Position numbers and translations under genes: made by a program. From positions 576,001-640,000 of the forward strand of contig JAWLHY010000001.1 of NCBI GenBank assembly GCA_041690135.1: a DNA stretch of 64,000 nucleotides. The letters are read 5' to 3'. Under the pieces are notes generated by a model, which made no database searches, had not been told where the DNA came from, and saw only the letters and a program-made list of their open reading frames with translations. The stretch comes from Armatimonadota bacterium (GTDB taxonomy: Bacteria > Armatimonadota > SYMT01). Positions 1-64,000 of this stretch are shown piece after piece; positions within the stretch are counted from its first letter, which is position 1, and the number at the start of each line of letters is the position of its first letter.

Positions 1-1915
1 CAATCAGGAAGTCAGGGCACAGGCCATTCCAAGCCGCTTGATAGGAGACAGCCACCTCTCGCTGGAGCGGCTCGCTTCGGAAGCGGCAAGTAAAGGGTCT
101 TCCATGTCGCCCTACTGCGTAGCGGATGACTTCCTTCCGCCAATCCCCGTCAATCCCAAGGAACTGGTAGTCATTGAGGAGCAGCCTGATCAGCGAGAGG
201 AGGCACCAACGCTCGTAAACCACGGGTAGAGCTTCGACGCCTCGTGGAGTGGCCGTGAATACCTCGTCCAACAAAGCCTCGTTGATACCGCCCTGTGCGA
301 CTAACTCTCGGTAGCTAGAAAGGACCGATCTGTATTCGTCCTGCTGTGTGAAGACGACGGACATAGGGGGCTGCGGGTCGGCTGCGATCCCCTTATCTTC
401 AAGTCGGTTGACTTGTTTACTAAGAGCCGCGCATACATCACGGAGGGGCGGTAGATACTCTTCGATGCGTTGACGACTCTGGTCCACCGCTTGACGGCGC
501 TGGAACATTGCCTCGCGCTCCTTTTGGAGTTCGCGCACCTCCCCCGCATCCAGCGGTCGAAGTCCATTGGTGCGGCGGAGGCGATCTCGCGCTGTGGTGA
601 GCACCTTAAGACGGCGAGCCAGCCGTGGTGGATGCACGTTCGCAGTCATCTTGCCGATATGAGTTACGAAGAGCGTCTCTTCAAAGGGTCCTTTCGCGGC
701 TTCTTCTGAAGAGAAGGTATACGCCACGTCCAATGTGTACTCGCCGTCAGCCGCAAAGAGGTCCGCTCGTGCCATAGACGCGGGGAACAAGAACTTCGTA
801 TCGGCGGGGAGAAAATCACCACCTTCCCGATCTCGGCATGCGGCACAGACGAGCAAGCCCTGGTTAGTTAACACGGGATTAGCGGACACACGGACGTACA
901 GTCGGCGCAGTCCACGGGGATGGCTGGCATGACACAGCCGTGCAACACGTTGCTGCCATTCGGCGAGGATGCTGTCCACGCGCTGCTGGAGCCAGTCGAT
1001 CTCCTGGTCCAATACAGCGAGATTGACCCGACGTGCTTTTTCGTCAAGAATTGCTTTCAATTCGTTGAGGCGGGATTCATGCACGCTAGCCATACGACCC
1101 AATTCCCGTTCTCGCGCCTCTGCCGCCACCATAAGCCGTTTCGTAAGAAAGAGGACGCGATCTGCGAGGAACCTAACGTAGCGGTTTTCAGAAGTACTGG
1201 GTGTTTCGCGGTAGGTCTTGCTCGTGATGGCCGCTGGATCGCCTTTCTGTGCTAGTTCTTGAAACGTGCGTGCGATAGGTCGCGCTCGGACAGGGGGCCG
1301 AGGTTCTGTAATCTGCTCCAACTCCACACGAGGTTGGTCAACGACACGGCGGATGGAAGTAATGAACCTCTTCAGGGCAGCGATTCCATCATCAGATAGT
1401 AGCCCCATGCTGTCCCATCCCGCTACTTGGGTATGGCCTTCGGCCTCAAAGATCAGGCCGAACAGGGCATCGTTGAAAGCATGGAGCAGGTCACTAAACT
1501 CGTCCTCAGAGAATCCAGGAGGATAAAGGCTTATGTCACAAATACTCTCACCCACTCGGATGAGCGCACGCCCTGCGTGACTACAGGTGGGCGCGTCGAA
1601 GTAGTACACGTCGCGCTTCTTGTCGCCGATCCACTTCCCCAGTTCGACCCACCAATGCTGCCCCGTGGCGGGGTCCTCAACTTCACGCAGGAGTTCTTCC
1701 GACCCGTCAGCGCGAACCAGCAGGGGCTGTACGGCAGACCTTACCGCGAGTTGGGCTGCTCGTCCCGCGACTTTGCTATATAGCATGACCTCCGCCCCAG
1801 TTCGGCCATTGGACTCCTCGGTCGCAAGGGGTGCTTCCCCCGCGTTGATAGACGCGATGCTCCTATCAGCGTTCCATTGGATGCTGATGAGGTGAAGGTC
1901 GAAGTCGGTAGGCAT
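1..1915 (-). CDS. McrC-like DUF2357 / PD-(D/E)XK nuclease, runs off left edge
   Basis: Absent from the ORF track, consistent with no stop in the window. Manual translation from ATG 1915 gives MPTDFDLHL...TSENRYVRF, and near the edge PVVYERWCLL and CPDFLI in the same frame. YExWC and PD motifs plus position directly after an McrB-like ATPase. Confidence 0.75.
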   Translation of the reverse strand, partial: MPTDFDLHLISIQWNADRSIASINAGEAPLATEESNGRTGAEVMLYSKVAGRAAQLAVRSAVQPLLVRADGSEELLREVEDPATGQHWWVELGKWIGDKKRDVYYFDAPTCSHAGRALIRVGESICDISLYPPGFSEDEFSDLLHAFNDALFGLIFEAEGHTQVAGWDSMGLLSDDGIAALKRFITSIRRVVDQPRVELEQITEPRPPVRARPIARTFQELAQKGDPAAITSKTYRETPSTSENRYVRFLADRVLFLTKRLMVAAEARERELGRMASVHESRLNELKAILDEKARRVNLAVLDQEIDWLQQRVDSILAEWQQRVARLCHASHPRGLRRLYVRVSANPVLTNQGLLVCAACRDREGGDFLPADTKFLFPASMARADLFAADGEYTLDVAYTFSSEEAAKGPFEETLFVTHIGKMTANVHPPRLARRLKVLTTARDRLRRTNGLRPLDAGEVRELQKEREAMFQRRQAVDQSRQRIEEYLPPLRDVCAALSKQVNRLEDKGIAADPQPPMSVVFTQQDEYRSVLSSYRELVAQGGINEALLDEVFTATPRGVEALPVVYERWCLLSLIRLLLNDYQFLGIDGDWRKEVIRYAVGRHGRPFTCRFRSEPLQREVAVSYQAAWNGLCPDFLI

Positions 1916-1937
1916 GGGCGGTCGGTCGCGGGGAAGA

Positions 1938-4106
1938 TCAGAGCCAGTAGTTGTACACGGCATCTCGGGCCACAGCGCGTGCCATGAGCCGCTCCAATAC
2001 CTCGTGCGCCTTTGGCATAGGCACCGCTCTCAAGGATGCTCCCAGAACCTTCTGGAGGTCTTGCTGAAACGCACCCAGCCACTCTCCTTTTTCCAGTTCA
2101 CCGTCTCTTGGACGAGAAGCGGGGGCGCAGTCGAGGCAGTCCTCGCCTCGAAACGCGAGCCGTGGCAGGACCTTGTGGAGCACGATGTTGTTTAGAGCAA
2201 CGCTGTCGCCCTGGGGCCGCGTTTCGCTTGTGTTCAGGTCCCGCATGAGATTGCGGTAGTGGATGGCCTGCCTGATGGCTCGTAAGCTCACATCCACGCC
2301 CAGCGGTGCAAGATACTCCTTGAGCCAGGTGGTTAGGGTGAGTGCCAGTGGATCGGCTGGATCGTAGTCGGGGTAAGGGGCGCGAGGAGCGAAGATGCGG
2401 CCGAGATCGGCTTGAACCAACGGCGACTGTCCGCGTGCCCCGTCTTCGATTGCGGTCCTTGTGCCCTCGGGCAAGTCTAACTGCTGAACTTGCCCGAGGA
2501 TGTGATCCCAGGAGTATTCGGTAGCACCTGGGAAGCGCAACACATGGGCACGATCAAGCAGCTTGGGCGACAGGTAATGCGTAGTGGAGTCGATGTTGAC
2601 AGTGCCGATGAAGCGAACGTTTGAGGGCAGCGGAAGGTCGGGTTGAATTGCCAACGCGCTCGTCACCAGTCGTCGCATCCGTGTGTGCAGCGCCAGCACC
2701 TCCTCGTTGCTGTTACTTCCCAGTAGGTTCCGAAGCCTGCTTGCTTTGTCGCTCTCGGAGAGAACCTCCAGCAGTGACTTCGCCTGCGTTTCTCCATCGG
2801 TGATCCGTTCCACCACTTCGCAGAAGTGTTGGAACTCCTCCGACGCTGCCTCCCAGATGTCTGCCGCGTAAAGGTTGATACACGGGCTGCTGTCGCGGTC
2901 CTCTAGCTTCGACAGGAAGTCGGCGAAGTAGTGCTCGATGCGGGCCAGATTCATTTCGTCCAGGCAGATGAGGTAAAGCCTGGAGGGATCGGCGGCGGCA
3001 TCTCGCAGTGCTCGGAGGAACTCCGTTTCCACGTAACCGCGCTGGATCGGATTGTAGTAGCCCAGGAGGTCGTCTGCACTCGTCCAGTTGGGCTTCACAG
3101 GCACGATGCGGGCCTCGCCTCCCAATGCTTGTGCCAGTGATCGCACTAGTTGGGTCTTTCCCGATCCAGGGGTACCTGCGAGGATCACCAGATCGTTACA
3201 CCGCAGGAGAGTGAGGAAATCTTCGATCAGGTAGCGGGGGTAGAGCAGCTTCTGCTTCTTGGACGCGAGGTAAAGCTGGACACATGACACCAGAGCAGCA
3301 AGGCTGCTGTTTAGGTCAGTGTCGAAGCGGAGTAGCGGCGCAGGCCGTTCTGACACTTGCCCGTCCCCCATGAACTGGGAGTACTGGGCCTCGGAGATCA
3401 AGGCAAAGTGGCGAAGCCAGTCTGCCCGCTTTTGAACGAACTCGCGCAGGTCCTCGATACGTGTCACGATCTGGTCTCGCTCCGTAGTAAGTTCGGATAC
3501 CCTTGTGGAGAGCACTTCCTCGCGTTCCGCGAGGGTGGCTATACTTCGTTCTGCTGCCTCTATGGTGAGCTTCGCATAGTCGAGTTGACTATTGTAGCGT
3601 GCAATCTCCTCGTCGTGGTGATTCCGCATTGCCACTAGCTCAAGGTCAATCTTCTCTGTGAGCACGTCGATTACTGAGCGTGCGATGCTGTCAGCTACTA
3701 GAAATCCACCGTCAGGCGTAGCAACAACAGCGGCAGGAGGAACTAGTGCGAGGGGGGTGATGCCTCCCCTAGCAGCCTGCAACAGGAACGGGTTGCGCCA
3801 GTTTGCACGTTCATCATCCCCGCATATCTCAAACCGAACTTGGACGTAGCGATCCTTTAACTCTTCGGGACAGGAGCCAACGAAGATGCCACGGTCGCTC
3901 AACAACGACGTTCGCCGTAGGTCGTGAGAAAACGGATATTCCAGTTTTTCCCAGTCCTGATTGCGCACGTCCGTGACATGCCACAGATCATCCTTCCAGT
4001 GGCGCAACTGACCGAACACCACGGGCTGCTCTAGTTGCCACACCTCTTTTAGAAAGCTGAGACGCTTTCGGATAGGTGCTTCCTTGGCTTCGTCTAGTGT
4101 CTGCAT
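1938..4106 (-). CDS. McrB-like AAA+ GTPase with N-terminal domain and coiled coil
   Basis: Walker A GTPGSGKT, VKPNWTSADDLLGYYNP, Walker B LDEMNLARIEHYFADFLS, McrB NxD motif GTVNIDSTT, SPKLLDRA; heptad-rich segment around aa 150-230. Confidence 0.85.
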   Translation of the reverse strand: MQTLDEAKEAPIRKRLSFLKEVWQLEQPVVFGQLRHWKDDLWHVTDVRNQDWEKLEYPFSHDLRRTSLLSDRGIFVGSCPEELKDRYVQVRFEICGDDERANWRNPFLLQAARGGITPLALVPPAAVVATPDGGFLVADSIARSVIDVLTEKIDLELVAMRNHHDEEIARYNSQLDYAKLTIEAAERSIATLAEREEVLSTRVSELTTERDQIVTRIEDLREFVQKRADWLRHFALISEAQYSQFMGDGQVSERPAPLLRFDTDLNSSLAALVSCVQLYLASKKQKLLYPRYLIEDFLTLLRCNDLVILAGTPGSGKTQLVRSLAQALGGEARIVPVKPNWTSADDLLGYYNPIQRGYVETEFLRALRDAAADPSRLYLICLDEMNLARIEHYFADFLSKLEDRDSSPCINLYAADIWEAASEEFQHFCEVVERITDGETQAKSLLEVLSESDKASRLRNLLGSNSNEEVLALHTRMRRLVTSALAIQPDLPLPSNVRFIGTVNIDSTTHYLSPKLLDRAHVLRFPGATEYSWDHILGQVQQLDLPEGTRTAIEDGARGQSPLVQADLGRIFAPRAPYPDYDPADPLALTLTTWLKEYLAPLGVDVSLRAIRQAIHYRNLMRDLNTSETRPQGDSVALNNIVLHKVLPRLAFRGEDCLDCAPASRPRDGELEKGEWLGAFQQDLQKVLGASLRAVPMPKAHEVLERLMARAVARDAVYNYWL

Positions 4107-4178
4107 GATGGAGAATGCGACCTGTTGATACTATTCACAGCACCTCCCACCCTTGTGAAGTGCGTTGGCTGGCTGCGC

Positions 4179-4740
4179 TTATACACACCGTAGGGCAGTA
4201 CTTTGCTGCACCAGGTACCACTTGAGCTTCTTCGTCAACTCCTGGGGGTTGCGGCACTCCATGAAGTCCCAGCGCCCGAGATTGCCCCAGTTGTTCACCG
4301 CTGAACACCAGCGGCGGGCGGCCTGGTGCTTGGCGCTCTCTTCGTCGCCGTGCTGTCCTTTGATCTCTAAGAGGAGAAAGGTTCCGTCGTTCAGGCACAC
4401 GATGTAGTCAGGCTCGTAGGTGCGGGCCACGCCTTCGTACTCGTAGGGGATCAGCAGGAAGGGGCGGTCGTTGCGGACGTAGTGCTTCACGAAGTCCTTC
4501 TGCTGCTCCAGGAAGAAGGCCGCGCTCTGCTCCCAGGCTGAGTCGAGAACCACGGCATCGACGTGTGAGCGCACCGTGCTGTGGACGTGACGGGTGGTGG
4601 TGAAGTCCACATCCGCCGTCGTGCCGATGGGCTTGAAGCGGTTGAGCAGCGGCAGAAGCGGCGTCTCGCCCTGGGCGTCATCGGGTTCGATGGCGTCCAG
4701 GAGCTGGCCCTTGACCCAAATCACGTAGCGGTCCAGACCT
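4179..4740 (-). pseudogene. C-terminal remnant of type III restriction enzyme Res subunit
   Basis: DSAWEQSAAFFLE, YVRND, IPYEYEG...YEPDYIV...LLEIKG...AKHQAARRWCSAVNN match the Res nuclease tail; helicase region absent. Confidence 0.75.
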
Positions 4741-4812
4741 CTCGCGGGTCCGCGCCGTTCCAGTCCACCTTGGTGCCGACGTACTGTGAGGATAGTGGTC
4801 ATTGGCAGTGTC

Positions 4813-7179
4813 TTACAGCCCCGTAGGAGGTACCATGTTTGTTCCGACAGAGGCGGTCGGAGGTGGGAAGCGCGGCGGCACGCGAGGTGCATCCGCTGGG
4901 CTAGCTGGCGGCACGTTCAGCAACTCGGTCTCGCTCAGCATTGCCACCTCCATCTCGACTCCCTCCTGCTTGAGATCGGTCCGAAGCTGCTCCACCAGTT
5001 TCACCGCCTCATCGCCGAACTTGGCGGTGGTCGCGAAGTAGAACTTCACGATGCCCAACTCGGCAGCCAGCCGGGCGGTCACCATGTCCTTCTCCTCTAG
5101 GCCCGTGCCTGCTTTGCACTCCCCAGCGTAAAGCTGTTGCTCGAAGCAAAAGAGGAAGTCGAGTTCCTTCTCCTTCGCCTCCTTGGTGAGCGAGAGGCCC
5201 GTGGTAAGGCATGAACACTTCCGGCCCTTGGTCAGGTGGTGCAGCGCCAGCAGGTTGGGGAGCACGTCTTGGTCCATCGCCCGGTTTACCAGCGTGTTTA
5301 GCCGGTATTCCCACTGGATTTCTGACCCCTTGGGCTGCTCGACCGGAAGGGGGGACTCATGTCCGCAGCCTGTGCATTGCACGCGCTCCTTGACGGCTTC
5401 TAGGGGATGCCAGTCGGGAGCACCGCAGCGCGGACAGTGAAGATAGAAGCCACGGACAAGCACAGAGGCTCGGGTGAGTTCGTCCATCAAACCGAGGAGC
5501 TTGCCCTTGTAAGGCTGTAGCTCTTGACGCTGGCTCAGTTGCCGGTAGGTCTTGGTGACGCCCTTCAATTCTGAGATCACCTCGACATCTTCGAGCACCC
5601 GCTGGATGTCCGGCAATTGCTCTTGCTTCAGTCCGAATTGCTGAGCGACCCGCTGCGCGATCTTCTTAGTGCTGCGGAGCGCCAGCAGGTCAAGCAAGAG
5701 GTATGCCTCCTTCGAGGCCAGGAGGTCCACCCGTGGCATGCCGCCTAGCAGGGTCACTAGGGCGTCTGCATACTGTCCGTCCTTCGAGAGTTGGGTCTGA
5801 TAGCCTCGCGCCTGGAAGTACTGGCGCAGGCTCTCCCACTCGTCAAGCAGGCTGATGGCGAGATAGGTAGCAGTTTCCGGGACGTGCCGGATGTTGGTGA
5901 GACCGTACTTCGAGAATCGCGCCTGCTGGTCAATCGCATTACCAACCGCCTGCGCTTTCGGATACCGGCTCCAAACATCGCATTCGATGTCTACCCCTAC
6001 CCCCGCATAGCCGCGATTTCGGAAGCTCGGCGGCGGTTGGAGCAGGACCTCGTTGGTGCCCAGCGTTAGCTCCACTCGATGAGCTACCTGCGGCTCGATG
6101 CCCTCGTAGTACTCGTAGGGAAGCCGTGGGACACTGGGGGCATAGATGAGCTTGGAAACATCCAGGTCCACATTTTGGGGTGGCTTCGGACCGCTCCACG
6201 AGTGATCGGACGCCTTGGCACCCTTGGGATGGCGCTTGAAGAGACGGCACTTACCAAGGGCGGCGGCGAGTTGATCCTCCTTTTCATCCGACCAAGCGGT
6301 AGCGATGATGTGAACGTCAGCGTGCAGGTTAGGGTAGAGGATGTTCTGCTGGATAAACCGGCCCAATGACCTGATGCACGCTCGGTCGGCAAGAAGTTCC
6401 GCAGGCACCAGGAAGGTGCGTCGCCCCAGGTCCCTGTCGAACTGCGTGCTCTCGCGCAGTGAGCGGAGGTTCCAGTAGTAGCACAGGTCGAGGGGGGATT
6501 CCACCAACACGAGATTGAAGCTGTTGGTCCTCGTGCTCCCCACGACCTTGTGTGGGCGCATCCCGTAGGCGGTAAGATTCAGCACCGACCCGAACGGATC
6601 ATCGACGTACTGCGACTCCCAAAAGGCCGAACTGGTAACCGCAACCTCCCGGTCGGCAATCGTCAGGTTCTCGTCGTATGCCTCTTCCTGTCCAGGATAG
6701 ATGCTGCCGAAGAGCGCGAGTCCGAGCCACGGTTTGCCAAAGTCGTTATCAAGGGTGTATCGGCCCAAGCTCTTCGACTGCCGGTCCTCGTCGGTAAGGA
6801 CGTGAATCGGGTGCGGTGCAGGGTCAAACTCCCGAAACCAGCGCATCTGCTGGAGGTGTAGTGTCCTCCCTGGGAAGAGAGCCTGTAGGCTCGCGAGTGT
6901 GCCCTGATGAATGCCTGGAGGATTCCGGTTCCAGCCATTGAAGTCTCCGACGAAGCCATCGGGATCGGCAAGACGTAGCAGGTGCGCGAAGAACGAGTGG
7001 ATGCTGCCATCCCGCTGGACCGGAACGAGGATGGTCCTGAGGCCGCCCCACTGCGTGCAAACGAACCGCAGAATCTGCGTGAGCGCGTCCGCATCTTCCT
7101 CATGGAAGAAGTACGCGAACTTCGCAGGCCGTAGGTTGACCTTCAGCTTGTAGGCATCATCTAGTGCGGTCGGAACCAT
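4813..7179 (-). CDS. Large hypothetical protein with C-terminal Zn ribbon and PD-(D/E)XK-like nuclease
   Basis: Long ORF; CPRC...CTGC followed by ELDFLF...AGECKAG; ATG 7179 with AGAGGAG upstream. Confidence 0.6.
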   Translation of the reverse strand: MVPTALDDAYKLKVNLRPAKFAYFFHEEDADALTQILRFVCTQWGGLRTILVPVQRDGSIHSFFAHLLRLADPDGFVGDFNGWNRNPPGIHQGTLASLQALFPGRTLHLQQMRWFREFDPAPHPIHVLTDEDRQSKSLGRYTLDNDFGKPWLGLALFGSIYPGQEEAYDENLTIADREVAVTSSAFWESQYVDDPFGSVLNLTAYGMRPHKVVGSTRTNSFNLVLVESPLDLCYYWNLRSLRESTQFDRDLGRRTFLVPAELLADRACIRSLGRFIQQNILYPNLHADVHIIATAWSDEKEDQLAAALGKCRLFKRHPKGAKASDHSWSGPKPPQNVDLDVSKLIYAPSVPRLPYEYYEGIEPQVAHRVELTLGTNEVLLQPPPSFRNRGYAGVGVDIECDVWSRYPKAQAVGNAIDQQARFSKYGLTNIRHVPETATYLAISLLDEWESLRQYFQARGYQTQLSKDGQYADALVTLLGGMPRVDLLASKEAYLLLDLLALRSTKKIAQRVAQQFGLKQEQLPDIQRVLEDVEVISELKGVTKTYRQLSQRQELQPYKGKLLGLMDELTRASVLVRGFYLHCPRCGAPDWHPLEAVKERVQCTGCGHESPLPVEQPKGSEIQWEYRLNTLVNRAMDQDVLPNLLALHHLTKGRKCSCLTTGLSLTKEAKEKELDFLFCFEQQLYAGECKAGTGLEEKDMVTARLAAELGIVKFYFATTAKFGDEAVKLVEQLRTDLKQEGVEMEVAMLSETELLNVPPASPADAPRVPPRFPPPTASVGTNMVPPTGL

Positions 7180-7404
7180 GTGCTCCTCTAACAAGCAGGC
7201 ATAATGAATCGCTGCTTGCGAACCCGGCCTTCACCCGCGCCTCCAACTCCAACTCCCGCGCCACCTTGCTCTCTTCGCTCCGCACCCGTTCACGGACGAG
7301 CAACTCCAGCACGCCCGCCTGGCTGATGCCGAGGTGCCGGGAGAGCCACGCCAGGTGGTCGAGAGCCTCCGCGCTCAGGCGGAAGTTGGTTGCTTCCTCC
7401 CCAT
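7157..7404 (-). pseudogene. Ribbon-helix-helix (CopG-like) regulator, frameshifted near start
   Basis: Manual translation TNFRLSAEALDHLAWLSRHLGISQAGVLELLVRE; ATG 7404 is one base out of frame and no in-frame start precedes the domain. Confidence 0.6.
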
Positions 7405-7420
7405 CCGTCCCCCTGCCTGA

Positions 7421-7439
7421 TGTAGCGCGTTTGTAGCGT
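7421..7439 (-). promoter_or_regulatory. Tandem CGCTACA repeat upstream of RHH gene (putative operator)
   Basis: Minus strand acgctacaaacgcgctaca; the 12-mer AAACGCGCTACA recurs at 19402-19413. Confidence 0.4.
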
Positions 7440-7582
7440 CGTGCCTCTTACCTGTCATTCGTAGACTGGCCGGTTTCCTCTGCAATCAACCGCGTGCCAA
7501 GCCTGGGCCAATCTCACGCACAAGAACTCCAGGGAGTCCCTGCCGATCTGACGTGGCCGACGGGGGGGCGTGTTGGCTTGGC

Positions 7583-7640
7583 TCCCCTGAGGAAACCCCT
7601 CCACCTAGATGGAACGATGGCATCCGGGATGGGACCCGCT
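7583..7640 (+). repeat. Dispersed island motif copy A (GAGGAAACCCC..TGGAACGAT..GATGGGACCC)
   Basis: Aligns by eye with 25132-25191; core GATGGGACCC at 7628-7637. Confidence 0.7.
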
Positions 7641-7649
7641 GTGAGCGGG

Positions 7650-8174
7650 CTAAAAGGACAGCCCGTTCTCGACAAACGACGAGATACGGTAGTACACGTC
7701 CTGGTCCCTTGGTATCATCCCGTCGAGGAAGAACATCACCAGGTCGTCTTCCTCGACATACCTGCTCAGGAGGTCCGAAACAGTCTCGTGGCGTCGGAAG
7801 CAGTACGTGTGAAGAGCACCTCGCACCAGGTCGGTGGCTTCGTCGCTCTCTTCCGACAGCGGCTCTGATCCACTCGGGAGTAGTTTTGCGGAGCGGAGGT
7901 GTGCGACCAGACCCTCCCAGGATTGTCCCGTCTCAGACCACCAGTCCAGGAACAGCGGGTCGTATTCGTAATCCCAGTAGCGGGATTCATAGACCGAGTG
8001 GATGTTCCGAAGCGTGACGAGCCAGAGGGCTACTTCTACGGGCGGCGTATCGGGCTGGATCACGGAACCAAGCTTCGGATCGTGCAGCGCGGCCCATGCC
8101 GTATCCCACCATGCGGTATTTCCTGGGTCGTCCACATTGCTGAACAGCTTGGTCCGCACCTGATCCCAATCCAT
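7650..8174 (-). CDS. Hypothetical protein (174 aa, acidic, Trp-rich)
   Basis: ORF with natural composition, 24 bp downstream of the large ATPase on the same strand. Confidence 0.6.
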   Translation of the reverse strand: MDWDQVRTKLFSNVDDPGNTAWWDTAWAALHDPKLGSVIQPDTPPVEVALWLVTLRNIHSVYESRYWDYEYDPLFLDWWSETGQSWEGLVAHLRSAKLLPSGSEPLSEESDEATDLVRGALHTYCFRRHETVSDLLSRYVEEDDLVMFFLDGMIPRDQDVYYRISSFVENGLSF

Positions 8175-8197
8175 CGTTTCCTCGCATTCTTGAACGG

Positions 8198-11100
8198 CTA
8201 TTCTGCGATCCCCTCGGCAGTTGTGGAGAGGTAGGGATACATCTCCACCTCGGCGCAGGTTGCCATCTGGGGCGTCTGAATGAGCGCGTGGCCTACGTCC
8301 AGTCCTTCGAGCTTGGACACAGTATCCGGGATGAAGTGCGGAGCCTTGAGGTATCCCGAGACCCGCTTGGAGAGCGGGTAGTTGGTTCGGAAGATCACCT
8401 TAGTGCCTGCGTTATCCAGCACCTCGGGACGAAAGTCTTGCATGTTTTGGCTGGCGACCACGACGGCTATCCCGAACTTCCGTCCTTCCTTCATCAGCTT
8501 GGGGAGCGTTGTATCTTTCGCCAGACGGTGAGCCTCATCGAGAACGATCAATAGCCTCAGCCGATCTGTCTCACCCCAAAGGAACATGTCCTTGTAGAGC
8601 TTGCGAAGGACGAACGCCCCCGCCGCCATCTGCATCGTCTCGATCCCCACGCGGTGCAGATCGATGACAGTGGTTTGAAGTCGTGAGGGATGGAACGCCA
8701 GGGTCTCTGCTGCATCCTCGCGGAACATGTCGAACTCGAAGAGCATGCGGCAGCGGGCGACGGTATTCTTGATCCCACGACGCTCGTTCTCTAACTCCTT
8801 GAGCCGGGTGAAGACTTCCGCCATCGTTGGTGGCGTCAGGTCTGAGTCTCGATCCCCATCGCTCTCATAGCCCGCTCGCTGGTAGCAGTCACGGATCGCT
8901 TCATACACGAGGTCTCGCTGCATATCGCCGAGACCAAACACGTATTCGATGATCTCGCCGACCTGGAAAGCATTGGTCCGCCACTGGTTCGTGCCTCCGC
9001 CTTGCCCGGCACTCGCCTCGAACGGTGAGAAGGGCAGACCCTGTGATACATCCAAGACCAGGGGCTTTGCTGCCTTCGCAAAGGGGGTGTCTCCCTGACC
9101 GAACTGCCCGTGAAAGTCGAAGATCAGCGCGGGAATACCCCGTCGGGTGACTTCGGACAGCAAGCGCAGGACGGCCCAACTCTTCCCCTGTCCAGGAATG
9201 CCCAGCACAAAGAGGTGGGAACTCCCAGAGACGGAGCCGGTCCAGGAGACTTCGGCATCTGAATGGACGCTCCTTCCCAACGGAATGACCAGTTTGGAGG
9301 GGCCGTCGGTTCTCCGCTCATCCGGCTCGCGGGAGGGTTCCGCTGACTCGACCTCTACTGCCTCCTCAACCTCGGGAGCATCTTCAGCAGGTTGCGGCAT
9401 GGTCGGGGTGTCCAGTACAGCGGTGGAGACTCGCGCCTCAGTGGCAGCCCGCCCTTCACCACGCTGGTCCGCGCTGGCTTCTGCCGTTATAGGCGGCTCC
9501 TGGCTCCCTGAACCGCTCTGGCTTGGTCTGACACTGGGGCGAAAGCTGGTGTCCCGCTCCACCTCGATCCCCGTCAGCACCGTGATCATATTGTCTCGAT
9601 GCGTGAACGGTCGGCGGCTCTGTCCATCCAGATTGACTACATAGCCGAAGAAGCGAGACGCCAGGCGAGCAAAGCCCATCTCCACGCGCCTGATGTTGCT
9701 CAGCATCTCTGCGTAGTGGCTATCATTGGTGATCCGTCCATGCCGGTAGGCACGTTCCGCGTAGAATCGCAAGATAGCCGCCAACTGGCACCTGAGGATC
9801 GGCGCATCGAAACGGGCCGGGTCGGCAAAGTAGAGACTGCGGAAGGTCTGATCCGTTCGCGCCGTCTGATCGGCGATTTGGTCCAGGAGGGGCGTGGGCA
9901 CGGGGTTGTTCCCGATCCGGTACTTGACCTCCAGATAATCGATTAACAACCGCTGGCGGGTTGGACGCACCAGGAGAAGGTCGCAACGACTCCCCGACTC
10001 GGTCACCTGGGCTTGCTTGGCATCCAGGAAAAGCCGCTTGTGCGCATCCAGGGGCACCACAATGGCGTCCTGTAGCTCGCCTTTCTGCTGGAGGTAGTTC
10101 GCGACGACCGCCAGGCTGACCGTTTCCTTGGCGAACGAGTCCTGGCCGAGATCGCTCCCGACTTCATTTCCGATGAGACGCAGCGCCAGCCGCCCCGAGA
10201 TCATCTTCAAAGTTGCCAGAAGCTCCGCGCAGCTTCTCTCGTCTCGTGCGAGGCCCAGTTCGTGCATCGCACGGGCGATCACGTCTGCAACTTCCTCCTT
10301 CCACTGCGTTGTGACCACGAGACGATGCCCCAGACCATCCAGAAACTCGGGCGTGTAGTCCAGGAGATACTGCCGGGCCTGCGAGGCGAGGTGAGTGTCA
10401 GTCGGCGTGTCGTAATACTCCACCCCGAAATGCCGGTCCACCGTGAGCACCCAGTCCGACTGCTGATGCAGAGTACTCACGATCCGCCGCTCCTCAGGAC
10501 CCACCTCCAGCCGCAGCGCGGGGACCTGGTTCGTCTGCGCCTGCCCGTCTACCAGCCTCGCCGACAAGCGCAGAAACGCTTCTTGCCCCTCCACCAGCAG
10601 GTCTGAGTAGGCTCGATTCACAGGATGCCGCTCGGCGACCTGCTCACCCTCGAACACCACCTTGCGCTCCCAGATCGCCCGGCCTTCCTCACTGAAGAAC
10701 TGCGTCTGGAAGTGTGTCAGCAGCCCGAAGATCGCTGCGCTCGTGCCGGTTGCGTAGTGGGAGCCACTCGACCCCTGCGCCTCTCCGCCGTCTCGGGCCT
10801 GGCTAACCGCGATATGTGGTTTGTAGTGGTCCAGGCACAGGGTCAGATGCACGTCTCCGCCAGGAAGGCTGTCCAGGTTCGCATCGGTCAACGTGCGGCG
10901 TGAAACCTGAACGCCAGGTCGCAGGTGCGTGCCTCTTGCCCGTAGCCCGCGACGATACCATTCTTCGGTGATCGCCTCCAGACCGGGCGCGGGGGTCTGA
11001 ACGTCGCTCTCTGTGTGGGTGATGAGATCGAGGTGGAGGGAGCTTCGTCCGTCCGTCCCAAGCGTCTCGTCGTCCGCAGTGGCTTCTGCGAGGGCGTCAT

Positions 11101-13408
11101 CCAGGGCTAGTCGCAAGAACTCCCCTGATCCAGGGTTGATGGCGTTGACACGGAGCGTCTTCAGATAGGTGTGGAGGTCGAGGTAGCTCTTGATCTCGGA
11201 GCCGATATCCTTCGGCTGAAGGTCAGTGAGTGAAGGCTCGATGAGACCGAAGCCGGTCACCCGCGCTACTTCGGACAGCAGCGTGCCCGGATCGTCGGTA
11301 TTAAGCGGTACGCAGATGGCATGGAAGAAGCCGAGGTTGTCGGCGAAGATTTCTGATCGTTCCCCTGCTTCCCCCCTCACGAGAAACGCGGGCAGGTTGA
11401 GGGGCGCGAGATGTGCCAGTGCCGTCTCATTCAAACGGGCTGCTCGCGTGCGCTGCGGCAGTCCCACCAACTCGCCAGTGATCTTACTGATCCACTCCGC
11501 GTAGGCCACGTACCACAGCAGGCGCAGTGGATGGGTGGGCAGCACCACCGTGGCGTGAGGCCGACCGGGCAAGTAAGGTATCTCTAACTGGAGAGTGTCG
11601 AGGGCGAGTAGAGCCGCCGCATCCTCCCGCGAGCCACCGTTGGTGTCGGAGCGGCGAGCGCTGGTGGCTGCATCAAGCAGGTCACAGTATGCCTTGGCGT
11701 AGGCGCGGACATGGCGGCAGACGCTGGCGCTGAGATCAGCCGTTTCGATGAGGCCGCGCCCCTTCTGATCCCGTATGGCATCAAACGCTTGCTTCCGTTC
11801 CCTGGTGAACTTGCTCCAGGCGTCCGACAAACCCGCGCTGACGACCACAGGCTGTGCTTCCACACGGTCGCGGTCCAGGGTGTCTACGCCCGTCACAGTC
11901 GCTGTATAGCGCCCCCCTAGCAGCGGGTTAGCGAGAGCATCTGTCTCCAACTCCCGCAGGAAGGGGGTCGTCGCCACACGGACTACCGAGCGCTCGTTCA
12001 CCATGAACGGGTAGTACGCCAGGTCCTTCTCTTCCACGGGAAGCGGGGAGAGGTGGTACTGCGCCTCCTTACCCCGCATCGCAAGGGAAAGCACGGCGTC
12101 AGGCAAGCATCGGAACGTCGGAAGCCGACGCAGCTTGGCCTGGTCTCCATCTGTGCCTGCCGCCTCCAGGTAGAAGCTCTGGCTGATGCCTTCGATGGCT
12201 TCGCTCGTCTCGGGGTCGAGAATCTCGGTGCCATTAGTGTCTAACCCCACCACGCGAGCCTGAACCTCTCGCACGTCCAGAGTGGCGGGGTCCAGGTCAA
12301 GCGAGACCTTGGCGGACCGGGCGCTCCCGCGCACCGTCGCCTGGGGAAGGTCCACGCCTGCGGCGTCACCAGCATCGTATTTGTCGCGGTCGGGGATCAA
12401 TTCGACTCGCCACTGCGCGACATCCGTGGGTTTGCTGGGCTGTGGCTCCCAGCGCACCGTGACCTTCTGCTTAGGTCCACACTCCGCGTAAGGAACCGTC
12501 CCAGGTGCCGCCTGCTTCAGTCCGCAACTGGCTCTGACGACGCCGTTCTCATAAAACGGCACCACGTCGATCCTTTCCAGATCGGACGGCTCGACCTTCG
12601 GGAACTGCCACTGGTCAAAGGTCAGGCGGCCCTGCCAGTCCGGCTCCGTCAGGATGCGGAGCCATTCGCGATCTGACTGGAGCCGCTTCCCGATCAGGTA
12701 CTGGCTCAACTCCGTCTGGATGGTATTCGGGGCGAGCTTGAGGGATGCGACTCGCTCGGCTACGCTGGAGTGCGGGCGGGCAGGTCGTGCCAGGCGATCC
12801 ACCGATTGCCGGTTCAGGTCCAAGCGCCTGGCATAGTCGTCGTGCTCGGAGTAATCCGGGATCAGACCTACCCGCCACAACTCGGCTCCCGCCGTCTCCA
12901 GCGTCGGGTTGTCCAGGATGGCGGAGAGATAGTCGATCTCGTCCTCCACGGGCACTCGCGCCGTGCCACGCAACTGTCGGAAGACGGCGTTCACGTAGGG
13001 CTTCACGTCTCTGGGGATGTCGTTCTGAAGCTCATCCACAAGCCTACGGAGGAACTCGGGGAGGTCGAAGGGAGCGAAGGAGTTGCCGAGCGAGCTAACC
13101 GCCACATCCTGAAGATCGGCAGGCACGAACAGGCAGAGGCCGGACCGCTTGCGGTTGCGAAGCTCGATAGCCCGGTCGGAGGGGATTTGCAGGTCGTCCT
13201 GTTGATCGTGTGACAAAACATACGTCTCAGCGTTCGCACTCATCACAGACCGCAGACCCATACCCGCGCTGCGGGCTTCCTCCGCGCTCAGATGGTCCAC
13301 GCGCACGCAGTGCCCTGGGAGCTTGCCGTCGAACTCGCTCGCCAGCCGTTCGATCAATCGCTGCATCTTCCGCGAGAGTGGTGGTGCCGATCCCACGGGG
13401 CCATTCAT
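8198..13408 (-). CDS. MAD8/DndH(DptH)-like protein with C-terminal HerA/FtsK ATPase
   Basis: 1736 aa; AIELRN near N-terminus, LPTHPLRLLW, DWVLTVDRHFGVEYYD, nuclease-like RCDLLLV...LEVKYR, Walker A GIPGQGKS, Walker B IVLDEAH, KEGRKFG. Confidence 0.8.
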   Translation of the reverse strand: MNGPVGSAPPLSRKMQRLIERLASEFDGKLPGHCVRVDHLSAEEARSAGMGLRSVMSANAETYVLSHDQQDDLQIPSDRAIELRNRKRSGLCLFVPADLQDVAVSSLGNSFAPFDLPEFLRRLVDELQNDIPRDVKPYVNAVFRQLRGTARVPVEDEIDYLSAILDNPTLETAGAELWRVGLIPDYSEHDDYARRLDLNRQSVDRLARPARPHSSVAERVASLKLAPNTIQTELSQYLIGKRLQSDREWLRILTEPDWQGRLTFDQWQFPKVEPSDLERIDVVPFYENGVVRASCGLKQAAPGTVPYAECGPKQKVTVRWEPQPSKPTDVAQWRVELIPDRDKYDAGDAAGVDLPQATVRGSARSAKVSLDLDPATLDVREVQARVVGLDTNGTEILDPETSEAIEGISQSFYLEAAGTDGDQAKLRRLPTFRCLPDAVLSLAMRGKEAQYHLSPLPVEEKDLAYYPFMVNERSVVRVATTPFLRELETDALANPLLGGRYTATVTGVDTLDRDRVEAQPVVVSAGLSDAWSKFTRERKQAFDAIRDQKGRGLIETADLSASVCRHVRAYAKAYCDLLDAATSARRSDTNGGSREDAAALLALDTLQLEIPYLPGRPHATVVLPTHPLRLLWYVAYAEWISKITGELVGLPQRTRAARLNETALAHLAPLNLPAFLVRGEAGERSEIFADNLGFFHAICVPLNTDDPGTLLSEVARVTGFGLIEPSLTDLQPKDIGSEIKSYLDLHTYLKTLRVNAINPGSGEFLRLALDDALAEATADDETLGTDGRSSLHLDLITHTESDVQTPAPGLEAITEEWYRRGLRARGTHLRPGVQVSRRTLTDANLDSLPGGDVHLTLCLDHYKPHIAVSQARDGGEAQGSSGSHYATGTSAAIFGLLTHFQTQFFSEEGRAIWERKVVFEGEQVAERHPVNRAYSDLLVEGQEAFLRLSARLVDGQAQTNQVPALRLEVGPEERRIVSTLHQQSDWVLTVDRHFGVEYYDTPTDTHLASQARQYLLDYTPEFLDGLGHRLVVTTQWKEEVADVIARAMHELGLARDERSCAELLATLKMISGRLALRLIGNEVGSDLGQDSFAKETVSLAVVANYLQQKGELQDAIVVPLDAHKRLFLDAKQAQVTESGSRCDLLLVRPTRQRLLIDYLEVKYRIGNNPVPTPLLDQIADQTARTDQTFRSLYFADPARFDAPILRCQLAAILRFYAERAYRHGRITNDSHYAEMLSNIRRVEMGFARLASRFFGYVVNLDGQSRRPFTHRDNMITVLTGIEVERDTSFRPSVRPSQSGSGSQEPPITAEASADQRGEGRAATEARVSTAVLDTPTMPQPAEDAPEVEEAVEVESAEPSREPDERRTDGPSKLVIPLGRSVHSDAEVSWTGSVSGSSHLFVLGIPGQGKSWAVLRLLSEVTRRGIPALIFDFHGQFGQGDTPFAKAAKPLVLDVSQGLPFSPFEASAGQGGGTNQWRTNAFQVGEIIEYVFGLGDMQRDLVYEAIRDCYQRAGYESDGDRDSDLTPPTMAEVFTRLKELENERRGIKNTVARCRMLFEFDMFREDAAETLAFHPSRLQTTVIDLHRVGIETMQMAAGAFVLRKLYKDMFLWGETDRLRLLIVLDEAHRLAKDTTLPKLMKEGRKFGIAVVVASQNMQDFRPEVLDNAGTKVIFRTNYPLSKRVSGYLKAPHFIPDTVSKLEGLDVGHALIQTPQMATCAEVEMYPYLSTTAEGIAE

Positions 13409-13420
13409 TGTCGCATGATC

Positions 13421-15154
13421 CTATGAGTGCTGGAGGGTTGTCGATTCAGTTGCAGTGGGTCTCGCGTCCTCGGGTAGGTCGCTGTGGAAGCGCGGGAAGA
13501 TGCGCTGAGCGTTGAAGTCGTCGGACAGGTCCAGGAAGAGGCCCATCTGGCGGAGGCGCTGCTTGAGCGCGGTGAAGTTGTCCTTGGCGGCGGCGGTGGC
13601 TTCGACGCTATGATCGAAGGATGGCGGAGTGTCGATCAGGATGCCGAACCGCTCCTGGAGGAAGGTCAAGAACGCCGCCAACGTAATGCTTCGAGGTTCA
13701 GGAGCGGGTCTAGGGTCTCCGCTCTGCCGTTGCGCCTCGGGTGAGAGGACCGCTAGCTGGACGAGCGTCTCTAGCAACAGATCGCTCAGCACGTAGCGCC
13801 ACACCCGCCGCCCGCGCTCATTCCCACGCAGTATCCCGTCCGAACGGCGCAGCCCCCCCACGTCGCCGTACCACTTCAGGATGTTGCGGAGACCACTCTT
13901 ACGCTGAAGCAGGACCAGTAGCTCGCTGACTCGGGAGAGCACGTCCAGATCAGGGTGCTCCAGGATCGCCTGAACATCCAGGGGTAGGCTCGTGTCGTCG
14001 TCGCCCTCGCCACGGAAGAGCTTCTCGATCTCTCGCTCATCACTTCGGGCGTCCGCCCTGATATCTGGGTGTTCTCGCAGTCCCCAGAGCGTCGTGAGGT
14101 ATTCCCCACCCACCTTCGGGCCAATCTCGCGCTTCAGGTCCCGATTACCTTCCACGTAGCGGTTGAGCGTGCGAAGCTTGAGCACGGAGTGGAAGAAGTT
14201 CTCCATCTCCTCCAGATGCCGGTTCACGCATTCGTTCGCCAACGTGTCGCTGCGGCTACCTCGGATCTGGGTGAGATCAACGTATAGCTCCAGTGGCGTC
14301 AGTTCCTGGCTTCGGGGGTCAAACTCGGGAGGCACCTCGCCTTGGACGACCAGAGTGTTCGTCGCCTTCATCAGCCTGAGGGTGTAGATCAGGAGTTCAA
14401 AGTTCAGCAGGCAGATCAAGTAGCGGGCCAGTATCTGCGGCGGAACGCGACCTGAGTAGACAGTCAGAAATCCCGCGATATCCCAGGCAAGGCTCTGTGC
14501 CGCGAAGGCGCAGGCGGGAGGTGCAGGGGGGCGAGCCGACCGATTGCTCTCTCGTGGGGCGTCGAAGCCGTCCAGATAGTACAGTTGCAGCAGCACCTCT
14601 AGGTCGAGCGGAGTGTGCCCATCGTACCGCCCGTCTTTGCTCGCTCCCTGGCCTAGCTCTACGCCACGTGCGAACGTTCGGGTGATGAGAGCGTCGAATA
14701 TTCCCTGGACGACACCTCGATCCCGTGGGTCTCGGGTCAATAGCGTGGTGAGCAATCCGTACAGGAAGTGGTGAACCTGCCGCATCCGGCTCGTCTGCGC
14801 GGGAAAGGACGGCTTGTAGGACAGGAAGGAAAGCGGACGAATGTAGGCGATCTGCTCCGCCTTGTGAGCACGGCCCACGGTGCTCGTCTCAATAATGCTG
14901 GTCCGTACCCATTTATCCAGAAGCCGGATACCACTCTCGTCCAGGAAGCCTTTCAGCTTGGGATGACCCGCTAGCGCGGTGGTCCGACCGATGATGTCTT
15001 TCGTATCGGTGCGGGTTGCCCGATCCCTTCCGCCAGACCGGACGAGCCAGAAGAGAGCAGGCAGGAGCATCTCCACGTCAAAATCATTCATCTCGACAAC
15101 AAACAACTCGTCGAGCTTCGTCCCTGCGAGGTCACGGGGGAGCTTTACGCGCAT
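13421..15154 (-). CDS. MAD7/DndG(DptG)-like protein
   Basis: 577 aa between kinase and ATPase; C-terminal FLQERFGILID...LKQRLRQMGLFLDLSDD as in DptG-like proteins. Confidence 0.7.
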   Translation of the reverse strand: MRVKLPRDLAGTKLDELFVVEMNDFDVEMLLPALFWLVRSGGRDRATRTDTKDIIGRTTALAGHPKLKGFLDESGIRLLDKWVRTSIIETSTVGRAHKAEQIAYIRPLSFLSYKPSFPAQTSRMRQVHHFLYGLLTTLLTRDPRDRGVVQGIFDALITRTFARGVELGQGASKDGRYDGHTPLDLEVLLQLYYLDGFDAPRESNRSARPPAPPACAFAAQSLAWDIAGFLTVYSGRVPPQILARYLICLLNFELLIYTLRLMKATNTLVVQGEVPPEFDPRSQELTPLELYVDLTQIRGSRSDTLANECVNRHLEEMENFFHSVLKLRTLNRYVEGNRDLKREIGPKVGGEYLTTLWGLREHPDIRADARSDEREIEKLFRGEGDDDTSLPLDVQAILEHPDLDVLSRVSELLVLLQRKSGLRNILKWYGDVGGLRRSDGILRGNERGRRVWRYVLSDLLLETLVQLAVLSPEAQRQSGDPRPAPEPRSITLAAFLTFLQERFGILIDTPPSFDHSVEATAAAKDNFTALKQRLRQMGLFLDLSDDFNAQRIFPRFHSDLPEDARPTATESTTLQHS

Positions 15155-15163
15155 CTCCGCCTC

Positions 15164-18100
15164 CTAGCCCTGCTCGACCGGCAGAAGCTCGATAAAACCG
15201 CCTACTTGCCTGACGCGGTGCAACTGACGCCCGCTCTCCATGAGGAGAAGCTCCTCGGCAGCCTGGTTCAGCAGCCGGTTCTGAAACTGCGCGAGATCGA
15301 TGACGAACGGCTGCTGTTCCTCCGCTCCAGCCTGGTAACCCTCACTGAACCGCATGAGAATCTCGTATAAGTCCAGGGAGATCAGGATGGAGGCATCGCT
15401 CTTCAGATGCAGAAGCTCTAGCGCGTTCGGCAGCACCTCGATGCTGGTCTCTCGCGGCAAGAGCACACGGCACTCGAACTCCGAGTGAGGGAACCTCTTA
15501 AAGACGGTAAGACCGACCTCCTCGTTGTGGCTCGTCCGCACGCAGAGGAACTGGCGATACATGCGGGGGTCCACAATTCCGTCTGCCCGCGAGATGGCTT
15601 CGCAGAGCGTGTCCCTTACTGCCTCCAGCGGCGTTCTGCCGCTGACTGCATCAAGAAACGCGCTGAAGTGACGATAGGGCAGCAGGTCCGGCCACTCTGG
15701 GAGGTGCTGCTCGTGGTTTAAGAGCGCGTTACCGTCTCCCTCGAAGAAGAGACGCCGTTTGTATGCGCCATACCAATCGCGGCCAAGAGCCGTGATGTTG
15801 AGCCCATTTAACGGATCGAGCGCCCGGTTGGTCAGCGGCAGCATGATCCCGTCGATCTCATGCTGGGTGTCGGCATGGCGGCGGAAGTGCAGGAAGCGAT
15901 CCAGCCTGGGAGAGGAGACTTCGGCTGGGTCACAGGCTGCGAAGTCCTTCAAGTTGTCTTCTCCCTCGTCTTCCGGGTTGAAGGCAGCCATGAAGTAGAG
16001 CCGATTGTACCAGTGGGGAGGTCGTTCGTTCTGATCGAGTTCGCGGTGGATGTCCCCGCACGTGGTGGCACCCGTCAGGAGATAGGCCAGCGCCGAACGC
16101 AAGTCGCGCATGGTGACGTGCCGCTCCCTCCGCAGGTGGATGATCTGGAGCAGCGCCCGTATCCGCCTGCGTACTTCCGCACCATGCTGGGGATCGGCTA
16201 GGGTGTCCCGATTGAACTTCATCGGACAGGTCGTCCGTGCTCGACAGGCATCACAGGCCCGCCACTCGTCGCTGAAGATGAGCTTCCCCAGCACTTGGTC
16301 GAACAGGTCGCCCGCCGCCCCCTCCGCGAGTTCGCCCCCGACCACTGCTCTCTGCTTCAAGTCAACGAGCGCTACTCGCTCGTCCACGTGCCAGTCCGGT
16401 CTTTCAAGCAGACGGTAGACTTGCTTGCCAAGCCATTTGTAGTTGGGGTTGGACAGGAGAAACTCGCGCAGCTTCCCATCGTTGATGGCAAGCAGTGCGG
16501 TGTAGGCAGGGTCGCGAGGAGCGGAGTCGCCACGGAAAGGGCGCAGGATTTCGTCCAGCAATTCATTCGCTCGCTTCCCTCGGCTCGACTCGGATGCATC
16601 GTAGTTTGCCGCGAATTCCCGCTCTTCCAGGCGGTAGCGCCAACCGTTCTGACTGTCGCAAGGAATGGCCTCCGCGCCAGCCTCCGCAAGCGCCTCACCG
16701 AGTTGCTCCAGGAACGCCGTCTTACCGTCACCTGGGTTACCACTCAGCAGCACGACCCAGTAGCGGCCCTCCAGCACCCGTGGAATGAGTTCCCGGTCTA
16801 GCTTCGTGGGCACGTAAGTGTCACAAGCGAAGTCGGTGTCCAGCCCCCGATTGTCGGCGTTACCCACGCGGCTGTTCCGGTAGAGACCCTGGATGTCCGT
16901 GACCCAAGTGTTGATGACGCGCTCTCCAGTGGCGGTCACGAACCCCTGGGCGGCTGCCGCCGTGCGCAGAGCGTCAGCGAACTCCTTGGCGGTCGTGAAG
17001 CGTGAGGACTGATCGGCGGAGATCGCTCGACGGATGACGCCCAAAACCTCACCACGAACAAGGTCGTCAGCGGGAGCCAGACTGATGATCTGGCTCTTGT
17101 CAAACCGGCCCTGGAGATCGTGGCAGAATGGTGACTTGCCTGTAAGCATCCTGAACAGCAGTACTCCCAGGGCGTAGGTGTCACAGGTGGAGTTCCACGG
17201 GTCACCCCGATCAAGCTCGGGGGCACGGTAGGCGACCGTCCCGACGGCGGTCCTCCCGACCTCCGCAATGGGCGCAGCGAAGCCGAAGTCAATCAGTTTT
17301 GGACCCGAGTCAGTGATGATGATATTCCGTGCGGAAAGATCGCGATGAGCAAAGGCGTGCGCCTCCAGCGTGTCTAGGGCCTCCAGCACGTCATGGGCGA
17401 AGCTGAGCACGCGGTCGAGAGGCCAGGGAAACTCGCTGCTGAGATCATCGACCGAGGAGCCGTGGACGTACTCCAGCTTGAGATGGAACGGATCCTCAGG
17501 CCTTCGGACATCGAAGACGCGCATGATGCAGCGATGGGACGGCAATCGCTGGAGCGCGTTGAACTCGTTGCCTGCGAGGCGGTGTGCCTGGAGGGGATCA
17601 CGAATCTGTTTCAAGACGAAGGTGCCGCCATACAGGTAGTCACGCACCAGATAGGTATTTGCGGTCCCGCCCGTGCCCAGGACCCGCTCGACCTCATACT
17701 GTTCGGCGATACGATCACCCCGCTGATACAATCCCCCGAAGGGTCTTTGGCCTGGGGTGCCTTCCACGACCGGCTGCCTGACCTCGCTGGATGCCTCGCT
17801 CGCAGCAGCATCGGCGCGGGCGAGCCGGGCGGCGAATAGCTCCCGCAGAAACTTCCTGGCTTCCTCGGCGCTTTGCCATCGGTTACGGTCATCGGCGACA
17901 ACCATCGACCTGAGCACATCCCGCAGGTTGTCGATCTCGTCGGGGAGCAGCCCCGAGTCGTCCAGGCGGAGGGCCGGAATGTTGATGTTGCCGTCGGTAT
18001 CTCGCATCTCCTGGGCGCTCATACCTGTGAATAGCTCAGCCAGGATCAGACCTGCCGCAAAGATGTCCGAGGCGGCGGACGCGAAGGACATGCTGACTGC

Positions 18101-19228
18101 AAGCTCGGGAGCGCGATAAGGCGAGTCTAGGGCGAGGGCATCCGCAGTCGAGGCGATAGACTGGCTATTTGCCAACCGAGCGAACTCAAAGTCGGCAAAG
18201 ACCACTCGGGGAGGGGTCCGTGATTGATCGAGAAACACGTTGTCGGGCGTGAGGTTCCGATGGACGACTCCCTGCTCGTGGAGCAGAGCGAGACCCGTGA
18301 GAAGCGCTTCTCCCAGTTCCAATGCATCCCCTAAAGTTAGCTCCCCGCTGGTGAGGCTCACTGAATAGGCCCGCAGCGAGGGCAGGGCTACCAGGTGCTG
18401 CGGCACCACGATGTAGCGGTCATCCCCCCACTTGAATGGCAGGTCTACCCCAGGGGCCATGCCAGCATTCACCAGCTTGCTCAATGCATGAAAGTCCCGG
18501 TAGATCAACTCTTCCTGGCGGCTCCGCTCGTCATTGTTCAGACCACTGAGTTCATAGAGCTTGAGCCGTCGTTTCCCATCAGTTGTCGCCGCTTCGTGCT
18601 GGGCCAAGAAGGCGCGGTAGTGGGGACCGCCTGTGAGCGCTTCCAGAATGCGATAAGCATTGATGGCACGAGGGAGTGTGGGGCGTGGCGGGAGTAGGCG
18701 CAGCTTCTCCATGATCTGCGGTTGAAAGCGTGCGAGATCATGATCACGGTTACGGCGATCTAGGGTTCGCAACGCTTGGTCCGCGTCAGCCAGCTTGACG
18801 ATCTGGTCTCGGCGCTGCTCTTGCACCAACAAGGTCGCCTCTGGGTCCGACAGGATTACCAACGGCAGGACGAAGGGAACTCCCCCGAACTCAGTGGTGA
18901 CTCCCGGCACCTGATCGCGGACGTAACCGGCTAATCGCCTCGCAACGTACTCCATCTTGTTGAGCGGGCTTTCGAGACTTTCGCGGGAATCCAGCACCCA
19001 GTAGCTCTCGGTTCCGTGGATACGGCCCCGAAGCCCTTTCTCATCCGCAACGAAGATAGTGTGATCGGCGACGATGATGAAGTCTACCTCGCGAGTGGAC
19101 CCATTCGGCATCGTGAATATCTTGTTCGAGACGACCTTCCACTCACGCGGCAGCTTGTCGCGGAAGTATTCCGCCGCTGTCTGCTCACCTTTAGTGATGA
19201 AGTCGCCGAATTGCACAAGTTCTGCCAC
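15164..19228 (-). CDS. MAD6-like NERD + two Ser/Thr kinase domains + DndF-like P-loop domain
   Basis: NERD REVDFIIV...DEKG; kinase 1 HRNLTPDN/DFE; kinase 2 GTGGTA, HRDLSARN, DFG, YRAPE; P-loop GNPGDGKT; CDAC..CP; TMRDLRSALAY. Likely GTG start 19228 after GAGAGGGG. Confidence 0.8.
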   Translation of the reverse strand: MAELVQFGDFITKGEQTAAEYFRDKLPREWKVVSNKIFTMPNGSTREVDFIIVADHTIFVADEKGLRGRIHGTESYWVLDSRESLESPLNKMEYVARRLAGYVRDQVPGVTTEFGGVPFVLPLVILSDPEATLLVQEQRRDQIVKLADADQALRTLDRRNRDHDLARFQPQIMEKLRLLPPRPTLPRAINAYRILEALTGGPHYRAFLAQHEAATTDGKRRLKLYELSGLNNDERSRQEELIYRDFHALSKLVNAGMAPGVDLPFKWGDDRYIVVPQHLVALPSLRAYSVSLTSGELTLGDALELGEALLTGLALLHEQGVVHRNLTPDNVFLDQSRTPPRVVFADFEFARLANSQSIASTADALALDSPYRAPELAVSMSFASAASDIFAAGLILAELFTGMSAQEMRDTDGNINIPALRLDDSGLLPDEIDNLRDVLRSMVVADDRNRWQSAEEARKFLRELFAARLARADAAASEASSEVRQPVVEGTPGQRPFGGLYQRGDRIAEQYEVERVLGTGGTANTYLVRDYLYGGTFVLKQIRDPLQAHRLAGNEFNALQRLPSHRCIMRVFDVRRPEDPFHLKLEYVHGSSVDDLSSEFPWPLDRVLSFAHDVLEALDTLEAHAFAHRDLSARNIIITDSGPKLIDFGFAAPIAEVGRTAVGTVAYRAPELDRGDPWNSTCDTYALGVLLFRMLTGKSPFCHDLQGRFDKSQIISLAPADDLVRGEVLGVIRRAISADQSSRFTTAKEFADALRTAAAAQGFVTATGERVINTWVTDIQGLYRNSRVGNADNRGLDTDFACDTYVPTKLDRELIPRVLEGRYWVVLLSGNPGDGKTAFLEQLGEALAEAGAEAIPCDSQNGWRYRLEEREFAANYDASESSRGKRANELLDEILRPFRGDSAPRDPAYTALLAINDGKLREFLLSNPNYKWLGKQVYRLLERPDWHVDERVALVDLKQRAVVGGELAEGAAGDLFDQVLGKLIFSDEWRACDACRARTTCPMKFNRDTLADPQHGAEVRRRIRALLQIIHLRRERHVTMRDLRSALAYLLTGATTCGDIHRELDQNERPPHWYNRLYFMAAFNPEDEGEDNLKDFAACDPAEVSSPRLDRFLHFRRHADTQHEIDGIMLPLTNRALDPLNGLNITALGRDWYGAYKRRLFFEGDGNALLNHEQHLPEWPDLLPYRHFSAFLDAVSGRTPLEAVRDTLCEAISRADGIVDPRMYRQFLCVRTSHNEEVGLTVFKRFPHSEFECRVLLPRETSIEVLPNALELLHLKSDASILISLDLYEILMRFSEGYQAGAEEQQPFVIDLAQFQNRLLNQAAEELLLMESGRQLHRVRQVGGFIELLPVEQG

Positions 19229-19358
19229 GGGTCCACCCCTCTCGATGGCCGACTGCCGCATCTGGGGCAGCGTTGGGTAGCGCGTCTGTAGCGTACCGCC
19301 TTTAAGCCAATCAGCCAAGCTGCCCGGCTTTCCCTCCTTCAATTCTCTCGAACTGCGG

Positions 19359-19413
19359 ATTTTTCCTCAATTTGCTGCCGCCATGCGCTATGGGTAGTGG
19401 AAAACGCGCTACA
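19359..19413 (+). promoter_or_regulatory. Divergent control region with TTTTCCTCAATT and AAACGCGCTACA motifs
   Basis: Both motifs recur elsewhere in the island (29925, 30093; 7421). Confidence 0.5.
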
Positions 19414-19426
19414 CAAAGGAGGCAAG

Positions 19427-19873
19427 ATGCAGACGTTGACGAGAGACGGGGTTGGGTATCGCACCCGCGTGATGACGGAACAGAATGCTCAATCGTTTGC
19501 CGCCTGCCTGCGGGCCAACGGCCAGTTCACCAACGTGGAAGTTCACGAGGAGCCACGAGCCAAGGGGGAGCGCCGCTATTACGTCGCCTACCAGCCGTCA
19601 GACCCACAGCAGCAGCAGGTGCTTCTCCAGGGCCACGAGGAGCAGCGCCGCGCCAGAGCCGAGAGTGAGGGCGAGCAATACCTCTTCGTCGAGAATTCGG
19701 ACACTGGCCGCTTCTTCTGGTGCCAGTCGGTCAGCGGCGAAGTGTACGAGGTGACACTCCACAACTGCACCTGCCCGGATGCCGAGTTCCGCTGCCGGAC
19801 GAACGGAATCCGCTGCAAGCACTCCCTGGCGCTGGAGAAGGCCCAAGAACGCGGTGCCGTCCTCACCTTCTGA
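19427..19873 (+). CDS. SWIM zinc-finger protein (mobile element type)
   Basis: YEVTLHNCTCPD...CKH SWIM motif; AAGGAGG RBS before ATG 19427. Confidence 0.85.
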   Translation: MQTLTRDGVGYRTRVMTEQNAQSFAACLRANGQFTNVEVHEEPRAKGERRYYVAYQPSDPQQQQVLLQGHEEQRRARAESEGEQYLFVENSDTGRFFWCQSVSGEVYEVTLHNCTCPDAEFRCRTNGIRCKHSLALEKAQERGAVLTF

Positions 19874-19881
19874 TGCATGAG

Positions 19882-19907
19882 AGGGCCGGGAGTCCGCATC
19901 CGGCCCT
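19882..19907 (+). terminator. GC hairpin after SWIM gene
   Basis: AGGGCCGG-N10-CCGGCCCT; no clear U tract. Confidence 0.3.
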
Positions 19908-20112
19908 AAGCACGCCGAGGAACGCCGATGAAGGACGACGAACTACTCTCGCAGACCACCCGACATCCCACCGACTTCACCCACCGTGTTGACGCGCAAA
20001 TCCAGCGGCTCGACGACCTCTAACAAAGCGTGCAGGTTCACTACAAGTACTTCCCAGCGGGTGTCGTCAATAGCTTCGGGTGGTAGACGGCCATTACAGA
20101 CGGGTACCAACA

Positions 20113-21042
20113 ATGAGTATGCGAATATCAGCGGGCGCGAAGAAAGCAGCGTTTGCGAGCGCAGGTAATCGCTGCGCGTTTCCGAACTGCGATATGACGC
20201 TGGTTACGAGCGATGGTTACCTTCTCGGCGAGATTGCGCACATCGTCTCGATCACTGGGGCTGGCCCACGCTATGACCCGTCAGTCTCTGTGGGTGACCG
20301 CGTTTCTTCAGAGAACCTAATCGCTCTGTGTCCAAACCACCATCGCGTCGTTGATCTGGAACCAGAAGTCTACACGACGGAGTGGTTGCGCAAAGCGCGT
20401 GCCGAGCACGAAGTTCAAGTTGCCAAGTCAACGATCACCATTCCACGGGTGACACCGTTGCTTCCGAAGGAACTGTCCACCTTCGCAAGTGCGCTCCAAA
20501 CCTGGCGAGAAAACCGCAACAATCCAGATGAAGAATTCTGGCAGACGGTGTTTACTGAACATCCACATCTAATTGCCCAGGCAGTTCCTGGTTGCGTTCT
20601 CCAGATTGGGCAGAAGTGCTACGTCGGAGGCAAAGGTATTCACAACTCGGGCGGCAATATCGTTGACTTTCTTTACGTCATCCAATCCACAAGCAACTTG
20701 GTTGTTGTCGAGATAAAAACCCCTACGACCAAACTGATGGGTGGCCTCTACCGGAACAATGCGTATGCAATCTCCGAAAATCTCACAGGTGCGGTAGTTC
20801 AATGCCTCAACTATCGAGATCAGTCCCTCAAGAACTACTATCAGCTTACTGGTGAGTCGGGCGGGGCGTTTAGTGCATTCAACCCTATGTGCCTGATCAT
20901 CGCGGGGAACGTAGCATCGGAGTGTGATGATTTTAATAAGAAGCGTTCGCTTGAACTTTTCCGTTCAACACTCCAGCCGGTAGTGCTCGGCTACGACGAG
21001 CTATTTGCGAAGGTGGAGAACCTGGTTGATATACTCGGGTGA
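20113..21042 (+). CDS. Shedu (SduA/DUF4263) nuclease with N-terminal HNH domain
   Basis: N-term CAFPNC..EIAHI..GPRYD..NLIALCPNHH; C-term EEFWQ, VDFL, VEIKTP, GAVVQ..NY, LELFR, YDEL. Confidence 0.85.
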   Translation: MSMRISAGAKKAAFASAGNRCAFPNCDMTLVTSDGYLLGEIAHIVSITGAGPRYDPSVSVGDRVSSENLIALCPNHHRVVDLEPEVYTTEWLRKARAEHEVQVAKSTITIPRVTPLLPKELSTFASALQTWRENRNNPDEEFWQTVFTEHPHLIAQAVPGCVLQIGQKCYVGGKGIHNSGGNIVDFLYVIQSTSNLVVVEIKTPTTKLMGGLYRNNAYAISENLTGAVVQCLNYRDQSLKNYYQLTGESGGAFSAFNPMCLIIAGNVASECDDFNKKRSLELFRSTLQPVVLGYDELFAKVENLVDILG

Positions 21043-21156
21043 TCGCTCCGTAGCATCTCTGCCGCTGTGTCCGTACCACATTCACCGCGCTGGAGTCTCA
21101 GCGCTCAAGGCCGTGAGGGAGGTGGGGCGGCGGTCCCGCTGAAGACATTCTCAACG

Positions 21157-21202
21157 CAAGCCCCTTTCCTCTCGGTGGATCATCGCAGCGATGGGACCCG
21201 CG
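21157..21202 (+). repeat. Dispersed island motif copy B
   Basis: CAGCGATGGGACCCGC, core 21190-21199, between convergent Shedu and HNH-TPR-PIN genes. Confidence 0.55.
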
Positions 21203-21236
21203 CTAGGGGTGTGAGAGCATAATCATCCCCGCTCTG

Positions 21237-24200
21237 TCAATTGCAGGGGGTGGAGCGCCCAGCATCCTCAGCAGGTGGATACGTTGACGCTGCGATTCCG
21301 AGATCGGGCAGGGCCTCGGTACGAACCAGGCGCTGGAAATCCCTGGGACAGCCGGATGTCAGCCTGCGCACGAGCGCCGTGACGGCCTGAGGCCGTCTTC
21401 CGAAGCTCCGCACTGCTTGGGCCACAGCCCGTGCTATTATGCCTGAGGCGATACGCCGAGTTCTGGCCCAGTCGTAGATCGCTCGGATGCACGCTGCGGC
21501 CTGATCGTCTGTGCTGTTCTCACACAGCAAGTAACTGCAGCGGTAGACGGCGTGCTGCAGCCAGAAGTCGTCCGGGTCATCCTGGTGGGATTGTTCGAGG
21601 ATCGCTTCTATCCACGGCTGGCGGAGGTCCTCACTGCCAGCTACCCAGTCAGTGAACAGGCTCCAGACTACTTCACTGAGCACAGCAGAACTGAGTCGCC
21701 GCTCCACTTCTGGCCGTCCAACTCGGACGAGCATGCTACGCGCCGCCTGGTTGTCGTCTCTCGGATCGGAGCGGATCGTGTCTGCGATTTCATTGCTCCG
21801 CAGCGGAATCGCCGTGTAGGAGTGGGCGAAGAGCAGCCGAATGCAGCGCCAGTACTCTGACTCATCGATCAATCCCTTGTGGCGGGCAGCTTTCAGGAAG
21901 CCGCAGATGCCGAATGCCACGTTTCCTTGCTCCCGCACCAGATACTGAACGACGGCCTCGTCGGTGAACAGCGGAAGTGCGCTCTCCGCACCTGCCCTGG
22001 CGTCCCGCTCTCCTTCGGCAGCCGAATCCTCTTCGACCACGCCCACTCGTTTCACGACCGGGTGGCGAGCCAGAAAGCGGATGATGTGATGCAGTCGGAG
22101 TCGGGCCGACGGTTCCTGCACCCGGATCATACTGTTTCGGACCTGCAGGAAGAAGTGCTCTGGGACAATCACCGCATCGAACATGCGTGGAAGCAGGTAG
22201 AGCTGGCCGAGAAGCTCTAGCGTCAGCAGGGCCGTGAGGTCCACGGTGACCTGGCGTGCCTCAAAGGCGACCGCTGCTTGCAGGAGATCATCGGCGGGCG
22301 TCCCGCCGTGGCATCTGATCTCGTATTCGGCGTCCCGACGCTGGATGATCTGTTCCCAGAGGGAAGGGAGCGGGAGACCGGTTTCCTGTGCCAACCAGGC
22401 AAGCGGCAGAGTTTGGCATCGATAGGTGAGCCAGGCAAGCCGAACCTGCTCATCGTGCTGAGCGCGAAGTTCGGCCATCTGGCGGTCGCGCTCCTGGCGC
22501 GTGGGAGCCTGTTGTAGCCAGATCAGAGGACTGTCAGGCCAGCGCTCCCGAAACTCTCCGAGCCACTTCAACGCCAGGTCCCACCGCCCACCTCCTTGTA
22601 CGGCGCAAATGGCGCTCATGAACATCTCGGGACTCTTGTCCGCTCCCGCAGCCACGGCTGCTTCCGCCCAGCGCACCGCCTCGGGTGCCGCTTCCATCTC
22701 CCGACAGATCGTCGCTAGGTTGAGGGAGGCGAGTGCGTCAACATTACCCAATTCGTGAGCGCGGACAAGCAGCCGATAGGCTTCATCGAGGTTGAAGAGG
22801 TTCCACTCGGTCTGTGCAAGACCCAGCAGGGCGCGGAGACTGTCTGGCTCCGCTTCCAGGAGCTTCCGCCAGCAGCCCGCTGCATCGCGATGCTGATGCA
22901 GTCGAGCCAAGACGGATGCGCGAATGTCCAATAGCTCCGTGTTTGCGAAGCCTTCGGTCGAAGCCGAGTCGAGAATGGTGAGCGCTTCCTGACACCTTCC
23001 GGTATTCACGAGCGCGGCAGCGCAGTTGTGATAGAGGGCAGGGCGGTTGGGTCTACCTGCTTCCTTGTTGCGCAGGATCAGGTGTTGGCTCACCGCCGCG
23101 AACTCTGCCCAGGCATCCTGATCTAGCAGCACCTTGGCTGCGATCTCCAGGACGAGAAGATTGTCAGGCGCGATCTCCTGGGCACGCCGAATGAACGCCA
23201 GCGCTTCCTCTGCCAGCCCATCCTGCAAGCGCCATTGCGCCCGCTCTAGGTACGCCTGCCATGGGTTAGGGTAGGTTTCAATGGCCCTCGCCAGGAGTGC
23301 TTCGGCTTCTTCCCTTTGGGTGGCTTCGCCCTCGCCTTCCGCCGTCTGATGTCGCAGGGCATGCGCAACGAGCACTTCCACGTCCAGCTTCAAGGCGGTC
23401 GGTAGGTCAGGATGGTCTCGTAGCGGCGCGAGGCGCTCAAGTGCTTCGGAGAACCACCGAGCACTAACGAGCGTGAGGCACAGGTTGTAGATCGTGGGAA
23501 GATCGGTTGGGTCCAACTCGACCGCGTGAACGAAGTGGAGACGTGCCGCCTCCATATCCCCCTCGCTCATCTCTACCCGCGCAAGCCCGCGCAGTGCAGG
23601 CACCAGCACCGAGCGAGGCGGTCCAGCCGCTGTAGCCCGCACGTAAGCGTCTCGTGCCGCCGTGATGCTCCCTAGCTCCAGGTGGCAGAGACCGGCATGT
23701 ACCAGGCACCGCGCTGCGGCTGCGGCACGGCCATTCTGGTTATACTGCTCGGCGGAGTACTCGAACTCCGCAGATGCTTCCACCAGGCGGTTCCGGTCGA
23801 TCCTCAGGTCGGAGAGCAGTGTGTTGGCAAGACTATGTGACTCGGGCGAGGTGATGGCTTGGGAGAGGAGCACATCACCCAGAAGTTCATGGGCTTCGGG
23901 TTCACCCGGCTCACGCGCCACGCAGTCCCTGGCGAGAGCTTCTGCCTTGTCCAGTTCGCCTGCCAGACGGTAGGCATTTGTCAGGGCGTAGTCGCGGCGG
24001 ATGTCAACGTCCCCTCGCAGCCGGGCTTGGCCGTCCAGAAGCTCTATCGCTTGCTGCGGCTTTCCCTGGCTGAGGAGCAGGTTCGCTTTCGTGTGGACGG
24101 CCTCGGGCAGCGTAGGATCAGACCTAAGTATCGGCTCCAGAAGGCGCAGCGATTCCTCCACAGGATCGTCACAAAGGTCCCGAGCGATGACGAGATTGGT

Positions 24201-24962
24201 GACGGCGTGGGGGTAGTCGGGACGGAGTCGCAATGCTTCCTCGAATGCTGCCTTGGCCTCCGCCTGCCGCATAAACGCGAGATGACAGCAGCCAAGGCGT
24301 GTCAGGCGAGCATAACGGAGGTCATCTGTCCAACCGTAACCGTCGCCCGTGCCGAGTTGGAGCACAGCCCAAGCAACCTGATACCGCCCCTCTTCGATGT
24401 AGCGCTTCCCGAGGTCAAGCTGCTGACGGATGATTTCGTGAGTCGCCGACCGCTGCGCCGCGACAGCTTCCTGATAGGCGAGACTGATGTTACGGGTGTC
24501 CTGGCGTCCCCACTCCGCATTCTCGTGCAAGAGATCACGAAACGAGCTGAGTTCAGCCGGTCGTCGGTTGACCTCAACCTGGGGCCAGAGCGGACGGACC
24601 CCACCGCCAGCGATCAACGCCTCATGCTGCCCTTTCCATTCGAGTAGCAACTCCTTAGGGAAAACATTCGGGTCTCGGTCGATCATCGTGGCGCAGATGG
24701 TGCAGAGCCAGATAGCGTTCTGGATGCTCATCCGCTCCTGCGATGTCTGGAGAGGATCGTATCGGGGTCCCCCTGGCGAGGCCGCGCAGATGTGTGCGGC
24801 CTCGCCGAGGGTGGTCACCCTCGCTGGATCAGAATGGGGCGCGACCGTGAGCCGTCCGCAGTCCGGATTGCTGCAGGCGTATGCTGCGCGTGCGGCGAGT
24901 ACTCGGCGCACTGACGGGGAGAAGTCGTCGCGTGGCAAGAAAGCACACTCGTGTCCGGACAC
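21237..24962 (-). CDS. HNH-like domain + TPR solenoid + PIN-like domain protein
   Basis: N-term CSNPDC..EAAHICAASPGGPRYD..NAIWLC; many TPR-like repeats; VTVDLTALLTL..FDAVIVP and LFTDE PIN-like motifs. Confidence 0.75.
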   Translation of the reverse strand: MSGHECAFLPRDDFSPSVRRVLAARAAYACSNPDCGRLTVAPHSDPARVTTLGEAAHICAASPGGPRYDPLQTSQERMSIQNAIWLCTICATMIDRDPNVFPKELLLEWKGQHEALIAGGGVRPLWPQVEVNRRPAELSSFRDLLHENAEWGRQDTRNISLAYQEAVAAQRSATHEIIRQQLDLGKRYIEEGRYQVAWAVLQLGTGDGYGWTDDLRYARLTRLGCCHLAFMRQAEAKAAFEEALRLRPDYPHAVTNLVIARDLCDDPVEESLRLLEPILRSDPTLPEAVHTKANLLLSQGKPQQAIELLDGQARLRGDVDIRRDYALTNAYRLAGELDKAEALARDCVAREPGEPEAHELLGDVLLSQAITSPESHSLANTLLSDLRIDRNRLVEASAEFEYSAEQYNQNGRAAAAARCLVHAGLCHLELGSITAARDAYVRATAAGPPRSVLVPALRGLARVEMSEGDMEAARLHFVHAVELDPTDLPTIYNLCLTLVSARWFSEALERLAPLRDHPDLPTALKLDVEVLVAHALRHQTAEGEGEATQREEAEALLARAIETYPNPWQAYLERAQWRLQDGLAEEALAFIRRAQEIAPDNLLVLEIAAKVLLDQDAWAEFAAVSQHLILRNKEAGRPNRPALYHNCAAALVNTGRCQEALTILDSASTEGFANTELLDIRASVLARLHQHRDAAGCWRKLLEAEPDSLRALLGLAQTEWNLFNLDEAYRLLVRAHELGNVDALASLNLATICREMEAAPEAVRWAEAAVAAGADKSPEMFMSAICAVQGGGRWDLALKWLGEFRERWPDSPLIWLQQAPTRQERDRQMAELRAQHDEQVRLAWLTYRCQTLPLAWLAQETGLPLPSLWEQIIQRRDAEYEIRCHGGTPADDLLQAAVAFEARQVTVDLTALLTLELLGQLYLLPRMFDAVIVPEHFFLQVRNSMIRVQEPSARLRLHHIIRFLARHPVVKRVGVVEEDSAAEGERDARAGAESALPLFTDEAVVQYLVREQGNVAFGICGFLKAARHKGLIDESEYWRCIRLLFAHSYTAIPLRSNEIADTIRSDPRDDNQAARSMLVRVGRPEVERRLSSAVLSEVVWSLFTDWVAGSEDLRQPWIEAILEQSHQDDPDDFWLQHAVYRCSYLLCENSTDDQAAACIRAIYDWARTRRIASGIIARAVAQAVRSFGRRPQAVTALVRRLTSGCPRDFQRLVRTEALPDLGIAASTYPPAEDAGRSTPCN

Positions 24963-25131
24963 AGCCTGACTGCGGCGATGGGCTGGCCATACCTTCTGAA
25001 AAGTATCTGCACCAGCATATCAAATCTTCGTTTGCCAGTCAACCGAGATGTCTCCCGGTCCTCAAGGGCTGCGGGCCTCCATAAGTCTCATGCTCTTTCA
25101 GCGGCGTGCACGGCTCCGAGGGGTCATGCTC

Positions 25132-25191
25132 TTGGGAGTCCCGAGGAAACCCCCTCCACCGCGCTGGAACGATCCAGCGATGGGTCCCACG
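25132..25191 (+). repeat. Dispersed island motif copy C
   Basis: GAGGAAACCCCCTCCACCGCGCTGGAACGATCCAGCGATGGGTCCC; core 25179-25188. Confidence 0.7.
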
Positions 25192-25302
25192 CTCGCCGTA
25201 CCCAGGATGCGCCAGGAAGACTGATCGCCGAGGTCTCCCGCCCCGACACTCCGAACAAGGAAGTAGAACAGCCGCTGCGAGTATAAGGCAGGAGGGAGTC
25301 AA

Positions 25303-25470
25303 GTGGAGGAAGCCAGACCGTTACAGGCCGATGCGCTCTTCGTCGCGTGTCGAGAACGTAATTACCCAGAGGTGGCGCGATTGCTGGATGAGGGGCCGTC
25401 ACTGGTGAACTTTCAGTTGCATGCGGGAGACGAGCATCCGCCCTACTGCAGCGGATGCTGGACACCCCAC
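25303..25470 (+). pseudogene. Truncated ankyrin-repeat gene start
   Basis: LFVACRERNYPEVARLLDEGPSLVN...GCWTP, with GGAGGGAG RBS; then runs antisense into the next gene. Confidence 0.45.
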
Positions 25471-25505
25471 TCCGAAGCGGGTGACCGCCGTAGCCCTTCT
25501 AACCT

Positions 25506-26516
25506 CTACCGCACTCTGCCCTGGAGACCATCGCCTGGTGGCGTCTGCGAGTCACAGATTACACGCTGTCGTGCCTCAATCCTCTCCATGACTCTCCCGA
25601 TCCGAGCATCGAGGTCGTCCAGGTCCGGATTGAAGTTTCCGACCTGGCGCAAAGCCTCGTCTCGGGCCAACGGGTCACTAGCAGTCAACTCAACCTCGGT
25701 GCCGCTAATGCAGTCAATGCAGTAACTAGCGAAGCAACGAGGACCCTCGTATCGGTCGCAGAGTAACACGATCAGGCGAAGGCAGCTAAAGTACTCCACC
25801 TCTGCGTAGAGCAACCCCGCCGCTCCATCTCCGAAGATGGTTACCCGATGGCAGATAAGGTCATCAGGAGTCCGGTTTTCGAGTGCCGCGTCGGCGTAGC
25901 CGACATAGGATTCGTCTGCCATGCCTCTGATGAAGGGGATTAGATGCTGGATGATCTCGCGAGACCCACCTCTGAGCATGTACAGGTTCACTGCGGACTT
26001 GCAGACGGCCCTGGCTACTTCCGCTCCTCCGAACGAGATGCGTACCCGCGCAAGGCTGTCCGGGCGGTGCGACTCCTCCACTGCTGCTGTTAAAGCCGCC
26101 TCTACGTCGAGTTGCGGGTATCGTCGCTTCAGACCATTGAGCAGCTTCCGGGCCTCCTCTCTGCTTCGAGCTTGAATGTTGAGGAAGACCTCTTCCCCCT
26201 CCTCGGTGACCTCGACATGTGGGCGGGCACGGTGGCCTACGCCGTCCGTCTCCACCAGTACGGTCTCCCCCGTATCCAGTAGTTCGAATCGTAAAGGAGG
26301 GGTCTCGCCACGTTGCCGGGAGACATCTAGCAGATGCGATAGGGGGTGGAGTTGACGACATAGCTCGGCATCGATCCGCTCTCCGAACTCGCAGTTGCAC
26401 GAGTGGCATAATAGTTTATCGGAGCGAAGCCTGCCGCCGATTGCGTTAGCGATCACGTGCTCCCGTGAGTAGTTCTCCCCAGTAATCTGTGACTCGCAGA
26501 CGTAGCAAGTGCCCAT
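25506..26516 (-). CDS. HNH endonuclease family protein
   Basis: MGTCYVC...SREHVIANAIGG...LLCHSCNCEFG..ID. Confidence 0.8.
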   Translation of the reverse strand: MGTCYVCESQITGENYSREHVIANAIGGRLRSDKLLCHSCNCEFGERIDAELCRQLHPLSHLLDVSRQRGETPPLRFELLDTGETVLVETDGVGHRARPHVEVTEEGEEVFLNIQARSREEARKLLNGLKRRYPQLDVEAALTAAVEESHRPDSLARVRISFGGAEVARAVCKSAVNLYMLRGGSREIIQHLIPFIRGMADESYVGYADAALENRTPDDLICHRVTIFGDGAAGLLYAEVEYFSCLRLIVLLCDRYEGPRCFASYCIDCISGTEVELTASDPLARDEALRQVGNFNPDLDDLDARIGRVMERIEARQRVICDSQTPPGDGLQGRVR

Positions 26517-26544
26517 CGTTCTTCCCGTAGTCAGTGTGACCGGC

Positions 26545-27372
26545 TCAAGGGCGAAGGAGACTCCCGGCCCGCCTCGCCAGTGCAAGTAGGTCGGACTTGA
26601 AGGCCGAATCCGGCAGTGCGTGGATTACCTCTTCGTAGGTCACCCAGTGAAGATGGAGGCGTTCCAGGCATCCCGCCAAGTCCAGAGGACAGTGGCGGCG
26701 GATGGCCCCTGTTGCGAGCGCCAAGTCCTCCAGTATTGCCTGCGGGTTCCCTTTATACTCCCAGAACTTGCAGCCGTAGAAGCGGGTCCTGGGATGATCC
26801 CGGAAGAGGCGAGGGGTTAGCAGGACGACATGAACCGCGTCTGGGACGGCGGTGACCCGCGTTGTTGTCCGCGTTTCTAAACCGCAGAATGTGAGGGCCG
26901 TTTCGATCACCCGCACCAACTGGTTCCGTGTCGGGTCGTGTGTGGTGCGGGAGGCCATGTCAGAGTAGAGCTTCGCCTCCACAAAGGCTATCCAGGACGG
27001 CTCTCCAGCCGGGCGGAGCGCGAACTGGATGCCACCCGCTTTGTCAGGACGCAGGGCGATGTCTCCTGTCGCGAGGTCGATGTGGCTGTTGTACTCCTTC
27101 GTCCGAGCAGGATAGGCTAGCGCTTCCAGCCAGATCGTCTCGGTGGGCGTCGGAGGTGGGGCACCGAGGAGGACGGACGCCAGCCGGGTCGGGCCGTCCG
27201 GCAGGCAGGCGTAGCCCCAGGCGCAGAGGTAGGTCCATATCTGCTCGTCCTCAACAGGTGCGAGACCGTGCTCGACGTTCGCGAGGGCCGCTCTTAAGGC
27301 AGTCTCGCTCAGGCTACCCTTCCGAAGGCTGTTCGGGAGGGGTTGCCCCAACGTGGAATCCAGAAGGGACAT
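26545..27372 (-). CDS. Putative PD-(D/E)XK nuclease
   Basis: SHIDLATG...FVEAKLYSD...HDPTRNQLVR; start moved to ATG 27372. Confidence 0.6.
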   Translation of the reverse strand: MSLLDSTLGQPLPNSLRKGSLSETALRAALANVEHGLAPVEDEQIWTYLCAWGYACLPDGPTRLASVLLGAPPPTPTETIWLEALAYPARTKEYNSHIDLATGDIALRPDKAGGIQFALRPAGEPSWIAFVEAKLYSDMASRTTHDPTRNQLVRVIETALTFCGLETRTTTRVTAVPDAVHVVLLTPRLFRDHPRTRFYGCKFWEYKGNPQAILEDLALATGAIRRHCPLDLAGCLERLHLHWVTYEEVIHALPDSAFKSDLLALARRAGSLLRP

Positions 27373-27442
27373 GGTGAACCTACACAACGCACGTGCCCGA
27401 AGTGGCTGCCAGAGGGACTTAGCCTCCCTGCAATCCTGCCTA

Positions 27443-28270
27443 TCAGGCGTCCGGGAGAGGGTTTGGTGCTCGTGGGAACACCCTCTCGAAGTCCCAGTAA
27501 TCTTCAGCGCCCACGAAGCACTCGGACAGCCAGACTTCATCCACCTGTGGCGGTGGCGGGGAGTCCGTCAGAATGGCTGTCCAGTCATCCTCTCCCAGGT
27601 AGTAGTTGCCGATCCTCTCTAGGAGCAGCACGCGCCTCGTGTCCTCGTAGCCCAGGAACTTCCGAGAGCACGCATCAAAGAAACGCATCAACTCGGGTGC
27701 CAAGCCCGCCCGCGCCTCGGCACAGGCTTCGGGTGTCAGATAATCGATGGACGACGACCAGTTGACGATCAGGCCCGAAGTTGGCTCATCCTCCTCTCGC
27801 TCAACTTCGTGCTGGCGGCGCAGTCGCCAGCCCCAACGCCCAGAGACGCCCTGGAAGGTAGCACCCGGCTCCAGGCTGCTGAACTTCACCAATACACACC
27901 GACTCACCTCGTCAGCGAAGGCGAGGAGTTCACGCCGCGACCCCTGGATCAGGTCAGGCAACTGTAGCTGAAAGGGAGCCTGCCGCAATGCCGCGCCCAC
28001 CTGGTCGAAAATACGGCCCGCGACCAGGTGATCGTTCTGATGCCGCTGGGCGTAGTCCGCAGGCCAGATGAGGCTCTTCCGCTCAATGGTCAGCCTCGCC
28101 CCGCTGGACGGATCGACATACAGCGCCTCAGGCTGTGGTCTGTCCGAGGGCGTAAGGTCAAGACAGGCTTCGTGGCGGTATCCTGTGCCTTCTGCGCTAT
28201 TGAGATGCTCTACAAACGGCTCCGTGTTTCGGCGCTCGCACCCTCCCGAGTGTGGCAGGCAGGCCATCAT
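27443..28270 (-). CDS. Hypothetical protein, possible nuclease fold
   Basis: AAGGAG RBS; PQPEALY...LTIERKS resembles a variant PD-(D/E)XK motif. Confidence 0.55.
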   Translation of the reverse strand: MMACLPHSGGCERRNTEPFVEHLNSAEGTGYRHEACLDLTPSDRPQPEALYVDPSSGARLTIERKSLIWPADYAQRHQNDHLVAGRIFDQVGAALRQAPFQLQLPDLIQGSRRELLAFADEVSRCVLVKFSSLEPGATFQGVSGRWGWRLRRQHEVEREEDEPTSGLIVNWSSSIDYLTPEACAEARAGLAPELMRFFDACSRKFLGYEDTRRVLLLERIGNYYLGEDDWTAILTDSPPPPQVDEVWLSECFVGAEDYWDFERVFPRAPNPLPDA

Positions 28271-28294
28271 GCATCTCCTTGTCGTTCTAAGCAG

Positions 28295-29005
28295 TCATGC
28301 CCCTTGCGACTGGTGCTTCCACTGAAGCCAGCGATCCAGGAGGTTGCGCACGAGTGAACGCGCATCATCGAGGCTCATCGGGTTCTTCGGGGGCTGAGTG
28401 CTCTCCTTGCCGTGACGGGCGACATCCCCGAGGGCACCAACGCTGTTTGACGTGTGCTTGAAGTTCTTGATCACTGCCGCAGAAGCCCAGTCCCCTTCAC
28501 GGATGGCCTTCCCGGCATCACCCTCAATCACCTCGAAGACCACGTAGAGGTCTCGCCAGTCAAGATCACCCGACCCGAAGATTCGCAGGGCCTTGGCAAC
28601 CTCTGGGTCGTGGGTGAGACCAAACAGCATCTGCAGGTCCGGCTTCGCTGCAGGGGCGTCCGTGCCGCCGTAGAGTTCAGCGGTCATGTTGGAACGGATG
28701 CGTGCGTTCCCGCTGAACGTCACATAGTTGTGCCTGACGGTCTCACTCTCAATGAGGGTGACGCCGCCGACCGCAACCCGTTCGAAGCCGTTGAGAAGCG
28801 TCTTTCCCAGCCCATTTAAGGACTGTACGATTGCCTCGGCCTTCTCGCGCACCTCGCCCGCATCAGTGAGCGCCTCGAACTCCCTAGCCCGCAGGACGTA
28901 ACCTCCGTCCTGCTCCGTCACGTTCAGGTCATCCGACGTAAACGCAGCAGCGAGTGCTTGCAGATCGAACTTGTGGCCTTCTAGCCGTACCCGCCATTCA
29001 GTCAT
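28295..29005 (-). CDS. Hypothetical protein, possibly HEPN-like helical C-terminus
   Basis: WRDLYVVFEVIE...FKHTSNS...ARHG; co-oriented with three downstream genes. Confidence 0.6.
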   Translation of the reverse strand: MTEWRVRLEGHKFDLQALAAAFTSDDLNVTEQDGGYVLRAREFEALTDAGEVREKAEAIVQSLNGLGKTLLNGFERVAVGGVTLIESETVRHNYVTFSGNARIRSNMTAELYGGTDAPAAKPDLQMLFGLTHDPEVAKALRIFGSGDLDWRDLYVVFEVIEGDAGKAIREGDWASAAVIKNFKHTSNSVGALGDVARHGKESTQPPKNPMSLDDARSLVRNLLDRWLQWKHQSQGA

Positions 29006-29153
29006 CCCTGACCACTCTCTCTGACCCTACCGATGTCCGGTAACCAGCCTGGCAGCGATTGTACCACTTTCGCGGTCGTCCGTGTATGGGGCCTGCGACC
29101 TGCGGGGCCGTCTACCCCGTAGAAGTTCCGTCCCGTGTAGGAGCGCAGCGCCT

Positions 29154-29840
29154 TCATGCCGCCTCCTCGTCGCCCCACACGATCCGGCACGCCTGCTCAC
29201 CATTGAGCCTATGCGGTGGCCGGCAGAGAGCCTCCGTCAGTGCATCGAGTTTCTCTCTGTGCGCCCGAATGATAGTTCGAGCCAGGTTCTCTGCCGCGTG
29301 GTAGAACTCCCACAGCCTCGACTCTCGGGGATCGTCTGCGTATATCTCGTCCCACTCTGGGAAGCCCAGCATCTCGCAGATAACGGCGATTGCACTCTCT
29401 GTGTCTCCTGTTGGGTCCAGGCGCTCCCGCTTCGAGAGGCGTCCGTATACCTCCCGCACAGCGGCCCTGCCCGCCGCTGTGATGCAGACACGGTCCAACT
29501 CGCTCTGGTAGTAGCTGTGGCAAATGCCCATTTCGCCGTTCTCGTCCCCCTCACGGAAGGGTGAGATCCAAACCTCCTCAATGTAACACTCTGGGAGGAT
29601 GAGGGCCACCAAAGCGTGCCCGCTCTCGTGGACCGCCCTCCTCCGCAGCTTGTGCCTGGAACATCGACGGGGTTGGGCGTTTACCTCCGCCAGGGGAACC
29701 TCTCTCTGGTCTGCTTTCGCCGCGTGTCCCGCAAATTGCCGCTTTCCTCTTGACTGCGGGGACTGGCCCTCTGGCTCAAAGCGGACACGGCTCTTGGTCA
29801 TGAGGTCGTCGCGCAGTGACGACTGGCTAGCGCTCTCCAT
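29154..29840 (-). CDS. Stand-alone M41/FtsH-like zinc peptidase domain
   Basis: RRAVHESGHALVA (HExxH), AAGRAA, LDALTEAL; no AAA domain. Confidence 0.7.
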   Translation of the reverse strand: MESASQSSLRDDLMTKSRVRFEPEGQSPQSRGKRQFAGHAAKADQREVPLAEVNAQPRRCSRHKLRRRAVHESGHALVALILPECYIEEVWISPFREGDENGEMGICHSYYQSELDRVCITAAGRAAVREVYGRLSKRERLDPTGDTESAIAVICEMLGFPEWDEIYADDPRESRLWEFYHAAENLARTIIRAHREKLDALTEALCRPPHRLNGEQACRIVWGDEEAA

Positions 29841-29924
29841 TCAGCCCTCCTCTGGGTTTTGTAACAGCTGGGTGCCTGCGGCCTATCCGCGAGCACCCGC
29901 TATATAAAGTTGGGGACAGCAAAG

Positions 29925-30104
29925 AATTGAGGAAAAATGCCACGGGGGCTTCCAAGCTGTGCCACCCCCACGGGCCTGCGCTACGAGAAGTCCCAAGGAA
30001 GCGGTTGCGTGGAGAGGAAGGGTTGGCGTCCGATGGGACCCGTTGTCTCGTGAAAGACCAGCCACGCTAGGGCGAAGGATCAGGCGAGGGAGTTTTCCTC
30101 AATT
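29925..30104. promoter_or_regulatory. Inverted TTTTCCTCAATT pair enclosing motif copy D, between divergent genes
   Basis: AATTGAGGAAAA 29925-29936, GATGGGACCC 30032-30041, TTTTCCTCAATT 30093-30104. Confidence 0.6.
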
Positions 30105-30125
30105 TCCCAATCCACATAGCCTTCT

Positions 30126-30911
30126 GTGGTGAGAGTCAGCGGTAAGGGCCGCTGCCGGAAGAGGGGCCGTAGCTCGTATGGGCCGCGTTCGCTGTTCCAG
30201 ACCTTCTGCGCCGTTGAGGAGAGGAGACATCCCCATGCCAGCGAACTCATCTTCATCGATCTTCGCGTCACGCCAGAGAAACCCGAGGCGTGCTACACCG
30301 TGCACCTGGTGGGCCTGCCTCACGAGTACTTCGAGCACTCCAGCCGGAAGGCCGTACCTGGACGAAGACGAGAGTACGAGACGGTGCCCTTTCCAGACGC
30401 GGCCCTCAACCCGGCCCCGACTCGCATCTGCACCGAGGATCAGCCCGAGTGGGGGTCCTGCCCCTGGTGTGCTGCTGACTACGTGACTCGGCGGGTGTTC
30501 GCGGTGAACTGTCTGGACCGGGCGGATGGCAGGCTGAAGGTGCTCCGCAAGGGCATTACCGTCTTCAAGGCGTTCGCCGAGTGGGAGAACGAGCAGGAGG
30601 AGCGGGGCAATCCACTGCCAGCTCTGGGAGGGCCTCACGCGCCTGACGTGACGATCTGCGCCCGCTATGACGTGAAGGTGGTGGGGAACGTCCGGTATGA
30701 GATCACGTTCCACTCGGCTCTGTCACTGATCACGACTGAGCATGCCGATGTGATCCGGGCTGCAGGCACTCCTACTCCAGAGGAAGCCGAAGCCATCTAC
30801 CAGGCTAATCCTGAACTCCGAGCATTCCTGGTCTGGTTCCCCAGCGGCTTCCCCTTGGAGAAGGTGTTCAAGCCGATGCCCCTTGCTTGCAGAGGAGGCC
30901 TGGAGAAGTAA
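30126..30911 (+). CDS. gp32-like ssDNA-binding protein (possible frameshift at start)
   Basis: EH...RIC...CPWC...FAVNCLDRADGRLKVL..G..VF...PDVTI...RYEI pattern; best RBS+ATG (30221/30235) is out of frame. Confidence 0.55.
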   Translation: MVRVSGKGRCRKRGRSSYGPRSLFQTFCAVEERRHPHASELIFIDLRVTPEKPEACYTVHLVGLPHEYFEHSSRKAVPGRRREYETVPFPDAALNPAPTRICTEDQPEWGSCPWCAADYVTRRVFAVNCLDRADGRLKVLRKGITVFKAFAEWENEQEERGNPLPALGGPHAPDVTICARYDVKVVGNVRYEITFHSALSLITTEHADVIRAAGTPTPEEAEAIYQANPELRAFLVWFPSGFPLEKVFKPMPLACRGGLEK

Positions 30912-31029
30912 GTCTCCAGGAGAGAGGGGATTTAACTTAGGGTGTAACGGTTGCTGAAGCCGCTGGAACACCACTGGAGAATGTGCCAGACGACCGTTGG
31001 GCAGGCAACCCAATTGGTGAGGTGAGTCT

Positions 31030-31140
31030 ATGGTGACAGTCTTGGGCCACCACGCACAAGGCGAGGATCGGTGGTATGTCGCCTACCGCCACCGCAATCC
31101 TGAAGCGCAGGCCGCCCTCATCCAGCGGGCGCAGGAGCAT
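31030..31140 (+). pseudogene. Fragment of a paralog of the SWIM protein at 19427
   Basis: AQGEDRWYVAYRHRNPEAQAALIQ vs AKGERRYYVAYQPSDPQQQQVLLQ. Confidence 0.6.
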
Positions 31141-31426
31141 CCTCGCCTGGCACTACATTGCTGCCGCTGAACTTGTGCTTCGTTTGAGTGGGGCACTCGA
31201 CCGAGTAGAGTAGCTCAGTAGTAGCCAAACGGGTGACGAAGATGAATCTCGCCTCCTGCTCGCTGACCCGCAAATCTCCTTCTTGACTGCTTATATAACA
31301 ATGAAAGAAAATCTGTGCTGGAAGGGAGCTGTACTCTCTCTTCACTGACGCCTGGTACGTCGTCCAGAGAGCTGCGTCCACGTCTGCCAGAACTTGATCA
31401 AGCGCGAGTCGCCACTTCTCATCCAT
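31118..31426 (-). pseudogene. Truncated hypothetical (nuclease-like) gene
   Basis: RVSEQEARFIF...YSVECPT...FSG, then runs antisense into the SWIM fragment. Confidence 0.45.
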
Positions 31427-31465
31427 TGAATACGATTCCCGAGCCTGGGCGCAACGTCGAGGCCC

Positions 31466-32089
31466 TCACGTCAGCCAGGCGCGAATATCCTGGAACAGCA
31501 GATCAACCTCATCGACCGAGTACGCGCTGTAACCGGGATCAGGTATTAGTACGCAGATGTGGTCCACGATGCACTTCCCGTCTAGGCAGCACAAACCGTC
31601 GAAGGCAACCCTGTTTTGGTGCAAGTAGTTGAAGAGCGCGGCGAACCTGGCCTGGTCACCGTCCTTCTTCTTGACCAGCACCCCCTCCAAGAAAACCTCG
31701 GCGAACTCGTTGAACCGCAGTACCGACTTCTGCTCAATGGCGTAGAACCGGACTCCGTTCGTGAAGCAGTAGTCAGGCGATTTGCCTCTTGATAGGCCAG
31801 GTACTGGTATACGGTAGGCGCATTGGCGTATCTGCGGTGCCTGTGCGATGAGGACCTCTGAAGCGGCCTTCATGCCCTGCTTGATGCAACCGACCAGACC
31901 TTGCTTGTCTCCTCCTCGCCTTGAGACCCCCTCTTCCCGCCGCAGAGCATCCCGGACCGCACCATAGAACGCTCTGGAATACTCCCCCGCGTTGTTACTG
32001 TTGGCTGCGGCAACAGCCTTCTCGGTCAAACCCGGCCAGGACGCAAGCGCCACTGCGCACCTCTCATTCTCGGAAGCTGCGGCATCCAC
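31466..32089 (-). CDS. Putative PD-(D/E)XK restriction-like nuclease
   Basis: KSPDYCF...YAIEQKS. Confidence 0.55.
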   Translation of the reverse strand: MDAAASENERCAVALASWPGLTEKAVAAANSNNAGEYSRAFYGAVRDALRREEGVSRRGGDKQGLVGCIKQGMKAASEVLIAQAPQIRQCAYRIPVPGLSRGKSPDYCFTNGVRFYAIEQKSVLRFNEFAEVFLEGVLVKKKDGDQARFAALFNYLHQNRVAFDGLCCLDGKCIVDHICVLIPDPGYSAYSVDEVDLLFQDIRAWLT

Positions 32090-32346
32090 ATGCCGCTTGT
32101 CTGGGAGGTGGCGGCGCTGGGGAGACCGGTCCGACCCACCCTAACCCATTCATTCACAGTAGTGTTCCATATAGAGGCGTCACCACCTTCGCTCGCTTGA
32201 TCGTCGTATGGTAGTTAAGAGAGCAAGCGTGGCCAGCGGTGGGCATCGATGCTGGCCGGGCTTAACGGGAGATAGGTATTGATGTAGAATACAGACCCTA
32301 TCTAGGCGCACGGATGGCCGACTCCTGGGCAGGCGGTAGGGAGGGG

Positions 32347-33675
32347 ATGACGGTGAGCAAGAGGATCATAGACGAGTTCTTGAGCGAGGAGGCAATGCGG
32401 CAGCGCCAGCGGATGTTTGATTTGGCGCGTCCCGCGCTCGACCTCGCCCTTCAGAACCAGCATCTCTTCGACTTGGCGCTACAGAATACGCACATCTATG
32501 ATCTCGCCCATCAGTTCCAGGTCAGTGAAGCGGCCCGGCTGGCGGACATCAGCCGTAGCGTTCTGGAGAACTCTGCCATGCAGCAAGCGATGCAGCAGTT
32601 CTCCCAGGTTGACCGCCTCGCACCGTACCGTGAGCACTTGCTTGCGCTGGATGTCTACAAGGAGAGTTTGGCCGGACGGGCAATGGTCGATCTCGCCGAG
32701 ACAGCGCGGCGCCAATGGGCCACCTGGGAGCAACTCACCCGGCCCTTCGAATCCGTTGTGGCCACCATCAAGGCAGTAGAGGTGGCGCAGTCTCAGCGGG
32801 TAATGCAGGAGGCCCTGAGGGCCTTCAGCGCACCCGCGCTGAGCGCGTTCGCACCGAGGTTGCCCGAGCTAACATCCCTGGCGGAGTCCATTAGGACACC
32901 GTGGATAGACGCCGCTAGGGTAGGACAGTCGTTTGAGGCCCTGGCAGGCTTAACGACCATCGGACGAGCGATCTCCCACCGCCCCTTTGAGCAGGACAGC
33001 AGTCGGGCGCTCCGCTCATTGTTGGGCGACTGGACGGAGGTTCGTTCCCGCCCGCGTGTGCCGCGCCGACCCGCCGCTCGTGTCGAGCTATACCGCCAGC
33101 TTGGTATGGATGCGCGGCTCGTGGATGTCCCAGACGATGCCTTTGATGAGGTTCTGGCCGTTACCGGCATCGTAGTTCCCGAGATGTTCACGCCCGCAAT
33201 TGAGGTGGTGGAGACGCCCGAAGGTGAGGACACCGAGGTAAAGCGGCGGATGCTGGCGGCGTATGACCTGCTATTCAGTCTCGAAACGGCACTCCGTGAC
33301 TACGTGCAGAAGATCATGAGCGACCGGTACGGCGCAAACTGGGAGACCCAGCGTGTGCCGGGCGCGGTTCTCAATGCCTGGCGTGAAAAGCGGAGAGCGG
33401 GGCAAGACAGGGGTGAAGGCACTTACCCGCTGGTGGCCTACGCCGACTTCAGCGACTACTTGCCCATCATTATCCGCAAGGACAACTGGAATGAAGTGTT
33501 CAGCCAGGTTTTCCAGAATCAGCCGGACCTCCAAGTGGCCTTTCAGCGGCTTCAACCGCTGCGCATCGCCACGATGCACGCGAGACCCATCACGAAGGCC
33601 GACCTGCTGCTTATCACCTCTGAGGTCCATCGCATCTTTGAGGCAATCGGTTACTTAAATAGCAGGCAGGCGTAA
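32347..33675 (+). CDS. Swt1-like HEPN domain protein
   Basis: C-term LFSLETALRDYV...ADFSDY..II..DNWNEVF...LRIATMHAR (RxxxxH); helical N-terminus. Confidence 0.8.
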   Translation: MTVSKRIIDEFLSEEAMRQRQRMFDLARPALDLALQNQHLFDLALQNTHIYDLAHQFQVSEAARLADISRSVLENSAMQQAMQQFSQVDRLAPYREHLLALDVYKESLAGRAMVDLAETARRQWATWEQLTRPFESVVATIKAVEVAQSQRVMQEALRAFSAPALSAFAPRLPELTSLAESIRTPWIDAARVGQSFEALAGLTTIGRAISHRPFEQDSSRALRSLLGDWTEVRSRPRVPRRPAARVELYRQLGMDARLVDVPDDAFDEVLAVTGIVVPEMFTPAIEVVETPEGEDTEVKRRMLAAYDLLFSLETALRDYVQKIMSDRYGANWETQRVPGAVLNAWREKRRAGQDRGEGTYPLVAYADFSDYLPIIIRKDNWNEVFSQVFQNQPDLQVAFQRLQPLRIATMHARPITKADLLLITSEVHRIFEAIGYLNSRQA

Positions 33676-33864
33676 CCCAGTGTGGGTCGGCGATGCTGCC
33701 TGCCTGACGCCGCTACGTTGCCTACGCCGCTACTGCGAGAGCCGTGTGCCGCTTCGGGCGGCATACCTCGACCCAAGCTTCCAACCATACGGGTTACTCC
33801 ACGACAAGCAGACAAACATAAGTGTGCTTCCCCGAGGCACGCTGAGCTACAATTAGGTAGTCTA

Positions 33865-33904
33865 AGGAGCCTGTCGCGGGCGTGTGTAGGAGCCTGTCGC
33901 GGGC
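33865..33904 (+). repeat. 17-bp direct repeat x2 (AGGAGCCTGTCGCGGGC)
   Basis: Copies at 33865-33881 and 33888-33904; inverted relative to tRNA sequence at 33991-34005. Confidence 0.85.
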
Positions 33905-33938
33905 AATGAGGGGCTGTAGGAAGGACTACAGATAGGCA

Positions 33939-34026
33939 CGGAGAGGGCGGGGTGAACCCGCCAAACGAGTGAAAAATGACGGTCTGTTTTCGAGACAGGC
34001 TCCTTCAACCACTCGGACACCTCTCC
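33939..34026 (-). tRNA. tRNA-Ser(CGA) with canonical 5' half and atypical 3' half
   Basis: GGAGAGGTGTCCGAGTGGTTGAAGGAGCCTGTCTCGAAAACAG; acceptor GGAGAGG/CCTCTCC+G; T loop only TTCAC and no paired variable arm. Confidence 0.8.
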
Positions 34027-34071
34027 AGGTGTCGCCCCCACAGGCAGCCAGGCCGCCCGGGAGACCCGCAG

Positions 34072-34100
34072 ATGTTAACACGCGCGGTCGGGGGTGTCAA
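34072..34100 (-). promoter_or_regulatory. Sigma70-type promoter for the tRNA
   Basis: Minus strand TTGACA-17 nt-TAACAT with TG extension. Confidence 0.75.
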
Positions 34101-34102
34101 TT

Positions 34103-34270
34103 GGGGGTTAGGGGCCAGGGGTTGGGGATTAGGGGCTCGGAAGGATGAAGGATGAAGGCGGAAGGATGAGCCCCGCCCCCGCTTCTACGCTCGTCACTGG
34201 GGCTCCCGTCCACAGTCCCACCCCAGCCCCCAACCCCTGGCCCCGCCTTCTGCCTTCATCCTTCCCATCC
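34103..34270. repeat. Degenerate heptamer repeats with downstream complements
   Basis: GGGGTTA/GGGGCCA/GGGGTTG and AAGGATG runs, followed by CCCAGCC/CCCAACC/CCTGGCC and CTTCATCC. Confidence 0.6.
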
Positions 34271-34393
34271 TGTCCATCCTGTTTCCGCCGGTTCCCCCCT
34301 TCCGCGCCCATCCGCGTGTTCCGTGGGCTATCACTTTCAGGAGGAGTGGTAGCCCGGGGAGCGGAATGGGTGGGGAGGAAGGAGGGTGCGCCG

Positions 34394-35839
34394 ATGCATT
34401 CGCGGTTCGGGATCTTGTTGGCGGCGGGTTTGTGCCTGGTGGGCGTCGCCACGGCGGGGCGGACGGCTCCGAAGCCGAAGCAGCCCAATATCGTCTTCAT
34501 CCTGGCGGACGACCTCGGTTGGAGCGACGTCGGTTACCACAGGAGCGAGATCCGGACGCCCCACATCGACCGCCTGGCCGCGGCGGGCGCGAAGCTGGAG
34601 CAGTTCTACGTGATGCCGGTCTGCACCCCCACGCGGGCCGCGCTGCTCACCGGCCGCTACCCCATGCGCTACGGGCTGCAGTCCGGGGTCTGCCGGCCGT
34701 GGTCGGACTGGGGGCTGCCGGTTACGGAGCGGACTCTCGCCCAGGAGCTGAAGGAGGCGGGTTACCGGACCGCGATAACGGGCAAGTGGCACCTGGGGTC
34801 GGTCCATCCGGCGTTCCTGCCCACGGCTCGTGGGTTCGACCACCAGCACGGCTGCTACAACGGCGCCATCGACTACTTCACCCACGACCGCGACGGCGGC
34901 CATGATTGGCACCGCAACGACCGCGCTCTCCACCAGGAGGGCTACAGCACCGACCTGATCGGGCAGGAAGCGGTCAACGTGATCGAAGGCCACTCCGGGG
35001 ATCGACCCTTTTTCCTCTATGTGCCGTTCAACGCGCCGCACTCTCCCCTCCAGGCGCCGCAGGAAGCGATTCGTCCTTACGCCGATTTGAAGCCGCCGGC
35101 GCGCCGCCGCTACGCCGCCATGGTCACCCGCATGGATGAGGCGATCGGCCGGATTGCCGAGGCGCTGGAGCGGAAGGGGCTCTCCAAGGACACCCTGCTG
35201 GTCTTCTCCAGCGACAATGGCGGGCCCCTCAACCTGGGCGCGACCAATCGCCCGCTGCGTGCCGGCAAGTTCTCCTTCTACGAGGGGGGAGTCCGCGCCG
35301 TTGCCTTCGCTACCTGGCCGGGGACTCTCCGGGCCGGAACGGTCGTGAAGGAGCCGCTGCATATGGTCGACTGGTTCCCCACGCTGCTCCGCCTGGCCGG
35401 CAAGAGCCCACAGCCGGAGGCCGGGCTCGACGGGCGGGATATGGCGTCTACTCTTCTCCGGGGCGCCAAATCCCCTCACGCCGAGATCCTGCTGAACGTG
35501 GAGCCGCACCGGGGCGCTCTGCGCCGCGGCGACTGGAAGCTGGTGGTGGAGGGCCCGCTCCCCGGCGCCTACGATTCCCAGCGAGCGCTGGCGGTGCCGC
35601 GGAAGCTGGAGCTCTATAACATCGCCCAGGACCCTACCGAGAAGACGAACCTCGCCACGAAGGAGCCACGGAAGGTCCGGGAGTTGCTCACCCACCTGAT
35701 CGGTTACGCCCGCGAGGCACTCCCACCCTTCGGCGGCAAAGGCGATGAACAACCCTCCAACTGGAAAGCGCCCCGGGTGTACGGGGAGCCGGACCCGGTC
35801 TCACCGCAAACCCAGTGCGGGTCCGAACGGGGGCGCTGA
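34394..35839 (+). CDS. Arylsulfatase (formylglycine-dependent), secreted
   Basis: Signal peptide; PNIVFILADDLG, CTPTRAALLTGR, GKWHLG, SDNGG. Confidence 0.93.
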   Translation: MHSRFGILLAAGLCLVGVATAGRTAPKPKQPNIVFILADDLGWSDVGYHRSEIRTPHIDRLAAAGAKLEQFYVMPVCTPTRAALLTGRYPMRYGLQSGVCRPWSDWGLPVTERTLAQELKEAGYRTAITGKWHLGSVHPAFLPTARGFDHQHGCYNGAIDYFTHDRDGGHDWHRNDRALHQEGYSTDLIGQEAVNVIEGHSGDRPFFLYVPFNAPHSPLQAPQEAIRPYADLKPPARRRYAAMVTRMDEAIGRIAEALERKGLSKDTLLVFSSDNGGPLNLGATNRPLRAGKFSFYEGGVRAVAFATWPGTLRAGTVVKEPLHMVDWFPTLLRLAGKSPQPEAGLDGRDMASTLLRGAKSPHAEILLNVEPHRGALRRGDWKLVVEGPLPGAYDSQRALAVPRKLELYNIAQDPTEKTNLATKEPRKVRELLTHLIGYAREALPPFGGKGDEQPSNWKAPRVYGEPDPVSPQTQCGSERGR

Positions 35840-35993
35840 GGAACGCAGAGGGCCGCAAAGGAAACGCTGTGAGGAGTGGGTAGGGCCAGGTGCCAAGCCA
35901 ATTTCTGTCGTGCCCCGGTCCCCGCGTTTCACGCTTTACACATCAAGTCAGATGCCGTTTCGCTCACTTCGCGCTGTCCTGCCCCCAGCGGTT

Positions 35994-36030
35994 CGCAATA
36001 CGCAATACGCAATACGCAACACGCAACACA
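35994..36030 (+). repeat. Heptamer tandem repeat CGCAA(T/C)A
   Basis: About five copies visible. Confidence 0.8.
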
Positions 36031-36055
36031 TCACTGCGCCCAGGAGAAAACACCC

Positions 36056-37066
36056 ATGTCCAGGTCCTATAAAGTGGCTATCGCCGGTCTCATTCATGAC
36101 CACATCTGGGGAATGCTCCGCTGGTGGAAGGAGGTGGAGGGTGCGGAACTGGTCGCCGCGGCCGACGTGAATCCGCCGTTGCTGGAGAAGATCCGCACGG
36201 AGTTCGGTGTGGAGCGCACCTACCGCTCCTACCGGGAGATGTTCGAGCGCGAGGAACTCGATATCGTCACCGTCACCGTGGATAACGCCGGGACGGCAGA
36301 CGTGGTGGAGGCGGCGGCGGCGCGGGGTCTCCACGTGATGAGTGAGAAGCCGATGGCGGCCACGCTGGACCAGGCGCGGCGGATGGCCGAAGCCTGCCGG
36401 AAGGCGAAGGTCCAGCTCATGATCAACTGGCCTACTGCGTGGAACCCGGCGATCCAGACCCTGGACCGTCTCGTCCGGGACGGCGCGATCGGGCCGGTCC
36501 ACAAGGTGAAGTACCTCGCCGCGCACCAGGGGCCGAAGGAGTACGGCTGCACCCCTTACTTCTACGAGTGGCTGTACGACGCCGACCGGAACGGCGCGGG
36601 CGCGCTGTTGGATTACTGCTGCTACGGTTCCATGATGGCCGCCCACTGGCTGGGCCGGCCGGAGAGCGTGGTCGGGATCCGGGGCACCCTGGTCAAAGAT
36701 CCGTTCCCCGTCGACGACAACGCCGTCATCCTGATGAAGTACCCGCGCGCCTTCGGCATTGCGGAAGCCTCCTGGACCCAGCAGGCGCCGGACGGCAGCG
36801 CCAACCCCAGCGTTTTCGGATCCGAGGGCACACTTTCCGTCATTGGTGGCCGGGTCCGCCTGGCGCGCCTGGGCCGAGACGTGGAGTGGATCGAGCCCGA
36901 CACCCCTTCACCCGGCCGCCGCAACGGCGCGGAGTACCTCGTCAGTTGCCTGGAAGCCGGCACCCCGGTCGAGGGGATGTGCAGCCCGGAAACCAGTCTC
37001 CTCGCCCAGGAGATCCTGGAGCGCGGCCTGGAAAGCAGTGGCTCGGGGCAGGAGGTATACCTGTGA
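36056..37066 (+). CDS. Gfo/Idh/MocA family oxidoreductase
   Basis: HVMSEKPMA, GAGALLDYCCY; AGGAG RBS before ATG 36056. Confidence 0.9.
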   Translation: MSRSYKVAIAGLIHDHIWGMLRWWKEVEGAELVAAADVNPPLLEKIRTEFGVERTYRSYREMFEREELDIVTVTVDNAGTADVVEAAAARGLHVMSEKPMAATLDQARRMAEACRKAKVQLMINWPTAWNPAIQTLDRLVRDGAIGPVHKVKYLAAHQGPKEYGCTPYFYEWLYDADRNGAGALLDYCCYGSMMAAHWLGRPESVVGIRGTLVKDPFPVDDNAVILMKYPRAFGIAEASWTQQAPDGSANPSVFGSEGTLSVIGGRVRLARLGRDVEWIEPDTPSPGRRNGAEYLVSCLEAGTPVEGMCSPETSLLAQEILERGLESSGSGQEVYL

Positions 37067-37190
37067 CCGCCGGTAGGGAGCTGAGTTGCAGGTTGGAAGG
37101 TTGAAGGTGGAAGGTTAGCCGAACCGGTGAGGGGCAGGAGGTCTACCTCTAAACCCAGATTGAGATACGGGTCGAGGGTTGGAAGGATGA

Positions 37191-37324
37191 AGCCCCTTCG
37201 GGGGGCAGCGGTGGCATAGTTTTGGGGAGGAGTCGGTGGTAGCCCCGGAGGGGCGATTGGAGAATAGCCGGGGGTGTGAACCCCCGGACCTGGTGCCTGC
37301 ACAGAAAAGCCCTGGAGGGGCGAC
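37191..37324. repeat. REP-like palindromic cluster (GCCCCGGAGGGGC / CCGGGGGTGTGAACCCCCGG)
   Basis: Reverse complement of elements at 43051 and 53491. Confidence 0.8.
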
Positions 37325-37486
37325 GGAGCAACGCGCTGTTAGGAAAACGGAACCGCTCTGTGGGGGCAGGGATTGAAGGTTGAAGGTGGCCGAATGCCGT
37401 GTGGTCGCGGTTTGTCTACACCCCCCGCGACCACACGGCAAAGGAAGTGGCGCGTATTGCTTCTCAAGCAACCTAGGAAGGCGCAG

Positions 37487-37944
37487 ATGGCGGCGATTAG
37501 CAAGTTTGAGGATATCCGGGCCTGGCAGACAGCGCGTGCTTTGAACCGGGAGATCTACCGAGTTTCACGGCGTAGGCCCTTTGCCGATGACTGGGCGCTC
37601 TGCTTGCAGATTCGGCGAGCCTCCATCTCCGTGATGTCCAATATCGCGGAGGGGTTCGAGAGCCGGACCCAGCGCCAGTTCATCGAATACCTGGCCGGGC
37701 AAAGGCTTCCTGCGGCGGAGTGCGTGCTGAACTTTACGCCGCGGTGGACGCTGAGTATATCGATGAGAAACAATTCGATGGTTTGAGTGCCCAGGCGGAG
37801 TTGTGCAGCCGGCAGATCTGCCGTTTCATTCAGTATCTGGAGACCCAGCCCGACCGTCTCCGGGTTCCCGACGGCCGTAAGGAGTACGTGGTGGACCCGG
37901 TCCCGGGACTGGCCGGCGATCCAGAGCACCCGATTGAGCTGTAA
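37487..37944 (+). pseudogene. Four helix bundle protein, frameshifted near 37693
   Basis: FEDIRAWQ...QIRRASISVMSNIAEGF...FIEYL continues in another frame as AKASCGGVRAELY; flanked by TTGAAGG and (C/T)TTCAAC heptamer runs. Confidence 0.8.
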
Positions 37945-38066
37945 CCCGGGGTTCCAACACTAGCCCTGCCTTTCGTGGGCTTCAACCTCCAACTTCCAAC
38001 GTTGAAGGTTCAACCTTCAACGTTCAACTTTTCAACTTTCAACCCAGTGGCGGGGGAAAAGAACCA

Positions 38067-39113
38067 GTGCGTAAACTAGGGGTGGGGATCATCGGCAGTG
38101 GCGGGATCGCCCGCAATGCCCATATGCCGGGCTACAAGGCCTGTGAGAAGGACGGGGTCCGCATCGTGGCGGTGGCGGATACGAACCCGGATATAGCCCG
38201 GATGGCAGCGGAGCAATTTGAGGTCCCGCATATCTGCACGGATTACCACGACCTGCTGCAGATGGACGAAATCGATGCGGTCAGCATCTGCACCCCCAAT
38301 TACCTTCACGTGCAGCCGACGATCGACGCGCTGGAGGCGGGGAAGCACGTGTTGGTCGAGAAGCCGATGGCGATGAATACCGCGGAGTGCCTCCGCATGG
38401 TGGAAGCCTCGGAGCGCACCGGCAAGAAGCTGATGGTTGGGTTCATGACCCGCTTCCAGGCCGCCTCCCAGGCGCTGAAGCGGTTCACCGAGGCCGGCGA
38501 GATGGGGGAGATCTACTTCGCGCGGGCGCAGGCGCTGCGCCGGCGCGGGATCCCGGGGTGGGGCGTCTTTACGCAGAAGGATAAGCAGGGTGGGGGACCG
38601 CTCATCGATATCGGCGTCCACATCCTCGACCTGACCCTGTGGCTGATGGGCCATCCGAAGCCGACCTACTGCTCCGGCCAGACCTATGCCAAGTTCGGAC
38701 CGCGGGCCGGCGTCGTGGGCCTGCTGGGCCAGTGGGATCCCACCACCTTCACCGTCGAGGACTTCGCCGTGGGCCTGGTCCGTTTCGAGAATGGCGCCAC
38801 GCTGGTGCTGGAGTCCGCCTTCTGCGCCAACCAGGAGGAGCGGCAGGTCTTCAACACCCACCTCTACGGCACCGAGGGCGGGTGCACTTACAACCCCTGC
38901 AAGATGTTCTTCGAGCGGCACGGCACGCTCATCGACGCCAGCCCCGCGTACCTGCCGCAGGTGAAGGCCCACGAAGCGGAGATCGCCGGCTTCGTCCACG
39001 CCATCCTGGACGACGCGCCCGTGCCCGTCACCGCGCAAGAAGGCTTGATGACCACCCAGATCATCGATGCCCTCTACCGCTCCAGCGAAGAAGGACGCGA
39101 AGTCGCCGTTTAG
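38067..39113 (+). CDS. Gfo/Idh/MocA family oxidoreductase
   Basis: GIIGSGGIA, GKHVLVEKPM, GGGPLIDIGVH. Confidence 0.93.
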   Translation: MRKLGVGIIGSGGIARNAHMPGYKACEKDGVRIVAVADTNPDIARMAAEQFEVPHICTDYHDLLQMDEIDAVSICTPNYLHVQPTIDALEAGKHVLVEKPMAMNTAECLRMVEASERTGKKLMVGFMTRFQAASQALKRFTEAGEMGEIYFARAQALRRRGIPGWGVFTQKDKQGGGPLIDIGVHILDLTLWLMGHPKPTYCSGQTYAKFGPRAGVVGLLGQWDPTTFTVEDFAVGLVRFENGATLVLESAFCANQEERQVFNTHLYGTEGGCTYNPCKMFFERHGTLIDASPAYLPQVKAHEAEIAGFVHAILDDAPVPVTAQEGLMTTQIIDALYRSSEEGREVAV

Positions 39114-39129
39114 GAGGTGGAGCGGCGGG

Positions 39130-39400
39130 GCGGGGCGTTGGTGCAGCGGACCGTGACCGCGATCGCCCGCCCGGATATCGATCCACGCCATTCCGTTCCC
39201 CGCAATCCGGGTGATGCCGTTGCCGGCTACTTGGACCACCTTCGGGTTGGAACTGCGGTAGACGGCTCTCTCCGCCAGGTCAACGGTCTCCCCTGGCGGT
39301 GTCTGCCCGCACACCAGAAGTGTTTGCTCCGCGGCCGCTCCGTCCAACACGATGGCGCTGAGGAATGCGTTCACGGTCTTGAGCAGAGAAGCCCTCACTT
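39130..39400 (-). pseudogene. Degenerate Ig-like (Big_2) domain fragment
   Basis: QTLLVCG...VDL...YRSSNPKVVQV..G....GNG.A.I resembles the Ig-like repeats of DUF1549/DUF1553 proteins. Confidence 0.4.
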
Positions 39401-39963
39401 GCGCCGTGGGGCAGATCCTTTTTCGCCGTGGGCTGTAAAGGAGCGACAGCCTTCCAGCCGGACAGGTCCGAGGCGCCGGCTTGCCCGCCGCACTTTTGTT
39501 CGGACGCATGCGCCGCGTATGCGCCGGGGCCGGCTCCTGATTATCAGAACAATCCTTCAACCAAGCCCGGCGCATGCGTTCGTTGGGGAGTCCGAAAGCT
39601 ATCTCGGTAAAGAGCTTGCCTCGGGGCCTCGTGCTGGAACCGCTTTGGCGAGGGGCGGAACAAAGTGAATTCCCGTAGCGCCCCGATATCTCGGCGACTC
39701 TGGGCATGAATTACGATCGCTTACCACTGGCCAGGATAACAGCGTCACCCGTGCCTGGTGCATGGGGCCGGGCGCAATCCCAGGCAGAGTCCGTCCGATG
39801 GAAGCCGAATCAAAGCTGAGTAACGGCGCCCTCAAAGGTCTGCACCCGCCCCGTGACCAATTTCATGCAGTGCGTGCCTGGTCCGGGGCGCGCGGGACGG
39901 GTGCCTGGGGCACACGGGTGTAGGGGAGAAGAGGCCATGGCGAGGGGGAGTGTAGGCGAGAGG

Positions 39964-42900
39964 ATGCCGTTGGCGACGGTGCGTGGGAGGGGTTTCCGAT
40001 GGCTGGTAACCGCAGCGGTCATTTGCGTGGGGGTGGGGGGACTGGCTTCGGCGCAGAATGCCGGGGGGAAGAAGCCCCTGACCTACGCGGCCTACGATGG
40101 CTGGCGGTCGATCCAGGGCCAGCAGCTCTCTCGCGACGGGAAGTGGGTGGTCTATTCGCTGGCGCCGCAGGAGGGGAATGGCGAGCTGGTGGTGCGGAGC
40201 GTGGAGGGCAACACGGAGCACCGCCACCCGCGCGGCACCGGGGCGCAGTTCACGGCGGACGGCCGCTATGTGGTCTTTACTGTGGTCCCATCGAAGGCGG
40301 AGGCGGACGAGGCGAAAAAGAAGAAGACCCCCGCGGACCGCGCTCCCAAGAATGCGCTGGGTATCCTCACGCTGGCGGACGGCAAGGTGGTGGTGGTCCC
40401 TCGCATAAAGGGCTTCCGCCTCCCGGAAGAGGGGAGCCGGGCCGTGGCCTACCACCGGGAAGCGGGGGTGAAGGAGGCTCCCGCGTCGAAGCCTGCCGCT
40501 GCTTCAGGAGGAGATATCTCGGATGCTGAGCACGGTGAAGTGAATCAGGAGCGCAGTGCAACTGCGCACGAAGTTGCTTCCGGCAGTGCAACTGCCGGAC
40601 ATCCCTTTGGATCAGCTTGTCCCTTTCCGCGTGATTCCGTGTGCTCCGCGGGCAATACCGGTTCCTCTGATCCGCAGCATTGTGTGGAGATCTCGGAGGG
40701 TGCGGAGCGGGATCAGCCTGCCGCGGCAGAGAAGAAGCCGGAGAAGAAGAAGGACCCGGGAACGGAGCTGGTGGTGCGGGATCTGGCCTCCGGAAAGGAA
40801 GAAGTGGTTCCGGAGGTGGTCGATTACGCCTGGAACCGCGACGGGAGCTGGCTGGCCTATGCCGTCTCCTCGGCGACTCCCGTCAAGGACGGCGTCTACG
40901 CGCGCCGCGACCCGGACGGCTCCACGCGGGCGCTGCTGACGGGCACCGGCCACTATCGCAGCCTCCGGTTCGACGAGAAGGGAGCGCAACTCGCCTTCCT
41001 GAGCGACCGCGACGCTTACCAGGCGGAGACGCCGGCCTGGAAGCTGTACCACTGGGCCGTGAAGGCGGAGCGGGCGGCGGAGCTGGCCGGGTCCGGCACG
41101 CCGGGGGTGCCGAAGGGGTGGGTGATCAGCGAGCACCGCGGCCCCACCTTCTCGAAGGATGGGGAGCGCCTGTTCCTGGGCACAGCGCCCGCCCCGAAGG
41201 CCCGGCCAAAGGACGCGCCCGAAACGGTGAACGTCGACATCTGGCACTTCCGCGACCCCTACCTGCAGACGATGCAGAAGGTCCGCGCCGCAAGCGAGCG
41301 GAACCGGAGCTACCTGGCGGTGGTCCACCTCGACGGTCGCCGGCTGGTGCAGTTGGGCACGCCGGAGGTGCCGGACGTGCGCGCGACCGACGACGACACC
41401 TGGACGCTGGGCGACTCGGACCTGCCGTACCGGCAGCTCGTCTCCTGGGACGGCAGCTACAGCGACTACTACCTGGTGAGCCTCCGCGACGGCTCCCGAA
41501 AGAAGGTGGTCACCCGCAGCCGGAACGGCGCCACGCTCTCCCCCGGCGGGAAATACGCGCTTTACTTCGACGATGAGAAGGACGCCTACTTCACCTACCG
41601 CATCCGGGATGGGCGGGTCGTGAACCTGACGGAGAAGCTGGAGATTCCGCTGGTGATCGAGACGTGGGACAGCCCGGCCGAACCGGCGCCCTACGGCAGC
41701 GCGGGGTGGACCGAGGGCGACCGGTCGGTGGTGCTCTACGACCGGTACGATCTCTGGGAATTTCCGGCGGACGGCGGCGCCCCGCGGAGCGTCACCCGGG
41801 GGCAGGGGCGGTCCCGCAAGCTGGTGTTCCGCTACCAGCGGACCGATCCGGAAGAGCGTTTCCTTCCAAGCGCAGCACCGCTGCTGCTCCACGCCACCGA
41901 CGAACGGACCAAGGCCAGCGGCTACTACCGCGTCCCGCTCGCGGGAGACACGGAGCCCCAGCAAGCGGTGATGCTGGACAAGATGTTCACCGTGCTGGTG
42001 AAGGCGAAGGACGCGGACATCTTCCTCTATCGTCTGCAGCGGTTCGACGAATATCCAGACCTCTGGGTGAGCGATACCCGGTTCGGCGGCATGCGGAGGC
42101 TTTCGGAGGCCAATCCCCAGCAGGCGCAATATCTCTGGGGGAAGTCCGAACTGATCGACTTCCTCAGCCAGGATGGGAAGCCGCTCCAGGCGATCCTGAC
42201 CAAGCCGGAGAACTTCGACCCGCTGAAACGCTATCCGTTGATGGTCCACATCTACGAGCGGCGGTCGAACAACCTGCATGCGTACTGGACTCCGGCGCCG
42301 GGGACGAGCGTTAATCTTTCCCGCTACGCCAGCAACGGCTACCTGATCCTGCAGCCCGACATTGCCTACACGCCGGGCTATCCCGGTGAGAGCGCGATGA
42401 AGTGCGTCCTCCCCGCGATCCAGAAGGTCGTGGACCAGGGCATCGTCGATCCGGCCCGGATCGGGATCCAGGGCCACAGTTGGGGCGGGTACCAGATCTC
42501 CTATATGATCACTCGCACCAACCTGTTCCGCGCGGTGGAGGCCGGAGCATCGGTCACCAACATGGTCAGCGCTTACGGCGGCATTCGCTGGACGTCGGGG
42601 ATGTCCCGCGCTTTCCAGTATGAGAAAACTCAGAGCCGGATCGGGGGAGCCCCGTGGGAGCGGCCGCTACAGTACATCGAGAACTCCCCGGTCTTCTGGG
42701 CCGACAAGGTGCAAACGCCCTACCTCTCCATCCACAATGACGCCGATGGGGCGGTGCCGTGGTACCAGGGCATCGAGTTCTTCACGGCGCTACGCCGCCT
42801 GGGGAAGGAAGCCTACCTGTTCAACTACAACGGCGAGGACCACGGACTGCGCACGCGCCTGAACCAGAAACACTGGACGGTGCATATGGACGAGTTCTTC

Positions 42901-42999
42901 GACCATTACCTGAAGGGTGCGCCGCGTCCGGGGTGGATGGAGAATGGGGTGCCGTACCTGGAGCGAGGCACGCGGGATATTCAGGGAGTGTTTCGATGA
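39964..42999 (+). CDS. S9 family (prolyl oligopeptidase-like) peptidase, secreted
   Basis: Signal peptide, beta-propeller region, GHSWGG, DGAVP, EDHG; start uncertain. Confidence 0.9.
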   Translation: MPLATVRGRGFRWLVTAAVICVGVGGLASAQNAGGKKPLTYAAYDGWRSIQGQQLSRDGKWVVYSLAPQEGNGELVVRSVEGNTEHRHPRGTGAQFTADGRYVVFTVVPSKAEADEAKKKKTPADRAPKNALGILTLADGKVVVVPRIKGFRLPEEGSRAVAYHREAGVKEAPASKPAAASGGDISDAEHGEVNQERSATAHEVASGSATAGHPFGSACPFPRDSVCSAGNTGSSDPQHCVEISEGAERDQPAAAEKKPEKKKDPGTELVVRDLASGKEEVVPEVVDYAWNRDGSWLAYAVSSATPVKDGVYARRDPDGSTRALLTGTGHYRSLRFDEKGAQLAFLSDRDAYQAETPAWKLYHWAVKAERAAELAGSGTPGVPKGWVISEHRGPTFSKDGERLFLGTAPAPKARPKDAPETVNVDIWHFRDPYLQTMQKVRAASERNRSYLAVVHLDGRRLVQLGTPEVPDVRATDDDTWTLGDSDLPYRQLVSWDGSYSDYYLVSLRDGSRKKVVTRSRNGATLSPGGKYALYFDDEKDAYFTYRIRDGRVVNLTEKLEIPLVIETWDSPAEPAPYGSAGWTEGDRSVVLYDRYDLWEFPADGGAPRSVTRGQGRSRKLVFRYQRTDPEERFLPSAAPLLLHATDERTKASGYYRVPLAGDTEPQQAVMLDKMFTVLVKAKDADIFLYRLQRFDEYPDLWVSDTRFGGMRRLSEANPQQAQYLWGKSELIDFLSQDGKPLQAILTKPENFDPLKRYPLMVHIYERRSNNLHAYWTPAPGTSVNLSRYASNGYLILQPDIAYTPGYPGESAMKCVLPAIQKVVDQGIVDPARIGIQGHSWGGYQISYMITRTNLFRAVEAGASVTNMVSAYGGIRWTSGMSRAFQYEKTQSRIGGAPWERPLQYIENSPVFWADKVQTPYLSIHNDADGAVPWYQGIEFFTALRRLGKEAYLFNYNGEDHGLRTRLNQKHWTVHMDEFFDHYLKGAPRPGWMENGVPYLERGTRDIQGVFR

Positions 43000-43050
43000 G
43001 CGCCCGGTAAACCCCGAAGTGGTTCGCTCATCCACACGGTGCGTGGCTCT

Positions 43051-43134
43051 GTCGCCCCTCCGGGGCTCTTGGATACGGGTGTCCGGTCCGGGGGTTTGCA
43101 CCCCCGGCTATTTTCTTGCCGCCCCTCCGGGGCT
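43051..43134. repeat. REP-like palindromic cluster
   Basis: GCCCCTCCGGGGC x2 around CCGGGGGTTTGCACCCCCGG, between convergent genes. Confidence 0.8.
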
Positions 43135-43204
43135 ACCGATCGGCCCATGCCGAAAGCTGCCCCACCCAACCAGTGAACCTTGGAGGTTCTCTACGATCCG
43201 GTTT

Positions 43205-44068
43205 TCAATCGCGGGGGGTTTCGGTCATTTCCGCTTCGACGGCTTTGGTGATCTCGCGGTACGCCTTGCGGTCGTCCACCGCGAACCAGGTTTCGTGGCT
43301 GATGACCATGGCGCCGAGGCGGCCGGCATCCGCCCAGCGGGGGAAGACATCCCGCTCGAAGTGCCCCTGGCCGCCGTGTTCGCGCATGGCGGCCAGACCT
43401 TCGGGGGTGAGGACAGTGATGCCGGCATGGGCGGGAACGGGCACGAACGGGTACATCTCTACCGTGCTCACACGCAGGCCGTCCACGCTCACGCCCGTGT
43501 AGGGGAACTTGAAGCCGTCCACCACGGCGAGCGTCGCCACGGCACTCAGATCCCGCACGGCGGCCAGGTGGGTCCGCAGCAGGTCCTCGGCGAAGTTGCC
43601 GCGGTAGCCCACGATCTGGTTGTCCGCATTATGGATGATCACGGGGGAGTGGGTGGGGAGCGTGCCGTTCTCCACGGCGTGGAGAATGGCGCCCGTGCGG
43701 CCGCTGCCGGTGGCCTGCGGGTCGTAGCTGCACTTGACGTCCACGCCCCAGCGGGAGCCGCCGTCGAGATGACGCTCCACGGCCTCTCCCTCGTAGTTCA
43801 CCAGGGCCACGAAGCGGCGGAAGCCAGCCGCCACGTATTGGCCAATGACCCGGTCGATCAACGTATCGCCGCTGGGAAGCGGGAGCAGGCACTTCTGGGC
43901 GCCGGGACCGCTGTCCTGCCCCACGGCGCGCATCCGGAACCCGAACCCGCCTGCCGGCAGTACCACGATGGTTTGGGCAGCTCCAAGCTTTTGATCCAGT
44001 TCCGGCAGGGCGACCTCTTCGACCGGCCGGAGAAGGGCGGCCGAGAGTTTCATCAGTTCTTCCCGCAT
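43205..44068 (-). CDS. Sugar-phosphate nucleotidyltransferase family protein
   Basis: LPAGGFGFRM...KCLLPL, GRTGAI, HNAD, FERDVFP. Confidence 0.8.
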   Translation of the reverse strand: MREELMKLSAALLRPVEEVALPELDQKLGAAQTIVVLPAGGFGFRMRAVGQDSGPGAQKCLLPLPSGDTLIDRVIGQYVAAGFRRFVALVNYEGEAVERHLDGGSRWGVDVKCSYDPQATGSGRTGAILHAVENGTLPTHSPVIIHNADNQIVGYRGNFAEDLLRTHLAAVRDLSAVATLAVVDGFKFPYTGVSVDGLRVSTVEMYPFVPVPAHAGITVLTPEGLAAMREHGGQGHFERDVFPRWADAGRLGAMVISHETWFAVDDRKAYREITKAVEAEMTETPRD

Positions 44069-44105
44069 CGATCGTGATCTCCCGTGTCCGGGCCGCGCCC
44101 GGTCC

Positions 44106-45893
44106 TTACATCTGCTCCAGCACCTCGATCCCGAGGAGGCCCAGGCCGGTCTTCAGCGTCCGGGCCGTCAGGTCGCAGAGCCGCAGCCGGCTCATCCGCA
44201 CCGCTTCCGGCTCGGCGTCGATGATCCGCACGCCGTGCCTCCGGTCGTAGAAGGTGCTGAACGCCCGGCTCAGCGTGTACAGGTAATCGGTCAGGTGGTG
44301 CGGGCGGAGTTCCCGCGCCGTCTGCTGGACCACGCCGGTAAAGTTCAGCAGTTCCTTCGCCAGGGCGATCTCGCTCTCGTGTTCGAGCACGATCGGCAGG
44401 TCGGCCGGAAGCTGGTCGAAGTCGACGCCCGCCTTGCGGCCGATGCTCCGGACCCGCGCATAGGCGTAGAGCATGTAGGGCGCCGTGTTGCCCTCCAGCG
44501 CGAGCATCGTGTCCCAGTCGAATACGTAGTCGCTGGCGGCATTGTGGCTCAGGTCCGCGTACTTCACGGAACTGATCCCCACCACGCGGGCGATCTCGCG
44601 CTTCTGCGCTTCGGTCAACTCGCCGCGCCGGGCCTCATCCTGGTCCACGACGGCGTAGGACCGCTCCTGGGCCTCGTGCAGCAGGTCCACCAGCTTGACC
44701 GTGTCGCCGGATCGGGTCTTGAACGGCTTCTTGTCCTCCCCCAGCACCATTCCGAACCCGACGTGCTCCAGGGAGACCTGCTCCGGCACCCAGCCGGCCT
44801 TGCGTGCCGCCTGGAACACCATCTGGAAGTGGTTGGACTGGCGCACGTCGGTCACGTAGATGATCCGGTCCGCATGTTCCACGCCGATCCGGTGTCGGAT
44901 GCCCGCCAGGTCGGTGGTGTCGTAGTTGTAGCCACCGTCGGATTTCCGCACGATCATCGGCAGCGGTTGGCCTTCCTTGTTGGTCCAGCCTTCCAGGAAG
45001 ACGCAGGCCGCACCCTGGTCCTCGACCAACATACCCTGTTGCTCCAGGCCGGAGACCACCTCCGGCAGCAGCGGATTGTAGAAGCTCTCACCGCGGGTCT
45101 GGAGTTGCCCGGACCCGCTCCCGACGGCAATGCCCAGCAGGTCGTACACTTCCTGGGCGTGGCGCATCGACTCTGCACAGAGGGCGGTCCAGAGGATCCG
45201 CGCCTGCGGGTCGCCGGACTGGAGGTCGACCACGGCTTTCCGCGCCCGCTCCTGGAAGCCGGGATCCGCATCGAAGCGCGCCTTCGCCGCCCGGTAGAAC
45301 TGCTCCAACTCCTGCACGTGGAAGGCCTCGGGGTTCTCCACGGCCTCCGGGTTTTCCTCGCGGAGGTACTGGATCAGCATCCCGAACTGGGTGCCCCAGT
45401 CGCCGATGTGGTTGAGCCGCAGCACGTCGTGCCCCTGGAAATCCAGGAGCCGCGCAATGCTGTCGCCGATGATGGTGGAGCGCAGGTGGCCGACGTGCAT
45501 CTCCTTCGCCACGTTGGGGCTGGAGTAGTCCACCACCACGCGCCGCGGTTGGGACGCGCGCTCGGCTCCCAGGTAGGGGTCCGCCTGGAGTTTCTGCACC
45601 TGTTCAGTCAGGAAATCGGTCCGAAGCTTGAAATTGATGAAGCCGGGGCCCGCGATCTCCGGGGCCTCGCACATGCCGCTGAGTTGGAGCGCTTCCACCA
45701 GGCTCTCGGCGATCTCACGCGGCTTACGACCCAGACGCTTGGCCAGCCCGAGGGCAACGTTGGACTGGTAATCACCGAAGCGTGGGTCCTGCGTGGGGCG
45801 CACGACCGGGTCGATCTCGGAGCCTTCCGGACCGACGACCTGAACCAGGGCCTGGGAAACGGCCTCTTCGAGCTGTTGTCTGATGCTCTTCAT
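44106..45893 (-). CDS. argS: Arginine--tRNA ligase
   Basis: FGDYQSN, DYSSPNVAKEMHVGHLRSTIIGD, GDWGTQFG, KTRSG, GNTAPY. Confidence 0.97.
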   Translation of the reverse strand: MKSIRQQLEEAVSQALVQVVGPEGSEIDPVVRPTQDPRFGDYQSNVALGLAKRLGRKPREIAESLVEALQLSGMCEAPEIAGPGFINFKLRTDFLTEQVQKLQADPYLGAERASQPRRVVVDYSSPNVAKEMHVGHLRSTIIGDSIARLLDFQGHDVLRLNHIGDWGTQFGMLIQYLREENPEAVENPEAFHVQELEQFYRAAKARFDADPGFQERARKAVVDLQSGDPQARILWTALCAESMRHAQEVYDLLGIAVGSGSGQLQTRGESFYNPLLPEVVSGLEQQGMLVEDQGAACVFLEGWTNKEGQPLPMIVRKSDGGYNYDTTDLAGIRHRIGVEHADRIIYVTDVRQSNHFQMVFQAARKAGWVPEQVSLEHVGFGMVLGEDKKPFKTRSGDTVKLVDLLHEAQERSYAVVDQDEARRGELTEAQKREIARVVGISSVKYADLSHNAASDYVFDWDTMLALEGNTAPYMLYAYARVRSIGRKAGVDFDQLPADLPIVLEHESEIALAKELLNFTGVVQQTARELRPHHLTDYLYTLSRAFSTFYDRRHGVRIIDAEPEAVRMSRLRLCDLTARTLKTGLGLLGIEVLEQM

Positions 45894-46015
45894 CGCACCG
45901 ACACGATACCAGTTTGTCCGCCCACCCCGCAACAAGGCGGCGTGTTCAATGTTCGTTCGGGATGGTCAATGGGGCATTTGCCTTGCGGGTTCGGATTCCA
46001 TCGTTGGCGCGGAGT

Positions 46016-46076
46016 CCCACACGGCAAGACGGGTACGCGCCCGTGACCCGGCAGGCATCGGAGAGCCTGCCCTACA
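46016..46076. repeat. GTAG-type REP-like element
   Basis: GGCAGGCATCGGAGAGCCTGCCCTACA identical at 61969-61995. Confidence 0.8.
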
Positions 46077-46178
46077 TCTACTGGTGCGGTGACAGAGGCC
46101 ATCCCGTTCTCCGGGGGCGATACTATCGGTGGTGCAGAATGGGTGCCAATAAGTGGACGATGCGCGGCAAGTGGTTCG

Positions 46179-47327
46179 TCAGGAGGCTTTGATCTTCCTG
46201 ACTTCGATGTCCGATCGGGCGAGGAGCTCGGGGGTGAGCTCCATGCCGAGGCCGGGGGCTTCGGGGATGGGGAGGAAGCCGTCCTTCGCGGGCAGGGTGT
46301 CGGTCACCAGTCCAACGTACTCCTTCAGGTAGTGTCGCCGCACGCTCTCGCAGATGAAGAGGTTGGGGACGTGGGCCGCCAGATGGATGGAGGCGGCGTG
46401 CTGGATGGGGCCGCCGCAGTTGTGGGGGCAGATCGGCAGGTAGTAGGTGTCCGCCAGCGCCGCGATCTTCCGCGCCTCGGTGAAGCCGCCGCACCAGCAG
46501 ATGTCCGGCATCAGGAACTGCGCCGCGCCGTTCTCCACCAGTTCCCGGAACTGGTAGCGGGTCATCAGCCGCTCGGAGAGGCAGAGGGGCTGGCGAACCA
46601 GCCGCGACAGCCGGGTGTACGCCTCGGCGTTATCCTGGGGAAGCATCTCCTCGAGCCACATGATGTTGTAGGGCTCGAGCATCTTCGCGATCTTCACGGC
46701 CGAAGGGAGATTCCAGTACCCGTGGAACTCCATGGCGATCTCCATGTCGTCGCCGACGGCCTCGTAGATCTGCTCCACGGGCGCCAGGCCTTCCAGCAGG
46801 TCCTGTTTGGTGACGTACTGCCCGCGGTTCCGCAGCCCGGCGGGGTCGAACGGCCAGATCTTCATCGCGCTGATGCCGCTGTTCAGGAGGTCTTCGGCCA
46901 GCTTCCCGGCGTGGGTGTTGAAGTCCCACACGTGGTCGTAGCAGGTGTTGTAGGTGCGGATGCGGTCCCGGCACTTCCCGCCCAGCATGCGCCACACCGG
47001 CTGCCCCGCGGCTTTGCCCGCCAGGTCCCACAGGGCGATGTCGATGGCGGAGATGGCGCGCATCTCCGCCCCGGCCCAGCCGGGATAGCTGACGGCCAGG
47101 AACATCTCCTGCCACAGCCGCTCGATATCGCGCGCATCCTGGCCCAGCAGCACGCGGGAGAGATGCTTCTCGATGATGGCGCGCTCGCCCTCACCGCTGG
47201 GGAAGGTCTCGCCCAGGCCGACGATCCCCTCGTCGGTGTGGATACGCACCCAGAGCCAGGCGACCCGCCCGGCGTGGACGACGACGCCCGTGGGGTAGAG
47301 GATGGTTTCAATGGCGGTGATCTTCAT
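46179..47327 (-). CDS. Mandelate racemase/muconate lactonizing enzyme family (enolase superfamily)
   Basis: TDEGIVGLGE, AISAIDIALWDLAGK, WLEE, PICPHN, PEAPGLG. Confidence 0.92.
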   Translation of the reverse strand: MKITAIETILYPTGVVVHAGRVAWLWVRIHTDEGIVGLGETFPSGEGERAIIEKHLSRVLLGQDARDIERLWQEMFLAVSYPGWAGAEMRAISAIDIALWDLAGKAAGQPVWRMLGGKCRDRIRTYNTCYDHVWDFNTHAGKLAEDLLNSGISAMKIWPFDPAGLRNRGQYVTKQDLLEGLAPVEQIYEAVGDDMEIAMEFHGYWNLPSAVKIAKMLEPYNIMWLEEMLPQDNAEAYTRLSRLVRQPLCLSERLMTRYQFRELVENGAAQFLMPDICWCGGFTEARKIAALADTYYLPICPHNCGGPIQHAASIHLAAHVPNLFICESVRRHYLKEYVGLVTDTLPAKDGFLPIPEAPGLGMELTPELLARSDIEVRKIKAS

Positions 47328-47455
47328 GGAGGCGGTTGCGCGCGGGGGAAACAGCCGGCGTCTCCGGTGAAGTTCGCGGCAGCCGCCGGGAACTCCCTTC
47401 CGGCCGTCGGCAAATGGCGTCGTTTCATGAAAGACTCATCATGGAGGGCCCGCCG

Positions 47456-48247
47456 ATGCCGTCGCCATTTCCGGGAATGGCCCCCTACATCGAAGGCCAG
47501 GAGTGGGAAGACTTTCACTTCCGGTTCATCAACGCCATCGCCGACAGGCTGGCTCCAGGGCTGCGGCCCCGCTACTTTGCGCGCGTGGAGAAGCGAGTCT
47601 ACCTGGAGCACACGCAGGACGGTGGGCCACGCCGGGTCCGGCCGGACCTGGCTATTGGGAGGAGGCCGGGAGCACCTCGCCCACAGCCCGGTGCGGGAAC
47701 GGCAACGGCCCCGCCGCCCTTCGAGATTCCGCAGTTGGTGCCCGAAGAGATCGAGGAGCCCTTCCTCGAGATTCGCACCGTGGATGGCCACGAGGTGATT
47801 GCCGTGGTCGAGGTCCTCTCGCCAACCAACAAGCGGGCGGGAAGCGATGGGCGGCGGGAGTACCTGGTAAGGCGCGAGACCGTGATGCGGGGCTCCGCCC
47901 ACCTCATCGAGCTGGATCTGCTGCGGAGCGGCGAGCGCGTACCCATGGCGAAACCGCTTCCGCCTCTGGAATACTACGCTCTTGTCTCACGGGCTGAACG
48001 CCGTCCCGTGGCGGAGATCTGGCCCATTCGCCTCCGCGACCCTTTCCCGGAGGTTCCGGTTCCCCTGGCGGGTGACGATCCGGCCCTGCCGCTCGATCTT
48101 CAGGCGGTATTCAACACCGTGTATGAGCGCGCGGGTTACGGCTACTCGCTGGACTATACGCGTGGAACGGTTCCACCCCTGAATTCCCAGGACCTCGCCT
48201 GGGCCCAGGAGATCACACTTCCGCTGCGCCGCGGGAATAATGAGTAA
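47456..48247 (+). CDS. DUF4058 family protein
   Basis: MPSPFPGM.PY, EVLSPTNK, HLIELDLLR, LDLQAVF. Confidence 0.88.
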   Translation: MPSPFPGMAPYIEGQEWEDFHFRFINAIADRLAPGLRPRYFARVEKRVYLEHTQDGGPRRVRPDLAIGRRPGAPRPQPGAGTATAPPPFEIPQLVPEEIEEPFLEIRTVDGHEVIAVVEVLSPTNKRAGSDGRREYLVRRETVMRGSAHLIELDLLRSGERVPMAKPLPPLEYYALVSRAERRPVAEIWPIRLRDPFPEVPVPLAGDDPALPLDLQAVFNTVYERAGYGYSLDYTRGTVPPLNSQDLAWAQEITLPLRRGNNE

Positions 48248-48379
48248 CAGGGAAGGCGCTTGTTCTGCAATCTGTTCCCTGCCGGCGGAAGAATCAGGGA
48301 ACCGCCGGCCCTCCATCCGGCACTTTATCTTCGGAAAATGAACTTCCGGGCCTACCGGACCTGAATGAAAGTAGAACCG

Positions 48380-48904
48380 ATGAACCGACGCAGGTTTTTG
48401 ACTTCGATAACTCTCCTCCCGCTGGCCGCCGTGCCGGCCCTGGCCGCGGGCAAGAAGATCGCCGTGCTCCCGGCCGCCGTTACCGTAGGGCGGGGCGAGA
48501 ATGGGAATGTGGTCACGGAAGCGCTCCGCGCCCGGTTGAGCCGGATCGGCTTCGAAGTGGTGTCCGCACAGCGCGTGGCAAGCGCCATGCGCTCGCGCCG
48601 GATGGACCTGACGCAGCCGCAGGCCGTGCAGGACCTGGCCGCGCTGCGAGAAGAGCTGGGTGTGGATTTTGTGGTGTATCCGCGCGTGCTGAACGTGGGC
48701 AAGAGCCTGGCCGGCAACGAGTTCCAGGCGAACATACTCGTGAACATCGCGGGCAAGTCGCGGTCCGGTTTCGCGCACACGCGGCAGGTGGGGCAGGTCT
48801 TCAACCCCCGCGGCGCCAGGCCGGAAAGCGCCGTCATCGGGAAGAGCGAAGCAGACCAGGCGGCGACGAAGCTGCTGTCCGGGTTCGAGTCGCGGGCGAA
48901 GTAG
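48380..48904 (+). CDS. Hypothetical exported protein (Tat-like signal)
   Basis: MNRRRFL..hydrophobic..ALA. Confidence 0.7.
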   Translation: MNRRRFLTSITLLPLAAVPALAAGKKIAVLPAAVTVGRGENGNVVTEALRARLSRIGFEVVSAQRVASAMRSRRMDLTQPQAVQDLAALREELGVDFVVYPRVLNVGKSLAGNEFQANILVNIAGKSRSGFAHTRQVGQVFNPRGARPESAVIGKSEADQAATKLLSGFESRAK

Positions 48905-49036
48905 CCGGAGTGCTGGGATTTTCAGGTTTCGGTGCGACCCGAACCAGGGAAGGAAGGCTCACCCAGGGCGGGTGAAACGGACGGTATCGGGGTATAGGGG
49001 TGCTGAGGCTGATAGGCCAGTAAGGGAGGTAGGACC

Positions 49037-49225
49037 ATGATGGACAGGCTGCAGCGTAACCAGCAACGGAGCTGGCACTGGCGCGAGTGTCAGGACGATC
49101 TGACGGCTGCCTGGATGTATGACAAGCCTCGCGATCCTTCGATGGGGCAGGGGTGGTTCGATCCGCGCACGAACTGCCTTCACATCTGGAACGGTTGGGA
49201 ATGGGTGTGCGTACCCGCGGACTGA
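49037..49225 (+). CDS. Small Trp/Cys-rich hypothetical protein
   Basis: AAGGGAGG RBS; GWFDPRTNCLHIWNGWEW; hairpin downstream. Confidence 0.55.
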   Translation: MMDRLQRNQQRSWHWRECQDDLTAAWMYDKPRDPSMGQGWFDPRTNCLHIWNGWEWVCVPAD

Positions 49226-49430
49226 TCCATTTCCGTTACCGGGCTTCCGCCCTTCGGGCTTTTGGCCCGCCGGGCAGGGTTAGCGGAGGAACGGGACAGG
49301 CAGTTGAAACGGGCGCCGGGCCGCGAGGTCCGGCGTTCGATGCTTTCTGTCCCGGGGGCCCTCCGCAGCCGGTCGCGATAGAATAGCGGGGACCCACCGG
49401 CGCGACCGGGCGCAAAAGGAGCGGTAACGG

Positions 49431-50222
49431 ATGACGGATGTCGAGTTCGTGCGGGACCTGGCGGAGCGGGCGGGCGCATTGGCGCTTTCGGCATCGCGTT
49501 CCCTCCAGCGGGAGTACAAGGCGGACCAGTCGCTGGTGACGCACGTCGACCGCCGGATCGAGGAACTGATCCGCCAGGAGCTCTCCCGCCGCTTCCCGGA
49601 CGACGCCATCTACGGTGAGGAAGAGGGGGGAGACCCCTTCGCAGCCGAGCGCCTCTGGATCATCGACCCGATCGACGGCACGACGAATATGGTCTACGGG
49701 CTTCCCATCTGGGGCGTTTCGGTCGGGCTGGCGATCGGCGGAAAGCCGGCGATGGGCGCGTTCCACCTGCCCCGGCTGGAGGAGACCTACTGGTTCGAGG
49801 CCGGCGCGGGCGCCTATCGGAACGACGAGCGGCTCCGCGTGCAGGACACCGGCCCGCTGCACCAGGAAGACACCATCGGGATCGGTAGCGAAGCGATCTT
49901 CGTGGTGGAGCTGGACCATTTCGTCGGCCGGCAGCGGAACCTCGGGAGCCTCGCGGCCCACTGGTGCTTTACCGGCAGCGGCGCTCTCCGCGCCAACGTG
50001 AGCGTGCGGGACCGCCTCCACGACCTCGGCGCCGCCTACGGCGTGGCGGTGGAAGCCGGCTGCTCGGTGGAATACCTGGACGGCGGCGAGATGCCGTTCT
50101 CCACCTTCCTACATACGCCCCTAAACCTCCGACCGCTGGTGGTCGGCCCGGCCGAAACCCTCGAGCGTTTGCGCCGAGTCCTCCGCGAGCGACCCAGCGG
50201 TATCGACACGCTGGGCGAGTAA
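49431..50222 (+). CDS. Inositol monophosphatase family protein
   Basis: LVTHVD, GEE, WIIDPIDGTTN. Confidence 0.9.
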   Translation: MTDVEFVRDLAERAGALALSASRSLQREYKADQSLVTHVDRRIEELIRQELSRRFPDDAIYGEEEGGDPFAAERLWIIDPIDGTTNMVYGLPIWGVSVGLAIGGKPAMGAFHLPRLEETYWFEAGAGAYRNDERLRVQDTGPLHQEDTIGIGSEAIFVVELDHFVGRQRNLGSLAAHWCFTGSGALRANVSVRDRLHDLGAAYGVAVEAGCSVEYLDGGEMPFSTFLHTPLNLRPLVVGPAETLERLRRVLRERPSGIDTLGE

Positions 50223-50359
50223 GCGCGGTTTTCGCAAAGAACCTGCAACTTCCCCTCCGCTCACCGCTCCCATTCGTCTGACTGTAGGGTGTGCGCCATT
50301 ACCGGTGCGACCTTCACGTCTCCAGTTTACCAGCTGACGTGGGACAGCGGAGGTGGGCG

Positions 50360-51742
50360 ATGATCAACCTGGAACATTCCGGTCAGCCCTTGTGCGACGG
50401 AATCTCGCGCCGGGAGTTCCTGCGGGTGGGCGGGCTCGGACCGCTGGCGCTCTCGCTGCCGGGCCTCTATGCCGGGCAGGCACACGCCGCTACCACGCGA
50501 CCCCGGGGCACCGCGAAACGGTGCATCCAGATCTTCCTGTGGGGCGGTCCCGGCGCGCAGGAGACCTGGGACCTCAAGCCCGAGGCCCCTGTGGAGGTCC
50601 GCGGCGAGTTCAAGCCGATTCCGACCACGGTGGACGGGCTGCAGGTCTGCGAGCACATGCCGATGCTGGCGCGGCGGGCTCACCGGTACGCCGTGGTGCG
50701 GAGCTGCACCCATACCGGCATCAACCACGGCACCAGCGCCTACCACATGCTGACGGGGCACATCCACTTCGACCCCGGCACGCTCCGTCGCCCAAGCAAA
50801 GGCGACATGCCCAACCTGGGGATCAACGCCTCTCGCTTTCTGTCGCATCCGCCCAACCTGCCGGCCTGTGTGAAGATCCCACACCCGATCTGGGATGGGG
50901 GCGTCACCGAGGTGCCGGGGCAGCGGCCTGGAATCCTGGGAGACCGCTTCGAGCCGTTCCGGGTGACGGGCGACCTCACGGAAAAGGAATTCCGGCCGGA
51001 GGTGCTGCGGATGGCGCCGGGCGTGGATAACCAGCGCCTGAACCGCCGCGCGGGCCTGCTGGAATCGATCGAGCAGCGCGCGGACTACCTGCGGCGGGAC
51101 GGGGAAGGGAGCACGATCTCCGTCTTCTACGAGAAGGCGCTCAACCTGCTCAGCTCGCCGGACACCTACCGGGCTTTCGACCTGGCCAGCGAGCCGGTGA
51201 AGGCGCGGGAGCGGTACGGCATGCACTGGTTTGGGCAGAGCCTCTGCCTGGCGCGCCGGCTGATCGAGGCGGGCGTGCCGCTGGTGACCGTCTATTGGAA
51301 CACCCCGGCGCTGACCGTGGATGAGAGCTGGGACACGCATGCCGAACAGCACCGCCGGATGAAGGACTGCATCCTGCCGCCGTTCGACAAGGGACTATCC
51401 GCGCTGCTGGACGAGCTGACGGAGCGGGGTCTCTTCGATGAGACGCTGGTGACGTGGTACGGCGAATTCGGTCGAACGCCCAAGATCAACCGCAAGGGCG
51501 GCCGGGATCACTGGGGATTCTGCCAGTCGATCGGGTTTGCGGGCGGCGGGATCCGCGGTGGGGTGGTCCACGGAAGCTCCACGCCGGACGGCGGCTACGC
51601 GCATTCCGACCCCGTGACGCCGGACGACGTGGCGGCGACCGTTTTCCACTGCCTGGGGGTCAACCACCACCAGATGATGTACGACATCCAGCAGCGGCCA
51701 TTGCCGCTCAGCAACGGGGAGCCGATCAAGGCTATTCTTTGA
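50360..51742 (+). CDS. DUF1501 domain protein
   Basis: SRREFLRVG, FLWGGP..ETWDLKP, WDTH, GEFGRTP, GRDHW. Confidence 0.92.
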   Translation: MINLEHSGQPLCDGISRREFLRVGGLGPLALSLPGLYAGQAHAATTRPRGTAKRCIQIFLWGGPGAQETWDLKPEAPVEVRGEFKPIPTTVDGLQVCEHMPMLARRAHRYAVVRSCTHTGINHGTSAYHMLTGHIHFDPGTLRRPSKGDMPNLGINASRFLSHPPNLPACVKIPHPIWDGGVTEVPGQRPGILGDRFEPFRVTGDLTEKEFRPEVLRMAPGVDNQRLNRRAGLLESIEQRADYLRRDGEGSTISVFYEKALNLLSSPDTYRAFDLASEPVKARERYGMHWFGQSLCLARRLIEAGVPLVTVYWNTPALTVDESWDTHAEQHRRMKDCILPPFDKGLSALLDELTERGLFDETLVTWYGEFGRTPKINRKGGRDHWGFCQSIGFAGGGIRGGVVHGSSTPDGGYAHSDPVTPDDVAATVFHCLGVNHHQMMYDIQQRPLPLSNGEPIKAIL

Positions 51743-51744
51743 CC

Positions 51745-52206
51745 CTATTTGAGCAGCGAGCTCCACTCCTGGTCGATGGGGGTTTCTTCGTCGGTTTCTT
51801 CCCATTCGGCCCAGAGAGCGTTCATTTCGTGGTGGCGCCGCTGCTCGAGGACGTAGGCCATCACGCGTTTCACGTGGGAGCGGCTCACGCTGAAGACGCC
51901 GTAACCGTCGTCCCAGAGGAAATCGGGGTCGTCCAGCAGGTTGGCGCCGATGTGGCGCGCGGACCCTTCCTTCACCCGCTGCACCAGGTCGTCGGGAGCG
52001 ATGCTGGAGGGGAGCATGACCAGCAGGTGGACGTGATCCGGCATGCCGCTGACGGCCATCACCGAGCAGCCGAGGGACTTGGCCTCGCTTTCGATGCAGC
52101 GCCACGCCGCCCGCTCGATGTCGTTTGAGATCAACGGCTGCTTGCGGTGCGTGGCCCACACCAGGTGGATGTAGATCTCCGACTTGCTGTGACTCCGGCT
52201 GCCCAT
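51745..52206 (-). CDS. tnpA: IS200/IS605 family HUH transposase (TnpA)
   Basis: IHLVWAT, DHVHLL (HUH), W..GYGVFSVS, catalytic AYV..Q..HH. Confidence 0.88.
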   Translation of the reverse strand: MGSRSHSKSEIYIHLVWATHRKQPLISNDIERAAWRCIESEAKSLGCSVMAVSGMPDHVHLLVMLPSSIAPDDLVQRVKEGSARHIGANLLDDPDFLWDDGYGVFSVSRSHVKRVMAYVLEQRRHHEMNALWAEWEETDEETPIDQEWSSLLK

Positions 52207-52301
52207 GACACTCAATCTCCCCCTGGCGCACTCGACCTATTGGCCGAGAGGCGTCTGCATCGTTAGAAGGGGATTCTGGCACGTCCGGCAGAGAAAAAGA
52301 C

Positions 52302-52934
52302 CTACTTTCGATGGATAGTTGTTGCTTGGCCGACACGCTCTGTCCAGAGTTCAAGGGCGCGAGCGTGTTCTTCGGGGGTGTTCACATTCAGGAAGGTCAG
52401 GCCCACCGGGTCCATCTTGCGAAGCTCGTCTTCCCCGACGATGCGCGTCCGGGCGTGCGAGTAGAGATCGACCATCCGACGGTGGCCGGCCGCGAGTTGC
52501 TGCTCCACGAGCGGTTGCATAGAGGTGCGGTAAATCGCCTGCAGCGGGTGGAGACGACCGCTCCACTCCGGAACGACGGCGTCGTAGTCGCCGGACAGGC
52601 CCAGCAGGTAACGCGCGAGGTCGGGATCGAGGAACGGCACGTCGCAGGAAGCGACGAAGGCCAGGGGGCGCGTGATGCACTTGAGCCCTACCGCCAGGCC
52701 GGCCAACGGGCCTTCCCCGGGGCGCTCGTCGTAGACGAGGCGGGCGGGGGTCGGAGGGAGATCCTGGCCCGGCGCGCTCACGACAATGACCTCCGGGAAC
52801 CGGTCCAGCATCCGCTCGACCAGGTGGGCCAGGAGGGGGCGACGATCGAACTCCAGCCAGGCTTTGGGCGTGCCCATCCGGCTGCTGCGGCCGCCGGCGA
52901 GGAAGACCACCGCGCACTCACTCTCCGGAGGCAT
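52302..52934 (-). CDS. mobA: Molybdenum cofactor guanylyltransferase
   Basis: LAGGRSSRMG..KA, GPLAGL, CDVP, NVNTPEE. Confidence 0.92.
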   Translation of the reverse strand: MPPESECAVVFLAGGRSSRMGTPKAWLEFDRRPLLAHLVERMLDRFPEVIVVSAPGQDLPPTPARLVYDERPGEGPLAGLAVGLKCITRPLAFVASCDVPFLDPDLARYLLGLSGDYDAVVPEWSGRLHPLQAIYRTSMQPLVEQQLAAGHRRMVDLYSHARTRIVGEDELRKMDPVGLTFLNVNTPEEHARALELWTERVGQATTIHRK

Positions 52935-54771
52935 CCGTATCCTGCTCCGTGGGCGCGGTGGGGGAGGCCTCCGCCGGTTCCAGCAAATCGCCCCGCGCCG
53001 CCAGTCGCCACGCCAGGAATTTCCGGTAGATGCCCTCCTCGAACGCTGCGGTGCCGGCAAAGCTGCGGTCGTCCAGGACCTCCGCACGGAGGTCCGCGAT
53101 GGCCCACCGGGCGACCACCCACGGAGCCATTCCGAACACCTGGAGGAAGGTCACCCCGTTGCGCATCCGGTAGAGGTAACGTTCGGCTTGCTGGGCACCC
53201 TTTTCCGCCTCGCATTCAACGGTGAGGTCCGTAGCGGATTCGCTGCCCGAGGTTTCCAGCTTCTCGTGTTCTACTCCCCAGCCCAGGAGAACGAGCATCG
53301 CCGTTCGGAAACGGCGGAGATCCGATTCCAGGAATCCGCCCTTTGCCGGTTGGGAGACCCGCCGTTCCAGGTGGTTGAGCTGCTCGGCCAAGTATTTTCG
53401 GAGGCTGCCCAGAGCCCGGTGGAGTTCTTCGGCGACCGCCTGTTCGTCTGAAATCCCAGGCGGATTTGTGTTCTTCAGGGCGGGTTGCTCTGTCGCCCCT
53501 TCAGGGCTTTTCTGTGCGGGCGCCGGGTCCGGGGGTTCGCACCCCCGGCTATCCTCTCGCCGCCCCTCCTGGGCTCCGAACCGGCTATCTTCTTGCCGCC
53601 CCTCCGGGGCTGCCAACGGGCTATGTTCCTGTCGCCCCTCCGGGGCTGCCGACGGGCTGTCCACAGCTCCCAATTCTGGGGATACCAACCCGCTGTTCTC
53701 TTGTCGGCCCTCCAGGGCTGCCAACGGGTTTTCCGCAGGTTGCTCTTTCGATTCGGAAGCAGGCTCTGCGGTAACAACGCGGCTCTTGTCGGCACTTGGT
53801 CCATCATGCTTCGGAAGACCCTCGAGTGCTCCTAGCGACAGGATCAGGCTACCCATCATGGAGACGACGGAGGTGAACCCTTCGAATACCTCGGCCAGGC
53901 TCTCCTCCGCGTCCGACGGTAGCGGAGTGGCGCGAGGTGAGAGCGTAGGCGCTTCTGCGGGAGTGGGGGCCCCGGAGGTGGCTCCTACCGAACCGGCCGC
54001 GAGCAGCAGGACGGCGTATTTCCGGCAGATGTGTACCGCGAAATCCATCGGGTGGGATGCGCCGTTCAGGGCGGACAGTGCGGCGATTAGATCATCGAGG
54101 ACGGCATCGATGAACGCCATGGGCTTGAGGCAGGCCGCTTCCGCCATCGGTGGCCCCGAGTGAAAGGTGTAGCGAAAGGTCGGCGGGAGGGACTCGCCCC
54201 ACTCGGGGTGTGGTGGATCGTAGGTGGCATCGCCGGCGCATCGGACCACGGCCTGGAGAAGGCGTGTCTCCTGGGGCCGCGCCGCCCAGGCCAGCACCCC
54301 CGCCTTGAAGGCGTAGAGATCGTCCACGGGTGGAGTATCTCGCAAATGCGCCTTCAGGTCATTCAACCGTTCCAACAGGCGTTCCCGGGCCTCGCGAAAG
54401 AGTAATTCTATGGTGTTATCGGCATCCAATAGTTCCGCCGTCTCCAAGAGCGCGGCGGCCTCCGGATCGGCTGCCCGAGTCGCGGAAACGGCTGAGAGGA
54501 CCGTGTGGAGAATGTCGATTTCTCTCACGCTCAGTTCGAGGGGCTCGGCGAGCCAGGGGATCCGGTTGGGCGTACGGAGACCGGGGGCCTCGCCGCGACC
54601 CCAGGACATGCTGCCGCGGAAGGGCCAGCGGTCGTACGGGGAGCCGCCGGAAGGGGGACCGGCTTCCCCCGACCCGGGAGGGGCGGGCGGCCAGCGAGGC
54701 GGGCCGCCACGCGAGCCGGAGGGCAGGGTGTCCGGCGGCTTGAATTCTTCCTGCGTGTCCGGAGCGTGCAT
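52918..54771 (-). CDS. Hypothetical protein containing in-frame REP-derived inserts
   Basis: 617 aa ORF overlapping the mobA start; repeated AAPEGRQE peptides coincide with DNA palindromes. Confidence 0.65.
   Translation of the reverse strand: MHAPDTQEEFKPPDTLPSGSRGGPPRWPPAPPGSGEAGPPSGGSPYDRWPFRGSMSWGRGEAPGLRTPNRIPWLAEPLELSVREIDILHTVLSAVSATRAADPEAAALLETAELLDADNTIELLFREARERLLERLNDLKAHLRDTPPVDDLYAFKAGVLAWAARPQETRLLQAVVRCAGDATYDPPHPEWGESLPPTFRYTFHSGPPMAEAACLKPMAFIDAVLDDLIAALSALNGASHPMDFAVHICRKYAVLLLAAGSVGATSGAPTPAEAPTLSPRATPLPSDAEESLAEVFEGFTSVVSMMGSLILSLGALEGLPKHDGPSADKSRVVTAEPASESKEQPAENPLAALEGRQENSGLVSPELGAVDSPSAAPEGRQEHSPLAAPEGRQEDSRFGAQEGRREDSRGCEPPDPAPAQKSPEGATEQPALKNTNPPGISDEQAVAEELHRALGSLRKYLAEQLNHLERRVSQPAKGGFLESDLRRFRTAMLVLLGWGVEHEKLETSGSESATDLTVECEAEKGAQQAERYLYRMRNGVTFLQVFGMAPWVVARWAIADLRAEVLDDRSFAGTAAFEEGIYRKFLAWRLAARGDLLEPAEASPTAPTEQDTDASGE
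53491..53719. repeat. REP-like cluster inside CDS
   Basis: GCCCCTCCGGGGC variants at 53495, 53562, 53598, 53634, 53706. Confidence 0.85.
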
Positions 54772-54801
54772 CGGGCACCCTCCCCCGGGGTTGTGTGGTC
54801 G

Positions 54802-55113
54802 TCAGGAACGCCGGCTTCCCACCACCTGGGTCTCTTCGTGGGACTGGTGTGCTCCCAGGGAACGGCTTTCCAGGTGGTCCAGGCGACGATCCACGAGGCG
54901 CATCTGGTTATCAAGACCAAGGATCAGGTCATTGTTCTGCCGGCGGAGGTGCTGGACCTCTTCCCGCAGGGCCTTGATCTCCTGGGTGAAGGTGGCCTGG
55001 TCGTCCCGCCCCCGCTTCTGGAAAATGGCCTTGATCGTGTTGAGGAGCGTCACCCAGACGCCCGTGCCGGCCGCGATGGCCACGACCGCCACTACCATTT
55101 CTTCTTCGCCCAT
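54802..55113 (-). CDS. Small membrane-anchored coiled-coil protein
   Basis: GGGAGGG RBS; N-terminal TM helix then heptads. Confidence 0.65.
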   Translation of the reverse strand: MGEEEMVVAVVAIAAGTGVWVTLLNTIKAIFQKRGRDDQATFTQEIKALREEVQHLRRQNNDLILGLDNQMRLVDRRLDHLESRSLGAHQSHEETQVVGSRRS

Positions 55114-55133
55114 TGCACCCTCCCCAGGTCCGA

Positions 55134-55583
55134 TCAAAGGTCGGCCAGCAGATCTCCCGCCGCATGGGACCGGAGGCGTTCGAACTGCGCTCGCAGCCAC
55201 TCCCGGTCTTCCCGCCGGCCGCGGAGGGCTTCCTCCTGGGCCTGCACGTACTCCTGAAACCGCCCCCGGAACTGGCCCCGCTGAAACGCTTCTTTGACGG
55301 CCCGGACGGCGCCCCAGTTCGAAACACGCAGCCGCAGCATCAAGTCATTATCGTCGACGCGGCCGGCCACTTCGACTTCTCCGACGGTCGCCCGGGGCAC
55401 CTCCGGGCTTCCGTCGGGAAAGCCATGCGTCCACCCGGCGGGAGCGTTCTCCGGGCTGCAGAAGAAGAGGATGGAACGTGAGCGCACGCGGAAGTAGCCG
55501 CCATGGACCAGGTCCAGCTCCGCGGCGGCTTGCTTCACCGCTTCCCACTCCTCGGTTGTCAGTTCGATCCGGTCCTCGTCCAC
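55134..55583 (-). CDS. Hypothetical protein
   Basis: 149 aa ORF closely spaced in the M16-mobA run. Confidence 0.65.
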   Translation of the reverse strand: MDEDRIELTTEEWEAVKQAAAELDLVHGGYFRVRSRSILFFCSPENAPAGWTHGFPDGSPEVPRATVGEVEVAGRVDDNDLMLRLRVSNWGAVRAVKEAFQRGQFRGRFQEYVQAQEEALRGRREDREWLRAQFERLRSHAAGDLLADL

Positions 55584-55588
55584 GAGTA

Positions 55589-56818
55589 CTAGCTTAGTGA
55601 CTGGAGGGGCCCCAGGGCAACGATCGTGAGCGTATCGAACGGCCTCCGATCCAGGAACGCTCCGATGTCGGCCAGGGTTACGCCGAGATAGCGATCGATG
55701 ACCTCATCCAGCGGCGCGTGAGTCTGCCGGTACTGCCAATCGAAGCCCACGTGGAACAGGCGGCCGCGCGGAGTCTCGTCGTGGAGCACCAGCGCACTGG
55801 CGATCTTGCGCTTGGCCCGCTCCAGCTCGTCCGCCGTCAGGCCTTCGTCCAATACCTTGGCGTAGACGCCGCGGATGCGGTCTACCACCGTCTGAGTGTT
55901 CTCGGGGTCGCAGGAGGCGTAGCCGAAAAAGGTGCCGGAGCCGTCCTCCTCATCGTGTCCGAGGCGGACACTGTCGGCCAGACCGGGATCGACCAACTCC
56001 CAGTAGAGCCGGCTGCCCTCGCCGCCGCCGATGACGTGCGCCACGATGTCCGCGAGATACCGCTGATCGCTCTGCGCCGGGACGCCGGGGGAAACGAAAG
56101 CCACGTGCTCGCGATGGATCTGTTCCTTCACGATCGTGTGCACGCCGGAGCGCGGCTCGAACGGGGGTGTCTCGCGCGGGCTGTCCGCCGGACGCCAGTT
56201 CTTCGTGGCCGCGGAAACCCGGTGGACCGCCTGGTCCCAGTCGAAGTTGCCGGTGAGCGCCAGCAGCAGGTTGTTTGGCGCGTAACGGCGCTCCCAGTAA
56301 GCGCACATCTGGTCGCGCTGGAGGGCTGTGATCGACTCGGAGGTGCCCAGCACGGACTGTCCTAGCGGGTGATTCTTGTAATAGATGGACCGCGCCTCGT
56401 CGATGACGGTGAACTGCGGACGGTCCTTGTACATCGCGATCTCTTCCAGGATGACGTTCTTCTCCATGTCAAAGTCGTCGTTCCGGAGGCTCGGATGCAT
56501 CATGTCGGTCAGCAGGTCCAGCAGTCCCGCCTGGTGCTCGGGCAGCACCGCGCCGTAGTAGACGGTGTACTCCTCGCCGGTGAAGGCGTTGTAGTCCGCC
56601 CCCATCTCATCGAACTCACGGTTCACGTCGTCCGCGCTCCGCCGTTCAGTGCCCTTGAACAGCATATGCTCGAGGAAGTGGCTCACCCCGCTCACTTCGG
56701 CTGTTTCGTCCCGGGCGCCCGTGCGGACGAAGTATCCGCCCGCCATGCTCAACGCGGACGGCTTCTGCTCGCCGATGATGGTGAGGCCATTATCGAGAAC
56801 GGTCTTCTGGAACTTCAC
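55589..56818 (-). CDS. M16 (pitrilysin) family peptidase, active subunit
   Basis: SHFLEHMLFKG (HxxEH), NAFT, EKNVILEE. Confidence 0.93.
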   Translation of the reverse strand: MKFQKTVLDNGLTIIGEQKPSALSMAGGYFVRTGARDETAEVSGVSHFLEHMLFKGTERRSADDVNREFDEMGADYNAFTGEEYTVYYGAVLPEHQAGLLDLLTDMMHPSLRNDDFDMEKNVILEEIAMYKDRPQFTVIDEARSIYYKNHPLGQSVLGTSESITALQRDQMCAYWERRYAPNNLLLALTGNFDWDQAVHRVSAATKNWRPADSPRETPPFEPRSGVHTIVKEQIHREHVAFVSPGVPAQSDQRYLADIVAHVIGGGEGSRLYWELVDPGLADSVRLGHDEEDGSGTFFGYASCDPENTQTVVDRIRGVYAKVLDEGLTADELERAKRKIASALVLHDETPRGRLFHVGFDWQYRQTHAPLDEVIDRYLGVTLADIGAFLDRRPFDTLTIVALGPLQSLS

Positions 56819-58053
56819 TCCGCTACCTCCAGTTGCTGCGGCCCCAGGGTCATGATCGTAAAGTCCCGCGCCGGATGCCGCTGCAGGTACTCACGAATGC
56901 TCTCCGGAGTCACCTTCTCCACGCCGGACCGGATCTCGTCCATGGTACGGATCCGGTCGATCAGGTACTGGTCGCGGGCGATTGCGCCCGCGCGGGCGCG
57001 GGAGGTTTCACTCTGCATCACCAGGGAAGAGAGCACGCCGGTCCGGGCGCGCGCCAGTTCCTCGTCGGTCACGCCCTCGCCCAGGCGCACCAGTTCGGCC
57101 AGCAGCACGTCCAGGGTGTCCTGGCAGCGCTCCGGCGTGGTGCTGGCGTACGCGATGATGCTTCCCATCCCCTTCAGGGTCTGCGGCATCGCGCGCACGG
57201 TGTAGCAGAGGCCCCGCTTCTCTCGAACCTCCGTGAACAGGCGCGCCGCCATGCCGCCGGAGAGGACCTCGATGGCCATCCGCATGTTGTAGTAATCGGG
57301 ATGACCTAGCGGCACGGAGGGGTAGACGGCCCCGATCTGCTCCTGGTTGGTGTCCTGCGGGATGTGGCGGTACTTCGTGCGGCCCGCGATGTCGGGGACG
57401 GGTTGCTCCGGCGCGGTCCCTTCCCAGTCGCCCAGGGTGCGATGGATCGTATCGCTCAGCTCCGACCAGGTGAACCGCCCGGCGATCGCCAGGATGGCGC
57501 CGCCCGGACGGTAGCGGCGGGTGTGATCCTGCGCGACGGATTCGGGGGTCAGCGCCTGGAGACCGGCCTCGTTTCCGAGGGGCGTGCGACCGTAGTTGTT
57601 GGTGTAGTAGGCGCGCCGCAGGTTAACGAAAAGCTTGTCGGCCGGGCTGTCTTCGAGGCGCTCCAGCTTCTGGAGCGCCAGGGCCTGCTCCGCGGGGAAC
57701 TGGTCGGCGGGGAGGTGCGGCCGCCGGAGAATATCGGCGTAGATCTCCAGCGCGCGGTGGAGGTCATCGGCCAGCATCGCTCCGCCGAAGGTGGCGTACT
57801 CCAGCTCCGCGCCGCCGCCCCGCTGGATACCCAGGGCGTCCAGGGCGTCGGAAAGCTGTCGCGAATCCCGGCTGCCCGCGCCGCGGTAACAGAGACCTTC
57901 CAGCACGGTGGCGGAACCCTCGAGGCCGTCCGGATCGGTGACGGCGCCGGCGGGAATCAGGAAGTGGAAGGCCGCGGAGCGGACCTCGGGTTGGTGTTCG
58001 GCCACAACGGTGAGGCCGTTCGGTAACTGAAGGGTATAGTGGGTGCCCTGCAA
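56815..58053 (-). CDS. M16 family peptidase, inactive subunit
   Basis: LPNGL, RLFTEVREKRGLCY; HxxEH replaced by TVLEG; 4-bp overlap with partner. Confidence 0.9.
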   Translation of the reverse strand: MQGTHYTLQLPNGLTVVAEHQPEVRSAAFHFLIPAGAVTDPDGLEGSATVLEGLCYRGAGSRDSRQLSDALDALGIQRGGGAELEYATFGGAMLADDLHRALEIYADILRRPHLPADQFPAEQALALQKLERLEDSPADKLFVNLRRAYYTNNYGRTPLGNEAGLQALTPESVAQDHTRRYRPGGAILAIAGRFTWSELSDTIHRTLGDWEGTAPEQPVPDIAGRTKYRHIPQDTNQEQIGAVYPSVPLGHPDYYNMRMAIEVLSGGMAARLFTEVREKRGLCYTVRAMPQTLKGMGSIIAYASTTPERCQDTLDVLLAELVRLGEGVTDEELARARTGVLSSLVMQSETSRARAGAIARDQYLIDRIRTMDEIRSGVEKVTPESIREYLQRHPARDFTIMTLGPQQLEVAE

Positions 58054-58411
58054 GGATCGACTCCCTTCTTGCCCTCCTCTGGCTCTGAATCTCGCCCGGA
58101 TAAAGACAGACTGTCCAGCAGAGGGGCAGCGGTCACGGTATTCTAACCCTGTCTTTCCCACCACGTCCAAACACGATCCGCGAATGGGCGTTCCGGCGGG
58201 CGATCCGCGAATAGAGCGAATTAAGCGAAGAGATAGGGTGGGTGGTCAGGTGTGGGAAGTATGGCGTGATGCGTGCTTCGTGTTGTGTAATCCGAACTGT
58301 CTGGGGCGTGAGTGAGGCCGGGCAGCGGGCAGTCCGTTCAGGTGGACAAAGGAGAACGGCAAGTGCGGCGGAGGGGGAGTAACATCATGCGAGTGTTGGA
58401 AGAATGAGACG

Positions 58412-59320
58412 ATGAGTTCCACGCGTACCCAGTCCCGGGCTTCGGATTACCTGTCGCTGGTCAATCCGCCGCTGGCGCTTTCTGCCGCAGCGGAGGCGCT
58501 GGCGGGGGCGTTCATCAGTGGCGCCTCGCCCTCGCGGCCGGAGGCATACCTGCTGGCCGTGGCGGCGGCCCTCCTGTTCGGCGCCGGGGCGGTTTTCGGG
58601 CACTACTTCGACCGGGATCTGGACCTGCAGCGAGATACGACCCGCCCTCTGCCGGGCGAGCGCATTCCGCCGGGTACGGCCTGGGGACTCGGATGGATGC
58701 TGCTGGTGCCGGGAGTTCTCCTCCCGTGGCTTACCGGCCGCGATGGACTGCTGGCGGCGATCGGCGTGGCCATGCTCGTGGTGGTCCACGCGGCGGTTAC
58801 GAAAAGCGTGTGGGGCGTCGGGTTCCTGACGATCGGGGCGGCCCGCGCGCTGAACCTGGTGTTAGGATTGACCGCGGGGGAGATCGGCGTGATCGGGTTC
58901 TGGACCGCCACGCTGCCGGTGGTCCTCTATACGGTCGGATGGGCTATCATGCGGGCGGCGCGACAACCGGGCGCGCCGCCGGCCACCGCCTTCATCGGCC
59001 TGCTGCACCTGACGGCCGGGGCCTCGATGCTCTTCTACCTCACGGTTTCGTGGGTCTCCTACCGCGTCGATTCGCTGCCGTTCCTGCTGGGCTTTCTCGC
59101 GCTCACGTTCCCGCGCTTCGTGGGTGCACTCGTGGAGCCGGGCCGCCCGCCGGTGATGCAGGCCGTGCAGTACGGTTTCCTAGGGCTGACGCTGTTGGAA
59201 GCCTCGCTGGCGGCCGGATACCGGGGGTTCTTCCTGGGGCTGATCGTAGCCCTCTTCTGCCTGCCGCTCTATGCGGCGCTGCGGCGATGGCCGGTCAGCC
59301 TGATGCTGGAAGCGCGTTGA
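58412..59320 (+). CDS. UbiA family prenyltransferase-like membrane protein
   Basis: YFDRDLD...RPLPGERI, RALNLVLG, multiple TM helices. Confidence 0.75.
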   Translation: MSSTRTQSRASDYLSLVNPPLALSAAAEALAGAFISGASPSRPEAYLLAVAAALLFGAGAVFGHYFDRDLDLQRDTTRPLPGERIPPGTAWGLGWMLLVPGVLLPWLTGRDGLLAAIGVAMLVVVHAAVTKSVWGVGFLTIGAARALNLVLGLTAGEIGVIGFWTATLPVVLYTVGWAIMRAARQPGAPPATAFIGLLHLTAGASMLFYLTVSWVSYRVDSLPFLLGFLALTFPRFVGALVEPGRPPVMQAVQYGFLGLTLLEASLAAGYRGFFLGLIVALFCLPLYAALRRWPVSLMLEAR

Positions 59321-59379
59321 AGGTTGAAGGTTGAAGGGACTCCCCGACTGGGCGCGTTTCGGACGGCGTGTAGGTCGGG

Positions 59380-60696
59380 TCACTTCAGGAACGATTTCAG
59401 GACGCCGTAGGCACCGAGGATCGCGAGGGTGGTGAAGAGGGCCATTGCCAGGTTTTCGGCCGGGGAGTTGCGGTGCTTGGGGCCGATGTAGCGCGGGTTG
59501 GCGGTGAGTAGCCACATGGAGATCGCGAGCACGGGGAGTATCAGGACCTGGATGGCGTTGACGGCCACCGTCAGCGGGACGAAGTTACCCTGGCCGGTCC
59601 CCAACCAGACCAGCGGAGAGAACAGGCACCAGAGGACCATCGCCCGGAAGCCGGGGTGGGTGCGATAGCCGCTGTCGGAGGTCCCACGCAGCTTACGGCT
59701 CCACACGAGGAACGCATCCGTCGCGATGGAACTGTAGCCCAGCGCATTCCCGACGATGCTGCTCGCCACCGCCGAGAAGACCCCCAGGTAGAAGAGGTGC
59801 GCCCCCAGCGGTCCCAGCGTCCGCGCCAGCACTTCCGCCAGGTCGGCAAGGTTCTCCACCTGGAGCCCGCGAGAGTGAAGTACCTCGGCGCCCAGCACCC
59901 AGACCGAGAGATCGAGAATGATCAGCACGACGATCCCCAGGGCCAGGTCGTAGCGCTGGACGGTGCGGTGCGCGGGTGAGGTCCAGCCCTTCTCGCGGAT
60001 GAAGTAGGGATACATCAGGTTCGCCAGCGACCCGGCGACCGCGCCCATCAGGGAAACGGCCACGAGCATCGGGTCGAAGCTGCCCCGCGTTTCCGGCAGG
60101 CGGAAGCCCACGGTGCCTGAGACAATTGCTCCCAGGTCCGGGCCGGACCAGAGGGAGGCGCCGAGCAGCGAAGCGGAGAGGAGGCCGAGGAAGATCAGGA
60201 AGGCGATCTCTACCCGGCGATACTCCCCGCGATGCAGCAGAAGATGGAAGGCGACGGCCCAGAGGAGTCCCCAGAACAGGTCGTGGCCGCCGCCGGTCAG
60301 CGCGCGCAGCGACTCGCCCAGCCCCTTGTACATGTAGACGCCGATGACATGGCTGAGCAGGAGCGTGGCCACGGCGATGCCGAGGGGGAGAAGTGGGTGG
60401 AGGCGGTGGAAGCCCTGCATCACGCTCTCGCCGTGCGGGTTACAGAGCTGGTACCGGGCGATGGCGGAGACGAACAGCCAGCGGATAACGAGGGCCAGCG
60501 CCAGCACCCACATCAGCGCATAGCCGTACGCCCCACCGGCCACGGAGGCGTCCACCAGGTCGCCGGCCCCCAACCAGGTGAGCACCACGACGATACCGGG
60601 CCCCATGGCGCGGAGGTAGGCCGCGAAGCTGTTGGGTGGAGCCGCCTTCGCCGGGGCGGTTCCGTCCGGGGAGACTGGCGGAGGCGATTCGAGCAT
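59380..60696 (-). CDS. NRAMP family divalent metal transporter
   Basis: MGPGIVV..WLGAGDL...GAYGYALMW; many TM helices. Confidence 0.85.
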   Translation of the reverse strand: MLESPPPVSPDGTAPAKAAPPNSFAAYLRAMGPGIVVVLTWLGAGDLVDASVAGGAYGYALMWVLALALVIRWLFVSAIARYQLCNPHGESVMQGFHRLHPLLPLGIAVATLLLSHVIGVYMYKGLGESLRALTGGGHDLFWGLLWAVAFHLLLHRGEYRRVEIAFLIFLGLLSASLLGASLWSGPDLGAIVSGTVGFRLPETRGSFDPMLVAVSLMGAVAGSLANLMYPYFIREKGWTSPAHRTVQRYDLALGIVVLIILDLSVWVLGAEVLHSRGLQVENLADLAEVLARTLGPLGAHLFYLGVFSAVASSIVGNALGYSSIATDAFLVWSRKLRGTSDSGYRTHPGFRAMVLWCLFSPLVWLGTGQGNFVPLTVAVNAIQVLILPVLAISMWLLTANPRYIGPKHRNSPAENLAMALFTTLAILGAYGVLKSFLK

Positions 60697-60825
60697 CGTC
60701 GCGAACGCTCCTGCGAGGGGCCGGAACGTCGCCCCATTGCGGCGTTCTTACCTCACGCGTTCTGCGTCGCGGCGGTACTTCCTGCCTTATTCCACAAGGC
60801 ATACGGGTGCGAGACCGCAGCCAGG

Positions 60826-60890
60826 TGGGGACGGAGCCTCACACGGCACGACGGGCGGAAGCCCACAGCCAGGCAGGGACGGAGCCTCCG
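60826..60890. repeat. Short repeat element (GGGACGGAGCCTC x2, CACACGGC.AGACGGG-like core)
   Basis: Core resembles 46016 and 61935. Confidence 0.5.
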
Positions 60891-61076
60891 CCACCCCCTC
60901 GGGGCGTAAACCTACATCTGCGGGTTCAAGGACGTGGCCCATGTCGTTCAACACGTGCCAGTCCTGCCGCGGCACAGGTGGCAACCGATCCGCCAGCGAG
61001 GGCTGCCGGCGCTGCGCCGGCAGTCAGGCGACCGCAGGTGAAGAATGGTATTTGCTCCGAGAGTTCTATGTTCAGG

Positions 61077-61694
61077 TCAGGCAGCGGGAGTGATGCTGGC
61101 GGCGAGAACCACGGCTTCCGCGATGTTGCGAAGCGGGCGGCCGGATAGCTCCGCCTGGCGCCGGAGGCGGTCGTAGGCCTCGCTTTCCGTGATGCGGTCG
61201 CGCCGCATCAACTGCTCCTTCGCCTTCTGGATCAGGTGCGCGGTTTCGAGTCGCTCGCGAAGCGCGGTGATCTCGCGCTGGAGTTCGACAGCTTCCTGCT
61301 TGCGGGCGATGGCCATCTCCACCGCCGCGACCAGGTCGGCCTCACGAGGCGGACGCCCGAGGAGTAGATCGACACCCGACGATCGGACCGCCCGGATCCA
61401 CTCCAGGTTCGGGATCGGTGAGAGCAGGAGCAGAGGCGAGAGCGTTCCGGCACGCAGTGCGCGGACCCGGTCCAGCAGGTCGCTTTCGACTTTGGGTTGC
61501 CCCAGGATGATAAGTCCCGGCTGAAGCTTCCGGAGGAGGCGGCGTGTATCGTCCAGGGACTCTGCCTGCGCCAGGATTTTGTATCCGGCGCGTCCCATCA
61601 CGGTACAGATCGATTCGCGGAGTACGGGATCGGGATCCGCTACCAGCAGGGTACCGGCGGCGGATCGCGGTTGGAAATCAATGCGATCAGACAT
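61077..61694 (-). CDS. ANTAR domain response regulator
   Basis: Receiver fold, then RLETAHLIQKAK..LM....TESEAYDRLRR..IAEAVV. Confidence 0.85.
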   Translation of the reverse strand: MSDRIDFQPRSAAGTLLVADPDPVLRESICTVMGRAGYKILAQAESLDDTRRLLRKLQPGLIILGQPKVESDLLDRVRALRAGTLSPLLLLSPIPNLEWIRAVRSSGVDLLLGRPPREADLVAAVEMAIARKQEAVELQREITALRERLETAHLIQKAKEQLMRRDRITESEAYDRLRRQAELSGRPLRNIAEAVVLAASITPAA

Positions 61695-61934
61695 AAGAGC
61701 TGTGGATGGGAGGACCCGCACGGCTTCCCCGCGGTGCGGTATGGAGACAGTAGTGTCAGCATGAGATTAACCGGCTTGTGTTACGCCTGTGTAACACGGT
61801 TGTGAAAAGTGAGTTAAGGTCGATCTCACACTAAGCAGGACGCTCTTGTGCTTCACCAGGGTTGCGGCCGTGCCCCCCGACCCATCGTGGGGGCACTTGT
61901 TCCGCTGGTTGGCACGAGCCTTCGCGAGCGGAAC

Positions 61935-61995
61935 CCCACACGGCGAGACGGGAGCGTCACCAGGACGGGGCAGGCATCGGAGAGCCTGCCCTACA
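61935..61995. repeat. GTAG-type REP-like element
   Basis: Second copy of the 46016-46076 element. Confidence 0.8.
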
Positions 61996-62158
61996 CCGGT
62001 GCGTGCACAGTGGGAGTCCCGCTCGCCACGAGGCGTGCCCAACGAGAGTTCTTACGCAGGCCGGCGATTGGCAATCGTGGGTTGTGTGCGGTGGGCGTCT
62101 CCTTCGATCTTTGGCCGAGCACCACTGAGAGCGGGTATGCTGGATCAGGAGGCGCGCG

Positions 62159-62980
62159 ATGCGGATCGTATTTGCGACGGATGGATCTACCGGAGCCCTG
62201 GGGGCGGCCGGGTTCTTATCGCAGCTGGCGTTGACGGCGGACGATGAACTCCACGTGCTTTCGGTGGACCCGCTGGCACGTGGGAAGCAAGAAGAGATCT
62301 TTGCCGAGACCCGAGAGGCGCTCGGCGACACCTCCGTAGAGGTGCGGGAGGTGGTCCGAGCCGGAGCACCCGCACAACAGATCGTCGAGTACGCGCGCGA
62401 GTGCGAGGCGGATCTGATCGCGTTGGGGGCGATGGGGGAGACCGGGCTGGCGCGCTTCTTCATCGGCAGCGTGGCGGAGCGGGTGCTGCGGCACGCCCAC
62501 ACGCACGTGCTCGTCGCCCGGCCCGTTCGCTTCGGCCTCCAGCGGGCCATGGTGGCCGTGGACCTGTCCCCCTTTGCCGAGCGGGTGGTGGAAATGGCCG
62601 CGGCGCTGCCGCTACCGGCGACCACCGAAGAGCGGCTGGTGACGGTGATGCCCGCCACCGAAACGCTGGTGGGCATCGCTCCCATGGTTTGGGCGTCGCT
62701 CTCCGGGGACCTCGAGGGGATGATGGACGCGGAGCAGGAGGAACGCGAGCAGCGGCTCAAGGCCCTGGCCGGGATCGTGAAGAGCCGGCAGCGCCGGGTG
62801 AGCGCGGAGATCCAGCGCGGTGACCCGGCCACCGAACTCCTGCACGCGGTGGACAAGGAGCAGATCGACCTCCTCATTCTGGGCTCGCGCGGCGAAGGAG
62901 GGGTCGATCGCTACTTGCTTGGGAGCGTGTCGGAGCGGGCGGCCCGACACGCCCATTGTTCTGTGTTGGTGGTCCGTTAG
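62159..62980 (+). CDS. Universal stress protein (tandem USP domains)
   Basis: IVFATDGS, ADLIALG..G..G...FIGSVAERV, GSVSERAARHAHCSVLVV. Confidence 0.92.
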   Translation: MRIVFATDGSTGALGAAGFLSQLALTADDELHVLSVDPLARGKQEEIFAETREALGDTSVEVREVVRAGAPAQQIVEYARECEADLIALGAMGETGLARFFIGSVAERVLRHAHTHVLVARPVRFGLQRAMVAVDLSPFAERVVEMAAALPLPATTEERLVTVMPATETLVGIAPMVWASLSGDLEGMMDAEQEEREQRLKALAGIVKSRQRRVSAEIQRGDPATELLHAVDKEQIDLLILGSRGEGGVDRYLLGSVSERAARHAHCSVLVVR

Positions 62981-62981
62981 C

Positions 62982-64000
62982 CTAATTGAGGAAGATGAAC
63001 TCTTTCACGTTCATCAGTACGTGGGCGAGGTCGCTCCAGGCGCGGGAGGTGTCGTTCCCTTCGTATTTAGCGGCCTGTTCGGCGATGAACTTGAGGGCGC
63101 CGGTGGCTTCCGCCTCGCTGGGAGGGCGGGCGAAAGCGCGGACGTACATCCGCTGTACTCGCTCCCGGTCGGAGCCTCCTTCGGCCAGCTCCCGCCTGGC
63201 CCACACCCCGGCCTGCTCCACCACGAACGGATTGTTCATCAGGGTGAGGGCCTGCGCCGGCACCGTGGAGACACTGCGTCGCCCGATGGTGGTGAACGGG
63301 ATCGGGTAGTCGAACGCCAGGAACATCGGCACCAGGAAGTTACGCCGGACGTTGATGTAGATGCTGCGGCGCCCCTCGCTATCGAGCGGCCCGGAAGTCC
63401 GGGGACGGCCGCGACCTTCCATGAACGGCGTCAGGTAGGGCAGCACGCCGGGTCCGTACATCTTCCGATCGAGACGACCGGAGATGGCGAGCATTGCATC
63501 CCGTACGGCCTCGGCCTCGAGCCGGCGCACCGAGCGGCGGTGGAGCAGCTTGTTCTGCGGGTCGATCTGGGAGCCTTTCGGGTCGGGCCGGCTGGACATC
63601 CGGTAAGTGCTGGAGAGCAGCATCAGCCGGTGCATCTGCTTGAGCGACCAACCCTGGCGGACGAACTCGGAGGCCAGGTAGTCGAGTAGTTCCGGGTTCG
63701 TCGGCTTCTGGCCCATGAACCCGAAGTCGTCGGGCGTCGGCACGATGCCCTCACCGAAGTGGTGGTGCCACAGGCGATTGACCATGACCCGCGGCGTGAG
63801 CGGGTTCCTCGGGTCCGTCATCCGCCGCGCCAGCTCCAGGCGTCCGCTGCCGTCGGCGGGCGGCGTTTCCCGGTCTCCCCCGAACGCTTCCAGGTAGCGC
63901 CGGGGCACCACGTCTCCCAGCGTCTTGTGGCTGCCGCGCAGGTGGACCGGCTCGTTCTCCGGCGTGCCGTCGGCAATCGCCATCACGCGACGCGGCGCCG
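62982..64000 (-). CDS. DUF1553 (PSD1) domain protein, 5' part outside window
   Basis: GRLELA, NPLTPRVMVNRLWHHHFG.G, PELLDYLA, RRLEAEAVRD, QALTLMN. Confidence 0.92.
   Translation of the reverse strand, partial: APRRVMAIADGTPENEPVHLRGSHKTLGDVVPRRYLEAFGGDRETPPADGSGRLELARRMTDPRNPLTPRVMVNRLWHHHFGEGIVPTPDDFGFMGQKPTNPELLDYLASEFVRQGWSLKQMHRLMLLSSTYRMSSRPDPKGSQIDPQNKLLHRRSVRRLEAEAVRDAMLAISGRLDRKMYGPGVLPYLTPFMEGRGRPRTSGPLDSEGRRSIYINVRRNFLVPMFLAFDYPIPFTTIGRRSVSTVPAQALTLMNNPFVVEQAGVWARRELAEGGSDRERVQRMYVRAFARPPSEAEATGALKFIAEQAAKYEGNDTSRAWSDLAHVLMNVKEFIFLN

Follow-up and report, generated by a model that had tools for sequence, protein, structure and literature searches.

To our knowledge, few of the vehicles that assemble defence islands are understood, namely integrons, P2/P4 hotspots, Tn7-like elements, ICE hotspots and tRNA-targeting integrative elements. 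Integron arrays or integrase-less attC clusters can carry anti-phage systems, the attC consensus being a pair of core sites, R'' (RYYYAAC) and R' (GTTRRRY), 35-130 nt apart, with an imperfect palindrome that folds into a single-strand hairpin, and XerCD/dif modules are marked by a dif-like site of 28 nt whose XerD arm is conserved. The landmarks of P2/P4 hotspots are conserved phage or satellite genes, and the cis-mobilizable elements of streptococci are accreted integrative elements with copies of an att motif. Stoperators, short repeated sites with a known repressor, occur roughly two to three dozen times in a 50-kb phage genome and follow the direction of transcription. In tycheposons (10.1101/2020.12.28.424599), serial integration at one site scatters copies of the attachment motif and degraded elements through islands; the repeats there consist of partial tRNA genes, accompanied by integrases or integrase fragments.

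Here we describe four copies of a short sequence, GATGGGWCCC, between the modules of a defence island in an Armatimonadota bacterium. The window (the whole stretch of DNA analysed, 64 kb) contains four matches to this motif against 0.40 expected (sd 0.60), and 0/100 shuffles reached four. The cores start at 7628 (element A), 21190 (B), 25179 (C) and 30032 (D), all on the plus strand and all intergenic, that is, outside every ORF that has family hits or whose GC by codon position looks coding, and the positions, orientation and intergenic placement reported in the first-pass annotation were reproduced for 4/4. Taken alone, one orientation in four of four cores has p = 0.125. A profile of the four copies found no fifth in the 64 kb (next best match E 0.4), with none in the ~30 kb of adjoining core genome and none at the right edge of the island (33676-34394).

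Elements A to D are a single sequence family of ~30-80 nt. A left arm and the core make up both A (7561-7637, plus strand, core 7628-7637) and C (25117-25188, plus strand, core 25179-25188), which align over ~77/72 nt (z 9.1), bearing out the earlier claim that their likeness extends beyond the core; the left arms alone give z 10.0, equalled by 0/300 shuffles. Element B (21173-21204, plus strand, core 21190-21199), in which the arm is nearly absent, aligns with C over 33 nt (z 5.1) and with A over the 12-nt core only (z 3.6). Element D (30024-30093, plus strand, core 30032-30041) resembles A over 25 nt (z 4.8), a likeness limited to the near-core flanks (30024-30046), and has a block right of the core in common with C (30055-30093 in D, 25265-25299 on the plus strand in C; z 5.1) but not the left arm (z 0.1). 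The right flanks of A and D are not significantly alike (z 1.8, p 0.057). The similarity is a mosaic, with 45-80-nt arms common to subsets of copies; identical nucleotides between copies number only 10-13, and the arms are 65-85% alike. In C, the right-hand block ends in a GGAGG-type ribosome-binding site followed by a plus-strand ORF at 25303.

Two other readings of the elements were tried and rejected: a coding one, as indels make the frames differ between copies and there is no ORF in common, and an ECF-type promoter (GGAAC, spacer, then core), as the spacer ranges from 13 to 17 nt across copies. A 19-nt B/C consensus, scanned against a genome collection that does not include the source genome, returned seven loci in unrelated taxa, which we attribute to chance because the profile aligns there to the queried core only, with no arm. 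No related locus in other genomes was found among these seven loci or in 72,556 plasmids. Against the same plasmids, blastn in distant mode gave one irrelevant coding match for 19300-25550 (an HNH gene on a Rhizobium plasmid) and no match for 25100-32300. A literature search on the 10-mer gave, among the matches listed, no title on bacterial genome repeats or mobile elements.

The gaps that hold the elements differ in the transcription of their neighbours. That of A is co-directional, with an RHH reading frame (minus strand) 180 nt to the left and the stop of p174 (minus) 12 nt right of the core, and that of B is convergent, between the stops of the Shedu gene (plus, 21042) and the HNH-TPR gene (minus, 21237), the latter 37 nt right of the core; these are the stop codons that had been noted within 40 bp of cores A and B. 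The 543-nt gap of C is co-directional, between the start of the HNH-TPR gene (minus, 24962) and the stop of p359 (minus, 25506), with the nearest stop 317 nt away, and that of D is divergent, between p228 (minus) and p261 (plus). Since co-directional, convergent and divergent gaps are all occupied, the elements are not simply promoters or terminators; such a role cannot cover 4/4, whereas a junction role can. By crude gene calls, elements are held by 4/11 gaps in the island and 0/13 in the core (Fisher one-sided p 0.031). The intervals between cores are 13.6, 4.0 and 4.9 kb, with one to six genes each.

The island runs from position 1 to ~34 kb, its left end lying beyond the window, and has lower GC content (0.53-0.64 versus 0.61-0.70 in the core genome) and GC3 (~0.57-0.80 versus 0.74-0.93). 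Sulfatase and GFO/IDH/MocA genes lie at 34.4-37 kb. These data support a compositionally foreign island with elements at the borders of functionally separate defence modules, so that the earlier view of the cores as border marks stands. The modules are, in order, PDC-M26, REase-like and RHH; after A, MAD6-8, SWIM and Shedu; after B, HNH-TPR; after C, a five-gene operon; and after D, p261 through to HEPN. The coding sequences adjoining the copies are unrelated, except for an HNH domain in common at 33% identity.

From A to the SWIM promoter the DNA is occupied by p174 (7650-8174) and a minus-strand MADS-like trio of MAD8, MAD7 and MAD6-like genes (8198-19342; DndH/HerA-like ATPase, MAD7 and NERD-kinase-STAND protein). 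The plus-strand SWIM zinc-finger gene (19427-19873, 148 aa) follows, and then a plus-strand Shedu gene (HNH-SduA, 20080-21042). With two systems on opposite strands, the A-B interval is not one tidy cassette. The sole gene between B and C encodes an HNH-endonuclease-TPR protein of 1241 aa (21237-24962, minus), and the operon between C and D (25506-29840, minus) comprises p228 (HExxH motif), p236, p275, p331 and p359 (HNH_5), with no known defence family matched by p228-p359. A perfect 21-nt inverted repeat at 25542/26482 flanks the HNH gene body; among 106 candidates none was a longer protein with the alternative N-terminus of this putatively invertible gene, which is weak evidence.

The SWIM protein belongs to a rare family (7 relatives among 5.8 billion proteins), and its structure model (pLDDT 73.4) gave 0 Foldseek matches to the PDB at E <= 0.001. 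A remnant of 46 codons (31030-31170, plus) is homologous to the N-terminal domain of this protein, 31 aa aligning at 45% identity. Right of D, p261 (30213-30911, plus) is taken to start at 30213 from its relatives, which are mostly 300-340 aa (the collection's gene call places the start at 30300), and shows weak links to phage single-strand DNA-binding proteins of the gp32 type. Its family profiles had no match among PDB sequences, a structure model of one relative was unusable (pLDDT 41.3), and in tblastn searches of 50,697 phage records p261, SWIM and one p261 relative all remained without a match.

A second motif, TTTTCCTCAATT, has three matches against 0.01 expected: at 19361-19372 (plus), 54 nt upstream of the SWIM ATG (19427); at 29925-29936 (minus), 84 nt upstream of the p228 ATG (29840); and at 30093-30104 (plus), 108-195 nt upstream of the likely p261 start. 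The first and third had been correctly located by the first-pass annotation, which overlooked the second; likeness between the SWIM and p228 copies extends over 28 nt. Because 3/3 copies lie 54 to ~195 nt upstream of a gene and in its orientation, the motif reads as a candidate promoter or operator and not, as had been proposed, the far edge of a cargo slot opening at the core; the sequence left of 19361 is not significantly like the right flank of D (z 0.9). A second common 5'-UTR motif near SWIM and RHH was not above chance. The paralogous pieces in the island, the intact SWIM gene with its fragment and the promoter-like motif in three copies, fit the earlier picture of a stack of related elements. 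Taken as a whole, the earlier interpretation is partly supported.

We tentatively suggest that the four elements are att-like junctions from serial site-specific insertion, a reading we prefer to the others but consider possible rather than probable. Site-specific recombination at or beside the GATGGGWCCC core, by a recombinase acting in trans or encoded outside the window, would have made each joint between modules; the modules would have accreted serially to form an island in the chromosome, with an arm of the left module and an arm of the right one kept at every internal joint. From sequence comparison, the mosaic similarity pivoting on the core would be expected of hybrid joints formed from the arms of related elements. 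We infer recombination itself, its crossover point and mobility from an arrangement in which an oriented family (z 3.6-10) separates different systems on each side, in a foreign island in which it is enriched and which holds paralogous pieces. Counted against serial insertion are the lack of a recombinase or remnants, the low identity between copies, the nearly armless B, the two opposite-strand systems in A-B, the absence of a right-edge copy and of a tRNA or other customary target, and the lack of a related locus in the genome scan and plasmid searches.

These absences come from several searches. No integrase, transposase or resolvase family had a Pfam match among the 46 main ORFs of the window (scanned as sets of 23 and 26, with 3 ORFs in both), and recombinase matches were likewise lacking for 22 island ORFs in PADLOC and NCBIfam and for 16 island proteins in PHROGs. 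Recombinase remnants were sought in 61 of the 62 stop-to-stop ORFs over the non-coding stretches of the island, with 0 Pfam matches; the ORF omitted is p261, which was Pfam-scanned separately. The window holds no tRNA or tmRNA. Across the four gaps and 30 nt per side, on both strands, there were 0 attC core-site pairs and 0 single sites, and no element carries a XerD-arm-like match (<=2 mismatches), the only one in the window being at 33061 (minus). The P2/P4-like backbone suggested at first was not recovered either, with no such gene in the PHROG scan of 16 island proteins, no integrase, and no primase, capsid or cos-type gene in the Pfam, PADLOC, NCBIfam and PHROG scans. PHROG matches were limited to three proteins: p237 matched endonuclease, head-closure and unknown-function families, p359 an HNH endonuclease family, and the HEPN protein a single family of unknown function.

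It is conceivable, though we doubt it, that the elements belong to a REP- or MITE-like intergenic repeat dispersed over the whole genome, with four old copies here by chance and no role in loading cargo. REP/MITE-like families are common in bacteria, with tens to hundreds of copies per genome, and the short (30-80 nt), diverged and strictly intergenic copies, the GGGWCCC palindrome in the core, the 18-nt imperfect palindrome in B and C and the lack of a recombinase nearby would all suit such a repeat. It fits less well with 0 copies in ~30 kb of core against 4 in 22.5 kb of island (the Fisher comparison above) and with a single orientation in 4/4. Folds of the four copies on two strands gave no hairpin signal with RNA parameters (z -1.30 to +0.70 versus shuffles), and no terminal inverted repeats or target duplications were seen by eye.

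We think it unlikely that the elements are protein-binding sites (operator, insulator or 'stoperator'-type roadblock) through which a regulator of the island or the host would silence the defence modules or insulate them from one another. Conservation peaks over the 10-13-nt core with its 7-bp palindrome, the elements fall between transcription units, and asymmetric one-orientation intergenic repressor sites are known from Cluster A mycobacteriophages (PMC9283540). The GGGWCCC heptamer also appears rare, at 6 sites in 64 kb versus ~19 in shuffles with 4/6 being the elements, but this depletion disappears when the expectation is taken from a maximal-order Markov model (4 vs 3.4 and 2 vs 4.5). 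Arms of 45-80 nt in subsets of copies are unexpected for a simple operator, the convergent gap of B has no promoter, and no cognate regulator was found, the nearby RHH reading frame being without a start codon.

An undescribed cassette system is improbable in our judgement. Here a trans-acting recombinase would capture defence modules of several genes, each bringing its own promoters, and stack them by acting on a ~150-nt attP-like site composed of left arm, GATGGGWCCC core and right block; the result would be an integron-like 'biobank' that lacks attC hairpins and IntI. The 21-nt inverted repeat flanking the HNH gene body might then serve as a second site-specific switch of the island. We consider it very improbable that the copies are now-functionless products of local duplication of intergenic DNA inside the island. 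The other short duplicated pieces, the tripled promoter motif and the SWIM fragment, speak for this, but with unrelated coding sequences beside the copies, bar the diverged HNH domain, duplication must have carried only ~60 nt on each of four occasions, every time to a module border and in one orientation. Least credible is a structured non-coding RNA, or an element of the 3' end, that is transcribed together with its neighbours: A and B do lie just past minus-strand stops and small hairpins can be drawn (e.g. GAGG-loop-CCTC in A and C), but these are not conserved across copies, 0/8 folds are clearly more stable than shuffles, D lies between divergent genes and C far from any stop, and Rfam gave no relevant family at gathering score in the window; around A and C, even at E up to 10, it gave only eukaryotic or viral models that we attribute to chance.

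If the elements are indeed joints from serial insertion, a conserved oriented junction that separates unrelated defence systems, in a phylum with little sampling, would be a handle on the recombinase, and would allow further modules to be mined, including the unnamed five-gene operon and the HNH-TPR gene. Should the element turn out to be an operator, or a repeat common in the genome, there is nothing unusual in the finding.

Among described systems, the stoperators of Cluster A mycobacteriophages are likewise short, asymmetric, one-orientation intergenic sites (PMC9283540), whereas here there are four sites with mixed flanking transcription and no repressor found. P2/P4 hotspots likewise hold defence systems between recurring landmarks, but the island has no such backbone, the sole phage-like hint being the weak gp32/SSB-like lead of p261. 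Integron cassette arrays and CALIN likewise have ordered same-orientation sites closing defence 'cassettes', with stops nearby. The attC consensus pair is absent at 4/4 elements and there is no IntI gene here; moreover, integron cassettes are compact, mostly single-ORF and in one orientation, in contrast to intervals of 4.0-13.6 kb that are multi-gene and, in A-B, on both strands. Compared with tycheposons, the island is without a tRNA, recombinase or recombinase fragment in the 64 kb, its left end lying beyond the window; nor can the repeat be traced to an integration target, there being no tRNA/tmRNA, Rfam match or consistent reading frame. The tycheposon islands of Prochlorococcus and the cis-mobilizable elements of streptococci likewise have same-orientation direct repeats between cargo modules, including defence, and such repeats are found at the module borders here. 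Accreted integrative elements also contain degraded older copies, and internal joints with the arms of both neighbours, as we propose for the joints here.

The four intergenic elements are best, though tentatively, explained as att-like joints left behind by modules that would have been inserted serially and site-specifically. The 64-kb window has exactly four copies of their core, GATGGGWCCC, at 7628, 21190, 25179, and 30032 (A to D), always on the plus strand as the first-pass annotation had reported; the shuffle mean is 0.40, and four copies were reached in none of 100 shuffles. The likeness among the copies exceeds a common 10-mer. In local alignments of entire intergenic regions against shuffles, 7561–7637 at A aligned with 25117–25188 at C (z 9.1), bearing out an alignment proposed earlier, and the A/C left arms minus the core scored z 10.0, equalled by none of 300 shuffles. 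B and C aligned over 33 nt (z 5.1), A and D over 25 nt (z 4.8), and A and B over the 12-nt core alone (z 3.6). C and D have a common block right of the core (25265–25299 vs 30055–30093, z 5.1) and unalike left arms (z 0.1), while A and D have only near-core flanks in common. Similarity among the four elements is thus a mosaic. Words of the GGGNCCC type are far rarer in the whole window than in dinucleotide-preserving shuffles (GGGCCC, 9 vs 47; GGGNCCC, 14 vs 47; GGGWCCC, 6 vs 19); the element cores are four of the six GGGWCCC sites, and the deficit of this word is gone under a maximal-order Markov expectation.

The window falls into a low-GC part (0.53–0.64, from 1 to ~34,000; third-codon-position GC of genes ~0.57–0.80), which is a defense island, and a remainder (0.61–0.70; 0.74–0.93) with genes for arginyl-tRNA synthetase, sulfatase, DUF1501, DUF1553/PSD1, and DUF4058 proteins, families that suggest a chromosome of Planctomycetota-like type. 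Elements are present in 4 of 11 island gaps and 0 of 13 core-genome gaps (p 0.031), a modest enrichment that depends on rough gene calling, in which two real island genes were missed. A profile of the four copies found no fifth in the window (next match E 0.4), and the 19-nt B/C consensus had only seven chance matches, in unrelated taxa, in a collection of genome contigs that does not include the host genome. A repeat dispersed lineage-wide is a possible but doubtful source of the copies.

From its left end, the island carries on the minus strand PDC-M26 B/A (McrBC-like; 2–4106), a 237-aa protein (4179–4892), an unknown protein of 793 aa (4813–7194), a ribbon-helix-helix (RHH) frame without a start codon (7157–7447), a 174-residue protein, p174 (7650–8174), and MAD8-, MAD7-, and MAD6-like genes (8198–19342). 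The 237-aa ORF matches the last 166 residues alone (positions 802–967 of 970) of the BPTD_3080 restriction-endonuclease family; it represents a stand-alone nuclease domain or else a truncated gene. Ahead of the fold, the RHH frame lacks an ATG, GTG, or TTG, an ATG being present in a different frame; it may be a frameshifted pseudogene, and it overlaps the 793-aa gene at the latter's start. The methylation-associated defense genes are MAD6-, MAD7-, and MAD8-like only, with no methyltransferase or further mad genes beside them; the MAD8-like protein, 1736 aa long, is a fusion that includes DndH/HerA-like parts. A SWIM zinc-finger gene (19427–19873, +), divergent from MAD6 and with its start 85 nt upstream of that gene's, is followed by Shedu (HNH-SduA; 20080–21042, +) and an HNH-TPR giant (21237–24962, −). 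These last two have in common an N-terminal HNH effector domain (20137–20499, +, and 24525–24896, −; 33% identity over ~130 residues) that matches CBASS-type endonuclease effector models in PADLOC. Beyond them lie a five-gene operon (25506–29840, −) ending in an HNH_5 gene, p261 (~30213–30911, +), two small genes (31118–32089, −), and a Swt1-type HEPN protein (32314–33675, +).

Within this arrangement, the gap around A is co-directional, with the RHH frame 180 nt away and the p174 stop 12 nt away. B occupies a convergent gap, 147 nt past the Shedu stop and 37 nt past the HNH-TPR stop; the gap at C is again co-directional and 543 nt long, and that at D is divergent. The claim that a cargo stop codon lies within 40 bp of cores A and B therefore holds. 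The context of D is based on codon-position GC, the plus-strand ORF at 30126–30911 having a coding pattern (0.64/0.49/0.75) and the overlapping minus-strand ORF an antisense one; the plus-strand reading, p261, was confirmed by its relatives. Each of the four places divides two functionally distinct modules. Since every type of gap, three in all, holds the element in one orientation, it cannot serve throughout as a promoter or terminator. A putative regulator-binding or insulator site is an unlikely reading.

A second short motif, TTTTCCTCAATT, occurs at 19361 (+), 30093 (+), and 29925 (−), compared with 0.01 copies expected; the first-pass annotation had named the two plus-strand copies, which are present, but not the third. 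Every copy lies upstream of a gene and in its orientation, 54 nt ahead of the SWIM ATG, 108–195 nt ahead of the p261 start, and 84 nt ahead of the ATG of p228 (an operon member, minus strand), those of SWIM and p228 being similar over 28 nt. Because the motif so placed behaves as a shared promoter or operator would, core A and the 19361 copy can no longer be paired as an 11.7-kb ‘filled slot’. To the left of 19361 there is no resemblance to the D flank (z 0.9), and the right flanks of A and D are only weakly alike (z 1.8, p 0.057).

Just after p261, the 46 codons of 31030–31170 (+) are what remains of a second gene of the SWIM family, a rare one for which seven relatives were found. Their homology is to the N-terminal SWIM domain, at 45% identity across 31 residues (tblastn E 0.002, tblastx E 5e-6). 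This remnant, the promoter-like motif carried by three modules, and the mosaic elements are signs that the island may have been built from related pieces; local duplication as the origin of the copies is improbable. The p261 family comprises 84 cluster representatives, mostly of 300–340 aa. By language model p261 resembles viral clusters, in one of which 18% of members carry gp32; 2 of 32 relatives matched Pfam gp32 below the cut-off, and 3 of 12 had weak SSB PHROGs matches, while neither tblastn against phage records nor profile searches against PDB sequences returned anything; these are weak leads, and leads only, towards a phage single-strand DNA-binding protein.

A perfect 21-nt inverted repeat (25542–25562 and 26482–26502; 0 expected), with no similarity past the 21 nt, flanks the body (919 nt) of p359, the HNH_5 gene. 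When this segment is inverted in silico, an uninterrupted plus-strand frame opens at GTG 25303, downstream of a GGAGG-type site, crosses the repeat, reads on through the HNH body, and meets a stop directly past the second repeat. The alternative N-terminus has a weak coding signature and no Pfam match, and no longer homologue was found; the segment may be a switch that can invert, or may record an inversion that took place in the past. At the right edge of the island, non-coding sequence (33868–34004 and 34105–34285) contains a unit that includes GAGCCTGTC, in two direct copies and a third, inverted one, and a long imperfect inverted repeat (arms ~25–28 nt, 85–88% complementary) lies just upstream of the sulfatase gene.

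A structured RNA is very improbable: folds of either strand were no better than shuffles (z −1.30 to +0.70), Rfam at E up to 10 gave nothing meaningful around A and C, and at gathering score the only family in the window was Acido-Lenti-1, away from the elements. Its two matches (37241–37287, −, and 43088–43134, +; 39.0 and 40.6 bits) include one adjoining a 23S-rRNA-intervening-sequence protein gene. The searches found no tRNA or tmRNA, no attC core-site pair or dif-like arm at the elements, and no reading frame common to the copies. None of 46 main ORFs matched integrase, transposase, or resolvase families in Pfam, nor did island ORFs in PADLOC, NCBIfam, or PHROGs. There was likewise no Pfam match among the stop-to-stop ORFs that cover non-coding parts of the island (0 of 61 scanned out of 62, p261 having been scanned earlier).

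Reading the elements as att-like joints accounts for their orientation, border positions, independence of transcription, and mosaic arms. Counting against this reading are the lack of a recombinase or target gene in the window, the low identity between copies, the near absence of an arm at B, the presence of two systems within the A–B interval, a right island edge without a copy, and the absence of any related locus among the genome contigs scanned. Every internal joint would combine one arm from either neighboring module, the pattern described for islands in which integration at a single site has recurred (10.1101/2020.12.28.424599).

Follow-up and report, generated by a model that had tools for sequence, protein, structure and literature searches.

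Can the three large proteins of a mad6-mad7-mad8 operon restrict invading DNA when no modification genes accompany them? This question is raised by a locus in an Armatimonadota bacterium (assembly GCA_041690135.1), where three such genes and a small fourth one stand together in a 64,000-nucleotide stretch of DNA, called the window here. A preliminary description of the locus had proposed a stand-alone variant that is triggered differently, borrows a distant methylase, or is held off by the small acidic protein that the fourth gene encodes.

Gene layout and genomic island

The trio (genes A, B and C) and the small gene D are four minus-strand ORFs with intergenic gaps of 9, 12 and 23 nt (Table 1), and the tightly spaced row that had been described is genuine. 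Three start codons can be considered for gene A (TTG 19342, ATG 19261 and GTG 19228). The GTG is favored, as it was in the preliminary description, because the alignments with homologues begin near residues 33-39. The codon-position GC (GC123) of the trio is typical for coding sequence. A scan for promoters and terminators gave no more sites than are found in shuffled sequence.

Upstream of gene A only a divergent SWIM gene had been noted. That gene is present, but the statement was slightly too narrow, as an HNH-Shedu SduA gene comes next. The SWIM gene gave no tblastn match in 20 related trio loci and is a neighbor that is not conserved with the trio.

The carrier of the trio is a mobile defence island of 49.4 kb, which is integrated at tRNA-Ser and bears further defence genes. 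Its right-hand border is a 43-bp direct repeat whose other copy is the 5' half of tRNA-Ser(cga), adjoining a tyrosine integrase, and at the right-hand repeat the GC content climbs from about 0.60 to about 0.66. The trio is present as a single copy and is the sole DndFGH-type module in the genome.

Table 1. Features of the locus in window coordinates (C1, contig coordinates)
Feature	Position	Strand	Basis
Gene D, 174-aa acidic protein	7650..8174	-	coding-like GC123, ribosome-binding site
Gene C, MAD8 / DndH-like, 1736 aa	8198..13408	-	PADLOC, NCBIfam
HerA/FtsK-type ATPase, gene C aa 1396-1711	8276..9223	-	Pfam DUF87 8.1e-10, TrwB_AAD_bind 1.3e-10
PD-(D/E)xK-type nuclease motif, gene C D1143 ... 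E1160-V-K1162	9923..9982	-	alignment of 14 homologues
Methyltransferase-like fold of gene C	10304..11311	-	AF2 model and VIA-align; [SDN]PP[FYW] absent
Gene B, MAD7 / DndG-SspG-like, 577 aa	13421..15154	-	NCBIfam NF047733, PADLOC
Gene A, MAD6 / kinase-fused DndF-SspF homologue, 1392 aa from TTG 19342	15164..19342	-	NCBIfam NF047741, PADLOC
DndF/SspF core of gene A, aa 844-1357: P-loop kinase-like domain and C-terminal region	15272..16813	-	PADLOC
Second protein-kinase domain, gene A aa 549-785	16988..17698	-	best Pfam Pkinase stretch; VLK Lys, HRD, DFG intact
First kinase-like domain, gene A about aa 253-510	17813..18586	-	PADLOC MkoA stretch aa 253-510
NERD nuclease-related domain, gene A aa 51-164	18851..19192	-	Pfam PF08378, 4.4e-13
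SWIM zinc-finger gene, 158 aa, divergent from gene A	19397..19873	+	PF04434, 24.4 bits vs cut-off 19.6
HNH-Shedu SduA gene, beyond the SWIM gene	20080-21042		PADLOC
Right-hand 43-bp direct repeat (att), island border	33984..34026	not applicable	perfect repeat of C1:560636-560678

Domain composition of the three large proteins

The identification of the trio as mad6-mad7-mad8 (DndFGH-like) is borne out by the profile models. Gene A passes the NCBIfam MAD6 model (NF047741, 492.7 bits against a cut-off of 460), gene B matches the MAD7 model over its full length (aa 5-556 on positions 1-529) at 399.5 bits, which is 10 bits below the cut-off of 410, and gene C matches the MAD8 N-terminal model (NF047742) at 88.3 bits with a cut-off of 175. 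PADLOC gave mad6 (5.7e-66) and PglW (6e-64) for gene A, mad7 (7e-16) and a weak SspG match (5.4e-4) for gene B, and DndH (1.3e-32, aa 1154-1661) and mad8 (6e-18, on the HerA part) for gene C, with no match in aa 1-1036 of the latter.

Behind its NERD domain, gene A has Pkinase matches in two stretches (Pfam, 1.2e-52) and a weak P-loop match at aa 850-946. In the first kinase-like domain HRN replaces HRD and DFE replaces DFG, and none of 13 homologues has HRD at that position, which leads us to predict an inactive pseudokinase. The second kinase is intact in its motifs, with HRD kept in 11 of the 13 homologues and DFG in all nine members of the unlinked clade described below. The C-terminal core carries the Walker A motif GNPGDGKT and an AINDG strand, and the patterns GN[PA]GDGKT and AIN[DE]G are found in 13/13 homologues. 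This core appears much closer to SspF (PADLOC PDLC02796, 5.2e-24 over 32-524 of 525 positions) than to DndF (5.6e-7). A PDB sequence search with it returned nothing meaningful.

For gene B our local Pfam copy gave no match. PF26611 is precomputed for all of its 35 other homologues, and a PDB profile search returned nothing meaningful. When gene B was compared with plasmids by tblastn, one weak match with 13% coverage was found and no canonical MADS was returned.

For gene C we made an AF2 model of a part beyond residue 539 (pLDDT 80.1, pTM 0.85). In a wide VIA-align search the top rows were nearly all SAM-methyltransferase folds, the best being 1jqd_A (Z 12.8, rmsd 2.9, 167 residues aligned), and the class I methyltransferase fold takes up model residues 161-496, a span of 336 residues. 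Foldseek returned weak matches, the best of them methyltransferases at 5.7e-4. The [SDN]PP[FYW] motif is found in 0/14 homologues, so that the domain is predicted from model and alignment to be catalytically dead. The nuclease motif is intact in the window copy, and across the 14 homologues the D is kept in 12 and the ExK in 10. All 14 have Walker A, DEAH and ASQ, and a PDB sequence search with gene C found HerA (4d2i, 3.6e-9) and DptH (7es4, 1.5e-7).

The search for modification genes

No mad1-5, dnd or ssp genes lie in the window, as had been stated, nor do any lie in the rest of the 49.4-kb island, and Pfam finds no DNA methyltransferase or specificity domains in 26 scanned ORFs of the island. 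The preliminary description had also called for a search of the whole assembly. The mad2 HMM gave 78 partial hits genome-wide and none within C1:576001-640000. These hits cover at most about half of the model, with no full-length hit, and we regard them as generic because the same HMM matches in 14/14 control genomes. The genome has no match to mad5 (the control matched in 8/14 genomes) or to PglZ (2/14), nor to DUF4007 (SspB), for which the control likewise matched nowhere, so that this last negative counts for little. SspD was not found in the genome besides DndC itself. A set of dnd genes, however, is present elsewhere. Two PAPS-reductase hits lie on contigs C18 and C7, and contig C7 carries complete DndB, C, D, E and A (1.2e-143, 4.2e-185, 2e-170, 2.9e-35 and 5.7e-167) together with PbeA and PbeC. 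This dnd operon does not lie just outside the window, being on another contig.

A phosphorothioate (PT) mark is nonetheless available in trans because the same genome carries dndBCDEA. DndFGH acts as the restriction partner of the PT mark in Salmonella, and the trio, being the one module of this type in the genome, could play that part here alongside PbeA and PbeC. DndFGH is also frequently unlinked from DndABCDE and often found in the same genome as DndCDEA and CxC/Pbe, according to Rakesh, Aravind and Krishnan (NAR 2024, PMC10853773). Despite this we consider a partnership with the C7 operon quite unlikely. The trio lies on a different contig, in a separately acquired island, and its gene A core resembles SspF rather than DndF, with no Ssp modification genes found. 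The link looks coincidental because none of 400 other genomes of the phylum carries both MAD7 (found in 13) and DndC (found in 15), this genome alone having both; most of the comparison genomes are metagenome bins, and for that reason such absences are not proof. DndC was also found in none of five other trio-bearing genomes tested, bar one weak partial hit (2e-7) in a 228-aa frame.

Related loci and the unlinked clade

The order A-B-C is kept in 20/20 related loci from four phyla, wherever the contig allows. These loci belong to Armatimonadota, Chloroflexota, Acidobacteriota and one proteobacterial bin, at 33-62% identity. In a MAD7 tree (a quick search with midpoint root and long branches) the window copy falls into a single clade (SH-aLRT 99) with all of the 16 other unlinked rows, and a methylase-linked pair lies outside it. 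That pair provides the positive controls, since in two Armatimonadota genomes (G116 and G174) mad2 (7e-67; 3.7e-49) and mad5 (1.6e-25; 1.5e-27) abut mad6. By comparison, genes of the mad2/mad5 type lie directly upstream in none of the eight related loci that have at least 2.5 kb upstream of gene A. The trio therefore belongs to a conserved lineage without linked methylase or specificity genes, in agreement with the stand-alone arrangement first proposed.

It could still be that the trio relies on a DNA methyltransferase encoded at a distant, unlinked site of the same genome, in the way that MADS relies on MAD2/MAD5. The closest characterized system, MADS (mad1-mad8; Maestri et al., bioRxiv 10.1101/2023.03.30.534895), is methylation-based. 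In P. aeruginosa the deletion of mad2 abolishes its defence and the cell survives; this suggests that MAD6-8 of that system need the methylase module. SAM-methyltransferase-like frames are numerous in our genome, as the partial mad2 hits attest, and some methyltransferase gene lies within about 10 kb in 3/8 related loci. These neighboring methylases, however, differ in family and position. In L026 a DrmMI/type IIG-like gene in divergent orientation is the immediate upstream neighbor of the trio, L060 has MTase_II-like ORFs on the strand of the trio at a distance of 4.7 kb upstream, and in L016 the methylase belongs to a separate type III system. The trios of Thermogemmatispora lie among housekeeping genes (L022 fully scanned). 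Taken with the lack of a mad5-type specificity gene in the genome and the unspecific, at most half-length mad2 hits, this makes a borrowed mark unlikely. The methyltransferase genes near three of the eight loci do count against the trio being self-contained. So do the outcome of the mad2 deletion, the dndBCDEA operon in the same genome, the fact that MAD7 and MAD8 fall below their NCBIfam cut-offs, and the lack of matches to canonical DptF/G/H models.

We also weighed whether the trio might be what is left, in inactive form, of a MADS operon after the loss of its methylase and specificity genes. Methylase-linked forms are present in the same phylum, and some relatives are decaying: gene C of L021 is broken by an IS605/TnpB insertion, and nuclease motif residues are lost in L018, L030, G258 and G113. 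In the window, by contrast, all three long ORFs are intact with their catalytic motifs kept and a GC123 typical for coding sequence. Additionally, the unlinked arrangement is common to a clade of four phyla at 33-62% identity, which points to long-term retention of the trio. We thus find it very unlikely that the locus is a relic.

The small acidic gene

Gene D looks like a real gene, with codon-position GC (0.617/0.406/0.726) that resembles its neighbors and GAGGA ahead of its ATG, and it is probably co-transcribed with the trio. The preliminary description had suggested that its product holds the system off. In one reading of this, it would be a dedicated inhibitor or antitoxin silencing the trio until infection. 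Its position 23 nt past gene C on the same strand, with its own ribosome-binding site, would suit this role, as would the acidity of the protein (pI 4.37; 31 acidic and 13 basic residues). The comparison with other loci, however, runs against it. No counterpart of gene D is found in any of the 20 related trio loci, in which gene C is usually followed by an unrelated gene or by one on the other strand. A full HMMER scan found just six other cluster representatives among 1.84 billion, on contigs of 728-2382 bp that are too short for context. The one homologue with usable context (L061, a 4.1-kb contig) follows a divergent SbcC-like gene, without a DndH-like gene on its contig. The suggestion is therefore not supported, a silencing role being highly improbable, and gene D is better regarded from its distribution as a rare hitch-hiking small gene that would not be a regular subunit of the trio.

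A word-indexed search with gene D finds itself alone and the ESM Atlas gave no usable match, yet the label of ORFan was dropped in view of the six representatives in the HMMER scan. The single-sequence AF2 model is all helical with a pLDDT of 50.8. The 455-nt gap that follows gene D contains an RHH-like reading frame, for which no start codon is listed ahead of the part that looks conserved.

Comparison with described systems

The trio can be placed, from its sequence, in the kinase-fused branch of the DndFGH/SspFGH superfamily, and much of what makes it look unusual has precedents. The novelty implied by the preliminary description is overstated in view of the literature. PMC10853773 already describes stand-alone DndFGH, which like our trio is a three-gene F-G-H operon, as well as a DndF form with NERD, a pseudokinase and an active S/T/Y kinase, an architecture that is repeated in PMC12839542. 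In PMC10853773 the DndF core, which comes after the NERD and kinase domains, bears a canonical Walker A motif and, in its Walker B-like strand, an Asn, as in gene A. DndG is presented in that paper as a triple winged-helix DNA-binding protein. DndH is a protein of about 1700 aa whose N-terminus consists of an inactive SF2 domain, an HTH and two beta-sandwiches, followed in the account by an inactive DAM-like methyltransferase domain bearing an insert, by an REase that has its catalytic residues and by a HerA/FtsK ATPase whose sensor is a Gln. The dead methyltransferase-like domain, nuclease and ATPase correspond to those of gene C. BpuSI, the comparator named in PMC10853773, is absent among the Foldseek and VIA-align matches listed for our model. 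MADS is mentioned nowhere in this paper, and Armatimonadota and Chloroflexota have no mention in its main text. In sequence the trio is far from canonical DptFGH, and neither gene A, its core, gene B nor gene C matches an NCBIfam DptF, DptG or DptH model at E <= 0.1.

The likeness to MADS, judged by profile models, extends to the gene order, which is 6-7-8 in P. aeruginosa SMC4386 as it is here. In the authors' own detection model, MAD6-8 are the sole mandatory components (bioRxiv 10.1101/2023.03.30.534895). The trio differs from MADS in having no mad1-5, with no recognizable full-length MAD2 or MAD5 adjoining it or elsewhere in the genome, and its MAD7 falls in a clade distinct from the methylase-linked forms of the same phylum.

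A further comparison is with SspABCD-SspFGH, which is reportedly a phosphorothioate system (Wang et al., mBio 2021, PMC8092258). The best PADLOC match of the gene A core is SspF at full length, and gene B weakly matches SspG. The differences are the lack of any SspB or SspD found in the genome, and the NERD and double-kinase extension of gene A.

The other likeness of gene A is to PglW of type 2 BREX, where positions 17-772 of 1403 align with its NERD-pseudokinase-kinase module. The C-terminal half of gene A, in contrast, is the DndF/SspF core, and the NCBIfam PglW model reaches 225 bits against a cut-off of 990, on the N-terminal half alone. PglZ is not found in the genome and gene A is not a full-length PglW, which sets the locus apart from type 2 BREX (Pgl).

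How the trio could work

Our preferred reading, to which we assign a probability of roughly 60%, is that the three genes make up a self-contained restriction module with three subunits, a member of the DndFGH/SspFGH/MAD6-8 superfamily carried on a tRNA-Ser island. The product of gene C would be the working enzyme, combining DNA-recognition domains, a dead methyltransferase-like fold, a PD-(D/E)xK nuclease and a translocating HerA/FtsK ATPase, with the gene B product as its putative DNA-binding partner. Gene A would supply the nucleotide-binding P-loop core of DndF/SspF, extended N-terminally by NERD, the pseudokinase and the active Ser/Thr kinase, and this extension is probably a signaling or back-up effector arm. 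Gene content, domain folds and motifs, the kept gene order, the absence of linked modification genes and the borders of the island were observed, and from these we infer that the three proteins form a complex that cleaves DNA and spares self-DNA. Canonical MADS has a methylase/specificity pair ahead of mad6. As the trio lacks this pair, foreign DNA would be found through the recognition domains of the complex itself and infection-dependent cues that would act as the trigger, with no dedicated linked mark.

A more general form of this proposal is tentative, and we would put it somewhat short of even odds. It holds that a monophyletic, cross-phylum lineage of MAD6-8 without MAD2/MAD5 restricts invaders without an epigenetic mark, in which the DndH-like recognition and dead-methyltransferase domains discriminate and the P-loop/kinase subunit senses infection.

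As an arrangement, the locus adds a further case to those that comparative genomics has already catalogued. Its value lies in that the mechanism of restriction by MADS and DndFGH is still unsettled; a table in a 2026 review (PMC12904381) gives no restriction mechanism for MADS. With MAD6-8 but without a linked methylase, a lineage of this kind offers a convenient minimal system for finding what the three large proteins do on their own, how they spare self-DNA and what is contributed by the arm of NERD and kinase domains. Additionally, a genome that holds both a stand-alone trio and a dnd and pbe cluster is suited for a direct test of whether the trio reads a PT mark made in trans. If the modification-independent reading is true, the trio would be a mechanistically distinct relative of MADS.

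Layout and assignment of the trio

The four genes follow one another in the order A-B-C-D on the minus strand, with intergenic gaps of 9, 12 and 23 nt, and the next gene lies 455 nt beyond gene D. In codon-position GC (GC3 high, GC2 low) they behave as the neighbouring genes do. The start of gene A is ambiguous between TTG 19342, ATG 19261 and GTG 19228; the last of these fits because the MAD6 model and the homologue alignments begin at about residue 33-39, which agrees with the gene A boundary of 19228 in the preliminary description. That description also had only a SWIM gene upstream of the trio; the SWIM gene is there, but an HNH-Shedu SduA gene follows it.

Features of the trio, its surroundings and the dnd operon (window coordinates unless a locus is named)
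Feature	Position	Strand	Remarks
Gene A (MAD6/DndF-SspF-like)	19342..15164	minus	1392 aa
Gene B (MAD7/DndG-SspG-like)	15154..13421	minus	577 aa
Gene C (MAD8/DndH-like)	13408..8198	minus	1736 aa
Gene D (acidic ORF)	8174..7650	minus	174 aa
SWIM zinc-finger gene	19397-19873		158 aa; divergent, upstream of gene A
HNH-Shedu SduA gene	20080-21042		after SWIM gene
Island limits/features	L009:4592-5818 and window 33984-34026		integrase beside tRNA; 43-bp direct repeats at both ends
dndB-C-D-E-A operon	L012 (same genome, C7:360001-380000), 3046-14162	minus	

The SWIM protein has a paralogue, 40% identical, on another contig of the genome (C2:885322-885735). The gap after gene D (7195-7649, minus strand) holds a frame resembling a ribbon-helix-helix regulator (…TNFRLSAEALDHLAWLSRHLGISQAGVLELLVRE…), with no ATG, GTG or TTG upstream of that part. 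Next to it, 4179-7194 encodes a 793-aa protein without a family match and an overlapping 237-aa ORF. The only match of this ORF is to the C-terminal 166 of the 970 residues of the BPTD_3080 restriction endonuclease model (8.5e-47), so it may be a gene fragment or part of a split gene.

The assignment to mad6-mad7-mad8 made at first reading, and the observation behind it, proved correct. Pfam assigns gene A a NERD domain and two stretches of protein kinase, besides a weak P-loop, and on the NCBIfam MAD6 model it scores 492.7 bits (cut-off 460). A PglW match is confined to its N-terminal half (PADLOC, NCBIfam), and residues 801-1392 scanned separately match SspF over its full length (5.2e-24) and DndF weakly (5.6e-7). 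Across 13 aligned homologues, HRD is absent from kinase 1 in all (the window copy reads HRN and DFE) and present in kinase 2 in 11, with DFG in 9/9 members of the window's clade, while the Walker A GN[PA]GDGKT and the AIN[DE]G strand are found in every one. One member of the unlinked clade, in which no methylase and specificity genes (mad2/mad5) lie directly upstream of the trio, has a gene A of 699 aa that is missing the NERD and kinase part (L017:7897-9996), so the N-terminal arm is dispensable within the clade.

Gene B matches the NCBIfam MAD7 model over its full length with 399.5 bits, just below the cut-off of 410, and by PADLOC it matches mad7 (7e-16) and SspG (5.4e-4). It has no match in our local copy of Pfam, which does not include PF26611; the precomputed PF26611 family is assigned to 36/36 proteins of the gene B homologue set. 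An index of 5.8 billion proteins holds 35 other homologues, the closest 84% identical, and most of the named ones come from Armatimonadota. A tandem pair of MAD7-like genes lies between MAD6-like and MAD8-like genes in another genome (L053, contig C178 of G091, 1385-4989).

Gene C matches DndH across aa 1154-1661 (1.3e-32) and mad8 (6e-18) by PADLOC, reaches 88.3 bits on the NCBIfam MAD8 N-terminal model (cut-off 175), and carries HerA/DUF87 and TrwB matches in Pfam; a sequence search of the PDB returned HerA 4d2i (3.6e-9) and DptH 7es4 (1.5e-7). The HerA Walker A, DEAH and ASQ sensor are kept in all 14 aligned homologues, and a PD-(D/E)xK-type motif, intact in the window copy (D1143 ... E1160-V-K1162), retains its D in 12/14 and its ExK in 10/14. 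We also modeled residues 540-1290 with AlphaFold from the 14-sequence alignment (pLDDT 80.1, pTM 0.85). Foldseek gave weak methyltransferase matches to this model, the best at 5.7e-4. In an alignment-to-all structure search, model residues 161-496 match class I SAM-methyltransferase folds (best 1jqd_A: Z 12.8, rmsd 2.9, 167 residues aligned), and the best 50 rows for the model are nearly all methyltransferases or proteins of the same fold. A conserved NPGxG remnant sits at the expected position of motif I, and the [SDN]PP[FYW] methyltransferase motif occurs in 0/14 aligned homologues. The DndH-like gene of Thermogemmatispora tikiterensis is interrupted by an insertion with an IS605 OrfB/TnpB-type gene (L021:11731-19694).

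The island and the modification genes of the genome

The trio rides on a 49.4-kb integrated island, because a tyrosine integrase adjoins tRNA-Ser(cga) (C1:560592-560678), a perfect 43-bp direct repeat of the 5' half of this tRNA recurs in the window, and GC climbs from about 0.60 to about 0.66 at that repeat. Further cargo consists of Shedu, one protein each of the HNH-TPR, HNH_5 and Swt1-type HEPN kinds, and a PDC-M26 pair that resembles McrBC. This pair is a defence candidate downstream on the same strand (window 2-4106, continuing to C1:575270), made up of PDC-M26A (AAA_5, McrB-like; 2.9e-157) and PDC-M26B (DUF2357-like; 1.3e-68). At 20080-24962 the HNH-fused SduA (1.5e-101) faces the HNH and TPR protein of 1241 aa, whose N-terminus is PDC-M68A-like and whose HNH is about 33% identical to that of SduA.

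The claim that the window lacks modification genes was upheld and extends to the whole island, as no DNA methyltransferase or specificity domain was found in the 26 island ORFs scanned with Pfam. The trio is present once in the genome. Neither the mad5 nor the PglZ model has a match in the assembly (97% complete, 9.10 Mb, 25 contigs). The 78 matches of the mad2 model are partial and generic, with none of them within the window, and this model also rings in 14/14 control genomes. The PAPS-reductase model points to two places, one of which, on contig C7, holds a dnd operon (DndB 1.2e-143, DndC 4.2e-185, DndD 2e-170, DndE 2.9e-35, DndA 5.7e-167). Divergent to it are PbeA (HKD/SF2-type; 6.9e-222) and PbeC (DndD-like; 2.1e-170), and an unassigned 155-aa ORF accompanies these genes. 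This genome probably phosphorothioates its own DNA. As for ssp genes, the sole match of the SspD model is the C7 DndC, and DUF4007/SspB has no match in the genome, a model that likewise rang nowhere in the control.

Related loci and the place of gene D

Scanning a single genome for each species gave 20 related trio loci, from Armatimonadota, Chloroflexota (including six Thermogemmatispora), Acidobacteriota and one proteobacterial bin, and the A-B-C order is the same wherever the contig allows (tblastn). None of the 20 has a match to gene D, to the SWIM gene or to the genes for the 793-aa and 237-aa proteins. Pfam was run on 67 flanking ORFs of 10 loci and PADLOC on 22 (among Thermogemmatispora, L022 fully and L021 partly; the remaining four share the ORF pattern), and among these ORFs there was no conserved neighbour and no match to the mad1-5 models. 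A methylase and specificity pair lies directly upstream of gene A in none of the eight loci with at least 2.5 kb of upstream sequence, with L060 from the phylum search included. Any methylase within about 10 kb was seen in three of the eight, namely a DrmMI/type IIG-like gene that is divergent from gene A and abuts it (L026), MTase_II-like ORFs 4.7 kb upstream (L060) and a separate type III system (L016).

Sampling of 400 other genomes of the phylum, recognised as Armatimonadota because two of them coincide by coordinates with the Armatimonas and Chthonomonadaceae records of the 20-locus set, found MAD7 in 13 (E <= 1e-10) and DndC in 15 (E <= 1e-30), and both together in none; only the window's genome has both. 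DndC was also missing from the five other trio-bearing genomes tested, two of which overlap the phylum sample, a weak partial match (2e-7, 228-aa frame) not being counted. Two genomes of this phylum have the canonical arrangement. In G116 the start of mad6 is overlapped by genes for a mad2-type methylase (7.1e-67) and a mad5-type specificity protein (1.6e-25), and G174 is organised likewise (mad2 3.7e-49, mad5 1.5e-27). Their MAD7 proteins give the top NCBIfam scores, 500 and 431 bits, and resemble the window MAD7 in the last 70 residues only (tblastn). In a tree of 24 MAD7 proteins (quick maximum likelihood with the careful search unfinished, midpoint root and a long-branch warning), the window and the 16 other unlinked rows group in a single clade with an SH-aLRT of 99. 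A separate long branch leads to the methylase-linked pair, and both G091 copies make a third group with G291, G258 and G113.

It had been proposed that the 174-aa protein holds the trio off. Gene D is coding-like, acidic and Trp-rich, and its single-sequence structure model is poor (pLDDT 50.8). A word-indexed search found nothing beyond gene D itself, and an exhaustive scan with HMMER added six cluster representatives (38-42% identity), all from contigs of 728-2382 bp. One further homologue, from a metagenome scan, lies on a 4.1-kb contig, with a divergent SbcC-like ATPase gene before it and, after it, genes for a zinc-ribbon membrane protein and for a small pair of toxin-antitoxin type; this contig has no DndH-like gene. 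The proposal is not supported, given this context and the absence of gene D from the related loci. Gene D is therefore a rare independent small gene that stands after gene C by chance and is no part of the system.

Discussion

The reading best supported by these results is that the trio is a stand-alone system, which as a concept is already known. For DndFGH, Rakesh, Aravind and Krishnan make the case that it acts as a stand-alone counter-invader system (PMC10853773). In that paper, Dnd genes are counted in 5228 taxa, with modification genes in 4287, DndFGH in 1798 and all eight in just 316; by arithmetic on these counts, 941 taxa have DndFGH without any modification module. It describes a DndF variant with NERD and an inactive and an active S/T/Y kinase fused to a P-loop kinase core whose Walker B has Asn, and a DndH composed of iSF2-HTH, two beta-sandwiches, a TRD, an inactive DAM with a nested TRD, REase and HerA/FtsK. 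It also notes that DndFGH is often found in genomes with DndCDEA and a CxC/Pbe system. All testable features of the window trio agree with DndFGH as described there, and the parallel of PglW and DndF is restated in a 2026 BREX paper of the same group (PMC12839542).

The MADS preprint (10.1101/2023.03.30.534895) treats MAD6-8 as the sole mandatory components of its detection model and reports operons that vary in completeness. There, deletion of mad2 abolishes defence and leaves the cells viable, and it is chiefly for this reason that the sufficiency of MAD6-8 alone may be doubted. In the open-access PMC and bioRxiv literature we found no experimental test of an unlinked trio.

What is added here is modest. 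It consists of the definition of an unlinked MAD6-8 clade that spans four phyla, its contrast with the methylase-linked MADS of the same phylum, and a genome with both the trio and dnd genes, where phosphorothioate cross-talk could be tested.

Follow-up and report, generated by a model that had tools for sequence, protein, structure and literature searches.

The window analyzed here, a 64,000-nucleotide stretch of the genome of an Armatimonadota bacterium (positions 576001 to 640000 of contig C1), comprises the right-hand part of a genomic island and the chromosomal genes that follow it. Between the two, on the minus strand, lies an 88-nt stretch that resembles a tRNA-Ser(CGA) gene (Table 1). 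The island cargo includes PDC-M26A (2.9e-157) and PDC-M26B, a NERD-kinase-STAND protein, partner proteins with matches to mad6, mad7, and mad8 of MADS and to DndH/HerA, Shedu SduA (1.5e-101), HNH nucleases, and an HEPN_Swt1 protein, all assigned with Pfam and PADLOC. Housekeeping-type genes lie to the right of the 88-nt stretch, among them those for a sulfatase, GFO/IDH/MocA oxidoreductases, and arginyl-tRNA synthetase, together with an S9 peptidase gene. The interval between the 88-nt stretch and a second, intact copy of the tRNA gene farther to the left has a GC content of 60.5%, compared with 65.1% and 66.2% in the two 40-kb flanks and 65.1% for the genome as a whole, and GC content is back to ~65% at the sulfatase gene.

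Table 1. Features of the window, with the basis for each assignment
Feature	Position in window	Strand	Basis
Right-hand 34 kb of the ~49.3-kb island, which continues 15.3 kb farther left, to C1 560679	1..33983	.	Pfam, PADLOC, GC
DndH/HerA/mad8-like ATPase, 1736 aa, inside the island	8198..13408	-	
mad7-like protein, inside the island	13421..15154	-	7e-16
NERD-kinase-STAND protein, mad6/PglW-like, inside the island	15164..19342	-	5.7e-66
Last island gene, HEPN_Swt1 domain, convergent with transcription from the tRNA promoter	32314..33675	+	Pfam, PADLOC
Two copies of the 17-nt repeat AGGAGCCTGTCGCGGGC (plus strand), each with GACAGGCTCC; candidate integrase-binding (arm) sites of the integrase-distal arm	33865..33904	-	
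tRNA-Ser(CGA)-like pseudogene (predicted), very probably the integrase-distal hybrid att junction	33939..34026	-	Alignment, ARAGORN, Rfam, fold
Degenerate 3' half, probably element-borne (variable arm replaced, T loop shorter by 2 nt)	33939..33983	-	Alignment
43-nt direct repeat, tRNA-Ser(CGA) nt 1-43, probably the host-derived 5' half	33984..34026	-	43/43 versus C1 560636-560678
Probable native tRNA-Ser(CGA) promoter, TTGACA-N17-TAACAT, extended -10 TG	34072..34100	-	10/12 matches; relatives' upstream homology
Sulfatase (as listed), first chromosomal gene past the island	34145..35839	+	Pfam Sulfatase 1.1e-59, domain from residue 114

Within the island, the block from 8198 to 19342 looks like a partial or variant MADS-type defense system. 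Just outside the island, past the tRNA promoter and before the sulfatase domain, short repeats that are G-rich or of the GGATGAA type make up a long, imperfect inverted repeat (window 34101-34313); its arms (34111-34172 and 34221-34270) are 85 to 88% complementary, and pieces of 30 to 45 nt recur at 87 to 100% identity in several other genomes of the phylum (G005, G010, and G016). The listed start of the sulfatase gene probably falls inside this repeat and is hence likely wrong, the true start probably lying downstream. Farther into the chromosomal part of the window, the Acido-Lenti-1 RNA of Rfam is matched at 43088-43134 (plus strand, 40.6 bits) and 37241-37287 (minus strand, 39.0 bits), against a gathering score of 37; each match is a pair of hairpins downstream of genes, with a terminator-like look. 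The two matches hint at a host of the Acidobacteriota/Lentisphaerota type.

The 88-nt tRNA-Ser(CGA)-like stretch

Read on the minus strand and aligned to the genome's intact tRNA-Ser(cga), the 88-nt stretch falls into two unequal parts. Its first 43 nt match the intact gene without a difference (blastn E = 1e-17 against the 9.1-Mb genome) and span the 5' strand of the acceptor stem, the D arm, and the anticodon stem-loop with the anticodon CGA, ending in ..CTCGAAAACAG. Upstream of +1 the two copies agree at just 6 of 20 nt, so the identity begins at tRNA position 1. At its other end it stops exactly at window position 33984, where an earlier, sequence-only reading of this DNA had placed a crossover.

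Beyond that point the sequence diverges. An A replaces the G at position 43, creating a C27-A43 mismatch; the ~22 nt that follow, ACCGTCATTTTTCACTCGTTTG, form no variable-arm helix and are unpaired in the predicted fold; and the T arm reads GCGGG-TTCAC-CCCGC, with a loop of 5 nt versus 7 nt (TTCGAAT) in the intact gene. The T stem, the acceptor stem (GGAGAGG/CCTCTCC), and the discriminator G73 are kept, and the base after the discriminator is identical too. The sequence-only reading had described the 88-nt length, the C-A mismatch, the unpaired variable region, the 5-nt T loop, the acceptor stem, and the G, each of which we found on reading and aligning the stretch. In global alignment to the true 3' half, the divergent part scores z = 4.9, and the score is reached by 0 of 2000 shuffles. 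The tRNA resemblance of both halves is far above chance, and the alignment indicates that the 3' half is clearly tRNA-derived.

ARAGORN, a check which that reading had proposed, found the intact copy elsewhere and did not call the 88-nt stretch a tRNA, with or without its flanks. Rfam returned no tRNA match for it either at the gathering score or at E <= 10 on 401 bases, and its minimum-energy fold is not a cloverleaf. The intact tRNA-Ser(cga) folds into a canonical class II cloverleaf. Judged as a class II tRNA-Ser, then, the 88-nt stretch has neither a recognized cloverleaf nor the long variable-arm helix and 7-nt T loop of such a molecule. The variable arm is an identity element for SerRS. 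From its sequence, the stretch is best described as a pseudogene, whose product may be transcribed but should be unable to fold or be charged like tRNA-Ser; in annotation it should carry the label of an att junction or pseudogene, not of a tRNA.

Several other resemblances were considered and set aside. The best local Rfam match, sX4 (24.6 bits versus a gathering score of 70), merely reflects the tRNA-like 5' part and was dismissed. A possible 7-bp pairing between the D loop and the replaced variable region is compatible with chance (~0.16 by a rough count of possible pairs). A 14-nt identity at the 3' end, taken as a second att site of the usual type, was ruled out because the 5' strand of the T stem is also kept.

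The far end of the island

The single intact tRNA-Ser(cga) that ARAGORN detects in the whole genome lies at C1 c[560592,560678], 15.3 kb to the left of the window and 49.3 kb from the 88-nt stretch, with tRNA-Cys and then a gene of the glucose/sorbosone-dehydrogenase type downstream. What the two copies have in common is exactly nt 1-43, at 100% identity and in direct orientation; the fragment (C1 610026 to 609984) and the intact gene are both on the minus strand, with the fragment upstream in the sense of the tRNA. These 43 nt are the sole long repeat between the island ends. On the island side of the intact gene, an open frame of 355 aa encodes a tyrosine integrase (L001 4751-5818; PF00589 Phage_integrase, 2.9e-33). 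The integrase and tRNA genes are divergent, on opposite strands, with ~90 nt separating the start of the integrase gene from the 5' end of the tRNA; the ATG at L001 4772, behind AGGAG, is the likely start of the integrase gene. The 88-nt stretch pinpoints the right-hand edge of a 49-kb defense island, whose other edge and integrase are outside the window. The sequence-only reading had proposed a leftward search for a recombinase, and one does lie there. It had also placed the true 3' half of the tRNA gene at the far end of the island; that half does lie leftward, but within a complete, canonical tRNA-Ser(cga) and not as a displaced fragment.

The arrangement has the signature used by Islander: on one replicon, a full tDNA with a co-oriented fragment of its cognate end, a tyrosine integrase within the interval, and a 5' fragment upstream of the tDNA, over an interval (49.3 kb) within the range of 2 to 200 kb. 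It does not have the usual 3'-restoring layout, in that the shared block is nt 1-43 and the intact gene has its 5' end toward int. It is highly probable, in our view, that a tyrosine integrase inserted a ~49.3-kb defense island into tRNA-Ser(CGA) in mirror orientation and that the integrase-distal junction of this island is the 88-nt stretch.

An alternative is that the 88-nt stretch is a working, imperfectly repaired tRNA-Ser(CGA) and that the far end of the island holds a mere displaced 3' fragment. The preserved acceptor stem, G73, overall length, and strong promoter would suit a working gene. Its rejection by ARAGORN and Rfam would not, nor would a structure without the long variable-arm helix, the 7-nt T loop, or a cloverleaf fold, and a canonical, intact tRNA-Ser(cga) is present at the far end; we regard a working gene as very improbable. 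Because a complete canonical gene stands at the far end, the stretch is better understood as a by-product junction, in which a displaced 5' fragment meets leftover attP sequence, than as an ill-repaired tRNA. The imperfect restoration proposed in the sequence-only reading is accordingly not what the locus contains: the gene appears perfectly rebuilt at the integrase-proximal junction, by the 5' half and promoter of the element.

Short motifs occur just inside both ends of the island. The 10-nt motif GACAGGCTCC is the reverse complement of a D-stem/anticodon-stem segment of the tRNA itself, GGAGCCTGTC. Two copies lie just inside the right end (window 33866-33898), each within a copy of the 17-nt repeat, and three lie just inside the left end (L001 4721-4818), against 0.27 and 0.13 per source expected by chance. 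The whole 9.1-Mb genome contains 29 copies, of which 7 are at the two island ends. Half-site-like repeats flanking a core are the usual appearance of attP arms, and the GACAGGCTCC clusters are candidate arm sites to which the integrase may bind.

These observations also bear on the possibility that the 88-nt stretch is a decayed segmental duplicate of the tRNA, unrelated to site-specific integration, and that the integrase is adjacent by coincidence. The genome does hold other short tRNA fragments of unclear origin, such as a 26-nt piece of the 5' end of a tRNA-Ala. Here, however, the identity begins exactly at tRNA +1 and stops in the anticodon stem, the common motifs cluster just inside both ends, the drop in GC content and the defense cargo occupy exactly the interval between the copies, and homologous integrases are tRNA-associated in all 30 of the loci examined. 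We consider a chance duplicate extremely unlikely.

Host side, element side, and the proposed integration

As a test of which side is host, we compared the 100 nt upstream of each copy with the regions upstream of tRNA-Ser(cga) in six other genomes of the family. All six relatives have this tRNA; its first 44 nt are identical to those of the present genome in five of them and differ at three bases in the sixth (L019), and its variable arms vary among the relatives with compensating changes. The region upstream of the pseudogene copy aligns to three of the six relatives (z = 4.1, 3.4, and 5.8), with which it shares AATTGACA-N17-TAAC(A/G)T. The region upstream of the intact copy aligns to none of the six (z <= 1.1), and the remaining three relatives show no upstream similarity to either copy. 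The downstream flanks gave no significant signal in either direction against the same six genomes (best z, 2.5). A small counterpoint is that the 3 nt before +1 are CGG in three of the six relatives and at the intact copy and CCT at the pseudogene copy.

Given this upstream homology to three of the six relatives, and its absence at the intact copy, the promoter and 5' half at the pseudogene copy appear to be those of the host. All DNA between the two direct 43-nt repeats is assigned to the element, including the degenerate 3' half and the region upstream of the intact copy. Like the pseudogene copy, the intact tRNA-Ser(CGA) is preceded by a sigma-70-like promoter (TTGACC-17-TAGGAT, 9/12 matches; L001 4760 to 4732). 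On present sequence evidence, the intact gene would be driven by element DNA, and the host promoter would now precede the pseudogene. Two claims of the sequence-only reading hold up here: that the stretch is a chimera of a native 5' half and an element-derived 3' half, with nt 1-43 equal to the intact gene and the 3' half degenerate, and that its promoter is native (TTGACA-17-TAACAT, in a region resembling that of three of six family relatives, z = 3.4 to 5.8).

We propose that the attP of a circular element carried tRNA nt 1-43 in exact copy behind a promoter, followed by a degenerate 3' half, and that it would have recombined site specifically with the chromosomal tRNA-Ser(CGA) within the shared 43 nt. 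The crossover most likely fell in the anticodon loop, between the CCTGT/ACAGG half-sites. At the integrase-proximal junction, the promoter and 5' half of the element would then be joined to the 3' half of the host, yielding the intact gene with tRNA-Cys next to it; at the integrase-distal junction, the promoter and 5' half of the host would be joined to the degenerate 3' half of the element, yielding the 88-nt stretch. The gene would be perfectly restored because the element brings an exact 5' half (nt 1-43) together with its own promoter-like site. The 3' half presumably decayed while it was in attP, where rebuilding the gene does not need it. That the 5' half is intact at 43/43 positions while the variable arm is replaced argues for decay in attP, not for neutral decay in the chromosome.

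No terminator-like site was found between the HEPN_Swt1 gene and the pseudogene, nor in the 2 kb after the pseudogene. The strong host promoter is still joined to a tRNA-like leader in which the acceptor stem and a T-like hairpin are preserved, and with no such site for 2 kb, transcription from this promoter would run antisense into the HEPN_Swt1 gene. One might imagine that the captured promoter serves the island by producing either a tRNA-like RNA, after processing, or an antisense transcript, with which the island would tune its defense or toxin gene, an idea that we consider quite improbable. If it were true, the host promoter would be there solely in the integrated state, and the decayed 3' half would be kept for processing of the RNase P or RNase Z type.

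Related integrases, known systems, and other tRNA remnants

We searched 401 genomes of the phylum for relatives of the integrase and examined the best 30 loci returned (35 to 100% identity, this locus included). A complete tRNA stands immediately upstream of int and in the same direction in 23 of these 30, and a 3' tRNA part does so in another 5, for a total of 28/30 with the usual layout. A 'sublocation' scheme for this usual integration of the anticodon-loop type, in which the element restores the 3' part of the gene, was reportedly set out by Williams in 2002. The tRNA and int are divergent in the remaining two of the best 30 loci, the one described here and one in G371, whose integrase is 35% identical. 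G371 has two copies of a complete tRNA-Thr(tgt), identical over 105 nt that extend from position -2 to 28 nt beyond the 3' end; the divergent int is faced by one of them, and a shared 15-nt motif lies inside both presumed ends. By its sequence, G371 appears to be another mirror case, independent of the present one, with an element that carries a whole tRNA.

A whole tRNA in G371 means that the degenerate 3' half described here can be read as what decay has left of a complete copy that attP once carried, which is a better reading than the 'mimic' 3' half of the sequence-only description. It also lends some weight to a variant history, with the same island and the same mirror orientation, in which the element brought a complete, working tRNA-Ser, integration gave two working genes, and the distal gene decayed later, in the chromosome. 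The G371 element, of the mirror type, does carry a complete tRNA-Thr, and the pseudogene 3' half clearly comes from the 3' half of a tRNA-Ser. Neutral decay should nevertheless strike both halves, and here nt 1-43 match at 43/43 positions, whereas the 3' half has a replaced variable arm and a shortened T loop; we think later decay in the chromosome unlikely. Set beside the 28/30 loci with the usual layout, the two mirror cases suggest how mirror sites may arise: the quasi-symmetric core of the anticodon stem would flip, attP would capture an entire tRNA gene, and whatever lies downstream of the crossover would then decay, a scheme drawn from these two cases.

A paralogous integrase in the same genome, 49% identical, shows the classical layout downstream of a tRNA-Arg(tcg) on C6. 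Fragments of the 3' part of that tRNA-Arg(tcg) (nt 17-74 and 25-70) occur on C23, and between the tRNA and int lie three copies of the tRNA's own AGAGCACCAGTCT, which copy the anticodon-stem half-site. The tRNA-Ser(CGA) island has in common with this paralogue and the other usual cases (28/30 loci) a related integrase, a repeat over the anticodon stem-loop, and half-site arm repeats. It differs in that the tRNA is flipped relative to int and the shared block reaches from the crossover to the tRNA's 5' end, not to its 3' end, so that the element must also carry a promoter.

Searches for an island-free allele gave no counterpart. The DNA of the right flank, searched in 41 relatives, matched paralogous sulfatases alone (<=69% identity); the flanking proteins, searched by tblastn against the tRNA-Ser loci of relatives, gave no match; and a metagenome scan with the flanking sulfatase returned a best relative 56% identical. 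No further copy of the element came to light: no integrase relative was found in genome_contigs or viral_contigs, and the exact 26-nt junction pattern had 0 matches in genome_contigs. Across the 401 phylum genomes, a 35-nt pattern of the 5' half (<=2 mismatches) matched in seven family genomes alone, and an extra, non-tRNA copy of it occurred in this genome alone.

The configuration itself has precedent. In its treatment of tDNA fragments, the Islander paper (Hudson, Lau and Williams 2015, PMC4383910) accepts a '5' fragment upstream of the tDNA' and counts 159 islands with a 5' fragment versus 3760 with a 3' fragment (3919 total). On those counts, the mirror mode is a known minority of ~4%. 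The present island shares with this 5'-fragment class an intact tDNA, a co-oriented 5' fragment upstream, and a tyrosine integrase between them, within 2 to 200 kb; it differs in that the fragment here continues into a recognizable degenerate 3' half, which gives it the look of a full-length, 88-nt tRNA. The island is one of this known class, ordinary in kind and tidy in detail, and cleanly illustrates the minority mirror mode: both the 5' half of the tRNA and its promoter must come from the element.

Att remnants that resemble tRNA genes, and are mistaken for them, are also discussed by van der Gulik et al. (2023, PMC9897764), where one example is PYG1 of Pyrococcus yayanosii, located between a partial and a complete tRNA-Gln. 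Such remnants, like the one here, pair a partial tRNA at one end of the island with a complete tRNA at the opposite end, and their junction can mimic a whole tRNA; the present junction, in contrast, is accepted by neither ARAGORN nor Rfam and consists of a 5'-half remnant followed by a decayed 3' relic. The dusA-specific integrases (PMC4482086) likewise target the 5' end of a host gene, but theirs is a protein-coding gene and they appear to belong to a different integrase family. In a literature search that was not aimed at excluding one, we found no description of a full-length, decayed pseudo-tRNA at a 5'-type junction.

Other tRNA genes of this genome (G000) have partial or extra copies nearby. 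For tRNA-Ser(tga) (C2 905113-905197), a 54-nt 3' fragment (nt 32-85, 100%) lies 23 kb downstream, at C2 882014-882067, which points to a second island of the usual type. Just past the real tRNA-Leu(gag) gene, C3 888531-889087 holds two extra, near-full-length copies in tandem, ~450 nt apart; nt 2-26 and 31-85 are identical, nt 27-30 alone differ, and ARAGORN does not call them. These copies may be stacked att remnants. The 26-nt piece of tRNA-Ala mentioned above is an exact copy of the 5' end of tRNA-Ala(cgc), 52 nt upstream of the gene (C1 168103-168128), and is possibly the scar of a lost element of the 5' type. Finally, the 10 tRNA genes packed into 1.2 kb at C4 52411-53600 form a tight cluster, as is typical of tRNA arrays carried by a phage or another element.
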